64,000 bases of DNA. Source: Sedimentisphaerales bacterium (GTDB lineage Bacteria > Planctomycetota > Phycisphaerae > Sedimentisphaerales > Anaerobacaceae). Positions 1 through 64,000 of this stretch are shown piece by piece. The translations under genes and the position numbers were made by a program. The DNA is taken from the NCBI GenBank assembly GCA_040772485.1, contig JAXGYC010000015.1, forward strand, positions 26,090 to 90,089. The letters run 5' to 3'. The notes under the pieces were generated by a model, which saw nothing but the letters and a program-made list of their open reading frames with translations, searched no databases and was not told the origin of the DNA. Numbering within the stretch: position 1 is the stretch's first letter; every line of letters starts with the position of its first letter.

Positions 1-1
1 C

Positions 2-442
2 ATGGGTTGGTTTGACGACAAAGACACTATGCAGAAGAAGTCCGCGTTGCGAAATGCTGTGGCCGTGATGCTGGCCGACGGCAAGGTGGAGCCGAACGAA
101 GTGGCCACACTGGGCTTCATCTGCAAACGGCTGGGACTGGACCCCAGCGTATTGAATGAGATCGTGGCCAATCCGGGCCAGATCGAGTTCGTCGTCCCTC
201 AGGACCCCACCGAGAAGGTCCGGCAGTTGGCCGACGTGGTGTTCATGATGATGGCCGACGGAAACATCAATCAGAAGGAACTGGATTGCTGCCGGGCGGT
301 GGCGCTGGGTCTCGGATTCCATGCCTCCACGGTCGTGGACGTGATTCTGGGCATTGCCGAAGCAATCAAGAACGGCGTGAACCGCGACCAGACCGTCCGC
401 ATGGCCGAGAACATCCTCGGCAAGAGCCCCTCTCTGGTCTGA
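2..442 (+). CDS. TerB-like (tellurite resistance/DjlA N-terminal fold) protein
   Basis: 146 aa with two A(V/M)MxADG motifs (AVMLADGKVEPNE; MMMADGNINQKE) typical of TerB family. The start lies at the window edge, so upstream context is not visible. Confidence 0.75.
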   Translation: MGWFDDKDTMQKKSALRNAVAVMLADGKVEPNEVATLGFICKRLGLDPSVLNEIVANPGQIEFVVPQDPTEKVRQLADVVFMMMADGNINQKELDCCRAVALGLGFHASTVVDVILGIAEAIKNGVNRDQTVRMAENILGKSPSLV

Positions 443-567
443 GGCTGACGGCGGCGAGAACACGCAATGAAGACGACGGATCTCGGGTTTCGCCACGGGT
501 ATGTGCCCGGGCGGAACCCGCGGTGCGTCCGATGTCACTCTCGGGCCGGCAGGAAAACAGAGGGCCA

Positions 568-1677
568 ATGTCATTACTTCAACCGGGACAGATCATTCGG
601 GACACCTATGAGGTGGAGCGCTACCTGGCGGAGGGCGCGTTTGCGGAGGTCTATCGCGTCAAGCACAGGTTCCTTGGCCGCCAGGCGATGAAGGTGTTCA
701 AACGCACCGGCATGACGCGCGCCGAACTCGATGAGATGATGGCCGAAGCGGTCCTGCTGTCCCGGATCGCCCACCCTAACATCGTGAAGGTATTCGATGC
801 GAACACGGTCGTGACGGAGCGGGGCGAGTGCGGCTACTTCACGATGGAGAACGTTCCCGGTGGCAGTCTGGACAAGTTCTGGCGGTCGCACGGGGCGCAA
901 CTGGTTCCGGTCGAAACCACCGTCGAGATTCTCAAGCAGGTCTGTCGCGGGCTGAGTCTGGCGCACAGCAAGAACCCGCCCATCATTCACCGTGACATCA
1001 AGCCGCAGAACATTCTCATCGGGTACGAGGCCGACGGCCTGCGGGCTCGCATCAGCGACTTCGGTCTGGCCCGGCAGGTCAACCGCCTGACGCTCCTGGC
1101 AACGGCCGCCGGCACGCTGGCGTTCAAACCGCCCGAGGTGTTCACCCAGGCCAAGAGCGACTCCGTGGCCGGCGACATCTGGGCGCTGGGCGTGATGACG
1201 TACATGCTGCTGACCGACAAGATTCCCTTCGAGGTCGACGAACACCTCGGATGGGGCAACGGCCAGGCGCTGCAAACGCCCCCGCCGGCGCCGAGTCTGT
1301 ACAACGTGGAGGCGAACGCCGGCCTGGATCGGATCGTGTTGAAATGCCTTTCGCCCAAGCCGGCCGACCGTTACGCCAGCGCCGCGGAGTTGCTCCAAGC
1401 GCTCGACGCATGGAAACCGGGGGCTTGCGGCCCCGAGCCGTCCGCGTCCTCATCGACGAGCGTATCGCGCTTCTCCAAAAATGCCCTCGGCCCTCTGTCG
1501 GCTGCCGACGAGGAGCAGGCCGAAGCGCTCGTCCGCCGGGCGCTGCGAATCGCCACGGAGCAGGGCAATCTGAACGAGGCGGCGGACATCATGGAGGACG
1601 CGTTCAACAAATGGCCCTCACTGAGAGACAAGTACGCCACGAAGGTCACTCTGTGGCGTCGCGGAATTCAGATGTAG
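568..1677 (+). CDS. Hanks-type Ser/Thr protein kinase with short C-terminal helical tail
   Basis: Start reassigned to ATG 568 (MSLLQPGQ), in frame with track ORF 286..1677. Motifs LAEGAFAEVY, AMK, HRDIKPQN, DFGLA, GTLAFKPPE, DIWALG. No TM segment. Confidence 0.95.
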   Translation: MSLLQPGQIIRDTYEVERYLAEGAFAEVYRVKHRFLGRQAMKVFKRTGMTRAELDEMMAEAVLLSRIAHPNIVKVFDANTVVTERGECGYFTMENVPGGSLDKFWRSHGAQLVPVETTVEILKQVCRGLSLAHSKNPPIIHRDIKPQNILIGYEADGLRARISDFGLARQVNRLTLLATAAGTLAFKPPEVFTQAKSDSVAGDIWALGVMTYMLLTDKIPFEVDEHLGWGNGQALQTPPPAPSLYNVEANAGLDRIVLKCLSPKPADRYASAAELLQALDAWKPGACGPEPSASSSTSVSRFSKNALGPLSAADEEQAEALVRRALRIATEQGNLNEAADIMEDAFNKWPSLRDKYATKVTLWRRGIQM

Positions 1678-1723
1678 ACGAACGCCAAGAGAGGAAAGCC
1701 CTCCACTGAGGAGAAGTCGGGGT

Positions 1724-3349
1724 ATGCTGACCGGGGAATGCCATACGTTGCTGGATATCTGCGGGCCGGACATCTACAGCCGCAACGCCTTTCGATTGCT
1801 CGCAGCGGACGTCGACGCCACCGGACGAAAGATCAAGCGGAACGAGGCGGAACTCCAGTCCGCTCTCGAGGTGGGCGACCTGGCGGAGGAATACGGTGAG
1901 TTTCTCCGGCCCGATCCCCTGCCGAGCCGCGAGGAACTCCTTCAGGCCGGCCGGGTATTGGCAGACGCCAGGCAGCGATTCGTGCACGAGTTTTTCTGGT
2001 TCTGGCCGCTCCAATGGGGCCAAAGCCATGCCGACGAGGCGCTCAAGTGTGTGCAGGCCAACCAGGTGAGCGAAGCGCAGAGGCAATGGGAGGACCTTGC
2101 CGGCGGCGACGGCGAAGCCTCCTGGGCCGCCCGGCACAACCTGGCGATCCTGGGGCACTGGAAGGCGCTGGATCAGGAGCGAGAGATTCTGACGTCGATC
2201 AACCTTGGTGGGTTGCCAGAACAGACCCGCCGGCAGTTCGATTCCCACTGGGACTTCGCCTTTAGGTACTGGGAATCGCTCTGCGCCAACGAGGAATTCT
2301 GGTCGCTTCTGGCCGACCGGATTGGCGCGCTGAACGATCCGCGTCTGACCGTGGGATTTCTGCGCGACTTCTCCCAGTGGCTGCCCATCGCGTTTGACAA
2401 CATCAACGCCGACCTGGCGGTGGCTTATTGCGATCGCCAGATGTACGACCGGGCGCGAGACCACATCCGGATCATGAAGGCGACGAACGCGGGGCACGAC
2501 GACGTCGACGCCAGTCTGCGGCGCGTGACCAGACCGCTCAACGGCCGCATCGACCATGCCATCGAAACGGCCACCTACCAACTGCACAACAACAAGACCG
2601 CCGGAAAGCAGCGCTGCATCGAGCTGTTCAACACGGTCGGTCACATCCTGGATGTTCTCGAGGTGCTGCTCGGCAGCGAATCGCAGGAGTTCACCGAGAC
2701 GTGCGACCGCGTGGCCGAGAGCATGCTCCAATGCCAGGTCGTCTACGGCAACGAGACCCAGGACTGGGCCAGTTCGCTCGAACTGCTGGACACCACGCTG
2801 CAGATCGCCCGCGGAAGCCGGATGCGCGCCCGCCTCGAAGAGAACCTCGAAATCGTGCGCCAGAACCGACAGGGGGACCTCTGCTGGTTCTGCGAAAGCT
2901 GCCCGAAGGAGAACGAACACGCCGTCCCGGTGCCGTTGAGGAAACCCGTCACGTGGGCGGACGTCAAGAGCAATCCGGCGTTGTACCGCGACGCCATCCT
3001 TGTGACCGCCGGACGGTTGCACTTGCAGTTCTCCGGCGGCCTGACCGGTCCGATGGACCCCATGGGAATGATCGTCGTCCCGCAGTTCAGGAGAGCAATC
3101 GACAGCGGAGATATTCACGCCATCGTGCGCGCCGTTGATCCGTACATCCAGGACTCCGTCGAGGTGACGAGCCAGCCGCTGACGATGCTGGTTCCCCGAT
3201 GCCATACGTGTGCGGCCGTCCATGCGGGATCCGCCGCCGGCGGACGCGGAGAACGAGTGAAGACAGGCAACACCAGACCGCTGGACCACCTCCAGTTGTG
3301 GCCCGACGTCGTCAAGGCCAAACAGGACGGATTTCACGTTGTCGCGTAG
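1724..3349 (+). CDS. Hsp70-associated helical protein with degenerate J-domain-like N-terminus and Cys-rich (Zn-binding?) C-terminal region
   Basis: GAGGAG RBS. N-terminus YSRNAFRLLAADVDATGRKIKR...RPDP...EELLQAGRVLADARQR resembles J-domain helices; TPR-like middle; CWFCESC and PRCHTCAAVH motifs. Confidence 0.6.
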   Translation: MLTGECHTLLDICGPDIYSRNAFRLLAADVDATGRKIKRNEAELQSALEVGDLAEEYGEFLRPDPLPSREELLQAGRVLADARQRFVHEFFWFWPLQWGQSHADEALKCVQANQVSEAQRQWEDLAGGDGEASWAARHNLAILGHWKALDQEREILTSINLGGLPEQTRRQFDSHWDFAFRYWESLCANEEFWSLLADRIGALNDPRLTVGFLRDFSQWLPIAFDNINADLAVAYCDRQMYDRARDHIRIMKATNAGHDDVDASLRRVTRPLNGRIDHAIETATYQLHNNKTAGKQRCIELFNTVGHILDVLEVLLGSESQEFTETCDRVAESMLQCQVVYGNETQDWASSLELLDTTLQIARGSRMRARLEENLEIVRQNRQGDLCWFCESCPKENEHAVPVPLRKPVTWADVKSNPALYRDAILVTAGRLHLQFSGGLTGPMDPMGMIVVPQFRRAIDSGDIHAIVRAVDPYIQDSVEVTSQPLTMLVPRCHTCAAVHAGSAAGGRGERVKTGNTRPLDHLQLWPDVVKAKQDGFHVVA

Positions 3350-3373
3350 GGGCGAATGATTATTCGCCCCTAC
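3346..3373. repeat. GTAG-type REP palindrome, family A
   Basis: gtaggggcgaatgattattcgcccctac; its TAG is the stop codon of 1724..3349. Confidence 0.9.
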
Positions 3374-3391
3374 TTCGAGGAACAGACGGCT

Positions 3392-3889
3392 ATGCGAAAA
3401 TCCACGCGATCGAGAAGCAAAAGAGCCAAGGCCCAGAAGAAGAACGAACCTCGCGGCACAACGCAAAGCCGTCACTCGTCGCTGGTCGCTCGTGGCCCGA
3501 GCGACCAGCGACCAGCGACGAGCGACGGGCCGCCAGACGCTCGCGAGTTGCTCGGTCCGCTGGCGGAAATCGCGACCAACGCCTGGCGGCTGAAGGTCCG
3601 CATGATCGACGCCGAGACGGGCGAGCCGAAAGAGCAAACCAGCAAGCTGTACCGCTTCGTCGAGGGACTGTTCCGGGCGCTGGACGAGGCGGGCATTGCG
3701 GTGGTCGACAAAACGGGAAAGCCCTACGACGAAGGCATGCCGGAGAAGGTTATCAGCTTCGAGCAGACGCCGGGCCTGGCCAGAGAGGAAATCATCGATA
3801 CCGTCCGCCCCACCATCCGCTGGAGAGAGCGCCCGCTCTCCAACGGCGAGATCATCGTGGGACTGCCGGTCATTGGTAGGGGCGAATGA
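3392..3889 (+). CDS. GrpE-like nucleotide exchange factor (truncated type)
   Basis: C-terminal GrpE beta-domain pattern GIAVVDKTGKPYDEG...IIDTVRPTIRW...GEIIVG directly upstream of Hsp70. ATG 3392 follows GAGG; the N-terminus carries a repeat-derived segment. Confidence 0.75.
   Translation: MRKSTRSRSKRAKAQKKNEPRGTTQSRHSSLVARGPSDQRPATSDGPPDARELLGPLAEIATNAWRLKVRMIDAETGEPKEQTSKLYRFVEGLFRALDEAGIAVVDKTGKPYDEGMPEKVISFEQTPGLAREEIIDTVRPTIRWRERPLSNGEIIVGLPVIGRGE
3475..3526. repeat. Heptamer (GCGACCA) hairpin tract inside the GrpE-like CDS
   Basis: 3492-3520 matches 15282-15310 at 28 of 29 nt; both encode GPSDQRPAT. Confidence 0.8.
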
Positions 3890-3903
3890 TGATTCGCCCG
3901 TAC
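3876..3903. repeat. REP family A copy
   Basis: gtaggggcgaatgatgattcgcccgtac; contains the GrpE-like stop codon. Confidence 0.9.
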
Positions 3904-3967
3904 TCCTTTCGGCCTCAGAGGACCGAAGGGACCAAAAGGACCTGAGGCGAATGAGAAAGGGATAGAC

Positions 3968-6439
3968 ATGGGCAAACGAAGCACGATCGATTTCGGCATC
4001 GATCTGGGCACGACCAACAGCGCGATTGCCGTTCTTAACGGGGTCACGCCCGAGATCATCAAGAACAACGATGATCTGGATGTCACGTCTTCGGCGGTGC
4101 ACATCAGCAAACACGGCCAACTGCGTGTGGGCAAACGCGCCCGGCAGCAACTGCTCAGCGAAGCGGCGGAAGGCGACGTATACATCGAGTTCAAGCGGCG
4201 GATGGGAACGGACTACGTCTACGCGTTCCGCAGCGCCGCCGTGAACAAGAGCCCCGAGGAACTGTCGGCCGAGGTCCTCAAGAGTCTGTGCGGCGATGCA
4301 CAGCAGCGACTGGGCGAGGAGGTTGCGGCCGCCGTGATCACGGTTCCGGCCGCCTTCGACCAGAAGCAGTGCGCCGCGACCAAGCGGGCGGCCGAAATGG
4401 TCGGCCTGCGACAGTGTCCGCTCGTACAGGAGCCGGTGGCCGCGGCGCTGGCCTACGGTTTCCAGCTCCGGGCCGAGCGGGAATACTGGCTCGTATACGA
4501 CTTCGGCGGCGGCACCTTCGACGCGGCCCTGATGAAAGCCGACGACGGCATGATCGACGTGGTCAACCACGGCGGCGACAATCATCTCGGCGGCGCCGAC
4601 ATCGACTGGGCTATCGTCGAGAAGATCGTCCTGCCGCGAGTGGCCAAGGAATTCAACTTCCCCGAACTGCACCGCAAGAACTCCCGCTGGCGCACGGCGA
4701 TCGCCCAGATCAAACACGCGGTGGAAGTGGCGAAGATCGAGCTGTCGCGAAGCGAGAAGACCTTCCTGGCCGATTGCCTGGTCAAGGACGCAGGCGGCCA
4801 GACGGTGGAGATCGACTTCCCGTTGACGCGCAGCGAAATCACCGCGGTCGCCACGCCGATCATCATGGAATCGGTGGAGATCTGCAAGCGCGTGCTCAAA
4901 GAGAAGGACCTGACGCCCGCCATGGTCAACAAGGTCATCCTGGTCGGCGGGCCGACGCTGGCGCCCTATTTCCGGGACATCCTTTCCGAGCAGCTCGGCG
5001 TCCCGCTCGATCATTCCATCGACCCGCTGACCGTTGTCGCCCGGGGCGCGGCGGTCTTCGCAGGCACGCAGCGGCTGGTCTGCGAATCCGCCACAGGCGG
5101 ACAGGGCAGCTACCGGCTCGAACTGAAATACAACGCCATCGGCCCGGACGAGGATTTCCGCGTCCGTGGCAAGGTCGCCGCCGAGGGCGAGGACCTCACG
5201 GGGTTCACGATCCGCTTCTCGAACCGGGCGACGGGCTGGGACAGCGGGAAGATCCCTCTGAAGTCCGAGGGGACCTTCAAGGCCGATCTGCTGGCGGAGG
5301 CGGGCACGAGGAACACGTTCGCCATCCAACTGGCGGACGCGAAGGGTACGATCCAGAAAACGGTTCCCGAGGAGTTGGTGTACACCGTCGGTACGGCTCC
5401 TTCTCAACAGACGGTGATCAATTCGCTGGGCGTGGCGCTTCGCGACAACGAGTTCGACATGCTGCTGGAGAAGGGCACGCCGCTTCCGGCCAAACAGATG
5501 CGGGTGTACCGCACGGCCAGGGCACTGCACAAGGAAGACTCGGGAGAGATGCTGAGCATTCCCATCGTCGAAGGCGAAAATCCCAAGGCCGACCGCAACC
5601 GCCTCCAGGCCGTGTTGGCAGTGAAGGGCAACCAGATTCGCCGCGACATTCCTGCGCAATCCGAGGTCGAGGTGACGTTGATGATGGATGAGGATCGCAT
5701 CATCCGCGCGCGAGCCTACATCACCATGCTGGACGAGGAATTCGAGGTCGTCATCACCCCGGAAACCCGGACGCCCGACGCGGCGCGTCTCAAGCGCGAG
5801 CTGAACGAAGAGAAGCAACGGCTGCGTGAGCTGGCCAACAAGGGCGGGCCTTCCACCGCCGTGGCCCAGCAACAGGCGAAGATCGCCAACCTCGAAGAGC
5901 TGGTCGAGACGGCGCAGGGCGACCCCGACGCCGCCAACAAGGCCGAGACGCGGCTTCTCGAACTCAAGGCCAGCCTCGACCGGCTGGAAAACGAGTGCAA
6001 CTGGCCCAAGATGGTGCAGGACGCCCGCGCGCAATTGGACGAACTCGACAACGTCGTGTCGCAATTCGGCCGTGACGATCCGGAATTCGCCCGGCGCGCT
6101 GGCGAGCTGCGAACCGAAGTGGAGCAGCTCATCGAAGAGCACCGCGACGACCGTCTGCCCAAGAAGCTCCAGCAGGTGCAGGCGTTGCGCAACGAGGTGC
6201 TGATGTCGAGGGATGAATTCTGGGTCTCGGTGTTCGAGAAGGCCAAGAGCAACAGGACCCAGATGAAGGACCAGACCATGGCGACCCGGCTGATCAGCCA
6301 GGGTGACGCGTGCCTCCAGCGCGGAGACATTCAGCAACTGCGTCAGGTCGTCGCCCAACTGATGGGTCTTCTGCCGGCGAACGTCCAGGACGAAGTCCGC
6401 GACGGATACGAAAGTGGCGTAATCGAGATCGCGCGTTGA
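3968..6439 (+). CDS. Hsp70 family protein (atypical 823 aa DnaK paralogue with long helical C-terminus)
   Basis: GIDLGTTNS, EPVAAALAYG, VYDFGGGTFD, GDNHLGGADID, ILVGG signatures. Too long and divergent to be housekeeping DnaK. Confidence 0.95.
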   Translation: MGKRSTIDFGIDLGTTNSAIAVLNGVTPEIIKNNDDLDVTSSAVHISKHGQLRVGKRARQQLLSEAAEGDVYIEFKRRMGTDYVYAFRSAAVNKSPEELSAEVLKSLCGDAQQRLGEEVAAAVITVPAAFDQKQCAATKRAAEMVGLRQCPLVQEPVAAALAYGFQLRAEREYWLVYDFGGGTFDAALMKADDGMIDVVNHGGDNHLGGADIDWAIVEKIVLPRVAKEFNFPELHRKNSRWRTAIAQIKHAVEVAKIELSRSEKTFLADCLVKDAGGQTVEIDFPLTRSEITAVATPIIMESVEICKRVLKEKDLTPAMVNKVILVGGPTLAPYFRDILSEQLGVPLDHSIDPLTVVARGAAVFAGTQRLVCESATGGQGSYRLELKYNAIGPDEDFRVRGKVAAEGEDLTGFTIRFSNRATGWDSGKIPLKSEGTFKADLLAEAGTRNTFAIQLADAKGTIQKTVPEELVYTVGTAPSQQTVINSLGVALRDNEFDMLLEKGTPLPAKQMRVYRTARALHKEDSGEMLSIPIVEGENPKADRNRLQAVLAVKGNQIRRDIPAQSEVEVTLMMDEDRIIRARAYITMLDEEFEVVITPETRTPDAARLKRELNEEKQRLRELANKGGPSTAVAQQQAKIANLEELVETAQGDPDAANKAETRLLELKASLDRLENECNWPKMVQDARAQLDELDNVVSQFGRDDPEFARRAGELRTEVEQLIEEHRDDRLPKKLQQVQALRNEVLMSRDEFWVSVFEKAKSNRTQMKDQTMATRLISQGDACLQRGDIQQLRQVVAQLMGLLPANVQDEVRDGYESGVIEIAR

Positions 6440-6448
6440 CGGGAGCAT

Positions 6449-7306
6449 ATGTCGGTGACAATGGTCTATGCCGGCCTGACGGACGTCGGGCGAATGCGAG
6501 AGACGAACGAGGATGCGTTCGGCATTGATCGTCAGCTCGGGCTGATGGTCGTCGCAGACGGTCTGGGCGGTCATCCGGCCGGCGAGGTAGCATCGACGTT
6601 CGTCGTCGAGGCGCTGCCGCGCCAACTGGCGATGGGACGTGCCGCCGGCCTGGAGGATGCTCGGGGCCCCGCGCAACTCCTGAGCCAGTCGTTGCTGATT
6701 GTCGCCGAACAGCTTCGTGACATGGGACGTGCGAGGCCGGAACAGGAAGGCATGGGCGCGACAGTCGTGGCCGCCCTGGTCAGCGATGCGGCGCTTCTGG
6801 TCGCCCATCTCGGCGACAGCCGGGCCTACCGGCTTCGCGATAGCCAACTGGAACTGCTGACACGAGACCACAACCTCGGCAATGCCCTGCGCGACGAGGG
6901 CGTGGTCCACGATGGGGCCGAGGACATCCCGGAATACCACGTGCTGCGCCGGTTCGTGGGGATGGACCAGCCGCTGCCGCCGGACGTCGGGACGTTCGAC
7001 CTCCGGCAGCGCGACCGCTATCTGCTGTGCACCGACGGCCTGACGAACATGCTCAGCGAAGCGGAGATCTCCGAGATCCTGGGCGCCGATGCGCCCTGCG
7101 AGGAGCTTTGTCGCCAGATGGTGTCGCGGGCGAACGAGGCCGGCGGATACGACAACATCACCGCGATCGTGGCCCAGGTGCAGTCCGTGCGCGCCGACCA
7201 GGCATCGCCCGGCAAGGTGGCACAGACGATCGCTTCGTTGGACCCGGAGGAATCACTCAGGGAAGGGCGAATGAGTATTCGCCCCTACTGCACGGGGCAT
7301 CATTGA
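6449..7306 (+). CDS. PP2C/PPM-family Ser/Thr protein phosphatase
   Basis: TDVGRMRETNED, VVADGLGGH, MGAT, HLGDSRAY, LLCTDGLT, GGYDNIT motifs. Confidence 0.95.
   Translation: MSVTMVYAGLTDVGRMRETNEDAFGIDRQLGLMVVADGLGGHPAGEVASTFVVEALPRQLAMGRAAGLEDARGPAQLLSQSLLIVAEQLRDMGRARPEQEGMGATVVAALVSDAALLVAHLGDSRAYRLRDSQLELLTRDHNLGNALRDEGVVHDGAEDIPEYHVLRRFVGMDQPLPPDVGTFDLRQRDRYLLCTDGLTNMLSEAEISEILGADAPCEELCRQMVSRANEAGGYDNITAIVAQVQSVRADQASPGKVAQTIASLDPEESLREGRMSIRPYCTGHH
7262..7288. repeat. REP family A copy (in PP2C 3' end)
   Basis: gaagggcgaatgagtattcgcccctac, translated as GRMSIRPY. Confidence 0.8.
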
Positions 7307-7320
7307 AAGGATAAGCGGAT

Positions 7321-8430
7321 ATGGAACCCGAAGCCGGTATCATGCTGGTTTGGTCGCTGGCCGCGATGGAAGCCCAGGCCCTGGGATGGTCGCAGATCGA
7401 GCCGGCCCATCTGTTGTGTGCGATCCTGAAGTTCGCAGAACTGGATGGGACCGATCTGGAACGCCTCGGTCAGACCAATGAGAATCTCGGCAACCTGGCG
7501 CAGGAACACCAGGACTTGAAGGCGCATCTCGACGACCCGTGGGGAATCACGGTGCCCGAGGTTTCCACCCGACTGCGGCGGGCCCTGCGACGACCGGGCG
7601 AAGCTTGCCCTGAGCGCAACCGAAGGGGCCCGCGAGCGCAGTCCGCCACAGGCGGACCGGGAGGGATGGTCCATCGCAGTGACGCCGCACGCGAGGCGTT
7701 TCGGGCCGCGCAGGGCGCGGCCGAACAGGCGGGCCGCCAGCGCCTGGGAGTCGTCGATCTGCTGGGCGCGCTTATGAACGGGTCCGATGAATGGATTCGC
7801 CGCGGACTGGAGCAGCAGGGAATCCCGACGACATCGCAACTGGCCCAGCGCAATGAGGCGATGGAGCAGTGGGCCGACGTGCTGGTCCCGCTGGCACCGT
7901 CCGGCCGGGTCGACGAGGCCGAGAGAAAGCGGATTCTTGCCGATCCTGCGGTGCGCGTGCTGGCCGACGCGTTGGCCAATCCCGGCGCGCCGGGACGGCC
8001 GTGCCTGCTGATTCATGGACCCGACCGCACGGGACATGACGTTCTGATCGATCTGCTCGATCGACGCGGTGAGCGGAAGCCTCCGAAGGTCATCCAGGTG
8101 AACAGCCGGGCGTTGCTGGAACGTCTTTCCCGAGATGGGAACGTCGCCGCCGTCGGGTTTCTGGATTTGCTCTGCGACGAGTCAAATCAGAAGACCATCT
8201 GGTTCTTCGACTCGTTACATCGGTACCTGAGCGAGGAGCTGGCCCCAACCGCCTTCCGGCTGCGTTTTGTCCAGTGGCTCAAGCAGACGAACAGCCGATT
8301 TCTTTTCGCCGTCTCGCAGAGCCAGTACGACAAACTGGCCCAACGAAATTTTGACTGGAAGAACACCTTCCAGCAGATCTGGATTCACAGCCCTTCGGCC
8401 CGCCCTCGCCAGGTGGGTATGGAGTTGTGA
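7321..8430 (+). CDS. Clp N-terminal domain protein with degenerate AAA+ (ClpA/B D1-like) module
   Basis: EAQALGWSQIEPAHLLCAIL and AEQAGRQRLGVVDLLGALM Clp-N repeats. Walker A position reads LLIHGPDRTGHD; Walker B position reads IWFFDSLH. Confidence 0.7.
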   Translation: MEPEAGIMLVWSLAAMEAQALGWSQIEPAHLLCAILKFAELDGTDLERLGQTNENLGNLAQEHQDLKAHLDDPWGITVPEVSTRLRRALRRPGEACPERNRRGPRAQSATGGPGGMVHRSDAAREAFRAAQGAAEQAGRQRLGVVDLLGALMNGSDEWIRRGLEQQGIPTTSQLAQRNEAMEQWADVLVPLAPSGRVDEAERKRILADPAVRVLADALANPGAPGRPCLLIHGPDRTGHDVLIDLLDRRGERKPPKVIQVNSRALLERLSRDGNVAAVGFLDLLCDESNQKTIWFFDSLHRYLSEELAPTAFRLRFVQWLKQTNSRFLFAVSQSQYDKLAQRNFDWKNTFQQIWIHSPSARPRQVGMEL

Positions 8431-8447
8431 CGCTGTGGAAGATGAGA

Positions 8448-8550
8448 GTAAAGATCAAACAGCAAAATGGAAAGATGAGGAACTCATCCGCCGAAGGCGG
8501 ATACCGCCATTTTGATTCTTCCCTTTTGATCTTTGCTTTTTGCCTTTTGT
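8448..8550. repeat. AAAGATCAAA / TTTGATCTTTG inverted tract
   Basis: Same family as 32346-32451; purine-rich arm then pyrimidine-rich arm; may also act as a terminator/pause. Confidence 0.65.
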
Positions 8551-8573
8551 TGTAGTTTGCAGTGAGGTGATCC

Positions 8574-11500
8574 GTGTTCACAGAGAAAGCACAAGCGATC
8601 GTTTCCATGGCCAAAGATCGGGCCTACACGCTCGGACGGAATTGCATAGACGTCGAGAGCCTGCTGGCGGCCATCGCCTCCGACCGCCAGGCGTGTGTGC
8701 GGCTGGCGGAGTGCCTGACCGCCGGCAACGTCGCCGATCTGCGGCGGCGCTGCCCGCAGTTCGAGTCGCCGGGGTCGTGTCCGGGCACGATGCCGCCCGA
8801 TGAAGCGGTGCGTTTGCTCCTCGACAAGGCTTGCGAACTGGCGGGCGGGGAGGGAGTCCCCGACCGGACGCATCCGGGACTGGTGGGGTTGCCTCACCTG
8901 ATCTGTGCGGCCGCGATGTCGGTCGAGGTGGCAAGTCTGCTCGGCGATCCGATCGCGCCCATCGGCTCCAAACAGGCGATGAGTCTGCTGGCCCGCTGGG
9001 TGATGGACAGCGATACGAGCCTGTCGCTGGGCGAGCTGACCGGCCAGCTTCGCGGGCTGCGGGCGGCCCTTCTGGCGAGAGTATTCGGACAGGATCACGC
9101 GGTCCATGCCCTGGTCGAAGGGCTCTACAATGCGCAGGTGACCGCGGGCGCCGACCACGATCGCCGGCAGCCAATCGCCACGTTCGTCTTTGCCGGACCT
9201 CCCGGGGTCGGCAAGACCCACATGGCCGAACTGTGCGCCGCGCATCTGAAGCGTCCCTTCAAGCGATTCGACATGACCGCCTATAGCGACCACCAGGCCG
9301 ACAACCAGCTCGTCGGTTTTGCGCCGTCCTTTCAGGCCGCCAAGCCCGGCCTCCTGACGGGATTCGTCAAGCAGAATCCCAACGCCATCCTGCTGTTCGA
9401 CGAGATCGAGAAGGCGCATCTGAATACGATGCAACTGTTCTATCAGATCCTCGACGCCGGCCGACTGCACGACAAATTCGACGACGAGGACGTGTGCTTC
9501 CGCGACACGATCATCATCTTCACGACGAACGCCGGGCGGAGCCTCTACGAGAATCCCAACGCCAGCGGGATCTCCGCGGTCAACGCCGACTATCACAAGC
9601 GCACGATCCTCAGCGCGCTGGCGAACGAGAAAAATCCCACGACCGGCCAGCCGGCCTTTCCGCCGGCCATTTGCAGCCGGCTCGGGCAGGGCTATCCGCT
9701 GATGTTCAATCATTTGGGCATCAACGAGCTGGAACGCATCGCCGAGACGGAAATGACGCACACCGAGGCCCTGCTCGAACGGCAGTACTTCAAGACGTTT
9801 CGACACGATCCGATCCTGCCGATCCTGCTCGTGCTGCGATGCGGCGCGAGCATCGACGCCCGGCAGTTGCGCAGCGAGGTGGAGCGATTCGTCAAATCGG
9901 AACTGTTCAAGTTCTGTAGCCTCTACGAGTCGCAGCGCGTCGAAAAAGTGCTCGAGCAGATCGACGAGGTGCTCTTCACTGTCGATCCGGCCGAGATTCG
10001 GAATCACCCTGCGACGCAGAAACTCCTGTTCAATCCGGACAAATCGACTGTGCTCCTGGTGGCGGATGAGGCCTTCGCCTCGCGTTGTCGGGCGGCCCAT
10101 CCGGAGTTCGAGTGGATCGCGGCCGCGACGAAGGAAGAAGTGGTCAGTCAACTGGCTGCCCATGAAGTCAACATGATCCTGCTGGACTTGTGGGTCTCGA
10201 CGGGACACGATCGGGCCGGCGTAGGGGCGAATGATTACTCGCCCCTACCGAGCGCGGGCCGGATCGATCATCTCCCCTTGTCGGCCAGGGCCTTCGACAA
10301 CGGCCGGACGATCCTCCAGACGATTCGCAAGCGTTTCTCCGACGTCCCCGTCTACCTGCTGTCGTTCCAGACGCAACAGGCCGACGGCGCGACAAAGACC
10401 GTTTGCGTGGATGATCGGTACGACGCCACTGAGCGCCCCCACGACACGAAAAGGCCCCGGCCGATCGACGAAGAGCTGTTTCTCGCCTGCGTCCGAGCCG
10501 GCGGCGCCCGAGGGATGATCGCCACCGAGTACGACCGATCCTCAAAAACCGACCCCGGCGCGCCGGGATTCGCGGCGGCCCTTCAGGGGATTCTGCTTCG
10601 CCTGTTCCGCGAGAAGGTGGCCGCCGATCTCGCGCGGCAGCGCCAGTGCCTGGAGTTCGACACGGTCGCCCGCCTGAACGAGTCGGTTCGTCACCTGGGG
10701 ATCTCAACTCGCGGATTCCGGCTTCAGCGTGTCATCGAGGCCGAAGACGTGGTCGGCCTGGTCAGCGACGTGGAACGTCCTTCCACCCGCTTCGACGAAG
10801 TCTTCGGCGCGACCGCCGCGAAGAAATCGCTGGGCTTCGTGGTCGACTGGCTGAAGAACCGCAAGCGTTACGCGGGACTGGGGCTGCGCCCGCCCAAGGG
10901 CATTCTCCTGAGCGGCCCGCCCGGAACCGGCAAGACCATGCTCGCCCGGGCGGTCGCCGGAGAGTCGAATTGTGCGTTCATGGAGGAATCCGGCGGCAAC
11001 TTCATCACCAAGTGGCAAGGCAGCGGTCCGGAAAACGTGCGGAAGCTGTTCCAGCGGGCACGCAAGTACGCGCCCGCGATCGTATTCATCGACGAGATCG
11101 ACGCGGTGGGCAAGACGCGCAGCGGCGCAACCACCAGCGAGTCCCGCGAGACAACGCTCAACACCCTCCTGACGGAAATGGACGGGTTCGGGGCGACGGC
11201 GGACGCCCCGGTGATCGTGCTGGCGGCGACGAACCTGGCCGAGAAGCTCGACCCGGCGCTGAAGCGGCGTTTCGACCGCGAGATCAGGGTCGACGAGCCG
11301 GACCGGTCCGCTCGCCTGGCGTACCTGCAACAGGCGATCGGAAAGCTCTCGAAATCCGAGGTCGGCGCCGAGACTCTCGAAGCGATCGCCAACCAGAGCG
11401 TATACATGACCATCGCCGACCTGGCCCGCGTCGTCCAGGAAGCCGGCGTGATGGCGGCGCTGGCCGGATCGACCATCACCGACAGCATCCTGCTCGAGGC

Positions 11501-12146
11501 GTTCGAGAAGCAGCGCATGGGCGAAGCCCTGCCCTGCACGAACCAGGCAAAGCTGCTCCGCATCGCCCGCCACGAGGCGGGACACACGCTGGTGGCGTGG
11601 AAGAGCGGCACGCCGGTCCATCAGGTCACGATCGTCGGCCGCGGCGGGGCCGGCGGTTACATGGAACGCAAACACGACGACGACCGCGACCTGCAAACCA
11701 AGGAAGATCTGCTTCGTGATATTCGCATCTCCATGGCGGGTCGCGCGGCGGAACTGGTCTGCTATGGCCCGGACGCGGGTCTGAGCATCGGCGTCGGCGC
11801 GCCCCGAGCCATCGGCGGTGGAGGCGGCGACTTGCCCAACGCATCGCAGAAGGCGATCCAGATGGTTCGCGTCTACGGCATGGACGAGGAGATCGGACAA
11901 TTGGCGCTCGATGAGCTCTTCGTCGAAAACAGCCAGCGCCCGCTCGCCGAACAGACCCTTATGCTGGCCGAGAGGATCGTGTCGGAACAACTGGACGTCG
12001 CCAGGAAGCTCATCGAGACCCATCGCGACGAATTCGATCGCCTGGTCGATGCGCTGGTCAAACACAACCGGCTGGATGAGGCCCAACTGAACGAGCTGCT
12101 CGGCGAACAGCTCCCGCTCGTCTCTGAGGTCTCTTCAGTCCCTTAG
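8574..12146 (+). CDS. Soluble multidomain AAA+ protease: Clp-N + ClpA/B D2-type AAA + receiver-like domain + FtsH-type AAA + peptidase M41
   Basis: GTG start after GAGGTG. VFGQDHAV, GPPGVGKT, LLFDEIEKAH, LDAGRL, IIIFTTNAG (Clp D2); VLLVAD...ILLDL...PVYLLS (REC-like); GPPGTGKTMLARAVAGE, IVFIDEIDAVG, LLTEMDGF, VLAATN...LDPALKRRFDR (FtsH AAA); HEAGH Zn motif. No TM helices. Confidence 0.9.
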   Translation: MFTEKAQAIVSMAKDRAYTLGRNCIDVESLLAAIASDRQACVRLAECLTAGNVADLRRRCPQFESPGSCPGTMPPDEAVRLLLDKACELAGGEGVPDRTHPGLVGLPHLICAAAMSVEVASLLGDPIAPIGSKQAMSLLARWVMDSDTSLSLGELTGQLRGLRAALLARVFGQDHAVHALVEGLYNAQVTAGADHDRRQPIATFVFAGPPGVGKTHMAELCAAHLKRPFKRFDMTAYSDHQADNQLVGFAPSFQAAKPGLLTGFVKQNPNAILLFDEIEKAHLNTMQLFYQILDAGRLHDKFDDEDVCFRDTIIIFTTNAGRSLYENPNASGISAVNADYHKRTILSALANEKNPTTGQPAFPPAICSRLGQGYPLMFNHLGINELERIAETEMTHTEALLERQYFKTFRHDPILPILLVLRCGASIDARQLRSEVERFVKSELFKFCSLYESQRVEKVLEQIDEVLFTVDPAEIRNHPATQKLLFNPDKSTVLLVADEAFASRCRAAHPEFEWIAAATKEEVVSQLAAHEVNMILLDLWVSTGHDRAGVGANDYSPLPSAGRIDHLPLSARAFDNGRTILQTIRKRFSDVPVYLLSFQTQQADGATKTVCVDDRYDATERPHDTKRPRPIDEELFLACVRAGGARGMIATEYDRSSKTDPGAPGFAAALQGILLRLFREKVAADLARQRQCLEFDTVARLNESVRHLGISTRGFRLQRVIEAEDVVGLVSDVERPSTRFDEVFGATAAKKSLGFVVDWLKNRKRYAGLGLRPPKGILLSGPPGTGKTMLARAVAGESNCAFMEESGGNFITKWQGSGPENVRKLFQRARKYAPAIVFIDEIDAVGKTRSGATTSESRETTLNTLLTEMDGFGATADAPVIVLAATNLAEKLDPALKRRFDREIRVDEPDRSARLAYLQQAIGKLSKSEVGAETLEAIANQSVYMTIADLARVVQEAGVMAALAGSTITDSILLEAFEKQRMGEALPCTNQAKLLRIARHEAGHTLVAWKSGTPVHQVTIVGRGGAGGYMERKHDDDRDLQTKEDLLRDIRISMAGRAAELVCYGPDAGLSIGVGAPRAIGGGGGDLPNASQKAIQMVRVYGMDEEIGQLALDELFVENSQRPLAEQTLMLAERIVSEQLDVARKLIETHRDEFDRLVDALVKHNRLDEAQLNELLGEQLPLVSEVSSVP
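10221..10248. repeat. REP family A copy (in frame in AAA protease)
   Basis: gtaggggcgaatgattactcgcccctac = VGANDYSPL. Confidence 0.9.
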
Positions 12147-12165
12147 GTCCTTCAAAACCCAAGGG

Positions 12166-12343
12166 CGGGTGGCAGCCTCAAACGCGCCAGCGTTTGGGGA
12201 TGGTGGAACGCGAAGGAAGTCCCGCGACGCCCGTACGGCCCACGCAGGGGCGAATGATTATTCGCCCGTACTCCGCCATCCCTAAGGCTTCGCTGCGTTG
12301 CGCTCCGTTCGGCTTTGCTCAGGACAAGCTTTGAGGCTGCCAC
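12166..12343. repeat. Composite inverted-repeat element (GGGTGGCAGCCTCAA arms) enclosing other repeat units
   Basis: Arms cgggtggcagcctcaaa / tttgaggctgccac; inner gggatgg/ccatccc; holds a REP-A copy and a ttcggctttgctcaggacaagctt unit. Confidence 0.8.
12244..12271. repeat. REP family A copy
   Basis: gcaggggcgaatgattattcgcccgtac inside the composite element 12166..12343. Confidence 0.85.
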
Positions 12344-12362
12344 GCGGCGGATCCGGCAATTC

Positions 12363-12391
12363 TTGTGCTCTGCGCCGACTCATGCTATCTT
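12363..12391 (+). promoter_or_regulatory. Possible sigma70 promoter for the lipoprotein/DUF748 pair
   Basis: TTGTGC-N17-TATCTT with extended -10 TG. Confidence 0.4.
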
Positions 12392-12455
12392 ATGGAAAAG
12401 ACATGGCGGGCGCCCGCCGTGGCAACGACCATGGGGATGCAGATCTGAGACAAAC

Positions 12456-13958
12456 ATGGAACGACAGTGGAGTTGCCGGCACAGGAATTCAACTGGTCCG
12501 TATCGAGTTGCCCTCGTCTTGATGAGTTGGATGACAGCCTTGTCTGCGGGTTGCCGTCCCGGCCTCAAGACGGCTCACCCTCTGCCCGGCTCCGAGTTGC
12601 AGTATGGCGTCGGCTACGCCACAGGCTTATCGCCGGCCGATCCCGGCGCGCCGGGACGCATCGAAGATTCCCTTGGTATCAACGTGACCATTGCGGCCAT
12701 CACCCAGTGGCATGAGAACACCCTGAGACCCGTAGCCTCACAGACGCAAATGATCACGGTGCTCCCGGCGAGCACGGCGGTGGCGGCTGTGCCGCGTCTG
12801 ATGAGAAGAGCCAGCGTGGGCGTGATTCAAAGCAGAGCACAGTTCTGGAGCCAGATCGCCGTCAAAGGCTCCGAAGCGCCGCTGTTCGTGGAAAAGCTGC
12901 ACGGCATTCTGCCCGATGGGATCGGCGCCGTCATTCGCATCGCGGAGAAGCCGACGTCGGATTCCGGCGCCATCCGTACGCTCGAGATCCACGTGCGCCG
13001 CAGATCCGCCACGGGCGGACCGGAACCGAACGTGCCGGCGATCCGCCTGCGGCGGATTTCGCTGGAGGTTTCGCTTGTGGCGACGGGACATCTGAAGCAG
13101 ACGGCCGGCCCCGAGGCCGACGATTCGGAGAAGCCCCAAGGGCCGTCCGGGCCCGGCGGAACGGGCATGCTGACGACCGAGACGATCGCGCTGGCGCCAC
13201 AGGACATGCAGGAGCAGGATCGCCTGGCGTTCGTGCTGCCGTCTCCATTCGACGTGGACGGACTCGTGGGATTCGCGGCGCTGATCGAAGTGCAGCCGCC
13301 CCCGCCGGAAGGAACGGCCGAAGCAGCCACCTATGCAGCGAGCTGGAAGCAGTGTCGAGACAAACTGCTGGCAGCGGCGGGAACGGGCGACGACCGACCG
13401 CCGTTCGACGCTGGCAGACGAGGCATCGAAGACGCCCTGCGACTGCTCGCGTCGCCCACACACAGGCAGCGGGCACTGGTGTACCTGGCACAAGAGACCG
13501 GAGCGCCGCTGTTCGCCGACGTGACGCTGTCGGCGACAGACGCCGTCGTGGACCGTCTCGCGAACGCGGTCACGAACGAGTGGTCGGGTTCCACCTTTGA
13601 AACAGCCACCCTGGGATGGCGGCTGGAGCGGACCGCGTATCAACTGCTCATCAAGCTGCTGAGCGCCGACCAGACGTCGCCCGACCTGGAGGCGGTCGTG
13701 ATCCGCCACGCCGGCGAGGTGGGTCGTCATCCTTCCGTTCTGCAGGAGATGGTCTCGGAGGCGACGAGTATCGAGGACCTGAGGCAGCGGTTGCTCCTGG
13801 AGAACTTCATCTATCTGGAGGACATTTCGCCAGCCGCCCGGACACGGGCCTTTGAATGGCTGGCGGCCAGAGACCAGGCGCCTCAGGGCTATGATCCCCT
13901 CGCCTCACTCAAGGAAAGGCGCAACGTACTGAACCGGATTCTCCAGGAACAACCGTAG
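12456..13958 (+). CDS. Putative lipoprotein, function unknown
   Basis: In frame with track ORF 12315..13958. ATG 12456 gives a hydrophobic signal ending in the lipobox-like LSAG-C; 18 nt upstream of the DUF748-like gene. Confidence 0.6.
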   Translation: MERQWSCRHRNSTGPYRVALVLMSWMTALSAGCRPGLKTAHPLPGSELQYGVGYATGLSPADPGAPGRIEDSLGINVTIAAITQWHENTLRPVASQTQMITVLPASTAVAAVPRLMRRASVGVIQSRAQFWSQIAVKGSEAPLFVEKLHGILPDGIGAVIRIAEKPTSDSGAIRTLEIHVRRRSATGGPEPNVPAIRLRRISLEVSLVATGHLKQTAGPEADDSEKPQGPSGPGGTGMLTTETIALAPQDMQEQDRLAFVLPSPFDVDGLVGFAALIEVQPPPPEGTAEAATYAASWKQCRDKLLAAAGTGDDRPPFDAGRRGIEDALRLLASPTHRQRALVYLAQETGAPLFADVTLSATDAVVDRLANAVTNEWSGSTFETATLGWRLERTAYQLLIKLLSADQTSPDLEAVVIRHAGEVGRHPSVLQEMVSEATSIEDLRQRLLLENFIYLEDISPAARTRAFEWLAARDQAPQGYDPLASLKERRNVLNRILQEQP

Positions 13959-13975
13959 AATCACAGGAGCATCCC

Positions 13976-16900
13976 GTGCGGCACAAAGACAGAAAACGCA
14001 AGTCATTCTCGGACCATCCAGACAAGCGGCAGGCCGCGGTAGGGGCGGATAATTATTCGCCCGTAGCCGCCCCCGCCACAGGCGGATCGGAAACGGATCA
14101 GCCCGCCGGCGGACCACCCCAGCAGCGGATCGAACAAGAGGCGGGCCACCATCACCGTTGGCTCCGGCGTCTGTTCTGGGCCGGTGTAATCCTGGCCGCC
14201 GTGATTGTGGTCCTGCGGATTGCGCTGTGGTTGTCTCTGCCGTGGATCATCGACAAGACGATGGAGCAGTACGGCCTGAACGCGCGATACGAACGATTGA
14301 ATCTCTCCCTGCTCACCGGAGACGCAGAACTGTGGCATCTGGTTCTCGTGCCGACCGACGCCAACACGCCATTTGCGGATGTTGAGTACTGCCGGGCGGC
14401 GGTCTCTCTGGTGACGTTGTTTACACGTCGGCTCATCGTCCGCCGCGTCGAGATCGACGGAATGGATGTCAATCTGACCCGGGCCCAGGATGGGACGTTT
14501 CCCCAACTGCGAACCCTGCTGACCGTCCTGCGTCAGCGCAGCAAGGCGGCACAGCCGACCGATACCGCGGCGGCCCCGACCGCGGCGTCGCCGGGGCAGA
14601 TCGATCTGACGCCGCCGCTCCAGATGGATGCGCTGAGACTTCAGCACGTGCAGTTGCAGTTTCGAGACGAGACTGTGGAGCCGGTCTTTGAGACGCAGTT
14701 GGATCTGAACGTGCGTCTTTCCGACCTCCGATCCGACAAACGCAAGACACGGTTCCAGATCCTCCTGTCGTCTCCTCCCGTGCTGGACCAGCTTCAGATC
14801 GACGGGACCGGCTCGGCCGAAGGGCGCGACCTCCTGGCGGAAGTCCACGTCGCCCTCCAGGGTCTGCATCCCGACGCGGTGAAGGATTACCTGGCCGATC
14901 TGGGACTCGTTCCCGATGCGCGCAATCTGGCGCTGTCCTGCAGCGGATCCGTCCGCGTCCAGGGGATCGAGGTGATGGACGTCAACGATGCAGGCCCGGT
15001 GATCGACGAGACACTTTCGCCGAACGAGATCGCGACGGCCCCTTCGTCTGCCACACTCCAGGTTCAGCTCGAATCGAAGAACACGACCGTGACGATCGAC
15101 GGCGCGGAGCATTTCGTTCTGGAGCACGCGGCGGTCGACGCGAACGTCGCGGACTCGGGCGCCATTCGGGCGGGACGGATACAGATCCGTGGGGGCGCGT
15201 TCCACGCCTGGAGGAGGCCGGCCGGCGCGCTTTCGGTCGGCGGTTTCCAGTTCACCCGGCGCCCGCGGCCGGAGCCGACGAGTGGCCCGAGTGACCAGCG
15301 ACCAGCGACGCCTGCCCCGAGCGAAGTCGAGGGGAGCGACGGCTTTGCGTGGTCCCTCGACAGCGTGGAGGTGCGGGACGTGCGATTGCTGCTGCACGAT
15401 CAGTCGGTGTCACCACAGGCTGATCTGGCGCTGGACCTCAACGACGTGACGGTCCGCAGCGCCGCCTCCGATCAGGAAGGATTGACGCTGACCGCTCGTT
15501 TGGGGGCGCCGGGCGTCGTCGAGAGCCTCCAGACCCAGGGGACCGTGGTTCTGTCGTCTTCCCAAGGCAGCGCAGCGCTCAAGATCTCTGGCACGGGAAT
15601 CCGCCCGGACGCCTTGCAGCCGTATCTCGAAGGGCTCGGCCTGGAGTCTCTCTACACCGGCGGGACATTCTCGTGTGACGTGAACGCGACGTTCACCAAT
15701 CAGCCGAATGAACCCATCGGGGCGTCCGGGGCCATCACGAATATCCACTTGCAGGACACCGAAGAGCTGTTCGGCCTCAAGACCATCGGCGTTCAAGGGG
15801 CCAGGATCGACCCGGTTACCGGGGCAACGCACATCGATCAGGTTGAGATCTCCGGACAGCGTCTGGCGGTCGCGCGGGACGGAGAAGGCTGCTTGGCCAC
15901 TCTGGGCTTTCGCCTCGTCGGCCGCACGTCCGAGCCAGCGCCGCACCAAGCCGAGAGCATGGAGGCAGTCCAAGAGACCCGGACCCCATCGACTCTCGGC
16001 GCACATCGGACGAAGACCGCCACGATTGAGATCGGGCGGTTGAGCTGGCACGACAATGAACTGACTTTTGTGGATCGCATGGTCACGCCCGCCAAGACGA
16101 TCGCGGTGCCGGACCTTGGCTTTGAACTGACGAACCTTGTCCTGGGAGGTGATCCCAACGCTGCATCGCCGGCATCGGTGAAGGCATGGCTGCGCAGTCC
16201 GGGAACCATCGAGACCGTCCAGTTGAGCGGCTCGGTTGCGCCCGAGCCGGCCGGGCTGTCCTTCGACCTGGACCTGCGTGGCGAAGGTCTGGCTCTGGTG
16301 GCGATGGCGCCTTACCTTGCGGCTCTTGGGACCGAGTCTGTCATGACAGAAGGCAGTGTGGCCGCCCGGACGAAGGGACGCATCACATGGGGAATCGACG
16401 GGCTCCATTGCTCGGCGACGATCCGCGATGCGGCTGTCAGGGACGGCGCCGCCGAGTTGGCAGGACTTGACCAGATCGAGATCGCACAGCTCCATCTGGC
16501 CGCCACAGGTTTCCAGGTGGAGCGCATCATGCTCGAGCGTCCACGGCTGATGCTGTCGCGCGACGAATCCGGCGTATTTGCCTGCGCGGGCCTGCGTATC
16601 GTCCCGGGGCAGAAGACCGAGACAGAGGCCTCGCCAGAGCCGGTCCGGCCCGTGCGTGTGGGTCGGCTGGAAATGAAAGGCGCCCAGATTCAGTGGTCCG
16701 ATCACGCCGTGACGCCGGCGGTATCCCAGTCTGTGGGGATCGACCTCGCCCTGAGCGAGCTTGCCCTCGGAGTTGAATCGCCTCCGACGACGATCAGCGC
16801 AACCGTCAGGGCCCCCGGCATCGCGCAGCAGGCCACCGTGACCGGACAGCTTCAGATAACGCCGTCAAAACAGGGAGCCGACCTGACGCTGGACGCGGCA

Positions 16901-19507
16901 GGCGTCAATGCAGGACCGTTGCTGAGCTACCTGCCGCCGGCCGTCAGACCGGCCCTGGAGCAAGGGCAACTCCACGCCCGAATCACCGGCGAGCTGACCG
17001 CGCATCCCGAAGGGGGCCGGCGCATCCGCGCCAGCGCAACCGATGTCGATTACCGCGGGGATTCCGAGCCGGAGCCTTTCCTGCGATTCGATTCGGCCGA
17101 ACTGGCCGTCGATCGCTTCGACCCGAACGCACACTTGATCTCCATCGAGCAGGTATCGCTCCAGGGTCTTGAGGCCACCGTCGAACGCAAGGCTTCCGGC
17201 CTGATGAGCCTGCTCGGATTTGACTTTAGCGCTTCTGAGTCGGCCTCCACCGACGCGTCTGGCACGACGGATGAACAGCGGGGTCTCACACCTTCTGCCA
17301 GCGAGGAACCGTCGGCGGCCCAACAGACCGTGCCCGATCAGGCGCCGGGCCTTGCGAGCGCCGTCGCACGGAAGGCCCGGCGGCTGCCGCTGGTTGTCCT
17401 CGATCGATTGTCGTTGGAGGCCAGCAAACTCACCGTGAAGGATGCCGCCAGGCCGGCGGCGACACCCTTGGTCATCTCGAATTTGAAGGTGGCCAATACC
17501 GAGACCGTCAAGCTCCTTGGCGATGAGCCGGACACCAATCCGCCCGTCAAGATCGATGTCCACGGCCAGATTGAGCCTTTGACCGAGTCTCTGGCGCTGA
17601 AGATCGAGGTGTCTCCCTTCATCGCCCAGCCCCAGATTCTCGCCGAGTGGGACATCACGCAGATCCAAGGCCCGGGATTGGTTTCCATCCTGCCGGAGGT
17701 CCGCAGCGCAGTGGATGCCAACAACCTGCACACCGGCAGGTTCTCCGGGACCGCGCAATTGACGCTGCACGTGGAGCGACGCGACGTCGCAGAATTCGAC
17801 TTCAGCAGACCTTTTGGCGTAGATGCGTGGGTCAAGGCGATGGCCTTCCGTGACGCGCAGACGGACACCGTGCTGGCGGGAGTCGAGGAACTGCGGATCG
17901 TGGCGCCAAAAGTGGATTTGGACAGCGGCAGCGTTCACGTCAAGGAGATCGGCCTGGTGAATCCGCAGGGGGCGATCCGGCGGGAAACGGACGGATGGCA
18001 TCTGCTCGGAATGACCTGGAAAACGACCGCGAAGGGGCGATCCGCCGATGCGAATGCGGTCGCGTCGGCCAATCCGCAATCCCCAATCCACAATCCACAA
18101 TCCGCGTTCGACCTGCGCGTCGATCAGCTCCTGGTGACGGGCGTCGATTTCGCTCTCGTCGACAACACGGTCGAGCCCCCGATGTACGTACCCCTGAAGG
18201 GCCTGGACGTGGAGGTTCGCGGATTCGCCACAGCCGGCGCCGACGTCAAGACCCCGATGCGATTCAACGTGGTTGCGACGGCCGGGGAGGTGCCGTTGCC
18301 GCAGACGAGGCGCAGCTCCGCATCCGCCTCCGATGAGCCGGCCGATTTGCCTCTGGCGGACATCGAGGACTCCTCGGAGCCTTCGACGATGGAGAATCGC
18401 CTGCTGTTTCAGGAGCTGTCGGCCACCGGACGCCTGACCCTCTATCCGCGTCCCGACGGCTGGGTGAAGGCCGGCCTGAGCGGACTGGAGCTGGTCAATT
18501 TCAGGGGCGTGGCCAGCGAGAGCGGCTTGACCCTGCGCAAAGGCGTTTTCGACGCCAGCGTGGACATGCGGTTCCACAAGGATCAGCCTCTCTCGACGCG
18601 GGCCCGGCTGGTCTTTACGGACCTGTCGCTGACGGAGCCGCCCGATGGCTTTCTGGCGCAGCTTCTGACTTTGCCGGCGTCTCTGGACACGGTGCTCTTC
18701 ATTCTCCGGGACGCGGGCGGGTCCATTCGGCTGCCGCTGTCGTTCAAGATCGACGAGGACGGCCTCTCGCGCGGCCAGATTACGCAGGCGGCTGTGGGAG
18801 CGGCCGCGACCCTCATCGCCGGCGCCGTAGCAGGTTCCCCCTACCGGGTCGCCGGAACGATCGGCAATATCCTGGGCGGGGACAAGGAGGAAACCAGCGG
18901 CGCGGAAACCTACGTCGTGGAGTATGCCGCCGGCATCACCACCCTTTCCGATCGCCAGGCCGCAGAACTGGCGCAGATCGCCGAGCGTCTGCGCAATGAA
19001 CGAGACCTGGCGGTTACGGTTCGCCACCACCTGGGCGCCGTAGACATCGAAAAGGCCGCCGGCCTGGTCAACCTGTCAGAGCCCCAGACGAAGGCCCTGT
19101 TGGCGAGGCTGCGCCAGGAAAGGACCGAACTGAGGCGACGCAGAGACGAACTGGCAGGCCAGACTCGTGCGGCCTATGCCGCAGGCTCCCGCGGGAATGT
19201 GACGACCAGGACAAGGCAATTGCAGCAAACCGAGACACAACTGGGTCTGATCGAGCAGGCTCTGGACAATCTCCTCGAGACGATGCGTCCCGGCTCGGAG
19301 TACGCCGTAAGAAGACGCACGCAGGATGCCTGCATTGCCATTGGCAAGGCGCGCATCGAAACGGTGGCGGCGCTTCTGGCGATCGAGCCGGCCGCAGACG
19401 GACCGGAGGCATCCGGACGCGTCACGTTCGTGCCGCCCCGCTTCACGGAAGCCGGCGATCCCGCAGGCCGGATCACCCTTACGCTCTCCAAGAGCAAGGC
19501 GAGGTGA
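13976..19507 (+). CDS. Giant AsmA/DUF748-like envelope protein with N-terminal TM anchor and OmpA-like C-terminus
   Basis: AGGAG RBS, GTG start. TM LFWAGVILAAVIVVLRIALWLSLPWI; repeated modules ending in L.G....(A/P)YL; C-terminal ILRDAGGSIRLPLSF and YAAGITTLSDRQAAELAQIAERL. Confidence 0.75.
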   Translation: MRHKDRKRKSFSDHPDKRQAAVGADNYSPVAAPATGGSETDQPAGGPPQQRIEQEAGHHHRWLRRLFWAGVILAAVIVVLRIALWLSLPWIIDKTMEQYGLNARYERLNLSLLTGDAELWHLVLVPTDANTPFADVEYCRAAVSLVTLFTRRLIVRRVEIDGMDVNLTRAQDGTFPQLRTLLTVLRQRSKAAQPTDTAAAPTAASPGQIDLTPPLQMDALRLQHVQLQFRDETVEPVFETQLDLNVRLSDLRSDKRKTRFQILLSSPPVLDQLQIDGTGSAEGRDLLAEVHVALQGLHPDAVKDYLADLGLVPDARNLALSCSGSVRVQGIEVMDVNDAGPVIDETLSPNEIATAPSSATLQVQLESKNTTVTIDGAEHFVLEHAAVDANVADSGAIRAGRIQIRGGAFHAWRRPAGALSVGGFQFTRRPRPEPTSGPSDQRPATPAPSEVEGSDGFAWSLDSVEVRDVRLLLHDQSVSPQADLALDLNDVTVRSAASDQEGLTLTARLGAPGVVESLQTQGTVVLSSSQGSAALKISGTGIRPDALQPYLEGLGLESLYTGGTFSCDVNATFTNQPNEPIGASGAITNIHLQDTEELFGLKTIGVQGARIDPVTGATHIDQVEISGQRLAVARDGEGCLATLGFRLVGRTSEPAPHQAESMEAVQETRTPSTLGAHRTKTATIEIGRLSWHDNELTFVDRMVTPAKTIAVPDLGFELTNLVLGGDPNAASPASVKAWLRSPGTIETVQLSGSVAPEPAGLSFDLDLRGEGLALVAMAPYLAALGTESVMTEGSVAARTKGRITWGIDGLHCSATIRDAAVRDGAAELAGLDQIEIAQLHLAATGFQVERIMLERPRLMLSRDESGVFACAGLRIVPGQKTETEASPEPVRPVRVGRLEMKGAQIQWSDHAVTPAVSQSVGIDLALSELALGVESPPTTISATVRAPGIAQQATVTGQLQITPSKQGADLTLDAAGVNAGPLLSYLPPAVRPALEQGQLHARITGELTAHPEGGRRIRASATDVDYRGDSEPEPFLRFDSAELAVDRFDPNAHLISIEQVSLQGLEATVERKASGLMSLLGFDFSASESASTDASGTTDEQRGLTPSASEEPSAAQQTVPDQAPGLASAVARKARRLPLVVLDRLSLEASKLTVKDAARPAATPLVISNLKVANTETVKLLGDEPDTNPPVKIDVHGQIEPLTESLALKIEVSPFIAQPQILAEWDITQIQGPGLVSILPEVRSAVDANNLHTGRFSGTAQLTLHVERRDVAEFDFSRPFGVDAWVKAMAFRDAQTDTVLAGVEELRIVAPKVDLDSGSVHVKEIGLVNPQGAIRRETDGWHLLGMTWKTTAKGRSADANAVASANPQSPIHNPQSAFDLRVDQLLVTGVDFALVDNTVEPPMYVPLKGLDVEVRGFATAGADVKTPMRFNVVATAGEVPLPQTRRSSASASDEPADLPLADIEDSSEPSTMENRLLFQELSATGRLTLYPRPDGWVKAGLSGLELVNFRGVASESGLTLRKGVFDASVDMRFHKDQPLSTRARLVFTDLSLTEPPDGFLAQLLTLPASLDTVLFILRDAGGSIRLPLSFKIDEDGLSRGQITQAAVGAAATLIAGAVAGSPYRVAGTIGNILGGDKEETSGAETYVVEYAAGITTLSDRQAAELAQIAERLRNERDLAVTVRHHLGAVDIEKAAGLVNLSEPQTKALLARLRQERTELRRRRDELAGQTRAAYAAGSRGNVTTRTRQLQQTETQLGLIEQALDNLLETMRPGSEYAVRRRTQDACIAIGKARIETVAALLAIEPAADGPEASGRVTFVPPRFTEAGDPAGRITLTLSKSKAR
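14039..14066. repeat. REP family A copy (in frame in DUF748-like gene)
   Basis: gtaggggcggataattattcgcccgtag = VGADNYSPV. Confidence 0.85.
18071..18105. repeat. Heptamer tandem repeat (AATCCNC x5) inside a CDS
   Basis: aatccgc aatcccc aatccac aatccac aatccgc = NPQSPIHNPQSA. Confidence 0.85.
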
Positions 19508-19560
19508 AGTTCCAAGCGTGAAGTTTGAAGTGTGAAGTTTCAAGTTTGAAGTTTGAAGTC
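19505..19560. repeat. Degenerate heptamer tandem repeat, 8 units (T(G/C)AAGT(T/G)-like)
   Basis: tgaagtt ccaagcg tgaagtt tgaagtg tgaagtt tcaagtt tgaagtt tgaagtc, starting at the TGA stop of the DUF748-like gene. Confidence 0.85.
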
Positions 19561-19626
19561 GATTTGGTGTGTAATCCCGGCGCGCCGGGACCCTACGTCT
19601 TCGTGGCCAATTCGAGAGGATCGGGT

Positions 19627-20949
19627 ATGTCTTCGGAAAACAGGTGTTCACGTCGTCAGTTTCTCAGAGGCGCTGCAACCATCGCAGGGGCTGGAGCCAT
19701 TCCCTACTTCGTTCCGCCGTCGGCGATGGGGTCGGCCGGTGCTGTCGCGCCGAGCGAGCGCATCGCGATGGGTTTCATCGGCCTCGGAATTCAGGGCTCC
19801 GGCCTGATGGGAGCGTTCCTGGGCCAGAAGGACGTGCAGGCGGTCGCCGTCTGCGACGTCCGGGCGAGCCAGCGCCAGCGAGCCAAGCAGACCGTCGATC
19901 AGCGCTACGGCAACTCCGACTGCGCCATGCACAACGACTTTCGCGAGGTGTGCGGGCGCCGCGACATCGACGCGGTCTGCATTGCGACGCCGGACCACTG
20001 GCACGTGCTCGTGTCGCTGGAGGCGGCCCGCAACGGCAAGGACATGTACACCGAGAAGGCCCTGGGCCTGAGCCTGGCCTGGGACAAGGCACTCCAGCGG
20101 GCCTGTCACAAGTATGGCACGGTCTTTCAGTGGGGAACACAGCAGCGATCCGACCGGAACTTCCGCTTCGGCTGCGAACTGGTGCGCAACGGTCGCATCG
20201 GCAAGCTGCACACGATCCAGGTGGGCGTGCCTTACGATTTCGCCTTTCCCAATCAGCCGACGCAGCCGGTCCCGGAGGGTCTGGACTATGACCTGTGGCT
20301 GGGCCCGGCGCCGTGGGCGCCCTACACCTACCAGCGATGTCGTCCCTGGACGCAAAAGGAAAGCTATTCGATCTGGTATCACATCGCCGATTACTGTCTG
20401 GGCGGCATCGGGGGTTACTGGGGCGTCCACCATGTGGACATCGGCCAGTGGGGTCACGGCACCGACGACACCGGCCCGGTCGAGATCGAGGGCACAGGCG
20501 TCTTTCCCGCCGACGGCCTGACGGACTGCGCCACGAGCTGGAAGGTAACGCACACCTACGCCGACGGTGTGAAGATGATCTACATGGACGAGGCCCAGTA
20601 CAAGCACGGCGTGACCTTCCAGGGCACGGAGGGATGGGTGCACGTCACGCGTGAGGGGCTCTGGGCCGAACCCGAGTCGCTGCTGACCTCGACCATCGGG
20701 CCGGACGGGATTCACCTGCCCGAAAGCAAGGGGCACCAGCGTGACTTCCTCGACGCGGTCAAGACGCGCGGCGGCACGATCTGTCCCATCGATGTCGCTG
20801 TGCGCACGGACACGATCTGTCACCTGACGGACATCTGCACGCGTCTGGGCCGCAAGCTGCGATGGGACCCCGCGAAGGAAGACTTCATCAACGACCCGCA
20901 GGCCAGCCGGATGCTGAATCGGCCCATGAGAAGCCCGTGGCATCTGTGA
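19627..20949 (+). CDS. Tat-exported Gfo/Idh/MocA oxidoreductase
   Basis: SRRQFLRG signal; GFIGLGIQG, IATPDHWH, YTEKAL, QQRSD motifs. Confidence 0.9.
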   Translation: MSSENRCSRRQFLRGAATIAGAGAIPYFVPPSAMGSAGAVAPSERIAMGFIGLGIQGSGLMGAFLGQKDVQAVAVCDVRASQRQRAKQTVDQRYGNSDCAMHNDFREVCGRRDIDAVCIATPDHWHVLVSLEAARNGKDMYTEKALGLSLAWDKALQRACHKYGTVFQWGTQQRSDRNFRFGCELVRNGRIGKLHTIQVGVPYDFAFPNQPTQPVPEGLDYDLWLGPAPWAPYTYQRCRPWTQKESYSIWYHIADYCLGGIGGYWGVHHVDIGQWGHGTDDTGPVEIEGTGVFPADGLTDCATSWKVTHTYADGVKMIYMDEAQYKHGVTFQGTEGWVHVTREGLWAEPESLLTSTIGPDGIHLPESKGHQRDFLDAVKTRGGTICPIDVAVRTDTICHLTDICTRLGRKLRWDPAKEDFINDPQASRMLNRPMRSPWHL

Positions 20950-20993
20950 CAGAGGCGTTTTGCACAAAGAGGCGAAAGGAGCGTGTGCGATCC

Positions 20994-22340
20994 ATGAGAT
21001 TGAGCTTTGGAATATGCGCAATAACCTTGTTGTCGTGCGTCAGCAGCCTGTCCGCACCGGCCAAAGCCCCGCTGTCGGTCGGCTGGTCCACCATCGACAT
21101 CACGCCGGAAAAGCCCGTGGCGCTGGTCGGGCAACTGCACAAACGCATCTCGCAGCGGGTCCTCGATCCACTGACGGCCACCGCCTTGGCCCTTGAAACG
21201 AAGACGCCTGAGGGCCAATCCGAACAGGCCATCCTCGTGTCCTGCGACGTGCTTTATATCCGCAAATCCACGCTGGACAGGGCAAGAGAACTCCTCAGGA
21301 CAAGACTGCCCGACTTCGACGCGAACAAGCTGGCCTTGAACGCCACGCACACGCATACAGGCCCGGGCTTCGCGGACGAGGACTTCGGCGACCTGTACGA
21401 TGTCAGCGAGGACGATGGAGTGATGAAGGCATCCGAGTACGGGGCGTTCTTCGCAGAGAAGGTCGCGCAGGTCGCGGCCCAGGCGTGGGAGAGGCGCAAA
21501 CCGGCCGGCATGAGCTGGGGCCTGGGACACGCCGTGGTGGGAATGAACCGGCGCGCTCGATACTTCGACGGCTCGGCGGTCATGTACGGCGCGACGAACC
21601 GGCCCGAGTTCTCGGGGATCGAAGGATACGAGGACCACGCCGTGGAGATGCTGTTCTTCTGGGACGCCAATCGCAAACTCACGGGCGTTGTCATCAATAT
21701 CGCCTGCACCTCGCAGGAGACCGAAGGCCTGAGCGAAGTGTCCGCCGACTTCTGGCACGATGTGCGGCAGGAGCTTCACAGCAAGATCGCGCCAGACGTC
21801 TTCGTCCTGCCTCAGTGCGCCGCGGCGGGTGACCTGTCTCCGCATCTGCTGTTTCGCTCGCGTGCCGAGCAGACCATGATCGAGCAACGGGGCCTGTCCC
21901 GCCGTCAGGAGATCGCTCGGCGGATCGTCGCCGCCGTTCAGGATGTGTCGCCCCTGGTCCAGCGGCGCATCGAAACTGATATCGTTTTCAAACACGCTGT
22001 CGCGCGGGTGAACATTCCGCCGGCCAGCTCTGTCAACGCGCCCTTCTACACGACGGATACCGTCGCCCCGGTCGAGCTGCACGTGCTGCGGCTCGGCGAG
22101 GTCGCCATGGCGACCAATCCGTTCGAGCTGTACCTCGACTACGGAATCCGCATGAAGGCCCGAAGCCCGGCGACGATGACCCTGCTGGTCCAGTTGTCGT
22201 GCCAGCATTGCGGCTATCTCCCGACGGAAAAGGCGGTCCAGGGCGGAGGATACAGCGCCGACAAATTTGTCGTCGGACCCGAAGGAGGCCAGGCGCTCGT
22301 GGACGAAACCGTCCGGCAGATCGAAGCGCTCTGGCAATAG
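20994..22340 (+). CDS. Secreted neutral/alkaline ceramidase-like metallo-amidohydrolase
   Basis: Sec signal; IDITP, DPLTATALAL, NATHTHTGP, MNRR, GYLPT...GGGY family motifs. Confidence 0.7.
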   Translation: MRLSFGICAITLLSCVSSLSAPAKAPLSVGWSTIDITPEKPVALVGQLHKRISQRVLDPLTATALALETKTPEGQSEQAILVSCDVLYIRKSTLDRARELLRTRLPDFDANKLALNATHTHTGPGFADEDFGDLYDVSEDDGVMKASEYGAFFAEKVAQVAAQAWERRKPAGMSWGLGHAVVGMNRRARYFDGSAVMYGATNRPEFSGIEGYEDHAVEMLFFWDANRKLTGVVINIACTSQETEGLSEVSADFWHDVRQELHSKIAPDVFVLPQCAAAGDLSPHLLFRSRAEQTMIEQRGLSRRQEIARRIVAAVQDVSPLVQRRIETDIVFKHAVARVNIPPASSVNAPFYTTDTVAPVELHVLRLGEVAMATNPFELYLDYGIRMKARSPATMTLLVQLSCQHCGYLPTEKAVQGGGYSADKFVVGPEGGQALVDETVRQIEALWQ

Positions 22341-22381
22341 AACCAAATGCGCGGGACGCTGGAAATCGCCGGCCGACCGCT

Positions 22382-22437
22382 GTAGGATGGGCTTCAGCCC
22401 ATGCTGTATCGGCCGCACGGGCTGAAGTCCATCTTAC
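22382..22437. repeat. GTAG-type REP doublet, family B
   Basis: gtaggatgggcttcagccc ... gggctgaagtccatcttac, inverted arms matching 17 of 19. Confidence 0.75.
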
Positions 22438-22481
22438 AATCTAAGGTCCGTGGAACAGCATTCTTGTCTGGAGGCTCGATC

Positions 22482-23456
22482 ATGGCCAATCGCCATAGCA
22501 GTCCGTCGTCCAATCCGTCGCCGATGAGTCGGCGCGAGATGATGTCCATGTCCCTGGGAACCGCTCTTGCCCTGGGCACAACGGCGCTGACGCCGCACCG
22601 CGCCGCGGTAGGGGCGAATAATTATGCGCCCGTACTCCAGCCCGGCAAGCCGACGCGCAAGCCCATCTTCAAGTCTCTCAAGTTCGGCATGATCGAAGGC
22701 GACATGTCCATTCTCGACAAGTTCAAGCTGGTCCAGGACCTCGGCTACGACGGATTGGAGCTGGATTCGCCGGGCGGGCAGGACAAACAGCAATGTCTCG
22801 AGGCCAGCCGGAAGACCGGCCTGCCTATCCATGGCGTGGTCGATTCTCGACACTGGTCCGTGCGCGCCACCGAAGCCGACCCCAAACGGCGGCAGGAGTG
22901 CCTCAACGATCTGCTGACCGCGATCAAGGAGTCTCACTATTGCGGCGGCTCGGCTGTGCTGTTCGTCCCGGGCCATGGCAACGACGGTCCCGAGAGCGAG
23001 ATCGTCCCGCGCTCGCTTGACGTGATCGGCCAGGCGTTGCCGACGGCAGCCAAACTGGGGATTCGCATCCTCATCGAGAACGTGTGGAACCGGATGTTCT
23101 ACGACCACGACGGCGCCCCGGAGCAGGGAGCCGAACGCTACGCCGCCTTCATCGACGCCTGCCGCAGTCCGTGGGTGGGCGCGTACTACGACATCGGCAA
23201 CCACCACAAGTACGGCCGGCCCGAGCAGTGGGTCCGCACGCTGGGCACGCGGATCGTCAAGCTCGACGTCAAGGGCTACAGCCGCGAAAAGAACAACTGG
23301 TGCGAGATCGGTGACGGCACAATCGACTGGCCCGCGGTCCGCGAGGCGCTGGACGAGGTCGGCTTCACCGGCTGGTGCACCGCGGAAGTCGGCGGAGGAG
23401 GCCGCGAGCGGCTGGCCGACATTCTCGCCAGATTGAATCGCGTGTTGCCGAATTGA
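22482..23456 (+). CDS. Tat-exported sugar-phosphate isomerase/epimerase (xylose-isomerase-like TIM barrel)
   Basis: SRREMM signal; GYDGLEL, ILIENVWN, YYDIGNH, KLDVKGY, GDGTIDWPAV, CTAEV motifs. Confidence 0.9.
   Translation: MANRHSSPSSNPSPMSRREMMSMSLGTALALGTTALTPHRAAVGANNYAPVLQPGKPTRKPIFKSLKFGMIEGDMSILDKFKLVQDLGYDGLELDSPGGQDKQQCLEASRKTGLPIHGVVDSRHWSVRATEADPKRRQECLNDLLTAIKESHYCGGSAVLFVPGHGNDGPESEIVPRSLDVIGQALPTAAKLGIRILIENVWNRMFYDHDGAPEQGAERYAAFIDACRSPWVGAYYDIGNHHKYGRPEQWVRTLGTRIVKLDVKGYSREKNNWCEIGDGTIDWPAVREALDEVGFTGWCTAEVGGGGRERLADILARLNRVLPN
22608..22635. repeat. REP family A copy (in frame in isomerase gene)
   Basis: gtaggggcgaataattatgcgcccgtac = VGANNYAPV. Confidence 0.85.
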
Positions 23457-23493
23457 CCATCCCCAAGCCCTCCGGGCTTGAGGCTGCCACCCG
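23457..23493. repeat. Right half of the GGGTGGCAGCCTCAA-family element
   Basis: ccatccccaagccctccgggcttgaggctgccacccg, nearly identical to 56959-56995. Confidence 0.8.
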
Positions 23494-23496
23494 TCG

Positions 23497-23524
23497 GTAG
23501 GGGCGAATCATGATTCGCCCTTAC
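23497..23524. repeat. REP family A copy
   Basis: gtaggggcgaatcatgattcgcccttac; overlaps the TAA stop of 23521..24900(-). Confidence 0.85.
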
Positions 23525-24900
23525 TGCTGTCGGGCCAGCTCCAGCGCTCGGGTCGTGATGAAGTACTTGGCCTTCATGAAATCGATTTCCCACGGAGGCA
23601 GGCTGCCCTCGGCGAGGTAGTCGAGATACTGCTCGGTGACGTGGCGGAAGTGCGCCTCGTGGCCGATGAGGTGCTCGGGCGGGATGACGACTTGCCAGCC
23701 GCGTCGGTCGGATTTCAGCGATAGACCTGGATACTCGCTCCCAAGCCGCTCGATGGCGGCGCGCATCGCCCGTTCCAGCCGGCCCAGGTCGGCGTCGGGA
23801 GCCGGCTCGACATAGAGCTGGGGCTGGTAGTTCTGCTCGGCGCCCTGGCGGATGATCACGTGCGCCCGGCTGCCGCGCACGAGCGAATAATGCGTGTCAC
23901 CCGTCCCATTCGGCGCCTCGAAGGCCCACGTCACCGCGAGCCTGGCGTGCACGCCTTTGACGGCGTAGATCGCCTCGCCGTTGCAGTAGTAGGGCAGCGC
24001 GCCTTCGTCGTCGAGTTGGCGTTGGAGGTAATCCGGGAAGTCGGAGGCTCCTGTGACCTTCTCGTATTGCGCCAGGGTGATCCGCGTCGGCCAGTGCCTG
24101 GCGCGAAGGACGGCGACCTCGCTTCGATAGTCGATCCTCTGGCCGGCGAAGCACGTCCACAGCACCAGATCGATCAGGTGGGTGGTGACGTCGACGAGGC
24201 CCTCGCCCTGCTGGGCGGTATCGAAGTACCAGGTGGGCCGGCGGATGGGCTGGCCTGAGACGTACTTGGAGAAATGGTGGATACTTTCCTGGACGATCAC
24301 CGGATCGTCGGGCGTGCCCTTTTCGAGCTCGCCGAAGACCTCCGTGTCGAGCACGAGCCGCTTCTGCAGGATGCACAGCCGGTTGAAGCGCTCGGTCATG
24401 ATGTCGTAGATCAGCAGCCCCTTGCGCCGGGCGTCGTCGAAGGCCCGCTCCAGTTCGGCGAATCGCGCCGCATCGATGCACATCGGCTTGTCGGCAAAGA
24501 CGTTCAAACCCGCGTCGATCGCGGCGCTGATGTATTCGGTCTTGCGGCGGTTGTTCCCTGACAGGACGACGACACCCGCCTTCTCCGCCCGCATCCTTTC
24601 GACGTAGTCCGGTCCGATATAGACCTGCTGCTTCCAACTGGTAGGGTCGTCCTCGCGGCGGTTGAAGCTCTCGATCCGAGCGAGGTACTCCTGCCCCTCA
24701 GGTCCATCGGGAGCATAGACATGGACCGTCGGGTCGATCTGCTTGTACATCGTTTTCTGGACGAGAGCGGCGTGGTAATGCCCCGGATCGAGCACGATCA
24801 GCCGGACGGGCGTCCCGGCGCGCCTGCCCGCCGTCGCACAGGACAGCGGGACCAGAAGCAAACAGAAACCCACAACGGTCAGCGCCAGCGTTCGCACCAT
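23521..24900 (-). CDS. Secreted/lipoprotein Gfo/Idh/MocA-like oxidoreductase
   Basis: Start MVRTLAL with LSC lipobox-like signal; LDPGHYHAALVQK, ADKPMCID, DIMTERF, DVTTHLIDL motifs. Confidence 0.8.
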   Translation of the reverse strand: MVRTLALTVVGFCLLLVPLSCATAGRRAGTPVRLIVLDPGHYHAALVQKTMYKQIDPTVHVYAPDGPEGQEYLARIESFNRREDDPTSWKQQVYIGPDYVERMRAEKAGVVVLSGNNRRKTEYISAAIDAGLNVFADKPMCIDAARFAELERAFDDARRKGLLIYDIMTERFNRLCILQKRLVLDTEVFGELEKGTPDDPVIVQESIHHFSKYVSGQPIRRPTWYFDTAQQGEGLVDVTTHLIDLVLWTCFAGQRIDYRSEVAVLRARHWPTRITLAQYEKVTGASDFPDYLQRQLDDEGALPYYCNGEAIYAVKGVHARLAVTWAFEAPNGTGDTHYSLVRGSRAHVIIRQGAEQNYQPQLYVEPAPDADLGRLERAMRAAIERLGSEYPGLSLKSDRRGWQVVIPPEHLIGHEAHFRHVTEQYLDYLAEGSLPPWEIDFMKAKYFITTRALELARQQ

Positions 24901-25002
24901 GGCCAATCCCTCTACACGAAGATCCAAATCCGGCCAGCCGGAGTCTACCGGCGCAGGCCGGCTTCGTAAAGGGCTGTAGGGTGTCGGACTGCCGGTCATT
25001 TG

Positions 25003-25065
25003 AGTCCTTTGGGTCCCTTAGGTCCTTTCGGCCTCAAAGGACCTGAGAGACAAAAAGGACCTGAG
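25003..25065. repeat. GGTCCCTT/AAAGGACC ~9-bp-period palindromic tract
   Basis: Related tracts at about 3917-3946, 12136-12153 and 49755-49822. Confidence 0.65.
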
Positions 25066-25315
25066 CCGAATGAGAAGCCGAGGTCCTCAAGAGCCTTTGC
25101 GGCGATGCACAGCAGCGACTGGGTCAGGAAGTTCAGGGCTCCCACCCAGACGCTCCAATGGCTCAGGAATGCCGGTGCGCTGAAGTCTGCACACCCAGCC
25201 ATGCGCCGTTCGCGCCGGAACGATCTTGTTTTTTCGATGGACATCGCGTACGGTCATCGGACATGCGCGGGCGAGGACGCGTCCCTGTCCGGGCCGCTCG
25301 CATGGGGAGATTGGA

Positions 25316-26227
25316 ATGATTGAGGTCGAAAGGTTGTGCAAGCGTTTCGGCACGATCGTGGCGGCGGAAGACATCAGCTTCCAGGTCGCGCAAGGGGAGA
25401 CGTTTGGCCTGCTCGGGCCCAACGGTGCAGGCAAGAGCACCACGATCAACATGCTGTGCGGCCTCGTCGCGCCCGATTCCGGATCGGTCAACCTCGATGG
25501 CCAAGCGGACCCCACCCGGGCGAGCGTCCGGCGCTCGCTGGGCGTCGTGCCGCAGAGCCTCGCTCTCTACGATGAGCTGACCGCGCAGGGCAACCTCGAG
25601 TTCTTCGGTCGCATCAACGGCCTGACAGGATCGCGGCTCAAGGAACGCGTCAAGACGTGCCTGGAGATGGCCGGCCTGACCCCACGGCGCAAGGACAGGG
25701 TCGCCACCTTCAGCGGCGGGATGAAGCGGCGGCTCAACCTCGTCTGCTCGCTCCTGCACGAGCCGAGCATCCTGCTGCTGGACGAGCCCACCGTCGGCGT
25801 AGACCCCCAGTCGCGCAATCTCATCTTCGACAGCATCGAGAAGCTCAAGTCCGAAGGCCGGACGATCATCTACACGACCCACTACATGGAAGAGGCCCAG
25901 CGCCTGTGCCGTCGAGTCGCGATCCTCGATCGTGGCAAGATGCTCGCACTGGACACCGTCGAGAACCTCATCGCCCAACACGGCGGCCCTTCGCACATTG
26001 AAGCCGAATTGGAGGATGCGCCGGCGAACCACGAAGAGCTGGCCGCACGTCTCGGCGAGCAGAGTCTTCACATCGATGGGAACACCATCCGATTCGAGAC
26101 CGCCGAGCCGATGCAAAGCCTGGCGGGTCTGAATCGAACCGCCCTGCGCTTCCGCGCGATCAAGGTCGAAACCGCCAACCTCGAAGACGTCTTCCTGAAC
26201 CTGACCGGAAGGAGGCTGCGCGACTGA
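25316..26227 (+). CDS. ABC-2 type exporter ATP-binding subunit
   Basis: GPNGAGKST, FSGGMKRR, LLLDEPT, TTHYMEEA. Confidence 0.95.
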   Translation: MIEVERLCKRFGTIVAAEDISFQVAQGETFGLLGPNGAGKSTTINMLCGLVAPDSGSVNLDGQADPTRASVRRSLGVVPQSLALYDELTAQGNLEFFGRINGLTGSRLKERVKTCLEMAGLTPRRKDRVATFSGGMKRRLNLVCSLLHEPSILLLDEPTVGVDPQSRNLIFDSIEKLKSEGRTIIYTTHYMEEAQRLCRRVAILDRGKMLALDTVENLIAQHGGPSHIEAELEDAPANHEELAARLGEQSLHIDGNTIRFETAEPMQSLAGLNRTALRFRAIKVETANLEDVFLNLTGRRLRD

Positions 26228-27495
26228 TGGGAAAGCTCCTGGCATTAGCCTGCAAGGACTTCCGCGTTCTGATCGCCGACCGGGGCAACCTGTTCTGGGT
26301 CTTCGTCTTCCCAGCGATCTTCGCCCTGCTGTTCGGGGCCGTCTATTCGGGTGCGGGCGATGGCCCTTCCGGCATGAAGGTCGCCGTCGTGGACGATGAC
26401 AACAGCACGTTCTCCCAACGCTACGTCTCGCATCTTGAAGAGGAGGAAGCCCTCGAGATCGCCCGCCTCGATCGCGAGCAGGCCCTCGAACAGGTACGCA
26501 AGGGCAACCAGGCCGCCGCGATCCTGATCCAGCCTGGTTTCGGCGAGGGTCTCGCCGCCATGTTCGACGCCAACGAGCCCAGGCTCCAGATCGCCCAGGA
26601 TCCAGGGCGGCGCATGGAGGGCGCCTACCTCCGGGGACTGCTCGCCAAGGCCCAGTTCGAAGTGATGGGCAAGCAGTTCCAGGATCGCCGGTGGATGCGA
26701 GAGCAGATGAACACCTGGCGAGCAGAAATCACCGAAGCCAACGACCTGAGCGGCGAAGACACGAGCGTGTTTCTGCGGTATTTCGACGCGCTCGATACGT
26801 TCCTCGAAGACGTCAACGACCAGACCTACAGCAGTGGGCTTGGCGACGGGCTGCTCAACATTGCGACAGTGGACGTCCAACGCGAATATGATGGGCCACG
26901 CACACCGTTCCAGATCACATTCCCCCAGGCGACGATCTTCGGCATCCTGAGCTGTGCCGCGACGTTCGCGATCTCAATCGTGCGCGAGCGAACCAGCGGC
27001 ACGTTCCGGCGCCTGTGCGTCGGCCCCATCTCCCAAGCCCACGTCCTGGCCGGCAAGGGTCTGGCCTGCGCGATGACGTGCGCGATGGTCATCGGCATGC
27101 TGACCGTGGGCGGTTCGCTGATCTTCCATGTGCCGATCGGCAGCCCGCCGCTGTTCGTTCTCGGCGCCGCCTGCACGGTGCTGTGTTTCGTCGGCCTGAT
27201 GATGTTCATCTCGACGCTGGGCAAGACCGAGCAGAGCGTCGGCGGCGCCGGCTGGGCCATCCTCATGATCATGGCCATGTTCGGCGGCGCCATGATGCCC
27301 CTGGCCTTCATGCCCTCCTGGATGCGCAACATCAGCCACTTCAGTCCGATCAAGTGGGCCATCCTCGCGATGGAGGGCGCCATCTGGCGCGACTTTCGCT
27401 TCACCGAGATGCTGGTCCCCTGCGCCGTCCTGATCGCCGTCGGCGCCGTCTTCTTCACCCTGGGCGTGTTCATGCTGCGAAAGACCCGACTCTGA
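26227..27495 (+). CDS. ABC-2 type exporter permease
   Basis: Overlaps the ATPase stop codon; N-terminal TM, extracytoplasmic loop, IVRERTSGTFRRL, five C-terminal TMs, FSPIKWA. Confidence 0.92.
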   Translation: MGKLLALACKDFRVLIADRGNLFWVFVFPAIFALLFGAVYSGAGDGPSGMKVAVVDDDNSTFSQRYVSHLEEEEALEIARLDREQALEQVRKGNQAAAILIQPGFGEGLAAMFDANEPRLQIAQDPGRRMEGAYLRGLLAKAQFEVMGKQFQDRRWMREQMNTWRAEITEANDLSGEDTSVFLRYFDALDTFLEDVNDQTYSSGLGDGLLNIATVDVQREYDGPRTPFQITFPQATIFGILSCAATFAISIVRERTSGTFRRLCVGPISQAHVLAGKGLACAMTCAMVIGMLTVGGSLIFHVPIGSPPLFVLGAACTVLCFVGLMMFISTLGKTEQSVGGAGWAILMIMAMFGGAMMPLAFMPSWMRNISHFSPIKWAILAMEGAIWRDFRFTEMLVPCAVLIAVGAVFFTLGVFMLRKTRL

Positions 27496-27564
27496 TAGGA
27501 CCGCGTCCCGTGGGGTAGATATCACGTATCTGGATGCAGTATGTTATCTTTAGGAGCGAATGCC

Positions 27565-28119
27565 ATGAGAGGGCACAGTCTTGGGCAGGGCTGCCTGGTG
27601 GCGATCCTGCTGCTGACCTCGGGCTGCTGCACGCCATTCAGTCCGCAGTGGACCCGCCACGAGATCGAGCGGCAGACCGGCGCGGCGCCGCGCGATTCGT
27701 TCGAGTTCCAGCTCGACGGGGCGACAATGAACCTCGCGAAGCTGGCCGCCTCACGAGCCGGCGGCGAAGGCGGCTACCTCGCGGGCCTGACGCGGATCGA
27801 TCTGGCGGTCTTCGAGCTGCCGTCCGGCGAACCATTGGACCTCGACCGCATGCCTCGCAAGGGCTGGGACAGAATCCTCCAGGCGCGGGAAGGCCCGTTC
27901 AATCTTCTGGTCCTGGTGCGCTCCGGCGGACGCTCGCTGCGCGACCTGGCCGTCTTCGCGCAGGGCGAGAATCAACTGCTCTACGGACGCCAGAAGGGTA
28001 GCCTGGCGCCCGGTCTGCCGTCCACGCTCCAGAGCGTGCTGCGGACCGCGGGCCTCGCGGGCCTCAAGGAGCACCTGCTCTCCGCGGCGCAGAACAGCCA
28101 GCCGCCTCCGTCCCCCTGA
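27565..28119 (+). CDS. Lipoprotein, DUF4252-like
   Basis: AGGAG upstream; LLLTSG-C lipobox; domain family assigned by resemblance only. Confidence 0.55.
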   Translation: MRGHSLGQGCLVAILLLTSGCCTPFSPQWTRHEIERQTGAAPRDSFEFQLDGATMNLAKLAASRAGGEGGYLAGLTRIDLAVFELPSGEPLDLDRMPRKGWDRILQAREGPFNLLVLVRSGGRSLRDLAVFAQGENQLLYGRQKGSLAPGLPSTLQSVLRTAGLAGLKEHLLSAAQNSQPPPSP

Positions 28120-28239
28120 TTGCCACCATCTCATTCCCAGCGGAGGGCGTGGAGTTCTTCTTCGCTGCGGATGAACTTGATGGCGCCGTCGGCCGCCGAT
28201 GGAACCGCCGCACCGCCGGCTTAGACCACGTCGCGGCGG

Positions 28240-29631
28240 TCAGTCGACGCCGTCGTCGGAGTCTTCGTCGGGCTCGTCGACCTTGTTGAGCGGACAGGTC
28301 CACAGGTAGACTGTGTGACTGATGTAGACGCCGTCGCTGGTGACCTGCACCACCTGGTCGGGCTTGACGCCGCGCATGTCGAAATCGTGCGAGACGATGC
28401 GCGAGCCGGGCCTGAGCTTGTCCAACTGGGGGATCAGCTTGACGTTCAGGCTGGGCAGCAAGTACAGCGTCACGACGTCGGCCTTGCTCAGATCGAGCGT
28501 GAAGATGTCCTTCTGCTCGATGGTGACGAGGTGACCGACGCCTTCCTTGGCGACGTTGTCGAGCGATTCGGCGACGCGCTGCGGGTCGATGTCATAGCCA
28601 TAGGCCTTGCAGCCGAAGCGTTTGGCGGCGGTCACGACGATGCGCCCATCGCCACAGCCGAGATCGTAGACAACGTCGCCGGGCTTGACCTGGGCCAGTT
28701 CCAGCATCTTGTCGACGACGACCATCGGCGTGGGCACATAGACGACGTCGGGCTTGCGATTGGGTACGGCGGGCGGACGTGTGTCGATCTTCGTCAGCGA
28801 AATTCCGTCCAGCGCTGGCTCGATCTTGCCCAGGTCCAGTCCGAACGCCTCCAGGATCGTCGGCGCGACATCCTGGCGGCGTCCATCGCGGTAGACCGCC
28901 CGGTTGTCGGTCGCCAGGAACAGCGGCGGTGCGCCCTCGGCCTGGCCCCGGCGGTAGTTCAGGCCGGTGGTGACGTAGAACTGCGTCTTGTCGGCCAGCC
29001 CGAGCGACTGGAGCTTGTCGGCGATCTGCCCGGTCCAGCGGTCGAACCAGACCAGAGGTTCGCCGTTCTGCTGAGCATTCGTGCCGGAGGCGGTGGCATC
29101 GCGGGCCAGGTGTACGAAGAGGAAGAAGGGCCGGTCCTTGTACTTATCGAGCAACTCGACGGCACGGGCGCCGATCGTCTCGTCGCGTGGCAGGCCGTCA
29201 GCCCAGACGTCCGGGACCGCCGGACGCATCGCGGCGGCAGCGCGCTGCCCGGCGATGAGCGCGAGGGTGACGAACTTGTCGGCACCAAAATGACTCTCCA
29301 GGCGGTCGAATACGGTGGCGCCCTTCGCGACCGGCGGTTGGTCGCTTTCGGAGGCGACCTGCCTGGGCAGATAGCCGGCCAGCAGTTGCGTCCAGGCCGC
29401 GTCGCCGTTGCCGGCCCCCTCGACGTCGATCCTGACGTAGACGCCGCGATCGATGAGCTTTTGCAGGTTGGGCAGCTCCTTCTGCGCCAGAGCCCGATCG
29501 ACGCGCTCGCGTGCGGCCCCGTCCCAGTCGATGAGAACGACGTTTCGCGGCGGCGCAGCAAGGACCAGCCCCGGCGAAAGAACCGTCAGCAGACTCACGA
29601 ACAACGACAGACGTACCATCGTGCTTCGCAT
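28240..29631 (-). CDS. Secreted fusion: alkaline-phosphatase-fold domain + class I SAM-dependent methyltransferase
   Basis: GAGGAG RBS before ATG 29631; signal peptide; NVVLIDWDG and QDVAPTILEAFG (AlkP superfamily); PDVVYVPTP, VVYDLGCGDGRIV, RIVSHDF (MTase). Confidence 0.8.
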   Translation of the reverse strand: MRSTMVRLSLFVSLLTVLSPGLVLAAPPRNVVLIDWDGAARERVDRALAQKELPNLQKLIDRGVYVRIDVEGAGNGDAAWTQLLAGYLPRQVASESDQPPVAKGATVFDRLESHFGADKFVTLALIAGQRAAAAMRPAVPDVWADGLPRDETIGARAVELLDKYKDRPFFLFVHLARDATASGTNAQQNGEPLVWFDRWTGQIADKLQSLGLADKTQFYVTTGLNYRRGQAEGAPPLFLATDNRAVYRDGRRQDVAPTILEAFGLDLGKIEPALDGISLTKIDTRPPAVPNRKPDVVYVPTPMVVVDKMLELAQVKPGDVVYDLGCGDGRIVVTAAKRFGCKAYGYDIDPQRVAESLDNVAKEGVGHLVTIEQKDIFTLDLSKADVVTLYLLPSLNVKLIPQLDKLRPGSRIVSHDFDMRGVKPDQVVQVTSDGVYISHTVYLWTCPLNKVDEPDEDSDDGVD

Positions 29632-29677
29632 AGCCAACTCCTCTCAAAGAGACCCTGCCTTGCAGCGACACCATCCC

Positions 29678-29705
29678 GTAGGGGCGAATAATCATTCGCC
29701 CCTAC
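29678..29705. repeat. REP family A copy
   Basis: gtaggggcgaataatcattcgcccctac followed by aggctaccaccc. Confidence 0.9.
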
Positions 29706-29815
29706 AGGCTACCACCCGGCGAATCCGGGCGCTGTAGCCTTTCACGCTACCCAGCGCAGGTCTGCGCCGTCAATAGGGAAAACGCCGCACGGTGGCCCGT
29801 TGAGGGACCGGTCAG

Positions 29816-29843
29816 GCAGGGGCGAATAATCCTTCGCCCCTTC
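29816..29843. repeat. REP family A copy (degenerate)
   Basis: gcaggggcgaataatccttcgccccttc. Confidence 0.75.
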
Positions 29844-29897
29844 GGGCAGATCGGTTTGCAGTGTGTCCGCAAGGACACAGAACGCCTCACGGCGTCA

Positions 29898-31166
29898 CTA
29901 CGAGCGGCCCTGGAAGCAGCAGGCCCGCTCGTAGTAGTGCAGCACCGCCGAATCGTTGAAGGCGGCCAGGCCGCGTGCGTTGCGCAGGCGCACGCCGTCG
30001 AGGGTCCGCGTCCGCGAGAGGGCCACGTACACGTGGCCGGGAACGAAATTGACGTGCGAGCCATCGATATTGACGACGTCGAGCGTCATGCCCTGGGCCT
30101 TGTGGACCGTCAGCGCGTAGGCCGGCACGATGGGGTATTGCACGACCGTGAACTTGACTTCCTCCTTGTCTTTGCGGGAGTCCCAAACCAGCTCCTGGAA
30201 CTCCAGGGGATTGACCCGGCGGGTGGCGAGCCCGTTGCGGTCGAACTCGACGTCAATCCAGTACGGCATCTCGGTGCCCGGCTCGCACTCGGTGCAGATG
30301 TCGACGACGGTGCCCAAGTCGCCGTTGACCAGGTCCTCGTGATTCTGGATGCACAGGACCCGCATTTGCTTTTTGACCTGGAGGGTGGCCTTGGCCCGCG
30401 TGTGGCCCTGGAGCCACTGGGCCGCCTCCTCGCGGTCGCCTTTCTTGACCTGGCAGGCGCTATAGACCGACGGGGCGTCGATCTGGTCGATCCGTCTCTG
30501 GTTGTGGGCGTCCGCCTGGCGGTTGGTGCCGAAGAGAACGGGGTATTCGGGGTCGAACTCGCGCTGCGTGCGTTCCAGGACGGCGGCATCGACCCGGCCA
30601 TGGCGGAGGTCCTTCAAGAATTCGATGAAGTGCGGCTCGGCCTGCCGCAGCACCGTTTGCAGGTCGATCAACTCGAAATCGGCGAACGAGGTGCTGTAGA
30701 ACGCGAAGTCGGGCAGCCCCTCCTCGTTGCGCGGCACGGGCGGAAGCTGGAAGAAATCGCCCACCACCAGAATGCCGGTTTCCGGTTCGACGCGTTCGAG
30801 GAAGCGGTCGAAGGTGACGCGGTCGACCATGCTGATCTCGTCGACGATGATGACGGCGGCGCGTCCGAGCTTGCGGCGTCCCCACTCTCTCCTGCGATTG
30901 GAGTCGGGCATCTCGACGCGGGGCAGCGAGGCGACGGCGTGGAGGGTGGAAGGACCCTGGCAGTAGTGCGAGTTGTGGATGCCCGTCTCGTCGCGCAACT
31001 GGCAGGCGGCGATGCCCGTCGAGGCCGCCAGGACGACGTGCTTGCTGCGCTGCACGAGCTGGTTGGCGATCCGCCGGACCAGCGTGGTCTTGCCCGTGCC
31101 CGCGCCGCCGGAAAGAAAAATCCGCCGGCCCGACAGAAGCCCCTCGACCACGTCCGACAGCAGCAT
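29898..31166 (-). CDS. PIF1/RecD-like SF1B DNA helicase
   Basis: GGAGTGKT, LAASTGIAA, IVDEISM, GDFFQLPPV, RQAE, YALTVHKAQGMTL, VYVALSR. Start placed at 31166; track start 31307 overlaps the neighbouring gene. Confidence 0.9.
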   Translation of the reverse strand: MLLSDVVEGLLSGRRIFLSGGAGTGKTTLVRRIANQLVQRSKHVVLAASTGIAACQLRDETGIHNSHYCQGPSTLHAVASLPRVEMPDSNRRREWGRRKLGRAAVIIVDEISMVDRVTFDRFLERVEPETGILVVGDFFQLPPVPRNEEGLPDFAFYSTSFADFELIDLQTVLRQAEPHFIEFLKDLRHGRVDAAVLERTQREFDPEYPVLFGTNRQADAHNQRRIDQIDAPSVYSACQVKKGDREEAAQWLQGHTRAKATLQVKKQMRVLCIQNHEDLVNGDLGTVVDICTECEPGTEMPYWIDVEFDRNGLATRRVNPLEFQELVWDSRKDKEEVKFTVVQYPIVPAYALTVHKAQGMTLDVVNIDGSHVNFVPGHVYVALSRTRTLDGVRLRNARGLAAFNDSAVLHYYERACCFQGRS

Positions 31167-31293
31167 CGCGTTCCGCGCATCGTGATACGGATACGGCTGC
31201 GGCAACACGCTCGGCGTCGCCTCATCTCTGTCGGACTTCTTCGCAGACCTGCTCAAAACCCATGCTCCTCCATTCGGATGCGCGGTGCCGTTG

Positions 31294-32304
31294 TCACATT
31301 CCTTCAAGGCAGAATCGGCCCTGGTCCATGAGCGTCCGGCCGTCGAGGTAGATGCTCGGCGCGATGATCACGCCGTCGACGTGCGCAGCGCTGTCCCACG
31401 TGGCGCCCGTCTTGGCGGGATAGGGACTGCCGAACGCGATGTGCACGCCCGGAAACTTCTCGTCCTGGAGCAGGTTGTAGATCAGTTTGGTCAGGCCGGT
31501 GTTGGTGCCGATGGCGAACTCGCCCACGCGGCTGCTGTTGGCGTCGGTCTCGAAGACGTAGGCGTCCAGCTCCCGCCGCAGTTGCTCGTTGTCGCAACGC
31601 AGGCTCCCGCGGACCGCGCAGCCGTCGCGAACGTCCACGGTGACGGGCGTCTCGGCCAGCGACGCATACCGCTCGGTGAAGTAGTCGCCCAGGCAGCCGT
31701 CGATCACGACGCGCCCGTCGACCGACGCCGGCGCGGTGAACACCTCGCCGTCGGGAAGATTCGTCCAGTGCCGGGGGCGGATGTCCCCGTCGCTGATGAT
31801 CCATTTCAAGCTGGGGCTGAACCGGGCCGTGAAATCGCATCCTTTGGCGGTCACGACGCGAATCGCCCTGGCGGCGTGGACGATCTCGTAGACCTGTTTG
31901 CTGATCTTCTGGATCTCGACGTAGTCGCTGCACATGCCGTCGGTCATGATCTGCGTCGTGATGCCGATCATGTGCGCGTGACGCAGCTTCGGGTTCGCGT
32001 CGACCGCTTTGAGCATGGGCTTTCGGAAGGTCTGGAGTTCGCCTTCGGCGCCCTGGGCGGCGTAGATGCTCACGTCGGCGTTCCGCAGGGCCTCTGCGAT
32101 GATGGAGGGAAACGCGACGGGCCGGGTCCCGAAGTCTTCCATCAGAAAGAACTGGACGCTGCCGACGATCTTCTCGGCCGCGACGCGCAGCGCCTCGCCG
32201 ATCGCAAGCGTCGGGCGATCGGTGATGACAACGACACGCTCGCCCGGCCGGATCCGCAGGCAGTTGTCGATCACCTGCCGAACACCCTGTTCGATAGTTC
32301 CCAT
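31294..32304 (-). CDS. Aminopeptidase, peptidase M29 (thermophilic metalloprotease) family
   Basis: NLPDGEVFTAP, GRVVIDG, VGEFAIGTN, LQDEKFPGVHIAFG, HVD motifs. Confidence 0.88.
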   Translation of the reverse strand: MGTIEQGVRQVIDNCLRIRPGERVVVITDRPTLAIGEALRVAAEKIVGSVQFFLMEDFGTRPVAFPSIIAEALRNADVSIYAAQGAEGELQTFRKPMLKAVDANPKLRHAHMIGITTQIMTDGMCSDYVEIQKISKQVYEIVHAARAIRVVTAKGCDFTARFSPSLKWIISDGDIRPRHWTNLPDGEVFTAPASVDGRVVIDGCLGDYFTERYASLAETPVTVDVRDGCAVRGSLRCDNEQLRRELDAYVFETDANSSRVGEFAIGTNTGLTKLIYNLLQDEKFPGVHIAFGSPYPAKTGATWDSAAHVDGVIIAPSIYLDGRTLMDQGRFCLEGM

Positions 32305-32345
32305 GGTGCAGCTCTCCTCGGACTCCACGTTTCCGATTGCGGATT

Positions 32346-32451
32346 CAAAAGAAGATCAAATATCAAAAAGCAAAGATCAGAATAGCGGAATCGCCGCAAC
32401 GCGGCGATGACTTCCTCAATTTTGCATCTTGCTCTTTGATCTTTGCATTCC
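32346..32451. repeat. AAAGATCAAA / TTTGATCTTTG inverted tract
   Basis: aagatcaaatatcaaaaagcaaagatcag ... ttttgcatcttgctctttgatctttgc around a central atcgccgc/gcggcgat hairpin. Confidence 0.65.
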
Positions 32452-32463
32452 CACAAGATGCTT

Positions 32464-33585
32464 CTACCGTCCGGTCAGGCGGCGAATCAACGTCACTTCC
32501 TGCGCATCGTAGGGCGTGCCGTCGGGCCGGAAGATATCGTGGAACCAGACGGGCGGCTCGGCGCTGTACGTCTTCGTCCACGAATCCCACGGGTAGATCG
32601 TCTGCGTCTTGCCGGCGACGAAGCCCCAGTTGTAGGCGCCGATCCGCTGCTGCTGGAGGTACGGCAGGATGTCGGCGAACGTGCTGCCGGCGGGACGCGC
32701 CATGTACTCGGTGCAGAGGATGGGCCGGCCGTAACGCCGCAGCGACTCGACGCGGGCCTTCATCTCGTCCGGATTCCCGTAGCAGTGGAACGTGATGATG
32801 TCCGACTGCTCGAGCATGAAGCGGTTCACCTCGCTGAGCTTCTCGTCGCTCGACCAGTCGCCCGCCCAGACCGCGGCGGTGATCGGCTGCGTCGGCCTCG
32901 CCGCCCGGGCCCAGGCGAACGCCTTCCTGAGCAGCATCAACGACAGCTCGGCCTTGTTCTCGGGCTCGAACTTCACGTAGGCGGGATCGTTGCGGTTGTC
33001 GGGCTCATTGAACAGGTCCCACGCATGGATGCGCCGGTCCTTTCGGAAGTGGCCGATGACGCCCTTGACGTAGCCCTTCAGCTCATCGTGCCGGGCCGGA
33101 TCGCGGAGAACCTCGACGCCGGGACTCTGGACCCATCCGGAGTTGTGGATGTGAGGGATCGGCTCCGGCTGCGGCCCGACCTGCGGATAGGGGTCCCAGC
33201 AGGCGTCGAGAAGCACGAACACCACGCCGATGTCGTGGCGCTCGGCGATGTCGAGGAATTCCTCCATGCGATGGAGCAGGCCGCGCGCGTGCTGCTCCCA
33301 GAGCAGATGGTGCAGATAGACCCGAACGCTGTTGAAGCCGAGCTTCTGCGCCCAGGCTAGCTCCCGGTCGATGGTCTGCGGGTCCCACGTGTCGCGCTGC
33401 CACATTTCGAGCTGATTGATCGCGGTGCTGGGCGTGAAGTTGCAGCCGACCAGCCACGGAATCCCGGCGTACCAGGTGTTGGCCTGCTCGGCCGACCATC
33501 GCTCCGACGGCTTGGAGGACAGCGAGGCGCAGCCGGCGGCGAACAACGTTGACGCCAGGAGAATCAGTCCCATATGACACTTCAT
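32464..33585 (-). CDS. Lipoprotein glycoside hydrolase, clan GH-A (GH5-like)
   Basis: LFAAG-C lipobox; WDLFNEPDN (acid/base), ILCTEYMAR (nucleophile), WGFVAGKTQT. Confidence 0.85.
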   Translation of the reverse strand: MKCHMGLILLASTLFAAGCASLSSKPSERWSAEQANTWYAGIPWLVGCNFTPSTAINQLEMWQRDTWDPQTIDRELAWAQKLGFNSVRVYLHHLLWEQHARGLLHRMEEFLDIAERHDIGVVFVLLDACWDPYPQVGPQPEPIPHIHNSGWVQSPGVEVLRDPARHDELKGYVKGVIGHFRKDRRIHAWDLFNEPDNRNDPAYVKFEPENKAELSLMLLRKAFAWARAARPTQPITAAVWAGDWSSDEKLSEVNRFMLEQSDIITFHCYGNPDEMKARVESLRRYGRPILCTEYMARPAGSTFADILPYLQQQRIGAYNWGFVAGKTQTIYPWDSWTKTYSAEPPVWFHDIFRPDGTPYDAQEVTLIRRLTGR

Positions 33586-33617
33586 GATCTTGCCTTCCCA
33601 AAAGTCACTGCGGCGCT

Positions 33618-35153
33618 CTACGCGGGTCGGTAGGAAAACCGGCCGAAGCGCGCCTCGCCCTGCCCCGAGGCGAACATCGCCACGCGGAGCGCATCGAACC
33701 CGCCGAAAACGTTGTGATGATAGCCCGAGGTGTCCCACGATCTCTCGAACTTGGTCCACCGCCCGTCCGACGCGCGAAAGTACATCGCAACGTCGTGGTG
33801 GTCGTTGACCAGGCGAAGCGCGCAGCGCCCGCCTGGCGCCGCCGGCGAAGGGATCGTCCCGACGGGCCGGCCCAACGCGTAGGCGCTCACGCCCTTGGCG
33901 CCGAGCGAGACGCCGGCGTAGCATTGCGGGCTGTAGAACAGCAGCAAACCCGCTTCGGCACCCTTGTCGACGGCAACCTCGACCTCAGCAACATAGGCGT
34001 GATCGCCCACCTTGCACGTCACGAGGCGTCCTTCACCCGGCGTAGCGCCCTTGGCCTCCAGGTGGAGCTGCCGGTCGGCCAGTCGATAGTGTCCCGAGGG
34101 GTTCTCGCCCCAGAACTGCCAGTGGACACCCAGTTCGCGCGACGAGAAGTCGTCGGAGCGTTCGATGCGGACGCCCTGCGCCGGGCCGTTCGGTCGCGGA
34201 ATCGGCACAGCTCGGTCGATCCCCGGGCGGACGCGGAACCATCCATCCGGCGTCCATTCCAGAGGCTCCATCATCGTGTGACGGCCGAGCGTGTAGTAGC
34301 CGTTCTCGTAGGCGTGGTAGATCAGCCACCAGGAGCCGTCCGGGGCCTCGACGGCGGTCGCGTGTCCGCACGACCACCATTTCTCTTCGCGGCTGGCGGT
34401 GTGGACGATCGGGTTGTACGGCGAGTATTCCCAAGGCCCGATCGGCGTTCGCGAGCGGGCGTGCACGGTCATGTGTCCGGTCGGCGGTCCGGCGGTGCCG
34501 CCCTGGGCGACCAGGAGGTGGTAGTATCCATCGCGATAGAAGAGTTTTGGAGATTCCAGACAGACACACTCGATGTGCCAGTCCTCGGGGATCGGCCAGG
34601 GCTCGAACACCTTGCGAAGCGGCCCGGCGGTGGACAATCCATCGGGGGCCAGTTCGACCGCGTAGCCGCCGGAGACGTGCAGATAGCGCTGCCCTTGTGG
34701 CGTGGCGATGTGACCGGGGTCGATGTGCGGCAGATCGAGCTTGTGCGGCCGGCTCCACGGACCCTCGATCCGGTCGGCGACGATCGCGTGGTTGCCGCCG
34801 GCGGTTTCGTAGTAGATGTAGAAACGGCCTTGGTAGCTCGTCAGCTCCGGTGCCGAGATCGACCCGCCGTATTCGTGCAGCGCCGAACGCACCGGCTCCC
34901 AGTCCACGAGGTTGCGCGAGCGCCAGATCAGGAACGCCGGACACCAGTTGCCGCCGCAATGGGTCATGTAATACGCGTCGCCCACGCGAACGACGGTCGG
35001 GTCGGGGTAATCCCCTCGCAGGATCGAATTCGTGTAGCTGCCGGGACGACCCTCGTTCGCGCAAATCCGGCGCAGCCCGCGCGGCGTCAGCCCCAAGCCC
35101 GCCGTGACACCCACGGTCCCGAGGAAATGACGCCGGCTGAGAACCCTATTCAT
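33618..35153 (-). CDS. Tat-exported GH43 beta-xylosidase/arabinofuranosidase
   Basis: SRRHFL signal; GDYPDPTVVR, IDPGH, CLESPKL, GHATAV, C-terminal ConA-like domain after RSDDF. Confidence 0.92.
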   Translation of the reverse strand: MNRVLSRRHFLGTVGVTAGLGLTPRGLRRICANEGRPGSYTNSILRGDYPDPTVVRVGDAYYMTHCGGNWCPAFLIWRSRNLVDWEPVRSALHEYGGSISAPELTSYQGRFYIYYETAGGNHAIVADRIEGPWSRPHKLDLPHIDPGHIATPQGQRYLHVSGGYAVELAPDGLSTAGPLRKVFEPWPIPEDWHIECVCLESPKLFYRDGYYHLLVAQGGTAGPPTGHMTVHARSRTPIGPWEYSPYNPIVHTASREEKWWSCGHATAVEAPDGSWWLIYHAYENGYYTLGRHTMMEPLEWTPDGWFRVRPGIDRAVPIPRPNGPAQGVRIERSDDFSSRELGVHWQFWGENPSGHYRLADRQLHLEAKGATPGEGRLVTCKVGDHAYVAEVEVAVDKGAEAGLLLFYSPQCYAGVSLGAKGVSAYALGRPVGTIPSPAAPGGRCALRLVNDHHDVAMYFRASDGRWTKFERSWDTSGYHHNVFGGFDALRVAMFASGQGEARFGRFSYRPA

Positions 35154-35180
35154 AGAACCTGCTCCGAGATCGACCCGATG

Positions 35181-36164
35181 TTACTTGGTGTCCTTGGGAA
35201 TCGAGCAGGCGACGCGGAAGCCGACGAAGTCGATCTGAGGCAGCCACCACTTGCTCTTGGGAATCTGCGGGTCGTTCATCCGCCACCAGTCCTCTTCGAA
35301 CGCCCGGGCGGCGCAACGCAGATCGGCCACCGGGCTGTCGTAGCACCCGCCGCGCGCGACGTGCACCTTGCCCTCTTTGGGACCGGTCGGGTTCTGCGTC
35401 GCGGCATCGGCATAACCGTTGGGCTGGTAGAAGTCGTGGACCCACTCGCGGACGTTGCCATGCATGTCGTACAGGCCCCAGGCGTTGGGCTTCTTCGTGG
35501 CTGTGGCGCCGGGACCGAAGTCGGAATTGTCCTCGTACCAGGCATAGTCGCCGATCTTCTCGGCGTCGCCGGCGGGACCATAGGCACAGGTCGTTCCGGC
35601 CCGGGCGGCGTATTCCCATTCCGCTTCGGTGGGCAGGCGGTACGGCTTGCCCGTCTTCTGCGCCAGCCACTGGCAGAACACGCTCGCGTTGTGCCAGGTC
35701 ATGCCGATCGCCGGATGCTTGACGCTGTAGCCCATCGTCATGTCCCCATAGACGGGCGTCGGGCCGGTGATGGTGTTGACGCCGCCGGCGGCCGGCTCAG
35801 CGTTCTTCTGGGCCTCCTGGACCTCGACGAACTCCTTCTTGGCGGTGCCCGTCTCCTGGTAGTAGGCCATGAACAGCTCCAAGGTGGTCTCCGTCGAGCA
35901 GAGATAGAACGGATCGAGACTGACCTTGCGCTGCGGCCCCTCGTCTTCGTTGCGATCCGCCTCCGTGGCGGGGCTGCCCATCGTGAAGCTGCCGCCCGGG
36001 ATCAGGACCATCTCGAGAGACAGCTCGGCGCCGGTCTTGCTCTTGATCGTCTCGGTATACTTCTTCGGGAGTTTGTCTTCGGCGCCGATGACGCTGCCGG
36101 CCAACACCGCTGCGACACAGAGGGCCAGGACACCGATGCGCTTCTGCCTGCTGCTGCGTTTCAC
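35181..36164 (-). CDS. Secreted FGE-sulfatase (SUMF1) domain protein, probably non-catalytic
   Basis: RLPTEAEWEYAARAG, NAWGLYDMHGNVREW, RGG, GFRV; lacks the CxxxxC pair of true FGE. Confidence 0.88.
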   Translation of the reverse strand: MKRSSRQKRIGVLALCVAAVLAGSVIGAEDKLPKKYTETIKSKTGAELSLEMVLIPGGSFTMGSPATEADRNEDEGPQRKVSLDPFYLCSTETTLELFMAYYQETGTAKKEFVEVQEAQKNAEPAAGGVNTITGPTPVYGDMTMGYSVKHPAIGMTWHNASVFCQWLAQKTGKPYRLPTEAEWEYAARAGTTCAYGPAGDAEKIGDYAWYEDNSDFGPGATATKKPNAWGLYDMHGNVREWVHDFYQPNGYADAATQNPTGPKEGKVHVARGGCYDSPVADLRCAARAFEEDWWRMNDPQIPKSKWWLPQIDFVGFRVACSIPKDTK

Positions 36165-36247
36165 CTTCGTCTCCTTAAGAGCATTTCCAAAAATATCGTC
36201 ATATCCGATTGGTCGCCGGAAGGTTCTGCGGTCCCGGCGTATTGCCT

Positions 36248-37567
36248 CTATATCATCTGTGTGAAGCCCGGCCGGGGAACCGGATAGCTGCCGTCAGGAC
36301 CGAGCCGGCTGGGCGGGTCCATCGCGTCGTGGCATTCCTCGGGCTTGGGCGGGTAGTAGAAATCCGACTGATGGATCTGGTCCCATGTCACTTCTTTGCC
36401 CGTGTAGCAGGAGATCTGTCCCATGACCGTGACCATCGTGCTCGGGACCATGTAGCCGCCGTTGTTGATGGGGTTGCCCGAACGGATCGCGGCAAAGAGC
36501 AGGTCGTGCTCCCGCTGGTACGGATTGCAGCGGGCGGTCGAGCGCCAGTTCGTTTCGCCCCAGATGCGATAGCCGGTGATGTCGGCCTTGCCTTTGGTGC
36601 CCAGCACGACGCTGGAGGAGTCGTTGTGGCAGCCGTCGGTGGTCCGGCAGAAGGCGTAGATGCGCACGCCGCTGGCGAACTCGTAGACCACCGAATGGTG
36701 GTCGAAGACGTCGCCGTAGATCGGGTCGGTCATCGAGGACCGCCCACCCAGGCCGTGGCACTTGACGGGATTGGCCTCGCGCAGGACCCAGCGGGACCGG
36801 TCTAAGTTGTGCACGAGCGACTGCGGCACATCGTCGCCGCTGAGCCAGCGAAAGTGATACTGCGTGCTGCACTGCCATTGGAGCTCGGTCAGGCCGGGTT
36901 GGCGGTCGATGATGCCGTAGGGGCCGCGAAGGAAGTTCTCTTCGATCGAGATCACCTCGCCGATGGCGCCGTCGTGAATCCGCTGGACCGTCTCGGCGTA
37001 TCGCGTGTCGTAGCGGCTGTGCAGGCCTGAGACGAAGCACAGGCCCTTCTGCCTGGCCAGGTCGGCGGCGGCGCCCATGAGCTTGACGCCGGCCGGATCG
37101 ATGCCGTGCGGCTTCTCCACGAACACGTGCTTGCCCGCCTTCACCGCGGTCATCGCGTGCAGCGGATGGAATTTGGCGGCGTTGGCAATGAGCACGACGT
37201 CGCACGAGTCGATCACGTGCTTGTAGCCCTCGAAGCCGATGAAGCAATGGTCGTCGTCGACCATGACCTGATCGCCCTTCTGCTCCTTCAGGATGCGACG
37301 CTTGTCCTTGACGCGGTCCATGAACACGTCGCACATGGCGACGAGGCGGGTTCCGGGATCGGCGTTCAGCGCCTCGGCGGCGGCGCCCGTGCAGCGACCG
37401 CCACAGCCGACCATCCCCACGCGGAGGATGTCGCTGCCGCCCGCAAAGACCCGGGCGCCCAGCCCCAGCGTGCCGGCGACCGCTGACGAAGTCACCACGG
37501 TCGAGGCCTTGAGAAAGTCGCGCCGCGTCGTGCCCTGGCTCCCGTCGGATTTGTTCGAGCCTGCCAT
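36248..37567 (-). CDS. Tat-exported Gfo/Idh/MocA oxidoreductase (tandem copy 4)
   Basis: TRRDFLK; VGCGGRCTGAA; VFVEKP; VHNLD. Confidence 0.9.
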   Translation of the reverse strand: MAGSNKSDGSQGTTRRDFLKASTVVTSSAVAGTLGLGARVFAGGSDILRVGMVGCGGRCTGAAAEALNADPGTRLVAMCDVFMDRVKDKRRILKEQKGDQVMVDDDHCFIGFEGYKHVIDSCDVVLIANAAKFHPLHAMTAVKAGKHVFVEKPHGIDPAGVKLMGAAADLARQKGLCFVSGLHSRYDTRYAETVQRIHDGAIGEVISIEENFLRGPYGIIDRQPGLTELQWQCSTQYHFRWLSGDDVPQSLVHNLDRSRWVLREANPVKCHGLGGRSSMTDPIYGDVFDHHSVVYEFASGVRIYAFCRTTDGCHNDSSSVVLGTKGKADITGYRIWGETNWRSTARCNPYQREHDLLFAAIRSGNPINNGGYMVPSTMVTVMGQISCYTGKEVTWDQIHQSDFYYPPKPEECHDAMDPPSRLGPDGSYPVPRPGFTQMI

Positions 37568-37653
37568 AGTACCTCCTTCGTTCGATCTGCCTGTCCTGGA
37601 CCGGTGTTTCCGTATCGAATCAAGGTCTCCTGTAGATTGCGCCTGCGCGGGTT

Positions 37654-37682
37654 ATGATACGCCCTGAGTCACCCAAATTCAA
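37654..37682 (-). promoter_or_regulatory. Sigma70-type promoter for 36248..37567
   Basis: Minus strand TTGAAT-N17-TATCAT. Confidence 0.65.
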
Positions 37683-37763
37683 GTCGCAGCCCATGTAGGT
37701 CGTAGGTCCTCGCACAACAGCCCAAAGACGAGCGGAGAGGTTCACCCTCAAGGCAGTATGGCG

Positions 37764-39146
37764 TCAGACTTCCGACCACTGGCCGGGGATTGGGACCGGA
37801 TAGCGTCCCTCCGCATCAGCCTGCACCGGCGCGGGGCTTCTGAGCGTGAAGTTCACATCCGGGCAGAAATTGAAATTCGAGGCCATCATCTGTTCCCAAG
37901 TAACGATCTGGCCGGTGTGGATGGCCGCCCGTCCCATAATGGAGGCCAGATTGGTATAGGCGGCCCGCTGGACCTCGTTGTGCGGCCGGTTCTGGCGGAT
38001 CGCGTCGAGCAGCGCGTCCCATTCGGCCTGGTACGGGCTGACCTTTTCAGCGTCGGGACGCCAGGCGATGTTGTCCCGGCTGATCCGCTGGTCCTGGTGA
38101 ATCTGCACGGTCGGCGCGTGGACGTTGCCCGAGAACTGGGCGGCGCACTTCGTGCCGTGCACAAAGGTGGCGAAGTCGTTGCGGCAGTTCTGCTGGTTGC
38201 GGCTGTTGACGAATGCCTTGGTCCCGTCGCCGAAGGTGTACTCGATAGCGTAGCTGTGCACGTTCTGGCTGCAATCGTCGCTTCGCGGCTCGCAGCCGCC
38301 CAGACCCTCGGCGCTCACCGGCCAGGCGTCCTTGATCCAGCAGCACTCGTCCACCTGATGGATCATCATCTCGATGAACCACGCGGAGGACACCCACAGG
38401 AAGAAGTACGGCCGGCGGATCTGCCAGAGCAGTTCGCTCTCGCCTCCCTGGAACGGGCCCATGCGAGCACCGGGATCCATCCGGTACGCGCGGACCAGCG
38501 TGATCTCGCCCATCGCGCCTTCGCGAATCTTCTCGATGAGGGCTTGGCGGGCCGACGAATGGCGGCACATCAGGCCACAACCGATCTTGAGGTTCTTCTG
38601 CCGGGCCAGCTCGCCCAGATGGAGGATCTCGTGCGTGCCACCGGGGTCGGGAGCGAAGGATTTCTCGATGAACGCGTTGACGCCTTTCTCGACAGCGTAC
38701 GCCAAGTGTGTGGGACGGAAGGCGGAATGCGTCGCCTGGATCATCACGTCGCCCGGCCGCAGGCAGTCGATCGCCTTGCGATACGCGTCGAACCCGACAA
38801 AACGCCGGTCCTCGGGCACGTCGATCCGCTCGCCAAACTGTTCCCGCAGGGCATTATAGGACTGCGTCAGGCGGTCTTCGAACACGTCGGCCATGGCGAC
38901 GAGCTTCGTCGGTCCCGTCCGCGAGGAGAGGGCGTTAGCGGCCGCCCCGCCGCCGCGTCCGCCGCAACCGACCAGGGCAAGGCGGATCGTGTTGTTCTCG
39001 CCCGCGTAGGCGCGCGACAGGGCGACGCCGCCCAGCACCGATCCGGCCACGACGCGCGAACTCTGCGCCAGGAACTGCCGGCGAGAGGATCGCGTCCCTT
39101 CCGTCTGCGATGAGGTCAAACCCTTCGACTGCGTTTGACTGTCCAT
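37764..39146 (-). CDS. Tat-exported Gfo/Idh/MocA oxidoreductase (tandem copy 3)
   Basis: Real start ATG 39146 (MDSQTQSK) after AAAGGG; SRRQFL; VGCGGRGGGAA; FIEKS; IHQVD. Confidence 0.9.
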   Translation of the reverse strand: MDSQTQSKGLTSSQTEGTRSSRRQFLAQSSRVVAGSVLGGVALSRAYAGENNTIRLALVGCGGRGGGAAANALSSRTGPTKLVAMADVFEDRLTQSYNALREQFGERIDVPEDRRFVGFDAYRKAIDCLRPGDVMIQATHSAFRPTHLAYAVEKGVNAFIEKSFAPDPGGTHEILHLGELARQKNLKIGCGLMCRHSSARQALIEKIREGAMGEITLVRAYRMDPGARMGPFQGGESELLWQIRRPYFFLWVSSAWFIEMMIHQVDECCWIKDAWPVSAEGLGGCEPRSDDCSQNVHSYAIEYTFGDGTKAFVNSRNQQNCRNDFATFVHGTKCAAQFSGNVHAPTVQIHQDQRISRDNIAWRPDAEKVSPYQAEWDALLDAIRQNRPHNEVQRAAYTNLASIMGRAAIHTGQIVTWEQMMASNFNFCPDVNFTLRSPAPVQADAEGRYPVPIPGQWSEV

Positions 39147-39244
39147 GGTGGCTCCCTTTCCCTTTGGTCTGAGGTCTCGAAGGCAAACGCCGCCGGCCTC
39201 GAAGGGTCCAGGACCGGCGGCGCATCGGCTGCCATGTGATGATA

Positions 39245-40621
39245 CTACACGAATTCCTGGTACTCGCGGTCCTTCAGCACGCCCGGCTGCGGCAGCGGAT
39301 ACCGGCCCTCGGCGTCCGATTTCAGCGGCGCGGGCGAGTCCATCGTGAACTTGTCGGCGTCCGGGGCGAACTCGTGCTGGCAGTTGAGCATCTGATCGTA
39401 CGTGATGACGTTGCCGGTGTGGGCGGCCATGCGGCCCATCGACGTCACCATGCTGGCGATCGCGCCGCGTTCGGTCTCGTTGTAGGGCTTGTCGTTTCGA
39501 ATGGCGTCGATCAGGTCGTCCCATTCGAGCTGATACGGACTGGGCTCGGGCTGCGGGAAGCTCCAGATGAGGTTCTCGCGGGCCATCTTCTGATCGCTGT
39601 ACGTGCGGACGCGGCCGGGCGTGTGGCTGGACGTCGAGACGACCCCCGAGCCCTTCGTGCCGTGGACGAAGCTGCTGAAGGCATTCTCGCAGCCGTCCAT
39701 GTTCCGACCGTCGTAGAAGAACCGGGTGCCGTCGTCGAAGACGTACTCGACCGAGTAATTGTCGAAATTCTGATCGACGGACTCGCCGCGGAAGTGTCGC
39801 GCGCCGATGGCGCGGGCCTCGACGGGCCAGGAGCCCTTCATCCACGAGCACTCGTCGATCTGGTGGATATAGAAATCGCTGTAGACGCCGCCGCTGCCCC
39901 AGAGGAAGCTGTGGAAGCTGCGAACCTGGTAGAGCAGCTCGCTGATGTTGCCCCGCCTCGGACGGGCGTTGGCGGCGCGGCCGCCCATGCGGTAGGCCCG
40001 CATCATGTGGATCTCGCCGATCTCGCCCGACTCGATGCGCTTCTTCAGCTCCTGCCGGCCCCGGCAGTGGCGGATCATCAGGCCCACGCCGACCTTGAGG
40101 TTCTTGGCGTCGGCCTTTTTGGCCAGCTCGATCATCCGCTTGGTGGTCGGGCCGTCCACGGTGACGGGTTTTTCCATGAAGACGTTGATGCCCTTCTCGA
40201 TGGCGTAGGTCAAGTGCACCCAGCGGAACGCCGGCGGCGTCGCGAGGATGGCCACGTCGCCCGGACGCAGGCAGTCCATCGCCTTCCTGTAGCCGTCGAA
40301 GCCGACGAACTTGCGCTCGTCGGGCACATCCATCTGGGCGGCCCGGTCGTTCTGGAGCCCTTTGAAGCTGCGGTCCACGCGGTCGGCGAACACATCCGCC
40401 AGCGCGACGAGCTTCGTCCGTCCGTTCGGGACCGACAGGGCGTTCTGGGCGGCGCCGGTGCCGCGACCGCCGCAACCCACCAGGGCCACCTGGATCGTGT
40501 CGTTGCCGGCGGCGTACAGGCTCGAACCGAGCCCGCCGACCAGCGTGGTGGCCGCAGCGATCCGACCGGTGTTCTTCAGGAATTGGCGGCGTGACGTCTG
40601 TTGGCTCGTGGTTTGTCTCAT
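39245..40621 (-). CDS. Tat-exported Gfo/Idh/MocA oxidoreductase (tandem copy 2)
   Basis: SRRQFLKN; VGCGGRGTGAA; VFMEKPV; IHQID. Confidence 0.92.
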   Translation of the reverse strand: MRQTTSQQTSRRQFLKNTGRIAAATTLVGGLGSSLYAAGNDTIQVALVGCGGRGTGAAQNALSVPNGRTKLVALADVFADRVDRSFKGLQNDRAAQMDVPDERKFVGFDGYRKAMDCLRPGDVAILATPPAFRWVHLTYAIEKGINVFMEKPVTVDGPTTKRMIELAKKADAKNLKVGVGLMIRHCRGRQELKKRIESGEIGEIHMMRAYRMGGRAANARPRRGNISELLYQVRSFHSFLWGSGGVYSDFYIHQIDECSWMKGSWPVEARAIGARHFRGESVDQNFDNYSVEYVFDDGTRFFYDGRNMDGCENAFSSFVHGTKGSGVVSTSSHTPGRVRTYSDQKMARENLIWSFPQPEPSPYQLEWDDLIDAIRNDKPYNETERGAIASMVTSMGRMAAHTGNVITYDQMLNCQHEFAPDADKFTMDSPAPLKSDAEGRYPLPQPGVLKDREYQEFV

Positions 40622-40743
40622 GGTGGGTCTTCTCCTACTTGCCTGGTGTGCGGCGGACAATGCTTCGGTCGTTACATGGAAATGCCGGTCCGATGTGCCG
40701 GACCACCCCCATCAGCTCCTCCGTCATCCCCGTGACATGGCCC

Positions 40744-40771
40744 GTAGGGGCGAATGATTATTCGCCCCTAC
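40744..40771. repeat. REP family A copy
   Basis: gtaggggcgaatgattattcgcccctac followed by aggctgccaccc. Confidence 0.9.
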
Positions 40772-40792
40772 AGGCTGCCACCCACTGGGTTG

Positions 40793-42196
40793 TTATGCGT
40801 ATTCGCGATCGGTGACAATGCCCGGCTTCGGAACCGGATAGCGGCCCTGGGCATCGGACGGCAGCGGAGCCGGCGAATTCCACGTCAGCTTGTCCAGACC
40901 CGGCGCCATCTCGTGCGGGCAGTTGAGTATCTGATCGTAGGTGATCTCCACGCCCGTGTGAGCGGCCATGCGGCCCATCGACGTGACCATGCTGCCGATC
41001 GCGCCGCGCTCGGCCTCGTTGTACGGCTTGTCGTTGCGGATCGCGTCGACGAGGTCATTCCACTCGTTCTGATAGGGATTCTGATCGTCGCGGGGGACCC
41101 TGGATCTCCACACCCGGTTGGCATCGTCGAACGCCTGGCCTTTGTAGATGGCCGAAGGCAGGCCGCAGTCGCCGCTGTTCGAGGCAATGGCTGAGCCCTT
41201 GGTCCCGTGCAGATAGCTGGCATAGATCGGAGCGCAGCCTTCGATCGTGCGCCCGTCGAAGAAGAATTTGCCGCCGTCGGCGAAGGTGTACTCGACCGAG
41301 TAGGTGTCGAAGTTCTGATCGACAAACCGGACGCCTTCAGGGCTCTCCTTGTAGTGTCGGCCGCCCAGCGCCTGGGCCTTCACCGGCCAGGAGCCCTTCA
41401 TCCAGCACAGATGGTCGATCACGTGGATGTAGAAGTCGCTGTAGTTGCCGCCGCTGGCCCAGATGAAGCTGTGGAATCGCCGGATCTGGTAGAGCAGATC
41501 ACTGATGTCGTCCGGCTTGGGCGGCGACGAGAAGAAGCCCACGACCCCGTGCATCCGGTAGCCGCGCATCAGAACGATGTCGCCGATCTCGCCGTCGGCG
41601 ACGCGGTTCGCCAACTCCTGGAGCGCGCGGCTGTGGCGCGACATCAGACCGACGCCGACCTTGAGGTTCTTGGCGTCGGCCTTCTTCGACAGTTCGATCA
41701 TGCGCTTGGTGGTCGGGCCGTCCACGGTCACCGGCTTTTCCATGAAGACGTTCAGGCCCTTGTCGATGGCGTAGGCAAAGTGCACCCAGCGGAAGGCCGG
41801 AGGCGTCGCGAAGATGGCGACGTCGCCCGGACGCAGGCAATCCATTGCCTTCTTGTAGGCGTCGAAGCCGACGAACTTGCGGTCGTCCGGCACGTCCATC
41901 TTGTCGCGGGCGTTCTCGTTGTTCTTGAGGCTGTTGTAGCTGCTGGTCAGGCGATCCTCGAAGACGTCGGCCATGGCCACGAGCTTGATCGGGCCACGAC
42001 CCTTGACGTTCATGGCATCGACCGCCGCTCCCGTGCCGCGCCCGCCGCAGCCGACCAGCGCCAGGCGAATGGTGTTGTCGCTGCCGGCGTACAGGCTCGA
42101 ACTGATGCCCGTCGCCAGGGCCGAGGCGGCGGCGACCCGGCCCGTATTTTTCAGAAACTCCCGACGTGTGGTGGTGTAGCTTGTGGCTTCGCTCAT
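40793..42196 (-). CDS. Tat-exported Gfo/Idh/MocA oxidoreductase (tandem copy 1)
   Basis: TRREFLKN; VGCGGRGTGAA; VFMEKPV; IHVID. Confidence 0.92.
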   Translation of the reverse strand: MSEATSYTTTRREFLKNTGRVAAASALATGISSSLYAGSDNTIRLALVGCGGRGTGAAVDAMNVKGRGPIKLVAMADVFEDRLTSSYNSLKNNENARDKMDVPDDRKFVGFDAYKKAMDCLRPGDVAIFATPPAFRWVHFAYAIDKGLNVFMEKPVTVDGPTTKRMIELSKKADAKNLKVGVGLMSRHSRALQELANRVADGEIGDIVLMRGYRMHGVVGFFSSPPKPDDISDLLYQIRRFHSFIWASGGNYSDFYIHVIDHLCWMKGSWPVKAQALGGRHYKESPEGVRFVDQNFDTYSVEYTFADGGKFFFDGRTIEGCAPIYASYLHGTKGSAIASNSGDCGLPSAIYKGQAFDDANRVWRSRVPRDDQNPYQNEWNDLVDAIRNDKPYNEAERGAIGSMVTSMGRMAAHTGVEITYDQILNCPHEMAPGLDKLTWNSPAPLPSDAQGRYPVPKPGIVTDREYA

Positions 42197-42668
42197 GGCA
42201 GGTCTTCTCCTATCTCATTCGTGTTTGCTTGCCGCCATCCGGTGATACATCGCAGGCCGGCAGCTCCGTTGCCGCCCCCCATTATCCCCTCTGCCGCCCA
42301 GAGTACAAGGCTTTTTGTCGGCCTCTCGGCCATACACATATCCGCGCAGATCCCAGAGCAATCCAGTCTCAGGCGCAGAGGTCTCAGGCTGCCACCCAAC
42401 GCCGTGAAGATTGTGGGCCGGACCGAAGAGACTGCCTCGCCCGGCCCAGCACACCCTGCGTAGTACCTCTCCGGGCCAGGCCCGACGGGAATCGGGCGGG
42501 GCGGTGATGGCGTGTTTGCCCCCCACCGGGGTGGCCGAAGATGCGCGAGGCCACTCCACAGGAAAAGCACCTCGCCAGAACGACTTACGAAATGAACAAC
42601 CGCACCTGAGTTCACGGCGTTGGCTCCCACCCGGCACGATAGCGGGTCCTGGCCGGCAAATTCGTTGC

Positions 42669-42697
42669 TTGCGACACCGGGCCGGGGCTGGTATCAT
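42669..42697 (+). promoter_or_regulatory. Sigma70-type promoter for the 42729 operon
   Basis: TTGCGA-N17-TATCAT with extended -10 TG. Confidence 0.6.
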
Positions 42698-42728
42698 GTC
42701 GGCATTGGCGTTCATGAAGGAGACTGCG

Positions 42729-44177
42729 ATGAATGCAAAGGGTGCACACGCCTCACGTTGTGGCGCCGGGACTTGGCGCGGTACAGTCCTCTCGTTTTTG
42801 CTGGCGGTCGTCGTCTGCGCGTTGGCGGTTTGCAGCGTGCCCGCCAGGGCAGCGAGCGCGGACCAGTGGCAGGCGGGTGTGGCGACAGCCGTCATCACAC
42901 CGGACCAGCCCATGTGGATGGCCGGCTACGCCGCCCGGACGAAACCTGCCGAAGGCAAGGTCCACGATCTGCACGCCAAGGCGCTCCTCTTGCAAGACGC
43001 CCAAGGCAACCGCCTGGCCATCGTCACGGTGGACCTGCTCGGAATCGACCGCACGATGCGCGACTGGATCGCCACACAGGTCGAGCAGCGATACCGCCTC
43101 GCGCCGAAGGACCTGCTGATCAACGCGTCCCATACGCATTCGGGACCCGTGATCCGCGAGAGCGCCTACTCGATCTACGGACACTCGTTCTACAACCTGA
43201 CACCGGAACAGCTCGTGCAATCCGACGCCTACAGCGATCGGTTGCAGGAGAAGATCGCGGCCGTGGTCGGCGAGGCCATCGAGAAACTGGCGCCGGCCAA
43301 ACTGTCCTACACGCATGCCCGCGCGGGCTTCGCCATGAACCGCCGCCGGCCCACGGCGCGAGGCGTCATCAACAGTCCTCATGCGGACGGCCCGGTGGAC
43401 CATGATGTCCCGGTGCTGCGTATCGACGATCCCGAGGGAAGACTTCAGGCGGTCGTCTTCGGATACGCCTGTCACGCGACGACGTTGAGCTTCTATGATT
43501 ACTGCGGTGACTATCCCGGCTATGCCAAGGAATTCGTCGAGCAGCGGTTTCCGGGCGTGACCGCGTTGTTCATCGCCGGCTGCGGGGCCGACCAGAACCC
43601 GTATCCGCGCACGCCGGACCGCGCGCTGGACCTGTGCCGCGAGCACGGCCACGCGCTGGCCAACGCCGTCGAGGCGGCGCTCCAGGGCGTGCCCAAACCC
43701 GTTCGTGGCCCGCTGCGAACGGCGCTGGAGGATGTGACGCTGGACCTCGCCGAGCCGCCCAGCCGCGAAACGCTCGACCAGCAGGCCAAGTCCGACAACA
43801 AATACGAAAAGCTACACGCGGAATTCCTGCTTGCCCAGTTGGAGCATGAAGGCAGGATTCCGGCCACCTACACGTATCCGGTGCAGGTAGTCCGGTTCGG
43901 CGACGACCTGCTGATGGTGGCGCTGGCGGGCGAGGTGGTCGTCGATTATTCGCTGCGTCTGAAGCGCGAGCTGACGGGCCAGCCGCTCTGGGTCGCAGGC
44001 TACTCGAACGACGTCTTCGGCTATGTGCCCTCGGCCCGCATTGTCCACGAGGGCGGCTATGAAGGGGGCGGCGCGATGCTCTACACCCCCCTGCCGGGCC
44101 CCTTCCAACCATCGGTCGAGGAGGTGGTCGTGGCCAAGGTGCACGAACTGGTGCGCCGCGTGAAAACGGAACAATAA
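42729..44177 (+). CDS. Secreted neutral/alkaline ceramidase-like amidohydrolase
   Basis: AAGGAG RBS 7 nt before ATG; ITPD..MWMAGY, DLHAKAL, NASHTHSGP, NRRR, GYACHAT, GDYPG, GYSND..GYVPS..GGYE. Confidence 0.85.
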   Translation: MNAKGAHASRCGAGTWRGTVLSFLLAVVVCALAVCSVPARAASADQWQAGVATAVITPDQPMWMAGYAARTKPAEGKVHDLHAKALLLQDAQGNRLAIVTVDLLGIDRTMRDWIATQVEQRYRLAPKDLLINASHTHSGPVIRESAYSIYGHSFYNLTPEQLVQSDAYSDRLQEKIAAVVGEAIEKLAPAKLSYTHARAGFAMNRRRPTARGVINSPHADGPVDHDVPVLRIDDPEGRLQAVVFGYACHATTLSFYDYCGDYPGYAKEFVEQRFPGVTALFIAGCGADQNPYPRTPDRALDLCREHGHALANAVEAALQGVPKPVRGPLRTALEDVTLDLAEPPSRETLDQQAKSDNKYEKLHAEFLLAQLEHEGRIPATYTYPVQVVRFGDDLLMVALAGEVVVDYSLRLKRELTGQPLWVAGYSNDVFGYVPSARIVHEGGYEGGGAMLYTPLPGPFQPSVEEVVVAKVHELVRRVKTEQ

Positions 44178-44196
44178 AAGGATGGGAGGCTCGAAT

Positions 44197-45519
44197 ATGA
44201 AACACCTGCGCTGCGTTTTGTCGTTGGCCGTCTGTCTTTCCGTGCATTTAGCTCCGGCTCGGGCGGACCTGATCGCTCGAATCCACGACTCGGGCTTCGC
44301 CCTCGCGCACGACACCTACAACGGGATGGGCACCGCCAGTGACGGGCGGATCTACTACGTGCTGAGCTCGGAGTCCTACGAGGTCGGCGCGCAGATGTAC
44401 TGCTACGACCCGGCAACCGACAAGATCGAGCACGTGGGCGACATCACCGAGGCCTGTGGCGAGAAGGACACCAAGACCATCGTCCAGGGCAAGTCGCACG
44501 TCACGTTCGTCGAGCGCGAAGGCAAGCTCTACTTCTCGACGCACGTGGGCTACTACAGCATCATCGACGGCATGGAGAAGATCGGCATCCCGCCGGAAGG
44601 CTGGAAACCCTATCCCGGCGGACACTTCCTCGCCTACGACATGACCACGAAGAAATTCGAGGACCTGGCCAAGGCCCCTCGCGGCGAGGGAATCCTCACC
44701 ACGACAATGGACACCCAGCGCGGGCGGCTCTATGGCCTGACGTGGCCCAGCGGCCGCTTCCTCCGCTATGATCTGACGACACGCGGGCTGAAGGACTTCG
44801 GGCCCGTCTCGCGCGAAGGCGAGAACGGCAAAGGCGAGCAATACCGCACGCTGTGCCGCTCGTTCGTCGTCGATCCGCACGACGGCAGCGTCTACTACAC
44901 CGTCGGCGACGGCGAGATCTTCCGCTACCGATACGACCGCGATGCGATCGAGCTGGTGGTCGGCGACGACATGCGAAAGGATTACTTGGGACTTTACGAC
45001 CCGACTTCCGCCGGCCATATGGCCTATAACTGGAGGCAGACGGTCTGGTATGAGCCGGAGAAGGCGATCTATGGCGTACACGGCAACTCCGGATACCTGT
45101 TCCGCTTCGATCCGCGCGTGCCGGAGGTGCAGATCGTCGATCGCATCACCTCGCTGCCCTCCAAGCGAAGCGGGATGTTCGACCAGTTCAGCTACGGCTA
45201 TCTCGGCTTCGCCCTCGGGCCCGACGGCAAGACGCTGTACTACCTGACCGGCGGCCCGATCTACATCGACGGCAAGCGCCTGGCCGGCAAGGCCAAGACC
45301 GCGATGGGCGAGTCCAAGGGGCTCGAGAACCTGCACCTGATCACCTACGACATCCCCGCGCGCCAGTACACCGATCACGGCCCGATCTTCTACGAGGACG
45401 GCCGGCGGCCCTACTACGTCAATTCGATCGCGGTCGGCAAGGACGGCACCGTCTATACGCTGGCCCGCGTCACCGACAGCAAACCTCCGAAAAGCGATCT
45501 GATCAGCATCCGCAACTGA
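44197..45519 (+). CDS. Secreted beta-propeller-like protein, function unknown
   Basis: GGAGG RBS; Sec signal; repeated blade-like units (DGRIYY, GKLYFS, GRLYGL, DGSVYY, DGKTLYY, DGTVYT). Confidence 0.6.
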   Translation: MKHLRCVLSLAVCLSVHLAPARADLIARIHDSGFALAHDTYNGMGTASDGRIYYVLSSESYEVGAQMYCYDPATDKIEHVGDITEACGEKDTKTIVQGKSHVTFVEREGKLYFSTHVGYYSIIDGMEKIGIPPEGWKPYPGGHFLAYDMTTKKFEDLAKAPRGEGILTTTMDTQRGRLYGLTWPSGRFLRYDLTTRGLKDFGPVSREGENGKGEQYRTLCRSFVVDPHDGSVYYTVGDGEIFRYRYDRDAIELVVGDDMRKDYLGLYDPTSAGHMAYNWRQTVWYEPEKAIYGVHGNSGYLFRFDPRVPEVQIVDRITSLPSKRSGMFDQFSYGYLGFALGPDGKTLYYLTGGPIYIDGKRLAGKAKTAMGESKGLENLHLITYDIPARQYTDHGPIFYEDGRRPYYVNSIAVGKDGTVYTLARVTDSKPPKSDLISIRN

Positions 45520-45530
45520 AAGGGAGCCAG

Positions 45531-46874
45531 ATGAACACGCGAAATATGACACGACGACAATTCGTGAGTCAGGCCTCGACAGGCACGCTGGCGGCCATGA
45601 CCTTGGGCAGCCTTCCCGCTTTCGCCGGCCGCAGCGCAGCCACGCTGGCCGTCAAAGGCGGCAAGCCCCTGCGAACCAAGCCCTGGCCCAATTGGCCCAT
45701 CTGGGACCCGGCCGCTGAGGAACGCGTCCTGGCCATCCTGCGCAGTGGCAATTGGTACCGCGGACAGGGCCAGACCGTCACCGAATTCGAGGGCAAGTAC
45801 GCCAAGCTGCTCGGCGCCAAACGCTGCACCTGCACAGTCAATGGGACCAACGCCCTGCTGACGGCGCTGCACGCGCTCGACGTGGGCGTGGGCGATGAAG
45901 TCATCGTCTCGCCGTACACGTTCATCGCGACCTACAATGTTGTGCTGAACTCGTCGGCCTTGCCGGTCTTCGCCGACACCGACCCCGAGACGTTCCAGAT
46001 CAATCCCGACAAAATCGAGGAGCGCATCACCGAGCGGACGCGGGCCATCCTGCCCGTCCATATCCTCGGCATCCCGGCCGATATGGACAAGATCATGGCC
46101 ATCGCCAAAAAGCACAACCTCGTGGTGATCGAGGACGCCTGCCAGGCGTGGCTGGCCCAATACCGAGGCAAGTGCTGCGGCACGATCGGCGACCTGGGCT
46201 GCTTCAGCTTCCAGAACTCCAAGCACCTGCCCTGCGGCGAAGGCGGCGCGGTGGTCGGCAACGACGAGAAGATCATGGACCGCATCCACTCGTTCCATAA
46301 CTGCGGCCGGCCCTATGGCAGCGTGAAGGGCGCCACCGGCTATCCCATCATCGGGACCAACCGCCGGATGACCGAGTACCAAGCGGCCATCCTGCTCAAC
46401 CAGATGCAGCGGCTCGAAGCGGACACGCAGCGGCGCTGGGCCAACGGCCAGTACCTGACCAGCCAGATCAAGGATATCCCGGGGATCATCCCCTGCAGGC
46501 TGTACGAAGGGACGACGCGGGCGGTGTTCCACCTGTATCCGTTCCGCTACGAGAAGGAGCACTTCAACAATGCGCCGCGGGACAAATTCCTCCGCGCTCT
46601 CAGCGCGGAGGGCGTGCCCTGCTCCGGCGGGTACGGGCCGCAGTACCGCGACGAGCTGATCGAGGACGCCCTGACCTCCAAGAACTTCACGCGCAGCTTC
46701 CCCAAGGCCCGCCTCGACCAGTACCGCAGAGAGTTGGACTATCCCGGCAACGACCAGCTCTGCGAAGAAGCCGTCTGGCTCAGCCAGAACATGCTCCTGA
46801 CCGAAAAATCCGACATGGACGACATCGCCAACGCCATCCGAAAAGTCTACGACAACCGCGACAAACTCGCGTAA
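45531..46874 (+). CDS. Tat-signal DegT/DnrJ/EryC1/StrS PLP aminotransferase
   Basis: TRRQFV signal; NGTNAL, SPYTFIAT, PVHILG, EDACQA, SFQNSKHL (PLP Lys), GEGG. Confidence 0.92.
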   Translation: MNTRNMTRRQFVSQASTGTLAAMTLGSLPAFAGRSAATLAVKGGKPLRTKPWPNWPIWDPAAEERVLAILRSGNWYRGQGQTVTEFEGKYAKLLGAKRCTCTVNGTNALLTALHALDVGVGDEVIVSPYTFIATYNVVLNSSALPVFADTDPETFQINPDKIEERITERTRAILPVHILGIPADMDKIMAIAKKHNLVVIEDACQAWLAQYRGKCCGTIGDLGCFSFQNSKHLPCGEGGAVVGNDEKIMDRIHSFHNCGRPYGSVKGATGYPIIGTNRRMTEYQAAILLNQMQRLEADTQRRWANGQYLTSQIKDIPGIIPCRLYEGTTRAVFHLYPFRYEKEHFNNAPRDKFLRALSAEGVPCSGGYGPQYRDELIEDALTSKNFTRSFPKARLDQYRRELDYPGNDQLCEEAVWLSQNMLLTEKSDMDDIANAIRKVYDNRDKLA

Positions 46875-46890
46875 GCCGCACCCGACGTCA

Positions 46891-46952
46891 AAGCGTAGAT
46901 GCGTAAAAGCGTAAAAGCGTAAAAGCGTGGATGGGTGACAGGTAGGGTGTGC
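46891..46952. repeat. Left arm of the inverted repeat flanking gene 47012..48019
   Basis: Octamer tract (AAGCGTAA-like) followed by gtgacaggtagggtgtgc (46935-46952). Confidence 0.8.
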
Positions 46953-47011
46953 ACCGCACACCGACACCGCATGGTGCCCGGGACACACCTTGCGCCTTGC
47001 GGAGAGAATCT

Positions 47012-48019
47012 ATGAGGAAGCACGCTGGAATTGGCCGAACGAGATGGCTCCGTGCCACGATCATCCTGGCCCTTTGCGCAGCGGTCCTGGCGCTGTACCT
47101 GCTCTGCCCTCGCCAGCCGCCTGACCTCACGGCTTGCACCCGCGTTGAAGTCCGCTACACGTATGGAGCGCTCGACTACTTCTTTGGATACTCACCCATG
47201 CTGGACAGGATGCTGAGCGAAAAAGAACAACGAGACGTACGTTCCTTCGACAAATGGAGGGTGACCGATCAGGCACAGATCAGGGCCTTTGCCGATGAGG
47301 TCCGCGGCGGAAAAGACCGAGGCATAGTAACCGGTAAGATACTCGACAAGCCGGTCGACATAACGTGCTACCAGGGGAGACACCGCATCGCGTCGTTCAG
47401 CATATATCCGACTATGCCCACACTCATTGCGAAGGGACATGAGTTCTCATATGAACCGGGGTCTCCGGTCCTGAGGACTCTCGATCCCCCGGCACTTGAG
47501 CCGCTGACAGTCAGATGGGAATGTGCCATGAAGCTGAGTGGACTGCTTTTTGGAGGCCTTTGGCAGGGGCCTGAGCGGCCTCTGTGTCCGGATCCCAACC
47601 AGTGGTGTGACGTGATCGTGCGCACCATGCGTACAATGCAGCGCACTGATTACACCTTAGATGGCAAGACAAGACGCGCGTATCCTGATAGAGTCATAGC
47701 GCGAAGGTTCACCTGCCCGGCTGTCCACGCGGCCGCCGATGCAAACGCCGTTCATTCTCCAGCGGATGAGACCGACCCATCGAGTCAGTCCCCGGACAGT
47801 TGGGTATCGGACTACGCGATGAACTCGAATTGCGGAGAAGGCTCGCCGGATGATACGGTCTTCCTCTTTGAATCAAAGCCAGGTTGGAATCAGCACGGCG
47901 GGCCGGAGCTGTTCACGTTCGACAACCATGAGCCCAAGGGCGGTTGCGTCCTGCTCAACGACGGCACCGTGAAGTTCATCCGCACCGAAGAAGAACTCCA
48001 CGCGCTCCGCTGGAAGTAA
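47012..48019 (+). CDS. Membrane-anchored hypothetical protein with C-terminal H-X(9-10)-DG motif (planctomycete DUF1559/prepilin-associated type)
   Basis: N-terminal TM; YAMN..C...PDDTVFLFE..PGWNQHGG...NHEPKGGCVLLNDGTVKFI; visibly more A/T at third positions than neighbours. Confidence 0.6.
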   Translation: MRKHAGIGRTRWLRATIILALCAAVLALYLLCPRQPPDLTACTRVEVRYTYGALDYFFGYSPMLDRMLSEKEQRDVRSFDKWRVTDQAQIRAFADEVRGGKDRGIVTGKILDKPVDITCYQGRHRIASFSIYPTMPTLIAKGHEFSYEPGSPVLRTLDPPALEPLTVRWECAMKLSGLLFGGLWQGPERPLCPDPNQWCDVIVRTMRTMQRTDYTLDGKTRRAYPDRVIARRFTCPAVHAAADANAVHSPADETDPSSQSPDSWVSDYAMNSNCGEGSPDDTVFLFESKPGWNQHGGPELFTFDNHEPKGGCVLLNDGTVKFIRTEEELHALRWK

Positions 48020-48051
48020 GTCCCGAGAGGAACACCACACGACCACGACTC

Positions 48052-48201
48052 TGTCATTTCGAGTCCATTCGGGTCCCTCAGGGCAGGCTGCGCCGAGAGC
48101 CTGTCCTGAGCGAAGTCGAACGGAAATCTACCTGCGGACCGGAAGCGCGCCTCGTCTATGGCCGGACCCCTCGACTTCACTTCGTTGCGCTCGGGGTGAC
48201 A
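48052..48201. repeat. TGTCA...TGACA-bounded palindromic MITE-like element
   Basis: Begins tgtcatttcgag, ends ctcggggtgaca; contains agcctgtcctgagcgaagtcgaa. Confidence 0.7.
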
Positions 48202-48230
48202 AACAGGAGGCAGTTAGGGAGGTGTGTGGC

Positions 48231-48277
48231 GCACACCCTACCTGTCACGCATCTACCCTTCTACGCGTCTACGCGCT
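48231..48277. repeat. Right arm of the inverted repeat flanking gene 47012..48019
   Basis: gcacaccctacctgtcac (48231-48248) is the exact reverse complement of 46935-46952; similarity extends imperfectly outward. Confidence 0.8.
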
Positions 48278-48283
48278 GGCGGA

Positions 48284-49618
48284 TCAGGGTTGGATTTCGG
48301 CCAGGAGGGCCAAGGCGCGGGTGATGACGGCTTCGCCGGCGCCGGGGGCGAGGTGGGTGCCACGGGTGGGTTCGTAGGCGCCTTCGTCGTAGGCTTCGGC
48401 GTGGCAGACGTAGCCGATCGAGTCGTTGGTCATGCTCGTGACGAAGAGCTTGTCGATGCCTGCTTTGTCCCTGATCGCCAGGCCGACCTCGACGAGGACT
48501 TCGCCGGGCAGGCCGAGGATGTAGACGTCGCCCAGCCTCAGCACCTGAATCTCGGTGGTAATCTCCTGTGCCGGGGTATCCTTGGTGGCCAGCGTCAGCG
48601 AACAACGACGTGCGGCGAGCGTGACGTCGTCGGTCGTGGCGACGAACTGGAGACAGCGCAGGACCTCGGCGCCCAGGGCCTTTCCGATCTGCTCGCAAGG
48701 CCCGACGTCCCGGCGGATCGGCACCGTGTTGCCCGCCAGCCCCAGCGCGAAGAGACTGATTCCGCCTTCGGCCTGCTCGACCACGCGCATCGCCCGCGCG
48801 GGATAGTCCGCGGAGATCGCCGTGCTGCGATGCGGATACACGCTGACGGGATGGCAGCCGAAAGCGAAGAGCGAGCCGACGATTCGCCCGTTGGGGTCCT
48901 CGACCCTCAGCACGGACACCGCCGGATCGATGGGGCCAAAGGTCAGGTCCGCCTGCTCGGGCGGCATCGTGAACGCCACTCGCGTCCGGCCATCGGGGCC
49001 GGTCTCGATTCTGCGCGTCGCCGTGATCTCCGGCGGCAGCGTGAACGCCATCTGCACCTGGCCATCGGGCCGCTTGGGCCTGCGATTGTACAGGACCTCC
49101 GTCAGCTCGCCCGTCGCGGCGCCGATCCTGGCGCCCTGCATGTCGCGATGCGCCATCTGCACAGCGCCGGCCAGTTTGCCGATGACCGTGCGGACGTAGG
49201 CCTGGTCGATGTCCTCCGGCGCGATGCGGCTTTCGAGCGGCAGCTTGGCGTTCGTGAAGATGTCGGGACCCGAGTGCGTGTGCGTGGCGCAGACCATCAC
49301 ATTCTGCTCGGGGATGCCCAGCCGCTCAGCGACCAGCACGCGGACCGGATTGGTGATCTCCTCCAGCGGCGAATACAGCAGATCGACCGAGACGATGGCG
49401 ACCGTGTTGGCGCCGTCGCACAGGACCAGGGCCCGGCCGTAAAGCTCATCCAGAACCGAGTCGCTCGGCTTGCCCTGCGAGCCGATCAGCTTCAGACCCA
49501 GCGGAGGCGTGATATTGACTTTCGCACAGCCGGCCCGCAAGGCCGCCAAGCCCGTCGAACACGCACACAAACCGACCACCACAGCCAATGCCAATCTCAT
49601 CGCCTGATGCGTTCTCAT
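48284..49618 (-). CDS. Secreted neutral/alkaline ceramidase-like amidohydrolase
   Basis: Sec signal; VNITPP, DELYGRAL, CATHTHSGP, YNRR, FGCHP, SADYP, NDSIGYV..AYDEGAYE. Confidence 0.85.
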   Translation of the reverse strand: MRTHQAMRLALAVVVGLCACSTGLAALRAGCAKVNITPPLGLKLIGSQGKPSDSVLDELYGRALVLCDGANTVAIVSVDLLYSPLEEITNPVRVLVAERLGIPEQNVMVCATHTHSGPDIFTNAKLPLESRIAPEDIDQAYVRTVIGKLAGAVQMAHRDMQGARIGAATGELTEVLYNRRPKRPDGQVQMAFTLPPEITATRRIETGPDGRTRVAFTMPPEQADLTFGPIDPAVSVLRVEDPNGRIVGSLFAFGCHPVSVYPHRSTAISADYPARAMRVVEQAEGGISLFALGLAGNTVPIRRDVGPCEQIGKALGAEVLRCLQFVATTDDVTLAARRCSLTLATKDTPAQEITTEIQVLRLGDVYILGLPGEVLVEVGLAIRDKAGIDKLFVTSMTNDSIGYVCHAEAYDEGAYEPTRGTHLAPGAGEAVITRALALLAEIQP

Positions 49619-49904
49619 CGTCGAACTCCCCTTTCTGAATCCGCCACAGGCGGATCGAACCATTCTAACCGACCCGAAGGGCCGAGGCCAGTCCGATGCC
49701 GCACCATCCCGCCCGGGGCGGGCTGCCACCCGACAAGGAGGGCGAGGCAGTCTCTTGGGTCCATTGGGTCCCTTTGGTCGTTCTCGGGTCCCAAAGACCC
49801 AAGGGACCTGAAGGACCGAAAGGAATAGTCGTTGCGGGAGGGCGGCGGAAGGGGTATAAAGGAACTCACGGGGCGAGCGGTTTCAGAGTTGAAAGGGTCT
49901 GGCA

Positions 49905-51260
49905 ATGGCACGCAGCGATCTGACGAGGCGACAATTCATCGCGGCCGCATCGGCCGGCTCCCTGGCGGCGGTCACGTCCGGGACGATTCCCGCCTATGGC
50001 AACCTCACGAATAAGACGAGCAAGCTGGCGATCCTGGGCGGCCAGCCCGTCCGCCAGAACAAGCCTTGGCCCGAGTGGCCCTACTGGGACGACGAGGTGA
50101 TCGACTCGCTGATGAAAACCGCCAAGAGCCGCATCTGGTGCCGCATCCAGTCGGCGTCCGGCACCGTGCCGACCTTCGAAGCCGAATACGCCAAGCTGAC
50201 GGGGGCGCGCTTCTGCGTCGCCACCGGCTCGGGCACGCAGGCGCTGCACACGTGCGTCGAAGCGATGGGCATCGGTCCCGGCGACGAGATCATCACCTCG
50301 CCGTATACCGATCCCGGCACGATCGCATCGATCCTCTCGGCGCGGGCCTTGCCGGTGATGGCGGACCTGGACCCTGCGTCGTACCAGCTCGATCCCGACG
50401 AGGTGGAGCGGCGGATCACCGAGAACACCAGGGCGCTCATGCCAGTGCACATGATGGGCCAGCCGGCGGACATGCGCCGGATCATGGCTGTCGCGAAGAA
50501 GCACAATCTCCGGGTGATCGAGGACGCCTGCCAGGCGCATCTGGCGCGGTTCGACGGCAAGACGCTCGGCACCATCGGCGACGTGGGATGTTTCAGCTTC
50601 CAGTCGAGCAAGATTATCGCGTGCGGCGAGGGCGGCGCGGTCATCGGCAGCGACGAGGACCTGATGGACCGCTGCTACACGGTGCACAACCACGGGACCT
50701 CGCGTCGTGGTCTGACCGAAACGATCGGACCGAAGTACCGCATGAACGAGTTCGAGGCGGCGGTGCTGCTGGGCCAGCTCTCCGGCGTGATGGAGCGGTT
50801 CGAACGCCGCAATCAGAACGCCGCATACCTCACCAGCCGGCTCAAGGACATCCCGGGCGTCACGCCCCAGAAGCTCTACGAGGGCACCCAGAGCGGCTCG
50901 TTCTACCTCTATACCATGTCGTACCACAAGGAGCTTTTCAACGGCGCCCCCCGCGCGACGTTCCTCAAGGCGCTGGCCGCCGAGGGGGTCAGCCTGAGCC
51001 CTTACATCGCCAAGGGACTGCACCGCGAGCCCTGGATCGACCACATTCTCGATTCAAAGGTCTATAAGAAGATGTACTCTGCCCGGCGGCTGCGCGAGTA
51101 TCGCGAGCAGTGCGCCTGCCCGAAATGCGACCAGGTCTGCGAGGAAATGGCGATGCTCTGGGCCTCCGGCCCCCTGCTGGGCACGCGCCAGGACATGGCC
51201 GATATCGCCGACGCCATTGAGAAAGTCTGGATCAATCGCGACCAGCTCGCGCAGGTATAG
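49905..51260 (+). CDS. Tat-signal DegT/DnrJ/EryC1/StrS PLP aminotransferase
   Basis: TRRQFI signal; SGTQAL, SPYTD, PVHMMG, EDACQA, SFQSSKII (PLP Lys), GEGG. Confidence 0.92.
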   Translation: MARSDLTRRQFIAAASAGSLAAVTSGTIPAYGNLTNKTSKLAILGGQPVRQNKPWPEWPYWDDEVIDSLMKTAKSRIWCRIQSASGTVPTFEAEYAKLTGARFCVATGSGTQALHTCVEAMGIGPGDEIITSPYTDPGTIASILSARALPVMADLDPASYQLDPDEVERRITENTRALMPVHMMGQPADMRRIMAVAKKHNLRVIEDACQAHLARFDGKTLGTIGDVGCFSFQSSKIIACGEGGAVIGSDEDLMDRCYTVHNHGTSRRGLTETIGPKYRMNEFEAAVLLGQLSGVMERFERRNQNAAYLTSRLKDIPGVTPQKLYEGTQSGSFYLYTMSYHKELFNGAPRATFLKALAAEGVSLSPYIAKGLHREPWIDHILDSKVYKKMYSARRLREYREQCACPKCDQVCEEMAMLWASGPLLGTRQDMADIADAIEKVWINRDQLAQV

Positions 51261-51376
51261 AGGGGTCCGTGGCCCGCCAGGACGGCCGAAAGGACATGAA
51301 AACGCCGAAAATCGGGCCGGGAGCGTCTTATCCCGATGGAGATCGGGGCCACTGAAAACGACTGAGAATCTATTCC

Positions 51377-51405
51377 TTGACGCCGGGCGGAGATGGACCT
51401 ATAAT
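51377..51405 (+). promoter_or_regulatory. Sigma70-type promoter
   Basis: TTGACG-N17-TATAAT. Confidence 0.8.
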
Positions 51406-51771
51406 AGATAAGTTGTTTGTCATTTGCACCACCCGGCCGGAGGCCGGAAGAGAGATGATGGTAGTTCTTGGCGCCTTCGGAGGGGTGGAGAGCTGCGTGA
51501 GGAGCTCAGCCGGATCATGACCTGTGGCCACATCGCACAGTCACGCAGCAACCCCGTAGAATCACGTCGCGCCGCTTCTCCGATCTCGAACCACATGGCA
51601 TGCAATCCCGGCACGCCGGGATCCCGATATGCCCCGGGCGGAGCTGCGCGGTCGGAAAGGAGGTGTTCTCCTGACACAGCGTGGGTGAACGAAGTCGGTC
51701 GTTGCATGGCTTGCAGGGTACGTGCTTCTGCCAAGCCCTCGACACATTGTTCTGCAAGAGGAGATGATGGA

Positions 51772-64000: not shown

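What the first reader, a model, noticed from the sequence alone, without database searches (positions are those of the whole stretch)
2..12146. Candidate undescribed system: kinase/phosphatase-switched Hsp70 chaperone team coupled to a Clp-FtsH hybrid protease
Seen: eight co-directional, closely spaced genes in the order TerB-like, Hanks kinase, J-like/Zn protein, GrpE-like, 823-aa Hsp70, PP2C, ClpN with degenerate AAA, and ClpN-ClpD2-REC-FtsH/M41. Established: DnaK/DnaJ/GrpE hand substrates to ClpB-type AAA+ motors, and Ter-linked kinase + PP2C modules (e.g. TerY-P) act in stress and anti-phage defence. Inference: every part here is a divergent paralogue rather than the housekeeping gene, so this looks like a dedicated module that senses a cue, toggles phosphorylation, and captures, unfolds and degrades specific (possibly phage or self) proteins. 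I do not recognise this combination as a named system. The operon may continue upstream of base 1.
Basis: partly seen in the sequence, partly recalled or inferred. Interest (0 to 1): 0.88.

Follow-up and report, generated by a model that had tools for sequence, protein, structure and literature searches.

The report
Kinase-linked specialised Hsp70 operon with protease
The eight genes are real, and five of them belong to a widespread bacterial operon I found described nowhere: a protein kinase, an unusual Hsp70 chaperone with two odd helper proteins, and a Clp-type unfolding or cutting enzyme, which in this planctomycete is an unusual Clp/FtsH hybrid protease.

Summary
Eight co-directional, closely spaced genes at 2-12146 encode TerB, an intact Hanks kinase, a 541-aa J-like/solenoid/Zn-ribbon protein (g3), a mini GrpE-like protein (g4), an 823-aa Hsp70, an intact PP2C, a Clp N-domain + dead D1 protein (g7), and a 1190-aa soluble fusion (g8).

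g8 carries a live Clp-D2 module, a probable receiver-like domain, a live FtsH-type AAA module and an M41 protease with HEAGH.

Only part of this is a conserved system. In 87 loci holding g3 relatives the order is kinase (62/65), g3, g4 (67/69), Hsp70 (55/56) and a membrane-anchored TPR protein (41/46). A ClpN protein or two-ring Clp ATPase often follows (19/33).

TerB (0/87), PP2C (5/87) and the FtsH fusion (2/87) are additions of this planctomycete clade. The core occurs in Planctomycetota, Verrucomicrobiota, Anaerolineaceae and, without a linked kinase, Armatimonadota.

g3 relatives form about 1,545 clusters. The four whose source names were retrieved are all called "hypothetical protein". 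I found no paper on the operon.

The Hsp70 is not housekeeping DnaK and lacks the canonical linker; g3 lacks HPD.

Most likely function (inferred): a phosphorylation-controlled, client-specific Hsp70 module feeding a Clp-type protease. Defence is not supported.

The parts
2..442 (+). g1: TerB-like protein, 146 aa. An accessory of this clade only, not part of the conserved core.
   Evidence: Pfam TerB E 2.4e-6, 28.3 bits against a cut-off of 24.4. Weak NCBIfam hit to the TerB-like region of DjlA. Present only in the 89-98% identical relatives L001-3 and L015-16, and in 0/87 other loci. RNA contigs join it to the kinase gene.
568..1677 (+). g2: Hanks-type Ser/Thr kinase, about 369 aa (alternative start 532). 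Catalytic motifs are intact and a helical C-terminal tail of about 90 aa follows.
   Evidence: Pkinase E 2.1e-42. VAIK-type Lys, HRDIKPQN and DFG read directly in the translation. Distant orthologues align from residue 95 of the long ORF. A kinase lies upstream of g3 in 62/65 loci.
1724..3349 (+). g3: 541-aa signature protein. It has an N-terminal J-like four-helix unit without HPD, the invariant EFFWFWP motif, an alpha-solenoid (about aa 100-385), and a C-terminal beta/helix domain with two CxxC pairs. It is the probable client-selecting co-chaperone.
   Evidence: No Pfam, NCBIfam or PADLOC hit. 1,545 clusters at E<=1e-3. AF2 model with pLDDT 94.9. Foldseek returns only TPR/ARM-like hits with E>=0.02. 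hhalign against the DnaJ J-domain: E 1.2e-4, probability 55%. HPD in 2/108 members. Long relatives are fused to Sel1, HEAT, Arm or TPR repeats.
3392..3889 (+). g4: about 165-aa divergent GrpE-like protein, the probable nucleotide-exchange factor. Its variable N-terminus carries a palindromic insert.
   Evidence: Pfam GrpE matched by 6/11 family members, best E 9.6e-4. Best natural PDB hit is GrpE 4ANI, E 0.024-0.064, over the C-terminal domain. Follows g3 in 67/69 loci.
3968..6439 (+). g5: 823-aa Hsp70. The ATPase domain is intact. An insert of about 105 aa replaces the canonical NBD-SBD linker. An SBD-beta domain follows, then a long helical C-terminus ending in a conserved tail.
   Evidence: PF00012 E 1.4e-78. 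DnaK equivalog 275.6 bits against a cut-off of 822.55. In 58 family members (median 827 aa), ATPase motifs are present in 57-58 and the canonical linker in 0. Conserved C-terminal RGYGS-type tail. Present in 55/56 loci.
6449..7306 (+). g6: PP2C Ser/Thr phosphatase, 285 aa, with metal-binding motifs intact. A clade-specific addition.
   Evidence: NCBIfam Stp1/IreP 211 bits (cut-off 230), PP2C_2 E 6e-16. Found in only 5/87 other loci. An RNA contig bridges the Hsp70/PP2C junction.
7321..8430 (+). g7: 369-aa Clp N-domain plus catalytically dead D1-type AAA module. Walker A reads GPDRTGHD and Walker B reads FFDSLH.
   Evidence: Clp_N E 1.1e-3. hhalign of the g7 profile against a two-ring Clp (L007): g7 6-353 aligns to Clp 8-384, probability 86.6%, E 4.5e-6. 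Best PDB hit is ClpB1 D1, E 0.012.
8431..8573 (+). AT-rich 143-bp gap with a terminator-like hairpin at 8496-8508. It may be an internal terminator, attenuator or promoter ahead of g8. A rhomboid gene sits at this position in L004 and L008.
   Evidence: rhomboid by Pfam.
8574..12146 (+). g8: 1190-aa soluble fusion protein with no TM segment. The sub-domains are listed in the rows below.
   Evidence: Pfam and NCBIfam hits. FtsH_fam 349.7 bits against a cut-off of 600. No hydrophobic segment. Orthologues only in L001-4, L008 and L015-16.
8574..9050 (+). g8 aa 1-159: helical N-domain with Clp_N-like repeat motifs. Unconfirmed.
   Evidence: No Pfam Clp_N hit even at E<=10. hhalign against g7 repeat 2: E 0.026, probability 2%.
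9051..9923 (+). g8 aa about 160-450: ClpA/B D2-type AAA+ module. Walker A is GPPGVGKT and Walker B is LLFDEIE. It lacks the LGF/IGL ClpP-docking tripeptide.
   Evidence: AAA_2 E 8e-32. ClpA model aa 146-444, E 9.7e-45. Motifs read. LGF is present in the L007 and L012 Clp proteins but not here.
9999..10688 (+). g8 aa 476-705: alpha/beta domain, probably a divergent receiver (CheY-like) fold. The Asp of LLDLW is conserved. A strain-variable insert of 35-45 aa carries an in-frame REP element at 10220-10252.
   Evidence: Response_reg is the top sub-threshold Pfam hit in 5/5 orthologues, best E 9.9e-4. Single-sequence AF2 gives pLDDT 50 with a beta-alpha-beta pattern. PDB, hhalign and Foldseek tests were not significant.
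10776..12098 (+). g8 aa about 735-1175: FtsH-type AAA module plus M41 Zn-metalloprotease. The AAA module has Walker A GPPGTGKT, Walker B VFIDEID, a KWQG pore loop and RRFDR arginine fingers. The protease has HEAGH and a downstream Glu.
   Evidence: AAA E 1.3e-50, Peptidase_M41 E 3.6e-27, FtsH_fam aa 734-1172. Motifs are invariant in five orthologues.
3345..3377 (.). REP-like palindromic element between g3 and g4. Further copies start at 3875, 7260, 10220, 12243 and 14038.
   Evidence: the repeat finder family D1. These copies cause assembler joints in RNA contigs.

Best explanation
This is the local version of a widespread, unnamed operon built around a specialised Hsp70. The version here is soluble and has extra parts.

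The conserved core has five members, often followed by a sixth:

1. A Hanks Ser/Thr kinase.
2. g3, a J-like but HPD-less adaptor. Its solenoid, Zn-ribbon or repeat domains would choose the client.
3. g4, a mini GrpE-like exchange factor.
4. An Hsp70 of about 825 aa with an intact ATPase, a peptide-binding domain and no canonical interdomain linker.
5. In most lineages, a membrane-anchored TPR protein.
6. Often a Clp N-domain protein or a two-ring, ClpP-type Clp ATPase.

Proposed mechanism (inferred):

- g3 captures a specific client and holds it for the Hsp70.
- g4 resets the Hsp70 by nucleotide exchange.
- The engaged client, or the chaperone complex itself, is passed to a ClpN-bearing AAA+ machine that unfolds and degrades it.
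- The kinase gates one of these steps by phosphorylating the adaptor, the Hsp70, the client or the receiver-like domain. Here the linked PP2C reverses that.

In this planctomycete clade several things have changed:

- The TPR anchor is lost. The closest relatives, including this window, have also lost the rhomboid gene.
- The two-ring Clp is replaced by a pair. g7 is an N-domain plus a dead D1. g8 is a live D2 fused through a receiver-like domain to a live FtsH-type AAA module and an M41 protease. Proteolysis is therefore built in rather than delegated to ClpP.
- TerB is a local accessory.

Shown: gene content, motif integrity, co-conservation and expression. Inferred: the physical hand-off, the kinase targets and the client.
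For: Domains and intact catalytic motifs.

g3:
- J-like without HPD.
- High-confidence solenoid model.
- Relatives fused to Sel1, HEAT, Arm or TPR repeats, as expected of client-binding adaptors.

g4: GrpE-like.

Hsp70 family: ATPase motifs in 57-58 of 58 members, canonical linker in 0 of 58.

Co-conservation, in the same order and on the same strand:
- kinase 62/65
- g4 67/69
- Hsp70 55/56
- TPR protein 41/46
- ClpN or Clp 19/33

Spread across phyla:
- Planctomycetota and Verrucomicrobiota.
- Anaerolineaceae (full cluster) and Armatimonadota (no linked kinase).

The downstream partner is always proteolysis-related and often carries a ClpN domain:
- two-ring Clp with an LGF loop
- ClpD2-FtsH-M41
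- CHAT protease fused to Clp_N

g7 equals Clp N plus a dead D1.

Metatranscriptome contigs cover the cluster and bridge the TerB/kinase, kinase/g3, g3/g4 and Hsp70/PP2C junctions.

From established knowledge:
- DnaK/DnaJ/GrpE deliver sigma-32 to FtsH.
- DnaK cooperates with ClpB.
- The McsB kinase marks substrates for the ClpC N-domain.
Against: - No experiment bears on any member of the family.
- The J-like unit lacks HPD and the Hsp70 lacks the DnaK linker. Canonical J-stimulated ATPase coupling may therefore not occur, and g3 could be a client or regulator rather than a co-chaperone.
- The GrpE, J-domain and REC assignments rest on weak statistics (E values of 1e-4 to 0.06).
- A Clp partner was seen in only 19 of 33 loci with enough downstream sequence. 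The protease is therefore not obligatory.
- g8 is separated from g7 by a 143-bp gap with a terminator-like hairpin, so it may be transcribed separately.
- RNA evidence comes from assembled metatranscriptome contigs of related strains (90-99% identity). These may contain DNA.
- No client, and no link between kinase and target, can be deduced from sequence.
Confidence: 0.55

Rival explanations
1. Envelope or stress signalling device. The ancestral system sits at the membrane, through a TPR protein with a TM segment and an external SH3 or LysM domain, and through a TM-anchored g3. It controls a transcription regulator by chaperone-assisted regulated proteolysis. The window encodes a cytosolic derivative. 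This is a more specific form of the best explanation and names a regulator as the client.
For: - TPR partners have TM helices and, in L012 and L013, external SH3 or LysM peptidoglycan-binding domains.
- 111 of 150 g3 relatives have a hydrophobic segment.
- A rhomboid gene lies inside the operon in L004 and L008.
- ECF-type sigma genes lie beside or inside the cluster in L005, L067, L085, L088 and L095, and a sigma-54 activator lies beside it in L008.
- Precedent from established knowledge: DnaKJE plus FtsH control sigma-32.
Against: - None of the window's eight proteins has a TM segment.
- No sigma or anti-sigma gene is linked here.
- Regulator genes appear in a minority of loci, and they are of different kinds.
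Confidence: 0.2
2. Anti-phage or conflict system. The kinase senses infection, and the Hsp70/protease module destroys phage or host proteins, as in abortive infection.
For: - The kinase resembles PADLOC defence kinases (mad6, PD-T4-6), and the g8 AAA modules resemble IetA and DolB.
- CHAT caspase-like proteases, typical of conflict systems, are linked in L013, L068, L073 and L095.
- One g3 relative lies in an ICE-like region with ArdC and RadC genes.
- Hsp70-containing conflict systems have been predicted (PMC7159879).
Against: - The PADLOC hits are generic domain matches. g3, g4, the Hsp70 and g7 hit nothing.
- Flanking genes here are oxidoreductases, an ABC transporter and a methyltransferase. 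In L012 they are glycosidases and central metabolism genes.
- No relatives in 2.9 million viral contigs.
- Gene order is stable across phyla, unlike the patchy and shuffled pattern typical of defence islands.
- TerB and PP2C, the basis of the Ter/TerY-P analogy, are not conserved, and there is no vWA protein.
Confidence: 0.13
3. A protective stress chaperone or disaggregase set with no dedicated client. It would be a second general Hsp70 system, as in bacteria with large proteomes, that happens to sit next to protease genes.
For: - Bacteria with complex proteomes carry many DnaK derivatives (PMC11019930, PMC13580251).
- Hsp70/Hsp100 cooperation in disaggregation is well established.
- TerB suggests a link to stress.
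Against: - g3 lacks HPD and carries variable protein-binding repeats, which argues for specific clients.
- The tight linkage with a kinase (62/65 loci) is not a feature of general chaperone systems.
- The Clp partners lack a ClpB-type M-domain call and carry a ClpP-type LGF loop.
Confidence: 0.1
4. Chance neighbourhood of unrelated housekeeping genes, or the host's ordinary dnaK locus.
For: Chaperone and protease genes are common, and planctomycete genomes are large.
Against: - The same order and strand recur in 55-67 independent loci at 29-60% identity, across at least four phyla.
- The Hsp70 scores far below the DnaK equivalog cut-off.
Confidence: 0.02

Closest known systems
DnaK-DnaJ-GrpE (KJE) triad, and its hand-off of sigma-32 to FtsH in E. 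coli
   Same: - An Hsp70 with an intact ATPase and a substrate-binding domain.
- A J-fold partner and a GrpE-fold partner encoded alongside it.
- An FtsH-type AAA plus M41 protease as the plausible end point.
   Different: - The Hsp70 is about 200 aa longer, has an insert in place of the DVLLLD linker, and scores one third of the DnaK cut-off.
- The J-like unit has no HPD.
- The GrpE-like protein is about 120-165 aa.
- The FtsH-like part is soluble and fused to a Clp D2 ring.
- A kinase is an integral member of the operon.
Specialised bacterial Hsp70 pairs (HscA/HscB, HscC/DjlC)
   Same: A paralogous Hsp70 is encoded next to its own dedicated J-type partner for a narrow set of clients.
   Different: - Those partners keep HPD.
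- They have no linked kinase, no GrpE-like gene, and no TPR anchor or Clp partner.
- No NCBIfam model for them is met here.
McsB kinase / ClpC N-domain / ClpP degradation tagging in Firmicutes
   Same: A kinase is encoded with a Clp-type unfoldase whose N-domain receives substrates. Phosphorylation acts as the gate to degradation.
   Different: - McsB is an arginine kinase of a different fold, whereas the kinase here is a Hanks Ser/Thr kinase.
- No Hsp70 is involved in the McsB system.
- Whether ClpN reads phosphorylated residues here is untested.
TerY-P triad (TerY vWA + PP2C + Ser/Thr kinase) and Ter stress clusters
   Same: A kinase and a PP2C lie in one cluster, with a TerB-family gene next to them.
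   Different: - No vWA/TerY protein and no other ter genes are present.
- TerB and PP2C are absent from nearly all other versions of the operon (0/87 and 5/87).
Hsp70-containing predicted conflict systems (GAP1-N2 GTPase + Hsp70 + GrpE + DnaJ-FNIII; Kaur et al. 2020, PMC7159879)
   Same: A non-housekeeping Hsp70 and GrpE lie in a multi-gene operon, sometimes with a kinase, a PP2C or a caspase-like protease nearby.
   Different: - No GTPase, tubulin, FNIII or effector-associated domains are present here.
- The co-chaperone families are different.
DjlA (TerB-like domain fused to a J-domain)
   Same: It links a TerB-fold module to Hsp70 co-chaperone function. g1 gives a weak hit to that region of DjlA.
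   Different: Here TerB is a separate small protein and occurs only in one clade. DjlA has a true HPD J-domain and a TM anchor.

Membership tests
Housekeeping DnaK (TIGR02350 / PRK00290 equivalog) | Full-length score above the curated equivalog cut-off | tested here: not met
   275.6 bits against 822.55, and 268 against 648. Only the NBD (aa 9-366) aligns well.
Housekeeping DnaK (TIGR02350 / PRK00290 equivalog) | Conserved hydrophobic NBD-SBD linker (D-V-L-L-L-D type) | tested here: not met
   0 of 58 Hsp70s of this operon family carry the motif. The window protein has an insert of about 105 aa there.
Hsp70 superfamily (active ATPase) | Phosphate-1 DxGTT, DxGGGTxD, EPxAAA and adenosine VGGxT motifs | tested here: met
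   Present in the window protein and in 57-58 of 58 family members. PF00012 E 1.4e-78.
J-domain proteins | Four-helix J fold | tested here: inconclusive
   - hhalign against the E. coli DnaJ J-domain: probability 55%, E 1.2e-4, columns 21-88 against 5-66.
- Weak PDB J-domain hits at the same place, E 0.2-1.2.
- The helix pattern of the AF2 model is compatible.
J-domain proteins | HPD tripeptide between helices II and III | tested here: not met
   Absent in the window protein. Present in 2 of 108 aligned relatives.
GrpE nucleotide-exchange factors (PF01025) | Match to the GrpE profile or fold, including the C-terminal beta domain | tested here: inconclusive
   - The window protein itself has no Pfam hit.
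- 6 of 11 family members match PF01025, best E 9.6e-4.
- The family profile's best natural PDB hit is GrpE 4ANI, E 0.024-0.064, over the C-terminal domain.
- hhalign against E. coli GrpE aligns the same region, E 0.034.
Hanks-type Ser/Thr kinases (active) | Pkinase domain with catalytic Lys, HRD...N and DFG | tested here: met
   E 2.1e-42. Motifs read.
PP2C phosphatases (active) | PP2C fold with the metal-binding Asp motifs | tested here: met
   PP2C_2 E 6e-16. Stp1/IreP model 211 bits, just under the equivalog cut-off of 230. NED, DGxGG, GDSR, TDG and DN motifs read.
FtsH (TIGR01241 equivalog) | N-terminal transmembrane anchor | tested here: not met
   No hydrophobic segment anywhere in g8. 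The match starts at FtsH model position 155.
FtsH (TIGR01241 equivalog) | Classic-clade AAA module plus M41 domain with HEXXH and a third ligand | tested here: met
   AAA E 1.3e-50 and M41 E 3.6e-27. HEAGH and the downstream Glu are invariant in five orthologues. The whole-protein score of 349.7 is below the cut-off of 600.
Hsp100/Clp two-ring ATPases (ClpA/B/C) | N-domain, active D1 and active D2 in one chain | tested here: not met
   The parts are split between two proteins. g7 has an N-domain and a D1 with ruined Walker A and B motifs. g8 has only a D2 (AAA_2). Intact two-ring versions occupy this position in L007 and L012.
Response-regulator receiver domain (PF00072) | Profile match above threshold, an acidic pocket with a phospho-acceptor Asp, and a conserved Lys | tested here: inconclusive
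   - Top Pfam hit in 5/5 orthologues but below threshold: best E 9.9e-4; window protein 15.6 bits against 30.2.
- The Asp in LLDLW is conserved, and no KP-type Lys is present.
- AF2 single-sequence pLDDT is 50.
- Foldseek was uninformative.
TerY-P defence triad | TerY-like vWA protein together with a PP2C and a kinase | tested here: not met
   No vWA domain in any of the ten proteins scanned.
Known or candidate defence systems (PADLOC-DB v2) | System-specific models hit by the core proteins | tested here: not met
   g3, g4, the Hsp70 and g7 give 0 hits. The kinase, AAA modules, PP2C and TerB give only generic domain-level hits.

The most novel reading that the evidence does not exclude
A new class of Hsp70 machine that works without the two hallmarks of the canonical cycle: no HPD in the J-like partner and no DnaK-type interdomain linker. 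In this reading a Hanks kinase writes a phospho-Ser/Thr mark on the client or adaptor, and Clp N-domains read it. Those N-domains ride on interchangeable proteases (ClpP-type Clp, FtsH-M41, CHAT caspase). The result would be a bacterial 'phospho-degron plus chaperone' pathway, analogous to pArg-ClpC but built on Ser/Thr phosphorylation and an Hsp70.
Probability: 0.15. Interest if true: 0.9.

Novelty: new variant of a known kind. Interest (0 to 1): 0.74.

Why it matters
Bacterial Hsp70 derivatives other than DnaK, HscA and HscC are largely unstudied. [quoted passage not shown]

This operon gives that dark matter a concrete, testable unit with four useful properties:

- It is a conserved five- to six-gene module found in at least four phyla.
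- Its signature protein forms about 1,500 sequence clusters, and the four members whose source names were retrieved are all annotated as hypothetical.
- Its Hsp70 and J-like partner both lack the elements thought essential for J-domain/Hsp70 allostery, so it could show another way of driving an Hsp70.
- It ties Ser/Thr phosphorylation to chaperone-assisted proteolysis in bacteria.

The g7/g8 pair is also a new protease architecture. It is a soluble FtsH-type protease stacked on a Clp D2 ring, with a dead-D1 partner subunit.

Tried and rejected

- Exact look-up of the window's Hsp70 found nothing.
- The Ter-systems paper of Anantharaman et al. 2012 could not be retrieved. Whether it mentions a TerB-Hsp70 neighbourhood was not checked.

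Analyses that led nowhere:

- BLASTP of g7 against g8 was uninformative.
- phmmer of g7 and of the g8 mid-region against PDB gave nothing.
- The g8 mid-domain as a receiver was tested four ways without significance: hhalign against CheY, a profile against PDB, single-sequence AF2 with pLDDT 50 and Foldseek on that model. Only the relaxed Pfam scan pointed to Response_reg.
- The g8 N-terminus as Clp_N was not confirmed.
- Whole-chain Foldseek of the confident g3 model returned only generic TPR/ARM solenoids.

Readings rejected:

- TerB, PP2C and g9/g10 as parts of the conserved system.
- Continuation of the operon upstream of base 1.
- A phage origin.
- Membership of TerY-P or of any PADLOC system.

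Six literature searches found no description of this operon.

Full report
**1. What is in the window**

Positions 2-12146 carry eight + strand ORFs. Their codon-position GC pattern is typical of real genes in this 64% GC genome, with GC3 of 0.73-0.83. Gaps between the genes are 9-143 bp.

Two starts need correcting. Orthologue alignments put the kinase start at 568 (or 532), not 286, and the g4 start at 3392, not 3356.

Pfam and NCBIfam confirm the following:

- TerB: 28.3 bits against a cut-off of 24.4.
- An intact Hanks kinase: E 2e-42.
- An Hsp70: PF00012 E 1e-78.
- A PP2C: Stp1-type model, 211 bits.
- In the 1190-aa protein g8: a ClpA/B D2-type AAA_2 module (aa 199-331), a classic AAA module (777-907) and Peptidase_M41 (995-1175).

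g3 (541 aa) and g4 have no hit in Pfam, NCBIfam or PADLOC. None of the eight proteins has a transmembrane segment.

**2. The subtler domain calls**

*g4 (GrpE-like).* A profile of 8-11 orthologues finds GrpE (4ANI) as its best natural PDB hit over the C-terminal domain, with E 0.024-0.064. Pfam GrpE is matched by 6 of 11 family members, best E 9.6e-4. I accept "GrpE-like" as probable.

*g3 (J-like adaptor).* A search of 1.84 billion representatives found 1,545 clusters with E<=1e-3, of which 606 had E<=1e-30. The conserved part is residues 1 to about 400. With that alignment AlphaFold gave pLDDT 94.9. The model shows:

- a small N-terminal helical unit;
- an alpha-solenoid from about residue 100 to 385, which hits only TPR/ARM-like structures in Foldseek, E>=0.02;
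- a C-terminal beta/helix domain with two conserved CxxC pairs.

It also gives weak PDB J-domain hits at the same place. HPD is absent, and only 2 of 108 relatives have it. Long relatives carry Sel1, HEAT, Arm or TPR repeats, which is the usual look of a client-binding adaptor.

*g7 (ClpN plus dead D1).* It aligns end to end with the N-domain and D1 of a two-ring Clp ATPase, with hhalign probability 86.6% and E 4.5e-6. Its best PDB hit is ClpB1 D1. Walker A and B are ruined: GPDRTGHD and FFDSLH.

*g8 (soluble fusion).*

- Both of its AAA modules are intact. The pore loop, arginine fingers, HEAGH and the third zinc ligand are invariant in five orthologues.
- Its middle domain (aa 476-705) is probably a divergent receiver fold. 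Response_reg is the top Pfam hit in all five orthologues, but only below threshold (best E 9.9e-4). All other tests were inconclusive.
- A Clp_N domain at its N-terminus is not confirmed.

**3. What is conserved**

A genome scan seeded with the Hsp70 found syntenic loci in these MAGs:

| MAG label | Hsp70 identity |
|---|---|
| Pirellulales / Phycisphaerae | 92-94% |
| Phycisphaerae / Sedimentisphaerales | 74-75% |
| Methylacidiphilum, Verrucomicrobiaceae | 46-48% |

I excluded near-identical relatives and counted only loci with enough flanking DNA. This left 87 loci:

| Gene, relative to g3 | Loci with it |
|---|---|
| Kinase upstream | 62/65 |
| g4 after g3 | 67/69 |
| Hsp70 | 55/56 |
| TPR protein after the Hsp70 | 41/46 |
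| ClpN-only protein or full two-ring Clp after that | 19/33 (four more have a Clp upstream) |
| PP2C anywhere | 5/87 |
| FtsH-type module | 2/87 |
| TerB | 0/87 |

Further points on the conserved unit:

- The TPR proteins are membrane-anchored. Some carry external SH3 or LysM domains.
- 111 of 150 g3 relatives have a hydrophobic segment.
- A rhomboid gene sits between g7 and g8 in the 74-75% relatives.
- Named sources place g3 relatives in Anaerolineaceae, where the full cluster is present, and in Armatimonadota. There they are annotated "hypothetical protein".
- In the Armatimonadota locus the downstream partner is a CHAT protease fused to a Clp_N domain, and no kinase gene is called beside g3.
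- The two-ring Clp partners keep an LGF tripeptide at the position of the ClpP-docking loop. g8 has lost it.
- The 58 Hsp70s of the family are 817-849 aa long. They have intact ATPase motifs, none has the canonical DnaK linker, and all share a conserved C-terminal tail.

**4. Boundaries and context**

- Upstream of TerB, close relatives have a 540-bp gap and then NikR and MetX/MetW genes.
- Downstream, g9 (a lipoprotein-like ORF) and g10 (DUF748/AsmA-like) are not kept in the 74-75% relatives.
- Further downstream lie oxidoreductases, a sugar-isomerase-like gene, an ABC transporter, a methyltransferase, a PIF1-like helicase and an M29 peptidase. This is not a defence island.
- No g3 relative was found in 2.9 million viral contigs.

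**5. Expression**

The sequence occurs in anaerobic-digester, wastewater and activated-sludge metagenomes. Metatranscriptome contigs from four runs, at 90-99% identity, cover most of the cluster. They bridge the TerB/kinase, kinase/g3, g3/g4 and Hsp70/PP2C junctions.

This fits co-transcription of g1-g7. It is not proof, because assembled RNA libraries can contain DNA. The g7/g8 gap is AT-rich and has a terminator-like hairpin, so g8 may be separately controlled.

**6. Interpretation**

*Shown:*
- A conserved operon of kinase, J-like adaptor, GrpE-like protein, long Hsp70 and TPR anchor, frequently followed by a ClpN-bearing unfoldase or protease.
- In this clade, a soluble variant with TerB, PP2C, a dead-D1 subunit and a Clp-D2/FtsH-M41 fusion.

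*Inferred:*
- g3 selects a client.
- The Hsp70 and g4 work on that client.
- It is then handed to the Clp-type machine for degradation.
- The kinase gates the process, and here the PP2C reverses it.

Precedents come from established knowledge. DnaKJE delivers sigma-32 to FtsH, DnaK cooperates with ClpB, and McsB marks substrates for the ClpC N-domain.

The missing HPD and the missing linker mean the coupling must differ from the textbook cycle. That is the most interesting open point.

The rivals, with their estimated probabilities, are:

- envelope-linked regulated proteolysis of a regulator, a specific form of the main model (0.20);
- a defence or conflict system (0.13);
- a general stress chaperone set (0.10);
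- chance adjacency (0.02).

**7. Comparison with known systems and novelty**

The cluster fails the tests for housekeeping DnaK, true J-domain proteins (no HPD), FtsH (no membrane anchor, score below cut-off), two-ring Clp, TerY-P (no vWA protein) and all PADLOC systems.

Six full-text searches found no description of it. The nearest texts are Kaur et al. 2020 on other Hsp70-containing predicted systems (PMC7159879) and a 2026 review that calls bacterial DnaK derivatives unexplored "dark matter" (PMC13580251).

I rate it a new variant of a known kind, namely a specialised Hsp70 system. Its mechanism is unusual and testable, and it comes with a new protease architecture.

**8. Limits**

- The large homology database was unavailable.
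- Only one representative search and two structure predictions were possible.
- The loci sampled were chosen through g3 or the Hsp70, so the counts describe the neighbourhood of those genes, not of kinases or Clp genes in general.
- The taxonomy of most metagenome loci is unknown.
- No function has been tested.

Noticed in passing
window 3345-3377, 3875-3907, 7260-7292, 10220-10252, 12243-12275, 14038-14070: A REP-like palindrome (GTAGGGGCGAATGATTATTCGCCCCTAC) sits at gene junctions. It also lies in frame inside coding sequence. One copy is in the variable loop of g8's receiver-like domain; it is present here and in L003 but absent in L001. Other copies cover the stop codon of g4 and the 3' tail of the PP2C ORF. 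In relatives it is also inserted in frame in g7 and g4. These copies cause false joints in RNA assemblies.
   Followed up: partly
window 3469-3528 and 15282-15310: A second palindromic element (…CGACCAGCGACCAGCGACG…) is translated as part of g4's variable N-terminus. A 97% identical copy lies inside the DUF748 gene.
   Followed up: no
window 6380-6439 (Hsp70 C-terminus); 58 loci: The Hsp70s of this operon family end in a conserved tail, …LLP…RGYGSxhhx. It may be a docking motif, for example for the TPR partner, by analogy with the EEVD motif that docks on TPR proteins in eukaryotes. Untested.
   Followed up: no
L095:17170-19593 (Armatimonadota); also L013:2405-5389, L068:4980-5840, L073:5193-5972: A CHAT (caspase-like) protease fused to Clp_N repeats lies downstream of the g3/g4/Hsp70/TPR/ECF-sigma set. 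CHAT relatives lie upstream of three other loci. This suggests ClpN is the module that couples the system to interchangeable proteases.
   Followed up: partly
L012:12106-17011; L044 and L075; L029:1651-4416: Copy-number variants of the operon. Anaerolineaceae has two tandem Hsp70 paralogues. L044 and L075 have two tandem g3 genes. L029 has kinase-PP2C-kinase ahead of g3.
   Followed up: no
window 8431-8573: An AT-rich 143-bp gap between g7 and g8 holds a terminator-like hairpin at 8496-8508. The 74-75% relatives carry a rhomboid protease gene at this position.
   Followed up: partly
window 12315-13958 and 13976-19507: g9 is a Pfam-less ORF with a lipoprotein-like signal (…LSAGC). g10 is a 1843-aa DUF748/AsmA/YhdP-like protein. 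Both follow the cluster only in the closest relatives.
   Followed up: partly
window 19504-19559: A 14-nt tandem repeat (GTGAAGTTTGAAGT, about four copies) lies just upstream of, or overlaps the start of, a Gfo/Idh/MocA oxidoreductase gene.
   Followed up: no
window 10742-11208 and 12143-12609: RNA-contig depth spikes up to 264x in the first stretch. That stretch encodes the conserved FtsH-type AAA segment, so the spike probably reflects cross-mapping from other organisms' ftsH genes. The second stretch (up to 39x) holds the REP element at 12243-12275, which may explain its spike. Neither should be read as expression of this locus.
   Followed up: no
L010:8453-13647: One g3 relative lies in an ICE-like region with HTH_17, AAA_25, RadC and ArdC-N genes. 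A 505-aa Pfam-less gene lies upstream of it. On the opposite strand, downstream, are a ClpN-like gene, a TPR-like gene and a fragment of an Hsp70 gene.
   Followed up: no

Follow-up and report, generated by a model that had tools for sequence, protein, structure and literature searches.

'Double foot' REPs, associated with TnpA-REP (RAYT) transposases of subclass 2.4 (Bertels group 4), were described by Quentin, Siguier, Chandler and Fichant (2018, BMC Genomics 19:475; PMC6006769) as long G+C-rich hairpins with a 5' GT[AG]G and a 3' C[TC]AC foot. The corresponding enzymes, of about 194 aa, carry the motifs NH[IFV]H, WQ and YIxNNP, and the subclass is patchily spread across phyla, the hosts named being mainly Cyanobacteria and Bacteroidetes (PMC6006769). 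GTAG-tagged palindromes were also reported in PVC bacteria and Chloroflexi by Di Nocera, De Gregorio and Rocco (2013, BMC Genomics 14:522; PMC3733652), who defined this REP superfamily by a tag that is unpaired at one end; members are mostly extragenic and situated downstream of genes, but some of these palindromes interrupt known genes while leaving the frame intact, many are found at N- or C-termini, and tolerance in loops has been suggested for them. In the same study, RPE-4 and RPE-6, which are short, were filed among CGTC repeats, not GTAG repeats (PMC3733652). Unlike the element presented here, the REPs of E. coli (REP/BIME) are bulged, single-footed and essentially extragenic, and in the IS200/IS605 members IS608 and ISDra2 the element encodes its own transposase, enclosed by two dissimilar ends. 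The Rickettsia RPEs are ~100–150 bp in length and add 30–50 residues; they are not known outside Rickettsia, and no RAYT is known for them.

The element under study, GTAGGGGCGAATNATNATTCGCCCCTAC, is a 28-nt palindromic REP with GTAG at its 5' end and CTAC at its 3' end, in which a 12-bp stem encloses a 4-nt loop, NATN, whose positions 13 and 16 are free to vary, with no requirement to pair. Folded as single-stranded DNA, the hairpin was calculated to have an energy of -13.4 kcal/mol (z = -8.7). When mismatches at up to five of the 24 defined positions were accepted, 176 copies of this type (designated here as GAAT) were identified in the Sedimentisphaerales genome, 16 of them perfect and 44 with a single mismatch, as against none in the reversed-sequence control; the REP superfamily as a whole amounts to 208 copies (reversed control, 0). 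A canonical GTAG and/or CTAC was observed in 139 of the 176 GAAT copies (both feet in 36, one in 103), the remaining 37 displaying variants such as GCAG, GTAC or GTGG. The element was present in 11 of 12 congeners, compared with one of 28 genomes from other genera, where a single copy was found, and exact matches to the 28-mer were also obtained from Dehalococcoidia, Bacteroidales, Desulfacinum and Pirellulales, among others.

As in subclass 2.4, both feet are thus carried by one element (consensus GTAG...CTAC), whereas the host, a genus of the Sedimentisphaerales (Planctomycetota), differs from those in PMC6006769. The short length (28 nt versus 20–40 bp), the GTAG-type end and the many dispersed copies are shared with the GTAG REPs of PMC3733652; in contrast to the latter, the tag is paired here, belonging to the stem, with its complement closing the opposite end, and a search of that paper's text for the stem sequence GGGCGAAT gave no match. 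A preliminary description of this DNA had likened the element to the Rickettsia RPEs, a comparison which is appropriate for behaviour (palindromic repeats that persist in frame in protein-encoding genes and add a peptide) but not for family, given the 28-bp length and the Planctomycetota host.

No Y1 transposase gene was found within the window, i.e. the whole 64,000-nt stretch of DNA that was analysed, as had been reported previously. A RAYT-like Y1 HUH gene is, however, located on the same contig, ~155 kb beyond the window (at about C15:245216–245785, minus strand), where it forms a REPtron (C15:245181–245828) with flanking REPs at C15:245181 and C15:245801. The earlier proposal to look for a transposase flanked by the same REP was therefore borne out as regards the gene, but not as regards the repeat, since the flanking REPs are of a sibling type, GAGG (GGGCGAGGCATGCCTCGCCC). 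REPs within ±1 kb of the tnpA-REP gene are likewise a feature of subclass 2.4, and the 189-aa product resembles that subclass in its NHVH and WQ motifs, while its tyrosine motif reads YVEANP (YIEANP or YIRDNP in relatives) rather than YIxNNP; frame and motifs are intact. The gene itself contains an in-frame sibling REP, read as RARHASPL, 8 residues past the histidine pair of NHVH, and most of the best 120 homologues possess one to four REP-encoded peptides at the same place.

The RAYT matched NF047646 with an E-value of 3.6e-16 and 59 bits, below the curated cut-off of 80, and scored 20.3 bits against PF01797, below the cut-off of 23. Because a PDB sequence search returned no match, a fold search was performed with the AlphaFold model (pLDDT 82, the REP-encoded loop being of low confidence). 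The top 30 PDB matches were all Y1 transposases, the REP-bound E. coli RAYT (4ER8) ranking second (E 1.9e-6, TM 0.52/0.59), so that the predicted structure corresponds to the HUH/Tyr (Y1) fold of E. coli TnpA-REP and of the IS608 and ISDra2 TnpA proteins. A PF01797 search of the genus missed this true subclass-2.4 gene. A RAYT-like pair at C9:135227–137625 from that search was rejected as the cognate enzyme, as no REP or shared hairpin is located nearby, and no PF01797 genes were found near REPs in other phyla.

The link between the GTAG palindrome and RAYT proteins, already asserted in the preliminary description, is upheld by the sibling REPs flanking and inside the resident gene and by a paralogue in congeners G012, at L172:1501–2118, and G002, which contains a GAAT-type REP in both genomes and is, in G012, also followed by one just downstream. 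The resident gene, the sole subclass-2.4 gene in this assembly, goes with the GAGG stem variant and not the GAAT variant, and no GAAT-type RAYT or REPtron was found in the assembly. Across 13 congeners, RAYT type did not correlate with GAAT copy number: G003 and G004 each harbour more than 100 GAAT copies and no GAAT-type gene, and G008 carries 60 copies with no such RAYT at all. The assignment of an enzyme to the GAAT subfamily in this genome is presumptive.

With genes predicted by a home-made codon model, 88 of the 176 copies were intergenic, 43 overlapped stop codons, 38 were inside predicted genes and seven were on starts. Intergenic copies were flanked by tandem genes in 58 cases, by convergent genes in eight and by divergent genes in 21, and, beyond the 43 overlapping copies, many are positioned within 50 nt downstream of gene ends. 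The 28-mer possesses one open frame per strand, the second frame containing TAG and the third usually TGA, and an in-gene copy must for this reason read VGANxxSPL. Over all copies, the REP supplies 30 stops through the TAG of the GTAG foot and eight through the TGA of the loop, a high share that was not reported in PMC6006769. The frame is open in 32 of the 38 in-gene copies, and 17–21 are deep inside the gene, flanked on either side by coding signal. In-frame copies inside proteins make up about a fifth of the ~176, and an in-gene share of this size is high for a REP. The translated products VGANxxSPL are predicted from reading frames; among the peptides predicted across REP junctions of host proteins are ...DRAGVGANDYSPLPSAGR... 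and ...AAVGANNYAPVLQPGK.... The notion that REPs delimit cargo was rejected, as the genes between neighbouring REPs are ordinary and mutually unrelated.

The window contains exactly 11 REP sites, i.e. all of those noted previously, each with zero to three mismatches on the better-matching strand, as opposed to no matches in 100 dinucleotide-preserving shuffles; no Rfam family matched in the window. Four copies are placed at or near gene ends. At 3346–3373 (perfect), the TAG at bases 2–4 is the stop of gene 1724–3349; G004 has this REP, while G003 lacks it and exhibits GTAG at the junction. At 3876–3903, the TGA of GAATGA ends the ORF 3356–3889, adding four residues; G012 shares the copy, whereas in G004 and G003, which do not have it, a native TGA serves as the stop. 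The degenerate copy at 7261–7288 (GGAA foot, plus strand) is read as GRMSIRPY, in a frame other than the VGAN frame, within the 15 codons that close the PP2C gene 6449–7306, and forms, as had been stated, the C-terminus of this PP2C_2 protein (...EGRMSIRPYCTGHH*). This REP is present in G003, while in G012 and G004 the right arm alone (TCGCCCCTGC) is retained, i.e. an arm-loss deletion. At 23497–23524, gene 23521–24927, on the minus strand, ends on the TAA of the REP's minus-strand foot GTAA, the REP being absent from G004 and G003. A further four copies are intergenic: 12244–12271, embedded in a composite repeat that follows gene 8574–12146; the pair 29678–29705 (perfect) and 29816–29843 (degenerate), 138 nt apart; and 40744–40771 (perfect), between two minus-strand genes.

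The remaining three copies, all on the plus strand, read VGANDYSPL, VGADNYSPV and VGANNYAPV, in agreement with the translations given earlier. The first (10221–10248; ...DRAGVGANDYSPLPSAG...) encodes residues 550–558 of a 1190-aa protein (8574–12146) composed of AAA_2, receiver-like, FtsH-type AAA and M41 segments; its placement after a putative receiver Asp is a fair description, as it follows the LLDLW of the receiver-like segment, which has no Pfam call, by ~12 residues. The second (14039–14066; ...RQAAVGADNYSPVAAP...) corresponds to residues 22–30, at the predicted N-terminus of a DUF748/AsmA-like protein (13976–19507), and the third (22608–22635; ...HRAAVGANNYAPVLQPG...) is situated between a Tat-like signal peptide (SRREMM...ALALGTTAL) and a xylose-isomerase-like TIM barrel (22482–23456). 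Orthologues from REP-free relatives do not carry these peptides, which are insertions relative to them, as the preliminary description had supposed. At 10221, G012 has DPPLAD in place of the peptide, and in remoter homologues of the AAA+ protein an unrelated variable loop occupies this position. At 14039, G012 and G003 lack the REP with length differences of 21 nt, and an independent REP is located 40 nt upstream in G012 (a difference of 18 nt). At 22608, the REP is shared with G004 and G003 and absent from G002 and G006 (an 18-nt difference).

The presence or absence of REPs was shown to differ among G004, G012, G003, G002 and G006. In-gene length differences were 12, 12, 15, 15, 18, 21, 21 and 21 nt, i.e. 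multiples of three in eight of eight cases (chance ~1.5e-4), compared with just one of 12 at stop-overlapping and C-terminal sites. None of the compared sites yielded a filled/empty pair whose lengths differed cleanly by 24 or 28 nt, and precise cut-and-paste was accordingly not seen. The idea that half a REP is generally kept in REP-free alleles, through microhomology-driven replacement or universal arm loss, was rejected as a rule: of 18 sites, three independent ones were significant against background (7261, 10221 and C14:238120), and the rest were background-like.

The 28-mer is very probably a 'double foot' REP of TnpA-REP/RAYT subclass 2.4 (Bertels group 4), spread by a Y1 HUH enzyme, with in-gene copies being kept where they are tolerated. 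As E. coli TnpA-REP and IS608/ISDra2 recognize a single-stranded hairpin and use the foot tetranucleotide as cleavage or guide site, the enzyme would, by analogy, bind the hairpin where DNA is single-stranded at the replication fork and would cut and rejoin at the GTAG foot, whereby copies may be both made and removed. Within genes, only changes of 3n length would survive, the element having its single open frame per strand. Copies landing in tolerant loops, linkers or termini would persist and be translated as ~9 residues (VGANxxSPL), while in the other two frames the element's own TAG or TGA would turn copies near gene ends into stop codons.

It is possible, with a likelihood that we place somewhat below even, that the copies are relics of an expansion in an ancestor shared by G000, G004, G012 and G003, with later loss of the GAAT-specific RAYT here, and that they now only decay or serve the host, for example in mRNA 3'-end stabilization or termination, nothing being added today. 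Besides the missing GAAT-type RAYT and the accumulation of copies over and just behind gene ends, this reading is favoured by the fact that most sites, including those deep inside genes, are common to G004, G012 and G003 (a 28-nt difference against a REP-less query). In-gene copies are, moreover, more degenerate than those elsewhere (perfect in 0 of 38 versus 16 of 138; paired bases 9.8 versus 10.4, p = 0.006), and arm-loss deletions were observed at three sites. Conversely, numerous perfect and one-mismatch copies remain, an intact RAYT is present, a GAGG-type copy at C14:180458 has no counterpart in any of the three close relatives, whose sequence there is conserved and REP-free, and at sites 2 and 43 G000 and G004 do not have the same tandem copies. 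The earlier claim of an active spread adding peptides to loops and linkers stands for the inserted peptides, while the spread is only possibly active: most in-gene copies are common to species with 85–98% identical flanks and are slightly decayed.

It appears unlikely that the foot represents a landing site rather than cargo, with new copies laid beside a pre-existing GTAG, as IS608 is 3' of TTAC, in which case G-preceded TAG stops would attract insertions preferentially and the element would be shaped to be harmless to frames. Consistent with such a scenario, copies exactly on a TAG stop make up 17%, where ~18% is expected from random GTAG hits with in-gene hits purged (731 G+TAG stops versus 3334 intergenic GTAG/CTAC sites). 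In addition, a new copy at C10:149272 lies directly 3' of an older copy's GTAG, and the REP-free alleles at 3346 and C20:54654 kept GTAG or CTAC at the junction. Against it, clean 24-nt differences are lacking, and the tetranucleotide was found at only two of ~14 clean empty sites.

We consider it very improbable that the in-frame copies are artefacts of over-extended open frames in a 63% GC genome, the REPs being located in untranslated leaders or between frame-sharing genes. Several 'inside' calls do fall within the first 50 codons, and predicted starts such as MIIRPY within the loop look artificial. Coding signal is weak on the left flank of copy 22608 and missing from that of copy 14039, which among the three in-frame window copies is the one least securely placed inside a gene; given the home-made codon model, N-terminal cases of this kind may precede the true start. 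Copy 10221, however, has same-frame coding signal on both flanks, as do at least 17 copies in total, and its host exhibits a single continuous ~1190-aa architecture across 45 aligned homologues, with the REP in a hypervariable loop. The strict multiples of three among in-gene length differences also argue against such an artefact, as do in-frame copies in the AT-rich genomes L080 (33% GC) and L041 (38% GC), where long open frames are reliable. That VGANxYSPL is an old conserved peptide motif with secondary DNA similarity can practically be dismissed, since nothing but the recurrence of the peptide favours it, while proteins with no relation to one another share the same 28 nt, which are also found between genes and on either strand, DNA identity extends to synonymous positions and the orthologues without the peptide refute it.

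As a 'double foot' REP with its RAYT, the system is a Sedimentisphaerales member of a kind whose element type, transposase and in-frame insertion have all been published, and it consequently raises no new question of principle. It documents REP/RAYT subclass 2.4 in this order, with unusually many stop-donating and (predicted) translated copies. The findings draw attention to annotation pitfalls, such as false starts at MIIRPY or GEACLAPT, displaced gene ends and assemblies that break at the transposase, and help to interpret odd 9-residue insertions in proteins of metagenome-assembled genomes, the in-gene copies representing a natural catalogue of insertion-tolerant protein sites.

The palindromic 28-mer GYAGGGGCGAATNNNNATTCGCCCNTAC was found at exactly 11 sites in the window (3346, 3876, 7261, 10221, 12244, 14039, 22608, 23497, 29678, 29816 and 40744) when up to three mismatches were allowed, and 100 shuffles of the window yielded no match. 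The hairpin formed by the consensus as single-stranded DNA has a 12-bp stem and a 4-nt loop (-13.4 kcal/mol, z = -8.7). On either strand the element has just one open frame; the second is interrupted by TAG and the third usually by TGA, so that a translated copy must read VGANxxSPL. Translation reproduced the three VGANxYSP-type peptides quoted in the preliminary description, and the REP assigned there to the C-terminus of PP2C was identified as copy 7261, whose TAG is gone and which uses a different frame, giving ...EGRMSIRPYCTGHH* as the protein end. Siblings of this GAAT-type REP with other stems were represented by GGGCGAGG-CATG-CCTCGCCC (about 56 copies genome-wide), GGGCGACG (14 copies) and GGGCGAAG (7 copies).

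In the source assembly (5.84 Mb, 63% GC, 41 contigs; window at C15:26090-90089), homologues of whose window proteins carry the name Sedimentisphaerales, 176 GAAT-type copies were detected with at most five mismatches at the 24 defined positions, and none with the reversed consensus. According to gene calls from our own codon log-odds model, for which long open frames served as the training set (4352 genes, 86.7% coding), 88 copies are intergenic, 43 overlap a stop codon, seven overlap a predicted start and 38 lie within a predicted gene. The open frame is used by 32 of these 38 copies, and 17-21 copies are located deep in a gene, with both flanks showing coding signal in that same frame; because the gene calls derive from our own model, the N-terminal cases, notably 14039, remain uncertain. 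Considering all copies, the GTAG foot supplies the TAG stop of 30 genes and GAATGA of the REP the TGA stop of eight. Decay is slightly more advanced in the in-gene copies than in the others, with 0/38 perfect copies (16/138 elsewhere) and 9.8 rather than 10.4 paired stem bases (p = 0.006). Genome-wide, TAG represents 32% of all stops and shows a strong context bias: 731 genes have G immediately before it, 464 have A, 158 have T and just 24 have C (CTAG avoidance).

Alignment of syntenic DNA from congeners supported the view that the peptides are insertions relative to orthologues. Copy 10221 is present in G004 and G003 and absent from G012, which has DPPLAD there; copy 14039 is present in G004 and absent from G012 and G003; and copy 22608 is present in G004 and G003 and absent from G002 and G006. 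In G012 (locus L131, G012:C54) an independent REP, with an 18-nt net difference, precedes the 14039-equivalent site by about 40 nt, the N-terminal region of this AsmA-like gene having received two separate REP insertions in one short tolerant segment (in the source genome and G012). Copy 10221 is hosted by one conserved protein of about 1190 residues and falls in the stretch after LLDLW, which is hypervariable in length and sequence among 45 aligned homologues. Its architecture (8574-12146), comprising AAA_2 (ClpB-like), a receiver-like segment (LLDLW), an FtsH-type AAA and an M41 peptidase, is unusual yet conserved in Sedimentisphaerales, with no membrane anchor evident in the ~1190 aa; Hsp70-like and PP2C genes precede it.

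For each of the 88 non-intergenic sites, the two flanks were also joined and searched against G004, G012 and G003. The majority of copies, including deep in-gene ones, are common to congeners; about 20 of the 88 sites differ, and these were aligned. The in-gene length differences (12, 12, 15, 15, 18, 21, 21 and 21 nt) are multiples of three in 8/8 cases (chance about 1.5e-4), compared with 1/12 at stop-overlapping and C-terminal sites, which provides independent evidence that in-gene copies sit in translated sequence. The copy at C14:180458 is missing from all three relatives, which have a common, conserved REP-free sequence, and represents a gain on the source lineage. Retention of one REP arm at 7261, at 10221 in G012 and at C14:238120 is indicative of arm-loss deletions at these three sites; arm loss as a general rule was rejected when tested against background. 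Tandem pairs of directly repeated REPs with a spacing of 23-26 nt were observed at C10:149272-149325 and C7:359270-359319, and G004, the closest relative, has only one REP at each place, indicative of copy-number change at existing REPs.

A 177-aa open frame (3356-3889) begins at an ATG in one REP loop (MIIRPY...) and ends at a TGA in the following REP's loop. In relatives that lack these REPs the gene is retained and uses its own TGA; translation more likely starts at a downstream ATG, the REP-derived MIIRPY start being probably an artefact, and the four-residue C-terminal extension by the REP is real. Two further repeats were noted in the window. An AT-rich, MITE-like-looking repeat of about 100-140 bp (8431-8573) with central palindrome CATCCGCCGAAGGCGGATAC has 16 blastn matches in the genome, including its own copy, and recurs in all congeners. 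A composite repeat (12147-12320; GGGTGGCAGCCTCAAACGCGCCAGCGTTTGGGGATGG...), with 27 genome matches including its own copy, encloses the REP at 12244, and AGGCTGCCAC arms adjoin REPs elsewhere, e.g. at 40772 and C7:574426.

Of the 12 other species in the genus, 11 contain the exact REP core, each with 5-120 copies; among 28 genomes drawn from other genera in the family and order, just one has it, in a single copy. Across 185,579 species genomes scanned, the full 28-mer including its feet occurred at no fewer than 120 loci elsewhere, the matches listed including Dehalococcoidia, Bacteroidales, Desulfacinum, Pirellulales, Patescibacteria, Geomonas and others. In-frame copies within long open frames were likewise found in other phyla, AT-rich genomes included; identical GAAT-type REPs lie in frame in an Omnitrophota amino-acid permease (L122:1913), a 472-aa Bacteroidales protein (L014:5381), a protein encoded in a genome of 33% GC (L080:3564) and a Flavobacteriales RAYT-like gene (L041:4161-4706, VGANNYSPR).

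The last of these led to the enzyme. A homologue of the L041 gene was located at about C15:245216-245785 (minus strand), on the same contig as the window, about 155 kb past it and near the contig end, within a REPtron at C15:245181-245828 (L176). The flanking REPs (245181 and 245801) are of the GAGG type, and a GAAT-specific RAYT is missing from the assembly. A further GAGG-type REP (245488) lies in frame within the gene, just past the HuH motif, and encodes RARHASPL. The 189-aa protein carries the motifs NHVH, WQ and YVEANP, and matched the NCBIfam REP-associated tyrosine transposase (E 3.6e-16) and Pfam Y1_Tnp models below their cut-offs. For its AlphaFold model (pLDDT 82), in which the REP-encoded stretch forms a low-confidence loop, all top 30 PDB matches were Y1 HUH transposases, with the complex of the E. 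coli RAYT and a REP hairpin (4ER8) ranking second. One to four REP-encoded peptides occupy the same position in most of the best 120 of at least 7907 family matches, their type (VGATHASPL, VGARHASPL, VGANNxSPL or VGARHAVPL) tracking clade. Within the genus, the GAGG-type gene occurs in the source genome, G003, G004 and G009, and a paralogue with GAAT-type internal copies in G012, where further GAAT-type copies lie directly downstream, and G002; seven genomes have neither, and RAYT type bears no relation to GAAT copy number.

The Pfam Y1_Tnp search itself returned a RAYT-like pair on C9 only, i.e. two near-identical 237-aa genes (C9:135227-135937 and C9:136915-137625; NF047646 60.9 bits, HVH motif, RYVERNPVRA) that lie 1.7 kb apart on either side of a membrane-protein gene; the flanks of the pair contain no REP and no shared hairpin. 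A third Y1-like domain was observed within a 1256-aa open frame (C28:28454).

The Sedimentisphaerales system fits an already described type, TnpA-Y1 subclass 2.4 (Bertels group 4), as defined by Quentin et al. 2018 (PMC6006769). Enzymes of this subclass, of about 194 aa with NH[IFV]H, WQ and YIxNNP motifs, are patchy across phyla, and their REPs are 'long' and 'double foot' (5' GT[AG]G, 3' C[TC]AC); GTAG REPs in other genes, PVC bacteria included, were reported by Di Nocera et al. 2013 (PMC3733652), as cited there. Agreement extends to every testable feature except the Y motif, which is YVEANP rather than YIxNNP.

The REP sites are mostly old and common to congeners, yet 16 copies are perfect and at least one lineage-specific gain was observed; among the aligned congener sites, no filled/empty pair differing cleanly by 24 or 28 nt was seen. 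The 17% of copies that sit exactly on TAG stops agree with the figure expected for random landing beside GTAG, about 18%; the junction evidence for such targeting of GTAG is thin, and this reading appears improbable. With E. coli TnpA-REP and IS608 as models, the distribution is best read as copy gain and loss by a Y1 HUH enzyme followed by frame-preserving selection. Such an enzyme would act on the REP hairpin in single-stranded DNA, making and losing copies; those in other frames would supply a TAG or TGA that terminates the gene, and selection would then retain copies only where they preserve the frame, within loops, linkers and termini that tolerate them.

What the first reader, a model, noticed from the sequence alone, without database searches (positions are those of the whole stretch)
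8574..12146. Soluble FtsH-type metalloprotease fused to a ClpA/B D2 motor and a receiver-like domain
Seen: two intact but different AAA+ modules (GPPGVGKT/DEIEKAH, Clp D2 type; GPPGTGKT/DEID with arginine finger LKRRFDR, FtsH type), an HEAGH zinc motif and a later Asp (GGGDL) at the position of the third FtsH ligand. Between them lies a CheY-like segment (VLLVAD...ILLD...PVYLLS). There are no TM helices. Established: FtsH is normally membrane-anchored with one AAA ring, and ClpA/B motors carry no protease. Inference: a self-contained double-ring unfoldase-protease, possibly gated by Asp phosphorylation.
Basis: partly seen in the sequence, partly recalled or inferred. Interest (0 to 1): 0.78.

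Follow-up and report, generated by a model that had tools for sequence, protein, structure and literature searches.

The report
Soluble two-motor FtsH-like protease system
This gene encodes a membrane-free, FtsH-type zinc protease with an extra Clp-type unfolding motor and a degenerate receiver domain. It belongs to a rare, undescribed family that travels with an ATPase-dead Clp-like partner and Ser/Thr kinase/phosphatase genes, so control by Asp phosphorylation looks unlikely.

Summary
ORF 8574-12146 (+, 1190 aa) carries every quoted motif at the stated places. It has no TM segment. Its domain order is Clp_N-like N-domain, Clp D2-type AAA+, receiver-fold domain, classical AAA, then M41 zinc protease. 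At least 108 full-length homologues from many phyla share this layout, so it is a real gene family and not a mis-assembly. All ATPase, pore-loop and zinc-site residues are essentially invariant, which supports an active two-motor protease.

- **Receiver domain:** it has the (βα)5 fold, the acceptor Asp (D538, 109/109) and Ser597. It lacks the conserved Lys (Thr instead), and most relatives lack the acidic pair. No histidine kinase lies nearby.
- **Likely regulators:** the conserved neighbours are Hanks Ser/Thr kinases (often FHA- or WD40-fused), a PP2C phosphatase and sometimes an Hsp70-like ATPase. Some relatives carry the kinase fused to the protease.
- **Not self-contained:** the gene directly upstream (7321-8430) encodes a Clp N-domain plus an ATPase-dead D1-type module. 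One relative has this partner fused to the protease.

I found no description of this architecture in the literature. I rate it a new variant of a known kind, of moderate-to-high interest.

The parts
8574..12146 (+). Whole gene: 1190-aa Clp_N-like / Clp D2-type AAA+ / receiver-like / classical AAA / M41 protease
   Evidence: ORF. Domains. At least 108 full-length homologues at 45-97% identity.
8574..9023 (+). N-domain (aa 1-150), Clp_N-like
   Evidence: All 31 PDB sequence hits are ClpC/ClpC1 N-domains (best E=3e-4, aa 2-41). About 17 of 120 homologues carry a precomputed PF02861 hit. F2 and T3 are nearly invariant, and E28 is the majority residue.
9039..9953 (+). Clp/Hsp100 D2-type AAA+ module (aa 156-460)
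   Evidence: AAA_2 E=8e-32. ClpA/ClpB/ClpC/ClpE D2 are the top PDB hits. Residue mapping to E. coli ClpB: K611->K214, Y653->F253 (Tyr in 90 of 109), E678->E277, N719->N319, R756->R369. These are invariant in 109 sequences. The 'DAR' at 428-430 sits where the sensor-2 'GAR' lies (inferred). No ClpP-docking [ILVM]G[FL] loop in 0 of 109 members.
9195..9218 (+). Walker A of the D2-type module (GPPGVGKT, aa 208-215)
   Evidence: K214 in 109 of 109.
10026..10643 (+). Receiver-fold domain (aa ~485-690) with two insertions and a long α5 helix
   Evidence: AF2 model with mean pLDDT 76 and β1α1-β5α5 order. Foldseek top 50 are all receiver domains, TM(target) about 0.7. Response_reg hits are sub-threshold in 25 of 26 members (best E=6.6e-5), and this copy scores 14.7 bits against a cut-off of 30.2.
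10185..10187 (+). Codon of D538, at the phospho-acceptor position of receivers
   Evidence: Asp in 109 of 109. It aligns with the acceptor Asp of AdeR/PmrA receivers.
10791..11528 (+). Classical-clade AAA module (aa 740-985), FtsH-like
   Evidence: PF00004 E=1.3e-50. BLASTP to E. coli FtsH gives 33% identity over aa 738-1179, E=1e-63. K787, D840/E841, N887 and R898/R899 are invariant, and the pore-loop residue is W814 in 105 of 109.
10914..10937 (+). Walker A of the FtsH-like module (GPPGTGKT, aa 781-788)
11541..12098 (+). Peptidase M41 domain (aa 990-1175)
   Evidence: PF01434 95.9 bits. It aligns with the FtsH protease domains 2DI4, 8VW9 and 2CE7.
11571..11585 (+). HEAGH zinc motif (aa 1000-1004)
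   Evidence: H, E and H each in 108 of 109. It aligns to HEAGH of A. aeolicus and E. coli FtsH.
11829..11831 (+). Codon of D1086, the third zinc ligand position
   Evidence: Asp in 109 of 109. It aligns to the Asp of 'GAENDL' in 2DI4 and 'GASNDI' in E. coli FtsH.
7321..8430 (+). Partner gene: 369-aa Clp N-domain plus ATPase-dead D1-type AAA large domain
   Evidence: AF2 pLDDT 85.6. Top Foldseek hits are the Hsp104 1-360 fragment and ClpC/ClpB N+D1. The Walker A Lys position is H/R/Q and never K, and Walker B reads 'DS'. It lies directly upstream of the protease in at least 31 of 49 loci. It is fused to the protease in P0163 (hhalign E=1e-18).
6449..7306 (+). PP2C Ser/Thr phosphatase
   Evidence: PP2C_2 E=6e-16. 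Stp1_PP2C_phos 211 bits, just under the 230-bit cut-off. A PP2C gene is present in 14 of 49 related loci.
3968..6439 (+). Hsp70-like ATPase (823 aa); the nucleotide-binding domain is clear, the C-terminal 450 aa are atypical
   Evidence: HSP70 E=1e-78 over aa 9-366. Present in 11 of 49 related loci; L054 also has GrpE.
286..1677 (+). Hanks-type Ser/Thr protein kinase
   Evidence: Pkinase E=2e-42. Kinases occur in 24 of 49 loci. A kinase is fused N-terminally to the protease in P0206, P0242, P0221 and P0209.
1724..3349 (+). 541-aa protein of unknown family, in the same operon-like run
   Evidence: No Pfam or PADLOC hit. It co-occurs with the kinase and the Hsp70-like gene in L005-L008 and L023.

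Best explanation
The gene encodes a cytosolic, ATP-dependent zinc metalloprotease of the FtsH lineage. The membrane anchor of FtsH is replaced by a Clp_N-like substrate/adaptor-binding domain, a complete Clp/Hsp100 D2-type unfolding motor and a divergent receiver-fold domain.

**Shown**
- The domain order.
- Conservation of every residue needed for ATP hydrolysis in both motors.
- Both pore-loop aromatics and the H-E-x-x-H...D zinc site.
- The absence of TM segments and of a ClpP-docking loop.

**Inferred mechanism**
- The protein assembles through its AAA-M41 part into an FtsH-like hexamer.
- Substrates are captured by the N-domains, pulled through the D2-type ring, handed to the FtsH-type ring and cut in the M41 chamber.
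- The protein does not act alone. The adjacent gene encodes an ATPase-dead Clp N-domain/D1 module that most likely docks on the complex as an adaptor, a regulator, or a non-catalytic third tier that recreates a D1-D2 stack.
- The receiver-like domain sits immediately before the FtsH-type AAA module on a long α5 helix, as in NtrC1/NtrX-type REC-AAA+ proteins. It probably controls ring assembly or coupling of the two motors.
- It lacks the canonical Lys, and in most relatives the acidic pair, so it is probably not a His-Asp phosphorelay acceptor.
- The input signal is more likely Ser/Thr phosphorylation by the co-encoded Hanks kinases (with WD40, TPR or FHA modules), reversed by the co-encoded PP2C.

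The physiological role is unknown. Regulated destruction of specific proteins in response to a kinase-sensed signal is the best guess.
For: Architecture and motifs. Family-wide invariance of K214/D276/E277/N319/R369/R430, K787/D840/E841/N887/R898/R899, H1000/E1001/H1004/D1086 and the pore residues Y/F253 and W814. Residue mapping to E. coli ClpB is, to E. coli FtsH and to A. aeolicus FtsH.

No TM segment. No ClpP loop. Receiver fold; the NtrX and NtrC1 REC-AAA+ structures are among the best hits and cover 214 columns. Degenerate receiver pocket.

Partner: the structure matches Clp N+D1, the Walker motifs are dead, it is adjacent in at least 31 of 49 loci, and a natural fusion exists in P0163.

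Kinase, PP2C and FHA linkage. Kinase-protease fusions. No histidine kinase appears in 7 annotated contexts.
Against: Nothing here is biochemical. Proteolysis, hexamer formation, stacking of the two rings and binding of the partner are all inferred.

Kinase, PP2C and Hsp70-like genes are frequent but not universal (24, 14 and 11 of 49 loci; many contigs are short). Some loci, such as L053, show only the partner plus the protease.

The invariant D538, D565, D632 and S597 show that the receiver pocket is under strong selection for something. This particular copy does have D498/E499 at the acidic-pair position, so Asp phosphorylation is not excluded.

The roughly 230-aa insertion between the two motors might prevent coaxial stacking.
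Confidence: 0.6

Rival explanations
1. One reading: a self-contained double-ring unfoldase-protease whose activity is switched by phosphorylation of the receiver Asp (D538) through a His-Asp phosphorelay or acetyl phosphate.
For: The receiver fold is present. D538 is Asp in 109 of 109 and S597 is Ser in 108 of 109. This copy has D498/E499 at the acidic-pair position. The invariant D565 and D632 on the active-site face could substitute as metal ligands (inference).
Against: The Lys position is Thr or Ser in 103 of 109 and never Lys. The acidic pair is N/D/G/S/A/E and is not conserved. The Pfam Response_reg score is far below its threshold. No histidine kinase or HPt gene appears in 7 annotated neighbourhoods. 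A conserved partner gene argues against 'self-contained'.
Confidence: 0.12
2. The locus is a mobile conflict or anti-phage (abortive-infection-type) system. Sensor kinases with WD40 or TPR domains detect infection or damage and unleash the protease on host or phage proteins.
For: The distribution is rare but very patchy: 48 of about 185,000 species genomes, across at least 10 phyla, and only 176 clusters among 1.84 billion representatives. In L055 the five-gene module sits between a phage-type integrase and an rve transposase. In L053 it lies next to a serine recombinase. L054 has HigB, vWA-FHA and a DEAD/MZB helicase nearby. The kinase resembles the kinases of PD-T4-6/mad6, and the PP2C resembles PDC-M21C.
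Against: The PADLOC hits are generic domain matches, and no PADLOC model fits the protease or partner specifically. In the window the flanks are ordinary genes (oxidoreductases, DUF748) and synteny is stable among close relatives. No phage data exist.
Confidence: 0.25
3. It is a stress proteostasis machine: a disaggregase-protease that works with the Hsp70-like protein, like DnaK-ClpB, but degrades what it extracts.
For: The parts are Clp/Hsp100-derived and an Hsp70-like gene sits in the same operon. L054 has Hsp70 plus GrpE nearby.
Against: An Hsp70-like gene is present in only 11 of 49 loci. No M-domain, the Hsp70-docking coiled coil of ClpB, is seen in either protein: the partner ends after the D1 large domain. 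A housekeeping role fits poorly with the rarity of the family.
Confidence: 0.15
4. One of the catalytic parts is only structural, so the protein is a pseudo-protease or single-motor scaffold like plant FtsHi or Ycf2.
For: The FtsH equivalog scores are below their cut-offs (349.7 against 600). There is a Gly-rich insertion beside the third zinc ligand.
Against: All catalytic residues of both motors and of the zinc site are invariant across 109 sequences that share only about 45-55% identity. That is the signature of retained activity.
Confidence: 0.05

Closest known systems
FtsH (M41 AAA protease; E. coli FtsH, T. maritima 2CE7, A. aeolicus 2DI4)
   Same: The whole cytoplasmic part is collinear: aa 738-1179 against E. 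coli 149-596, 33% identity. It has one classical AAA module, an aromatic pore loop, two SRH arginines, HEAGH and the third-ligand Asp.
   Different: It has no N-terminal TM helices or periplasmic domain. About 735 extra N-terminal residues carry a second motor and a receiver fold. The SRH lacks the 'PG' (KR-RFDR against RPGRFDR). The pore aromatic is Trp rather than Phe. The score is below the NCBIfam FtsH cut-off.
Clp/Hsp100 class I unfoldases (ClpA, ClpB, ClpC, ClpE, Hsp104)
   Same: The N-domain is of the Clp_N type. The first motor is a full D2-type (HCLR-clade) module, and all key residues map to ClpB K611/Y653/E678/N719/R756. The upstream partner looks like the N-domain plus D1.
   Different: D1 and D2 are on separate polypeptides and D1 is ATPase-dead. 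There is no M-domain and no ClpP-docking loop. The protease is fused in cis and is a metalloprotease, not ClpP. Within the protease the motor order, HCLR then classical, is the reverse of Clp proteins.
NtrC1/NtrX/DctD-type REC-AAA+ regulators
   Same: A receiver fold followed by a long α5/linker helix lies directly before an AAA+ module. NtrX (5M7O) and NtrC1 (4L4U) are among the best structural matches and cover 214 columns. This suggests receiver control of ring assembly.
   Different: The AAA+ module here is of the classical clade and not a σ54 activator. The receiver lacks the Lys and, family-wide, the acidic pair. No cognate kinase of the His type is present.
Lon protease
   Same: It is a soluble, single-polypeptide AAA+ protease with an N-terminal substrate-binding domain.
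   Different: Lon has one motor and a Ser-Lys protease. The only similarity is a weak hit of Lon's AAA module to the D2-type module.
FtsH-containing vWA-MoxR ternary conflict systems (Kaur et al. 2020, PMC7159879)
   Same: These are FtsH-type AAA proteins with two AAA copies in rare, multi-gene systems of complex bacteria including planctomycetes.
   Different: That component has two FtsH-type AAA domains, the first of which is inactive, and it is linked to MoxR and vWA genes. Here the first motor is an active Clp D2-type module, and no MoxR was seen in the 7 annotated contexts (a vWA domain appears only once, fused to FHA, in L054). The linked genes are kinases, PP2C and a Clp N-D1 partner.

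Membership tests
FtsH (TIGR01241 / M41 AAA proteases) | Two N-terminal TM helices flanking a periplasmic domain | tested here: not met
   The maximum 19-residue hydropathy is 1.59, against 2.32 in E. coli FtsH. The NCBIfam FtsH profile matches only from profile position 155.
FtsH (TIGR01241 / M41 AAA proteases) | Classical AAA module with Walker A/B, sensor-1, SRH arginines and an aromatic pore loop | tested here: met
   There are two variations: Trp in place of Phe, and an SRH without 'PG'.
FtsH (TIGR01241 / M41 AAA proteases) | M41 domain with HEXXH plus a downstream Asp zinc ligand | tested here: met
   PF01434 95.9 bits. The residues align to 2DI4 and E. coli FtsH and are invariant in the family.
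FtsH (TIGR01241 / M41 AAA proteases) | Score above the curated equivalog cut-off | tested here: not met
   349.7 bits against a cut-off of 600, and 209.5 against 1008 for PRK10733.
FtsH (TIGR01241 / M41 AAA proteases) | ATP- and Zn-dependent proteolysis as a hexamer | not testable with these tools
   This needs biochemistry or cryo-EM.
Clp/Hsp100 class I (ClpA/B/C) | Clp_N double-repeat N-domain | tested here: inconclusive
   Repeat 1 hits only ClpC N-domains (E=3e-4), and some homologues have PF02861. There is no Pfam hit in this copy, and repeat 2 is divergent.
Clp/Hsp100 class I (ClpA/B/C) | Two motors, D1 (classical) then D2 (HCLR), in one chain | tested here: not met
   Only a D2-type module is present in this chain. 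A D1-like, ATPase-dead module is in the separate partner protein.
Clp/Hsp100 class I (ClpA/B/C) | D2 catalytic set (Walker A Lys, Walker B Glu, sensor-1 Asn, Arg finger, pore Tyr) | tested here: met
   Mapping to ClpB K611/E678/N719/R756/Y653. Invariant, except for Y/F at 253. The sensor-2 equivalence (DAR 428-430) is inferred only.
Clp/Hsp100 class I (ClpA/B/C) | ClpP-docking IGF/IGL loop (ClpA/C/E) or M-domain (ClpB) | tested here: not met
   No [ILVM]G[FL] between sensor-1 and the Arg finger in 0 of 109 members. No coiled-coil M-domain is seen in either protein.
Response-regulator receiver (PF00072) | (βα)5 CheY-like fold | tested here: met
   AF2 secondary-structure order. The Foldseek top 50 are all receivers.
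Response-regulator receiver (PF00072) | Phospho-acceptor Asp at the end of β3 | tested here: met
   D538 is Asp in 109 of 109 and aligns to the acceptor Asp of AdeR.
Response-regulator receiver (PF00072) | Acidic pair after β1 (Mg2+ site) | tested here: not met
   Family positions 498/499 read N32/D26/G16/S10/A8/E7 and E22/D16/P15/S14. This copy happens to have D498-E499.
Response-regulator receiver (PF00072) | Ser/Thr at the end of β4 | tested here: met
   S597 is Ser in 108 of 109.
Response-regulator receiver (PF00072) | Conserved Lys after β5 | tested here: not met
   Position 651 is T93/S10 and has no Lys. The position was assigned from the model's β5.
Response-regulator receiver (PF00072) | Pfam gathering score; cognate His kinase | tested here: not met
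   14.7 bits against 30.2. No HK or HPt gene in 7 annotated contexts.

The most novel reading that the evidence does not exclude
The partner, the protease and the kinase/PP2C/FHA genes form a mobile, signal-triggered 'executioner' machine. It would be a three-tier AAA+ stack (dead D1 ring from the partner, active D2 ring, FtsH-type ring) over a zinc-protease chamber. A pseudo-receiver domain holds it off, and Ser/Thr phosphorylation releases it when WD40 or TPR sensor kinases detect phage infection or another insult. This would be a new class of kinase-gated proteolytic immune or cell-fate effector in bacteria.
Probability: 0.2. Interest if true: 0.85.

Novelty: new variant of a known kind. 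Interest (0 to 1): 0.62.

Why it matters
AAA+ proteases are textbook machines with a small number of known designs: ClpXP/ClpAP, Lon, FtsH, HslUV and the proteasome.

This family would add a design that has not been described. It is a soluble FtsH-type protease with a second motor from a different AAA+ clade in the same chain. A receiver-fold module is wedged between the motors, and a split-off, ATPase-dead Clp D1 partner accompanies it.

It offers a natural experiment on three questions:
- how two unlike rings are coupled;
- what pseudo-receiver domains do;
- how eukaryote-like Ser/Thr kinase signalling can control regulated proteolysis in bacteria.

If the system proves to be a defence or cell-fate module, it would link kinase sensing directly to a processive protease effector.

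Tried and rejected
- **Pfam on the full protein:** this did not show Response_reg or Clp_N, because AAA families crowd the table. I isolated the middle segment instead.
- **BLASTP of partner against protease:** nothing significant. hhalign of the two family profiles gave only a weak Clp_N-repeat match (E=0.014). I therefore do not claim the partner is a recent paralogue of the protease's N-half.
- **Single-sequence PDB search with aa 300-465:** it found nothing useful. The profile search listed ClpB1/ClpC matches reaching the small domain but did not print that part. hmmalign to E. coli ClpB confirmed R756->R369 but failed to place sensor-2 R815. The DAR/GAR equivalence stays an inference.
- **First mapping to E. 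coli FtsH:** I used mafft --keeplength and it was mis-numbered. I discarded it and replaced it with BLASTP.
- **Partner in the kinase-fused long forms:** I looked for a partner-like region in P0209, P0206 and P0211 and found none.
- **PADLOC:** only generic AAA, kinase and PP2C matches came back. This is not evidence of a known defence system.
- **FtsH ternary system of Kaur et al. 2020:** I considered it and rejected it as the same thing.
- **CoCoNuT Hsp70-like components:** unrelated context.
- **Literature:** six full-text searches found no description of this architecture.
- **RNA genes:** no tRNA or Rfam feature in the window.

Full report
**1. The observation**

The window holds an ORF at 8574-12146 on the + strand (GTG start, 1190 aa).

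| Motif | Residue |
|---|---|
| GPPGVGKT | 208 |
| DEIEKAH | 276 |
| VLLVAD | 493 |
| ILLD | 535 |
| PVYLLS | 592 |
| GPPGTGKT | 781 |
| DEID | 840 |
| LKRRFDR | 896 |
| HEAGH | 1000 |
| GGGDL | 1083 |

Pfam finds AAA_2 at 199-331 (E=8e-32), AAA at 777-907 (E=1.3e-50) and Peptidase_M41 at 995-1175 (E=3.6e-27). NCBIfam places aa 734-1172 on the FtsH model from profile position 155 to its end (349.7 bits, below the 600-bit equivalog cut-off). It places aa 146-444 on the D2 half of ClpA.

The most hydrophobic 19-residue window scores 1.59 and lies inside the N-domain. E. coli FtsH reaches 2.32. So there is no membrane anchor.

The gene is not an assembly artefact. At least 108 full-length proteins of 1120-1235 aa, at 45-97% identity and from independent assemblies, have the same layout. 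The family consensus starts MFTEKAQ, like this ORF.

**2. The two motors and the protease look active**

I aligned 109 family sequences. The following residues are invariant or nearly so.

| Part | Residues |
|---|---|
| Motor 1 (D2-type) | K214, D276, E277, N319, R369, R430; pore-loop position 253 is Tyr (90) or Phe (19) |
| Motor 2 (FtsH-type) | K787, D840, E841, N887, R898, R899; W814 (105 of 109) |
| Protease | H1000, E1001, H1004 (108 of 109 each); D1086 (109 of 109) |

- **Mapping to ClpB.** Aligning E. coli ClpB to a family profile maps K611, Y653, E678, N719 and R756 onto K214, F253, E277, N319 and R369. These are the Walker A, pore-loop Tyr, Walker B, sensor-1 and Arg-finger residues of ClpB D2, as I recall from the ClpB literature. 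Only the residue identities at those numbers were checked. The invariant 'DAR' at 428-430 lies where the sensor-2 'GAR' of ClpB lies, but that step is inferred, not aligned.
- **ClpP loop.** No member has a ClpP-docking [ILVM]G[FL] loop (0 of 109). This fits a motor that feeds a fused protease.
- **Mapping to FtsH.** BLASTP against E. coli FtsH aligns aa 738-1179 with residues 149-596 (33% identity, E=1e-63). It pairs the Walker motifs, W814 with the pore Phe, HEAGH with HEAGH, and D1086 with the Asp of 'GASNDI'. The same Asp pairing holds for the A. aeolicus protease-domain structure 2DI4.

The SRH reads ALKR--RFDR, with the 'PG' of FtsH/Cdc48 deleted. Both arginines are kept, but the motif is not the FtsH form.

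**3. The N-domain**

Residues 2-41 hit only ClpC/ClpC1 N-domains in the PDB (31 of 31 hits, best E=3e-4). About 17 of the 120 homologues carry a precomputed Clp_N hit. The second repeat is divergent, so I call the domain Clp_N-like.

**4. The middle domain**

- **Fold.** An alignment of aa 470-700 from 26 members gave an AF2 model with mean pLDDT 76. Its order is β1α1β2α2β3-insert-α3β4-insert-α4β5-long α5. The 50 best Foldseek matches in the PDB are all receiver domains, with TM normalised to target of about 0.7. The REC-AAA+ proteins NtrX and NtrC1 cover the most columns.
- **Sequence scores.** Response_reg is the top Pfam family for 25 of 26 members, always below threshold (this copy 14.7 bits against 30.2). 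A profile search of PDB sequences returns almost only receivers and pairs D538 with their acceptor Asp. So the fold claim stands.
- **Catalytic residues.** The canonical set does not stand. D538 and S597 are conserved, but the position after β5 is Thr or Ser and never Lys. The β1 acidic pair is variable, with Asn the commonest residue.
- **Other conserved residues.** W540, D565, D632 and the GGAR motif (643-646) are invariant or nearly so. The domain is therefore under selection for some other conserved function.
- **Rarity.** A profile of this domain found only 176 clusters (E<=1e-3) among 1.84 billion representatives. The full-length hits, about 1120-1220 aa, carry it at residues ~470-700 as here. 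The remainder are fragments or longer forms. It is a private, highly derived receiver.

**5. The surroundings change the picture**

In the window the protease is the last gene of a same-strand run:

| Gene | Coordinates |
|---|---|
| Ser/Thr kinase | 286-1677 |
| Unknown 541-aa protein | 1724-3349 |
| Hsp70-like ATPase | 3968-6439 |
| PP2C phosphatase | 6449-7306 |
| 369-aa partner | 7321-8430 |
| Protease | 8574-12146 |

I fetched 48 loci from species-representative genomes. All are MAGs, from the following groups:
- Planctomycetota
- Desulfobacterota
- Chloroflexota
- Verrucomicrobiota, including Lentisphaerae
- Acidobacteriota
- Gemmatimonadota
- Bacillota
- Myxococcota
- Hydrogenedentota
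- Vulcanimicrobiota
- Synergistia

I also used loci from contig look-ups. Across 49 loci the partner was detected in 31, nearly always directly upstream. Kinases appeared in 24, PP2C in 14 and Hsp70-like genes in 11. Many contigs are short, so these are lower bounds.

Seven Pfam-annotated contexts show a recurrent module: partner, protease, PP2C, FHA-kinase and WD40-kinase. None has a histidine kinase.

Natural fusions tie the parts together:
- P0206, P0242, P0221 and P0209 carry an N-terminal protein kinase on the same chain as the protease.
- P0163 carries a partner-like N-terminus (hhalign E=1e-18).
- Other long forms add further classical AAA modules.

**6. The partner**

Its AF2 model (pLDDT 85.6) matches the Hsp104 1-360 fragment and the N-domain plus D1 of ClpC, ClpB and ClpA. 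The Walker A Lys position is His, Arg or Gln and never Lys, and Walker B reads Asp-Ser. It is therefore an ATPase-dead Clp N-D1 module.

Together, the partner and the protease contain the pieces of a Clp/Hsp100 protein (N, D1, N, D2), followed by a receiver fold and an FtsH cytoplasmic region.

**7. Most likely mechanism**

*Shown:* the architecture, conservation of all catalytic residues, the lack of an anchor and of a ClpP loop, and the conserved linkage to the partner and to Ser/Thr signalling genes.

*Inferred:*
- A hexameric FtsH-like core.
- A D2-type ring that engages substrates bound by the Clp_N-like domains and passes them to the FtsH-type ring and the M41 chamber.
- A partner that acts as adaptor, regulator or inert top tier.
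- A receiver-like domain that, as in NtrC1-type proteins, controls assembly or coupling of the ring that follows it.
- Control by the Hanks kinases, PP2C and FHA proteins rather than by a phosphorelay.

Cross-talk of Ser/Thr kinases with receiver domains is known in other bacteria. I recall WalR and CovR as examples from memory; I did not check this here.

I put 0.6 on this overall picture. I put about 0.12 on Asp-phosphorylation gating, because D538 and a set of nearby acidic residues are invariant and this copy keeps D498/E499.

**8. What the system is for**

This is open. The rare and patchy distribution and the mobile-element flanks suggest an accessory, possibly conflict-related module. 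The flanks are an integrase and a transposase around the module in L055, a serine recombinase in L053, and HigB plus a DEAD/MZB helicase near L054. The sensor-type kinases point the same way.

Against this, PADLOC gives only generic domain hits. In the window the flanks are ordinary genes, with stable synteny among close relatives.

A proteostasis role with the Hsp70-like protein is possible. It fits the rarity of the family poorly, and the Hsp70-like gene is often absent.

**9. Novelty**

The proteins are in public databases under generic names such as 'AAA family ATPase' and 'ATP-dependent metalloprotease FtsH'. No curated NCBIfam model reaches its cut-off.

Six full-text searches found no description of this architecture or gene cluster. 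The nearest published system, the FtsH-containing vWA-MoxR ternary systems, has a different FtsH component and different partners.

I rate it a new variant of a known kind. All domains are known. The combination, the split dead-D1 partner and the kinase linkage are not. Interest is 0.62.

Noticed in passing
window 13976-19507 (+): A 1843-aa DUF748/AsmA/YhdP-like giant protein with one N-terminal hydrophobic segment lies downstream of the protease. It is conserved next to the protease only in the closest relatives (L004-L006), so it is probably not part of the system.
   Followed up: partly
window 12315-13958 (+): A 547-aa ORF lies directly after the protease. It has no Pfam, NCBIfam or PADLOC hit and is conserved only in L004-L006.
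   Followed up: partly
window 1646-6940 (-), 8484-10208 (-), 10704-12086 (-): Very long antisense ORFs (up to 1764 aa) overlap the Hsp70-like, PP2C and protease genes. They are most likely artefacts of the 64% G+C content and not genes.
   Followed up: no
window 11796-11822 (aa 1075-1083 of the protease): A nine-residue Gly-rich insertion (GVGAPRAIG) sits immediately before the third zinc ligand Asp. It is present only in the window's close relatives and is gapped in most family members.
   Followed up: no
P0015 (1485 aa), P0039 (1721 aa): Longer family members carry one or two additional classical AAA modules between the receiver-like domain and the M41 domain. These are three- and four-motor versions.
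   Followed up: partly
L055 1-19088; L053 5967-7589; L054 13630-13938: In other genomes the module sits between a phage-type integrase and an rve transposase (L055), next to a serine recombinase (L053), or beside a HigB toxin gene, a vWA-FHA gene and a DEAD/MZB helicase (L054). These are hints of mobility or island context.
   Followed up: partly
window 3968-6439 (+): The Hsp70-like protein has a clear nucleotide-binding domain (aa 9-366). Its remaining roughly 450 residues are not matched as a canonical Hsp70 substrate-binding domain and include long charged, probably helical stretches.
   Followed up: no
L017-L019, L021: In some relatives (Vulcanimicrobiota, Synergistia) the protease's own N-terminal domain resembles the window's partner N-domain more than the window protease's N-domain. 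This suggests domain exchange between the two genes.
   Followed up: no
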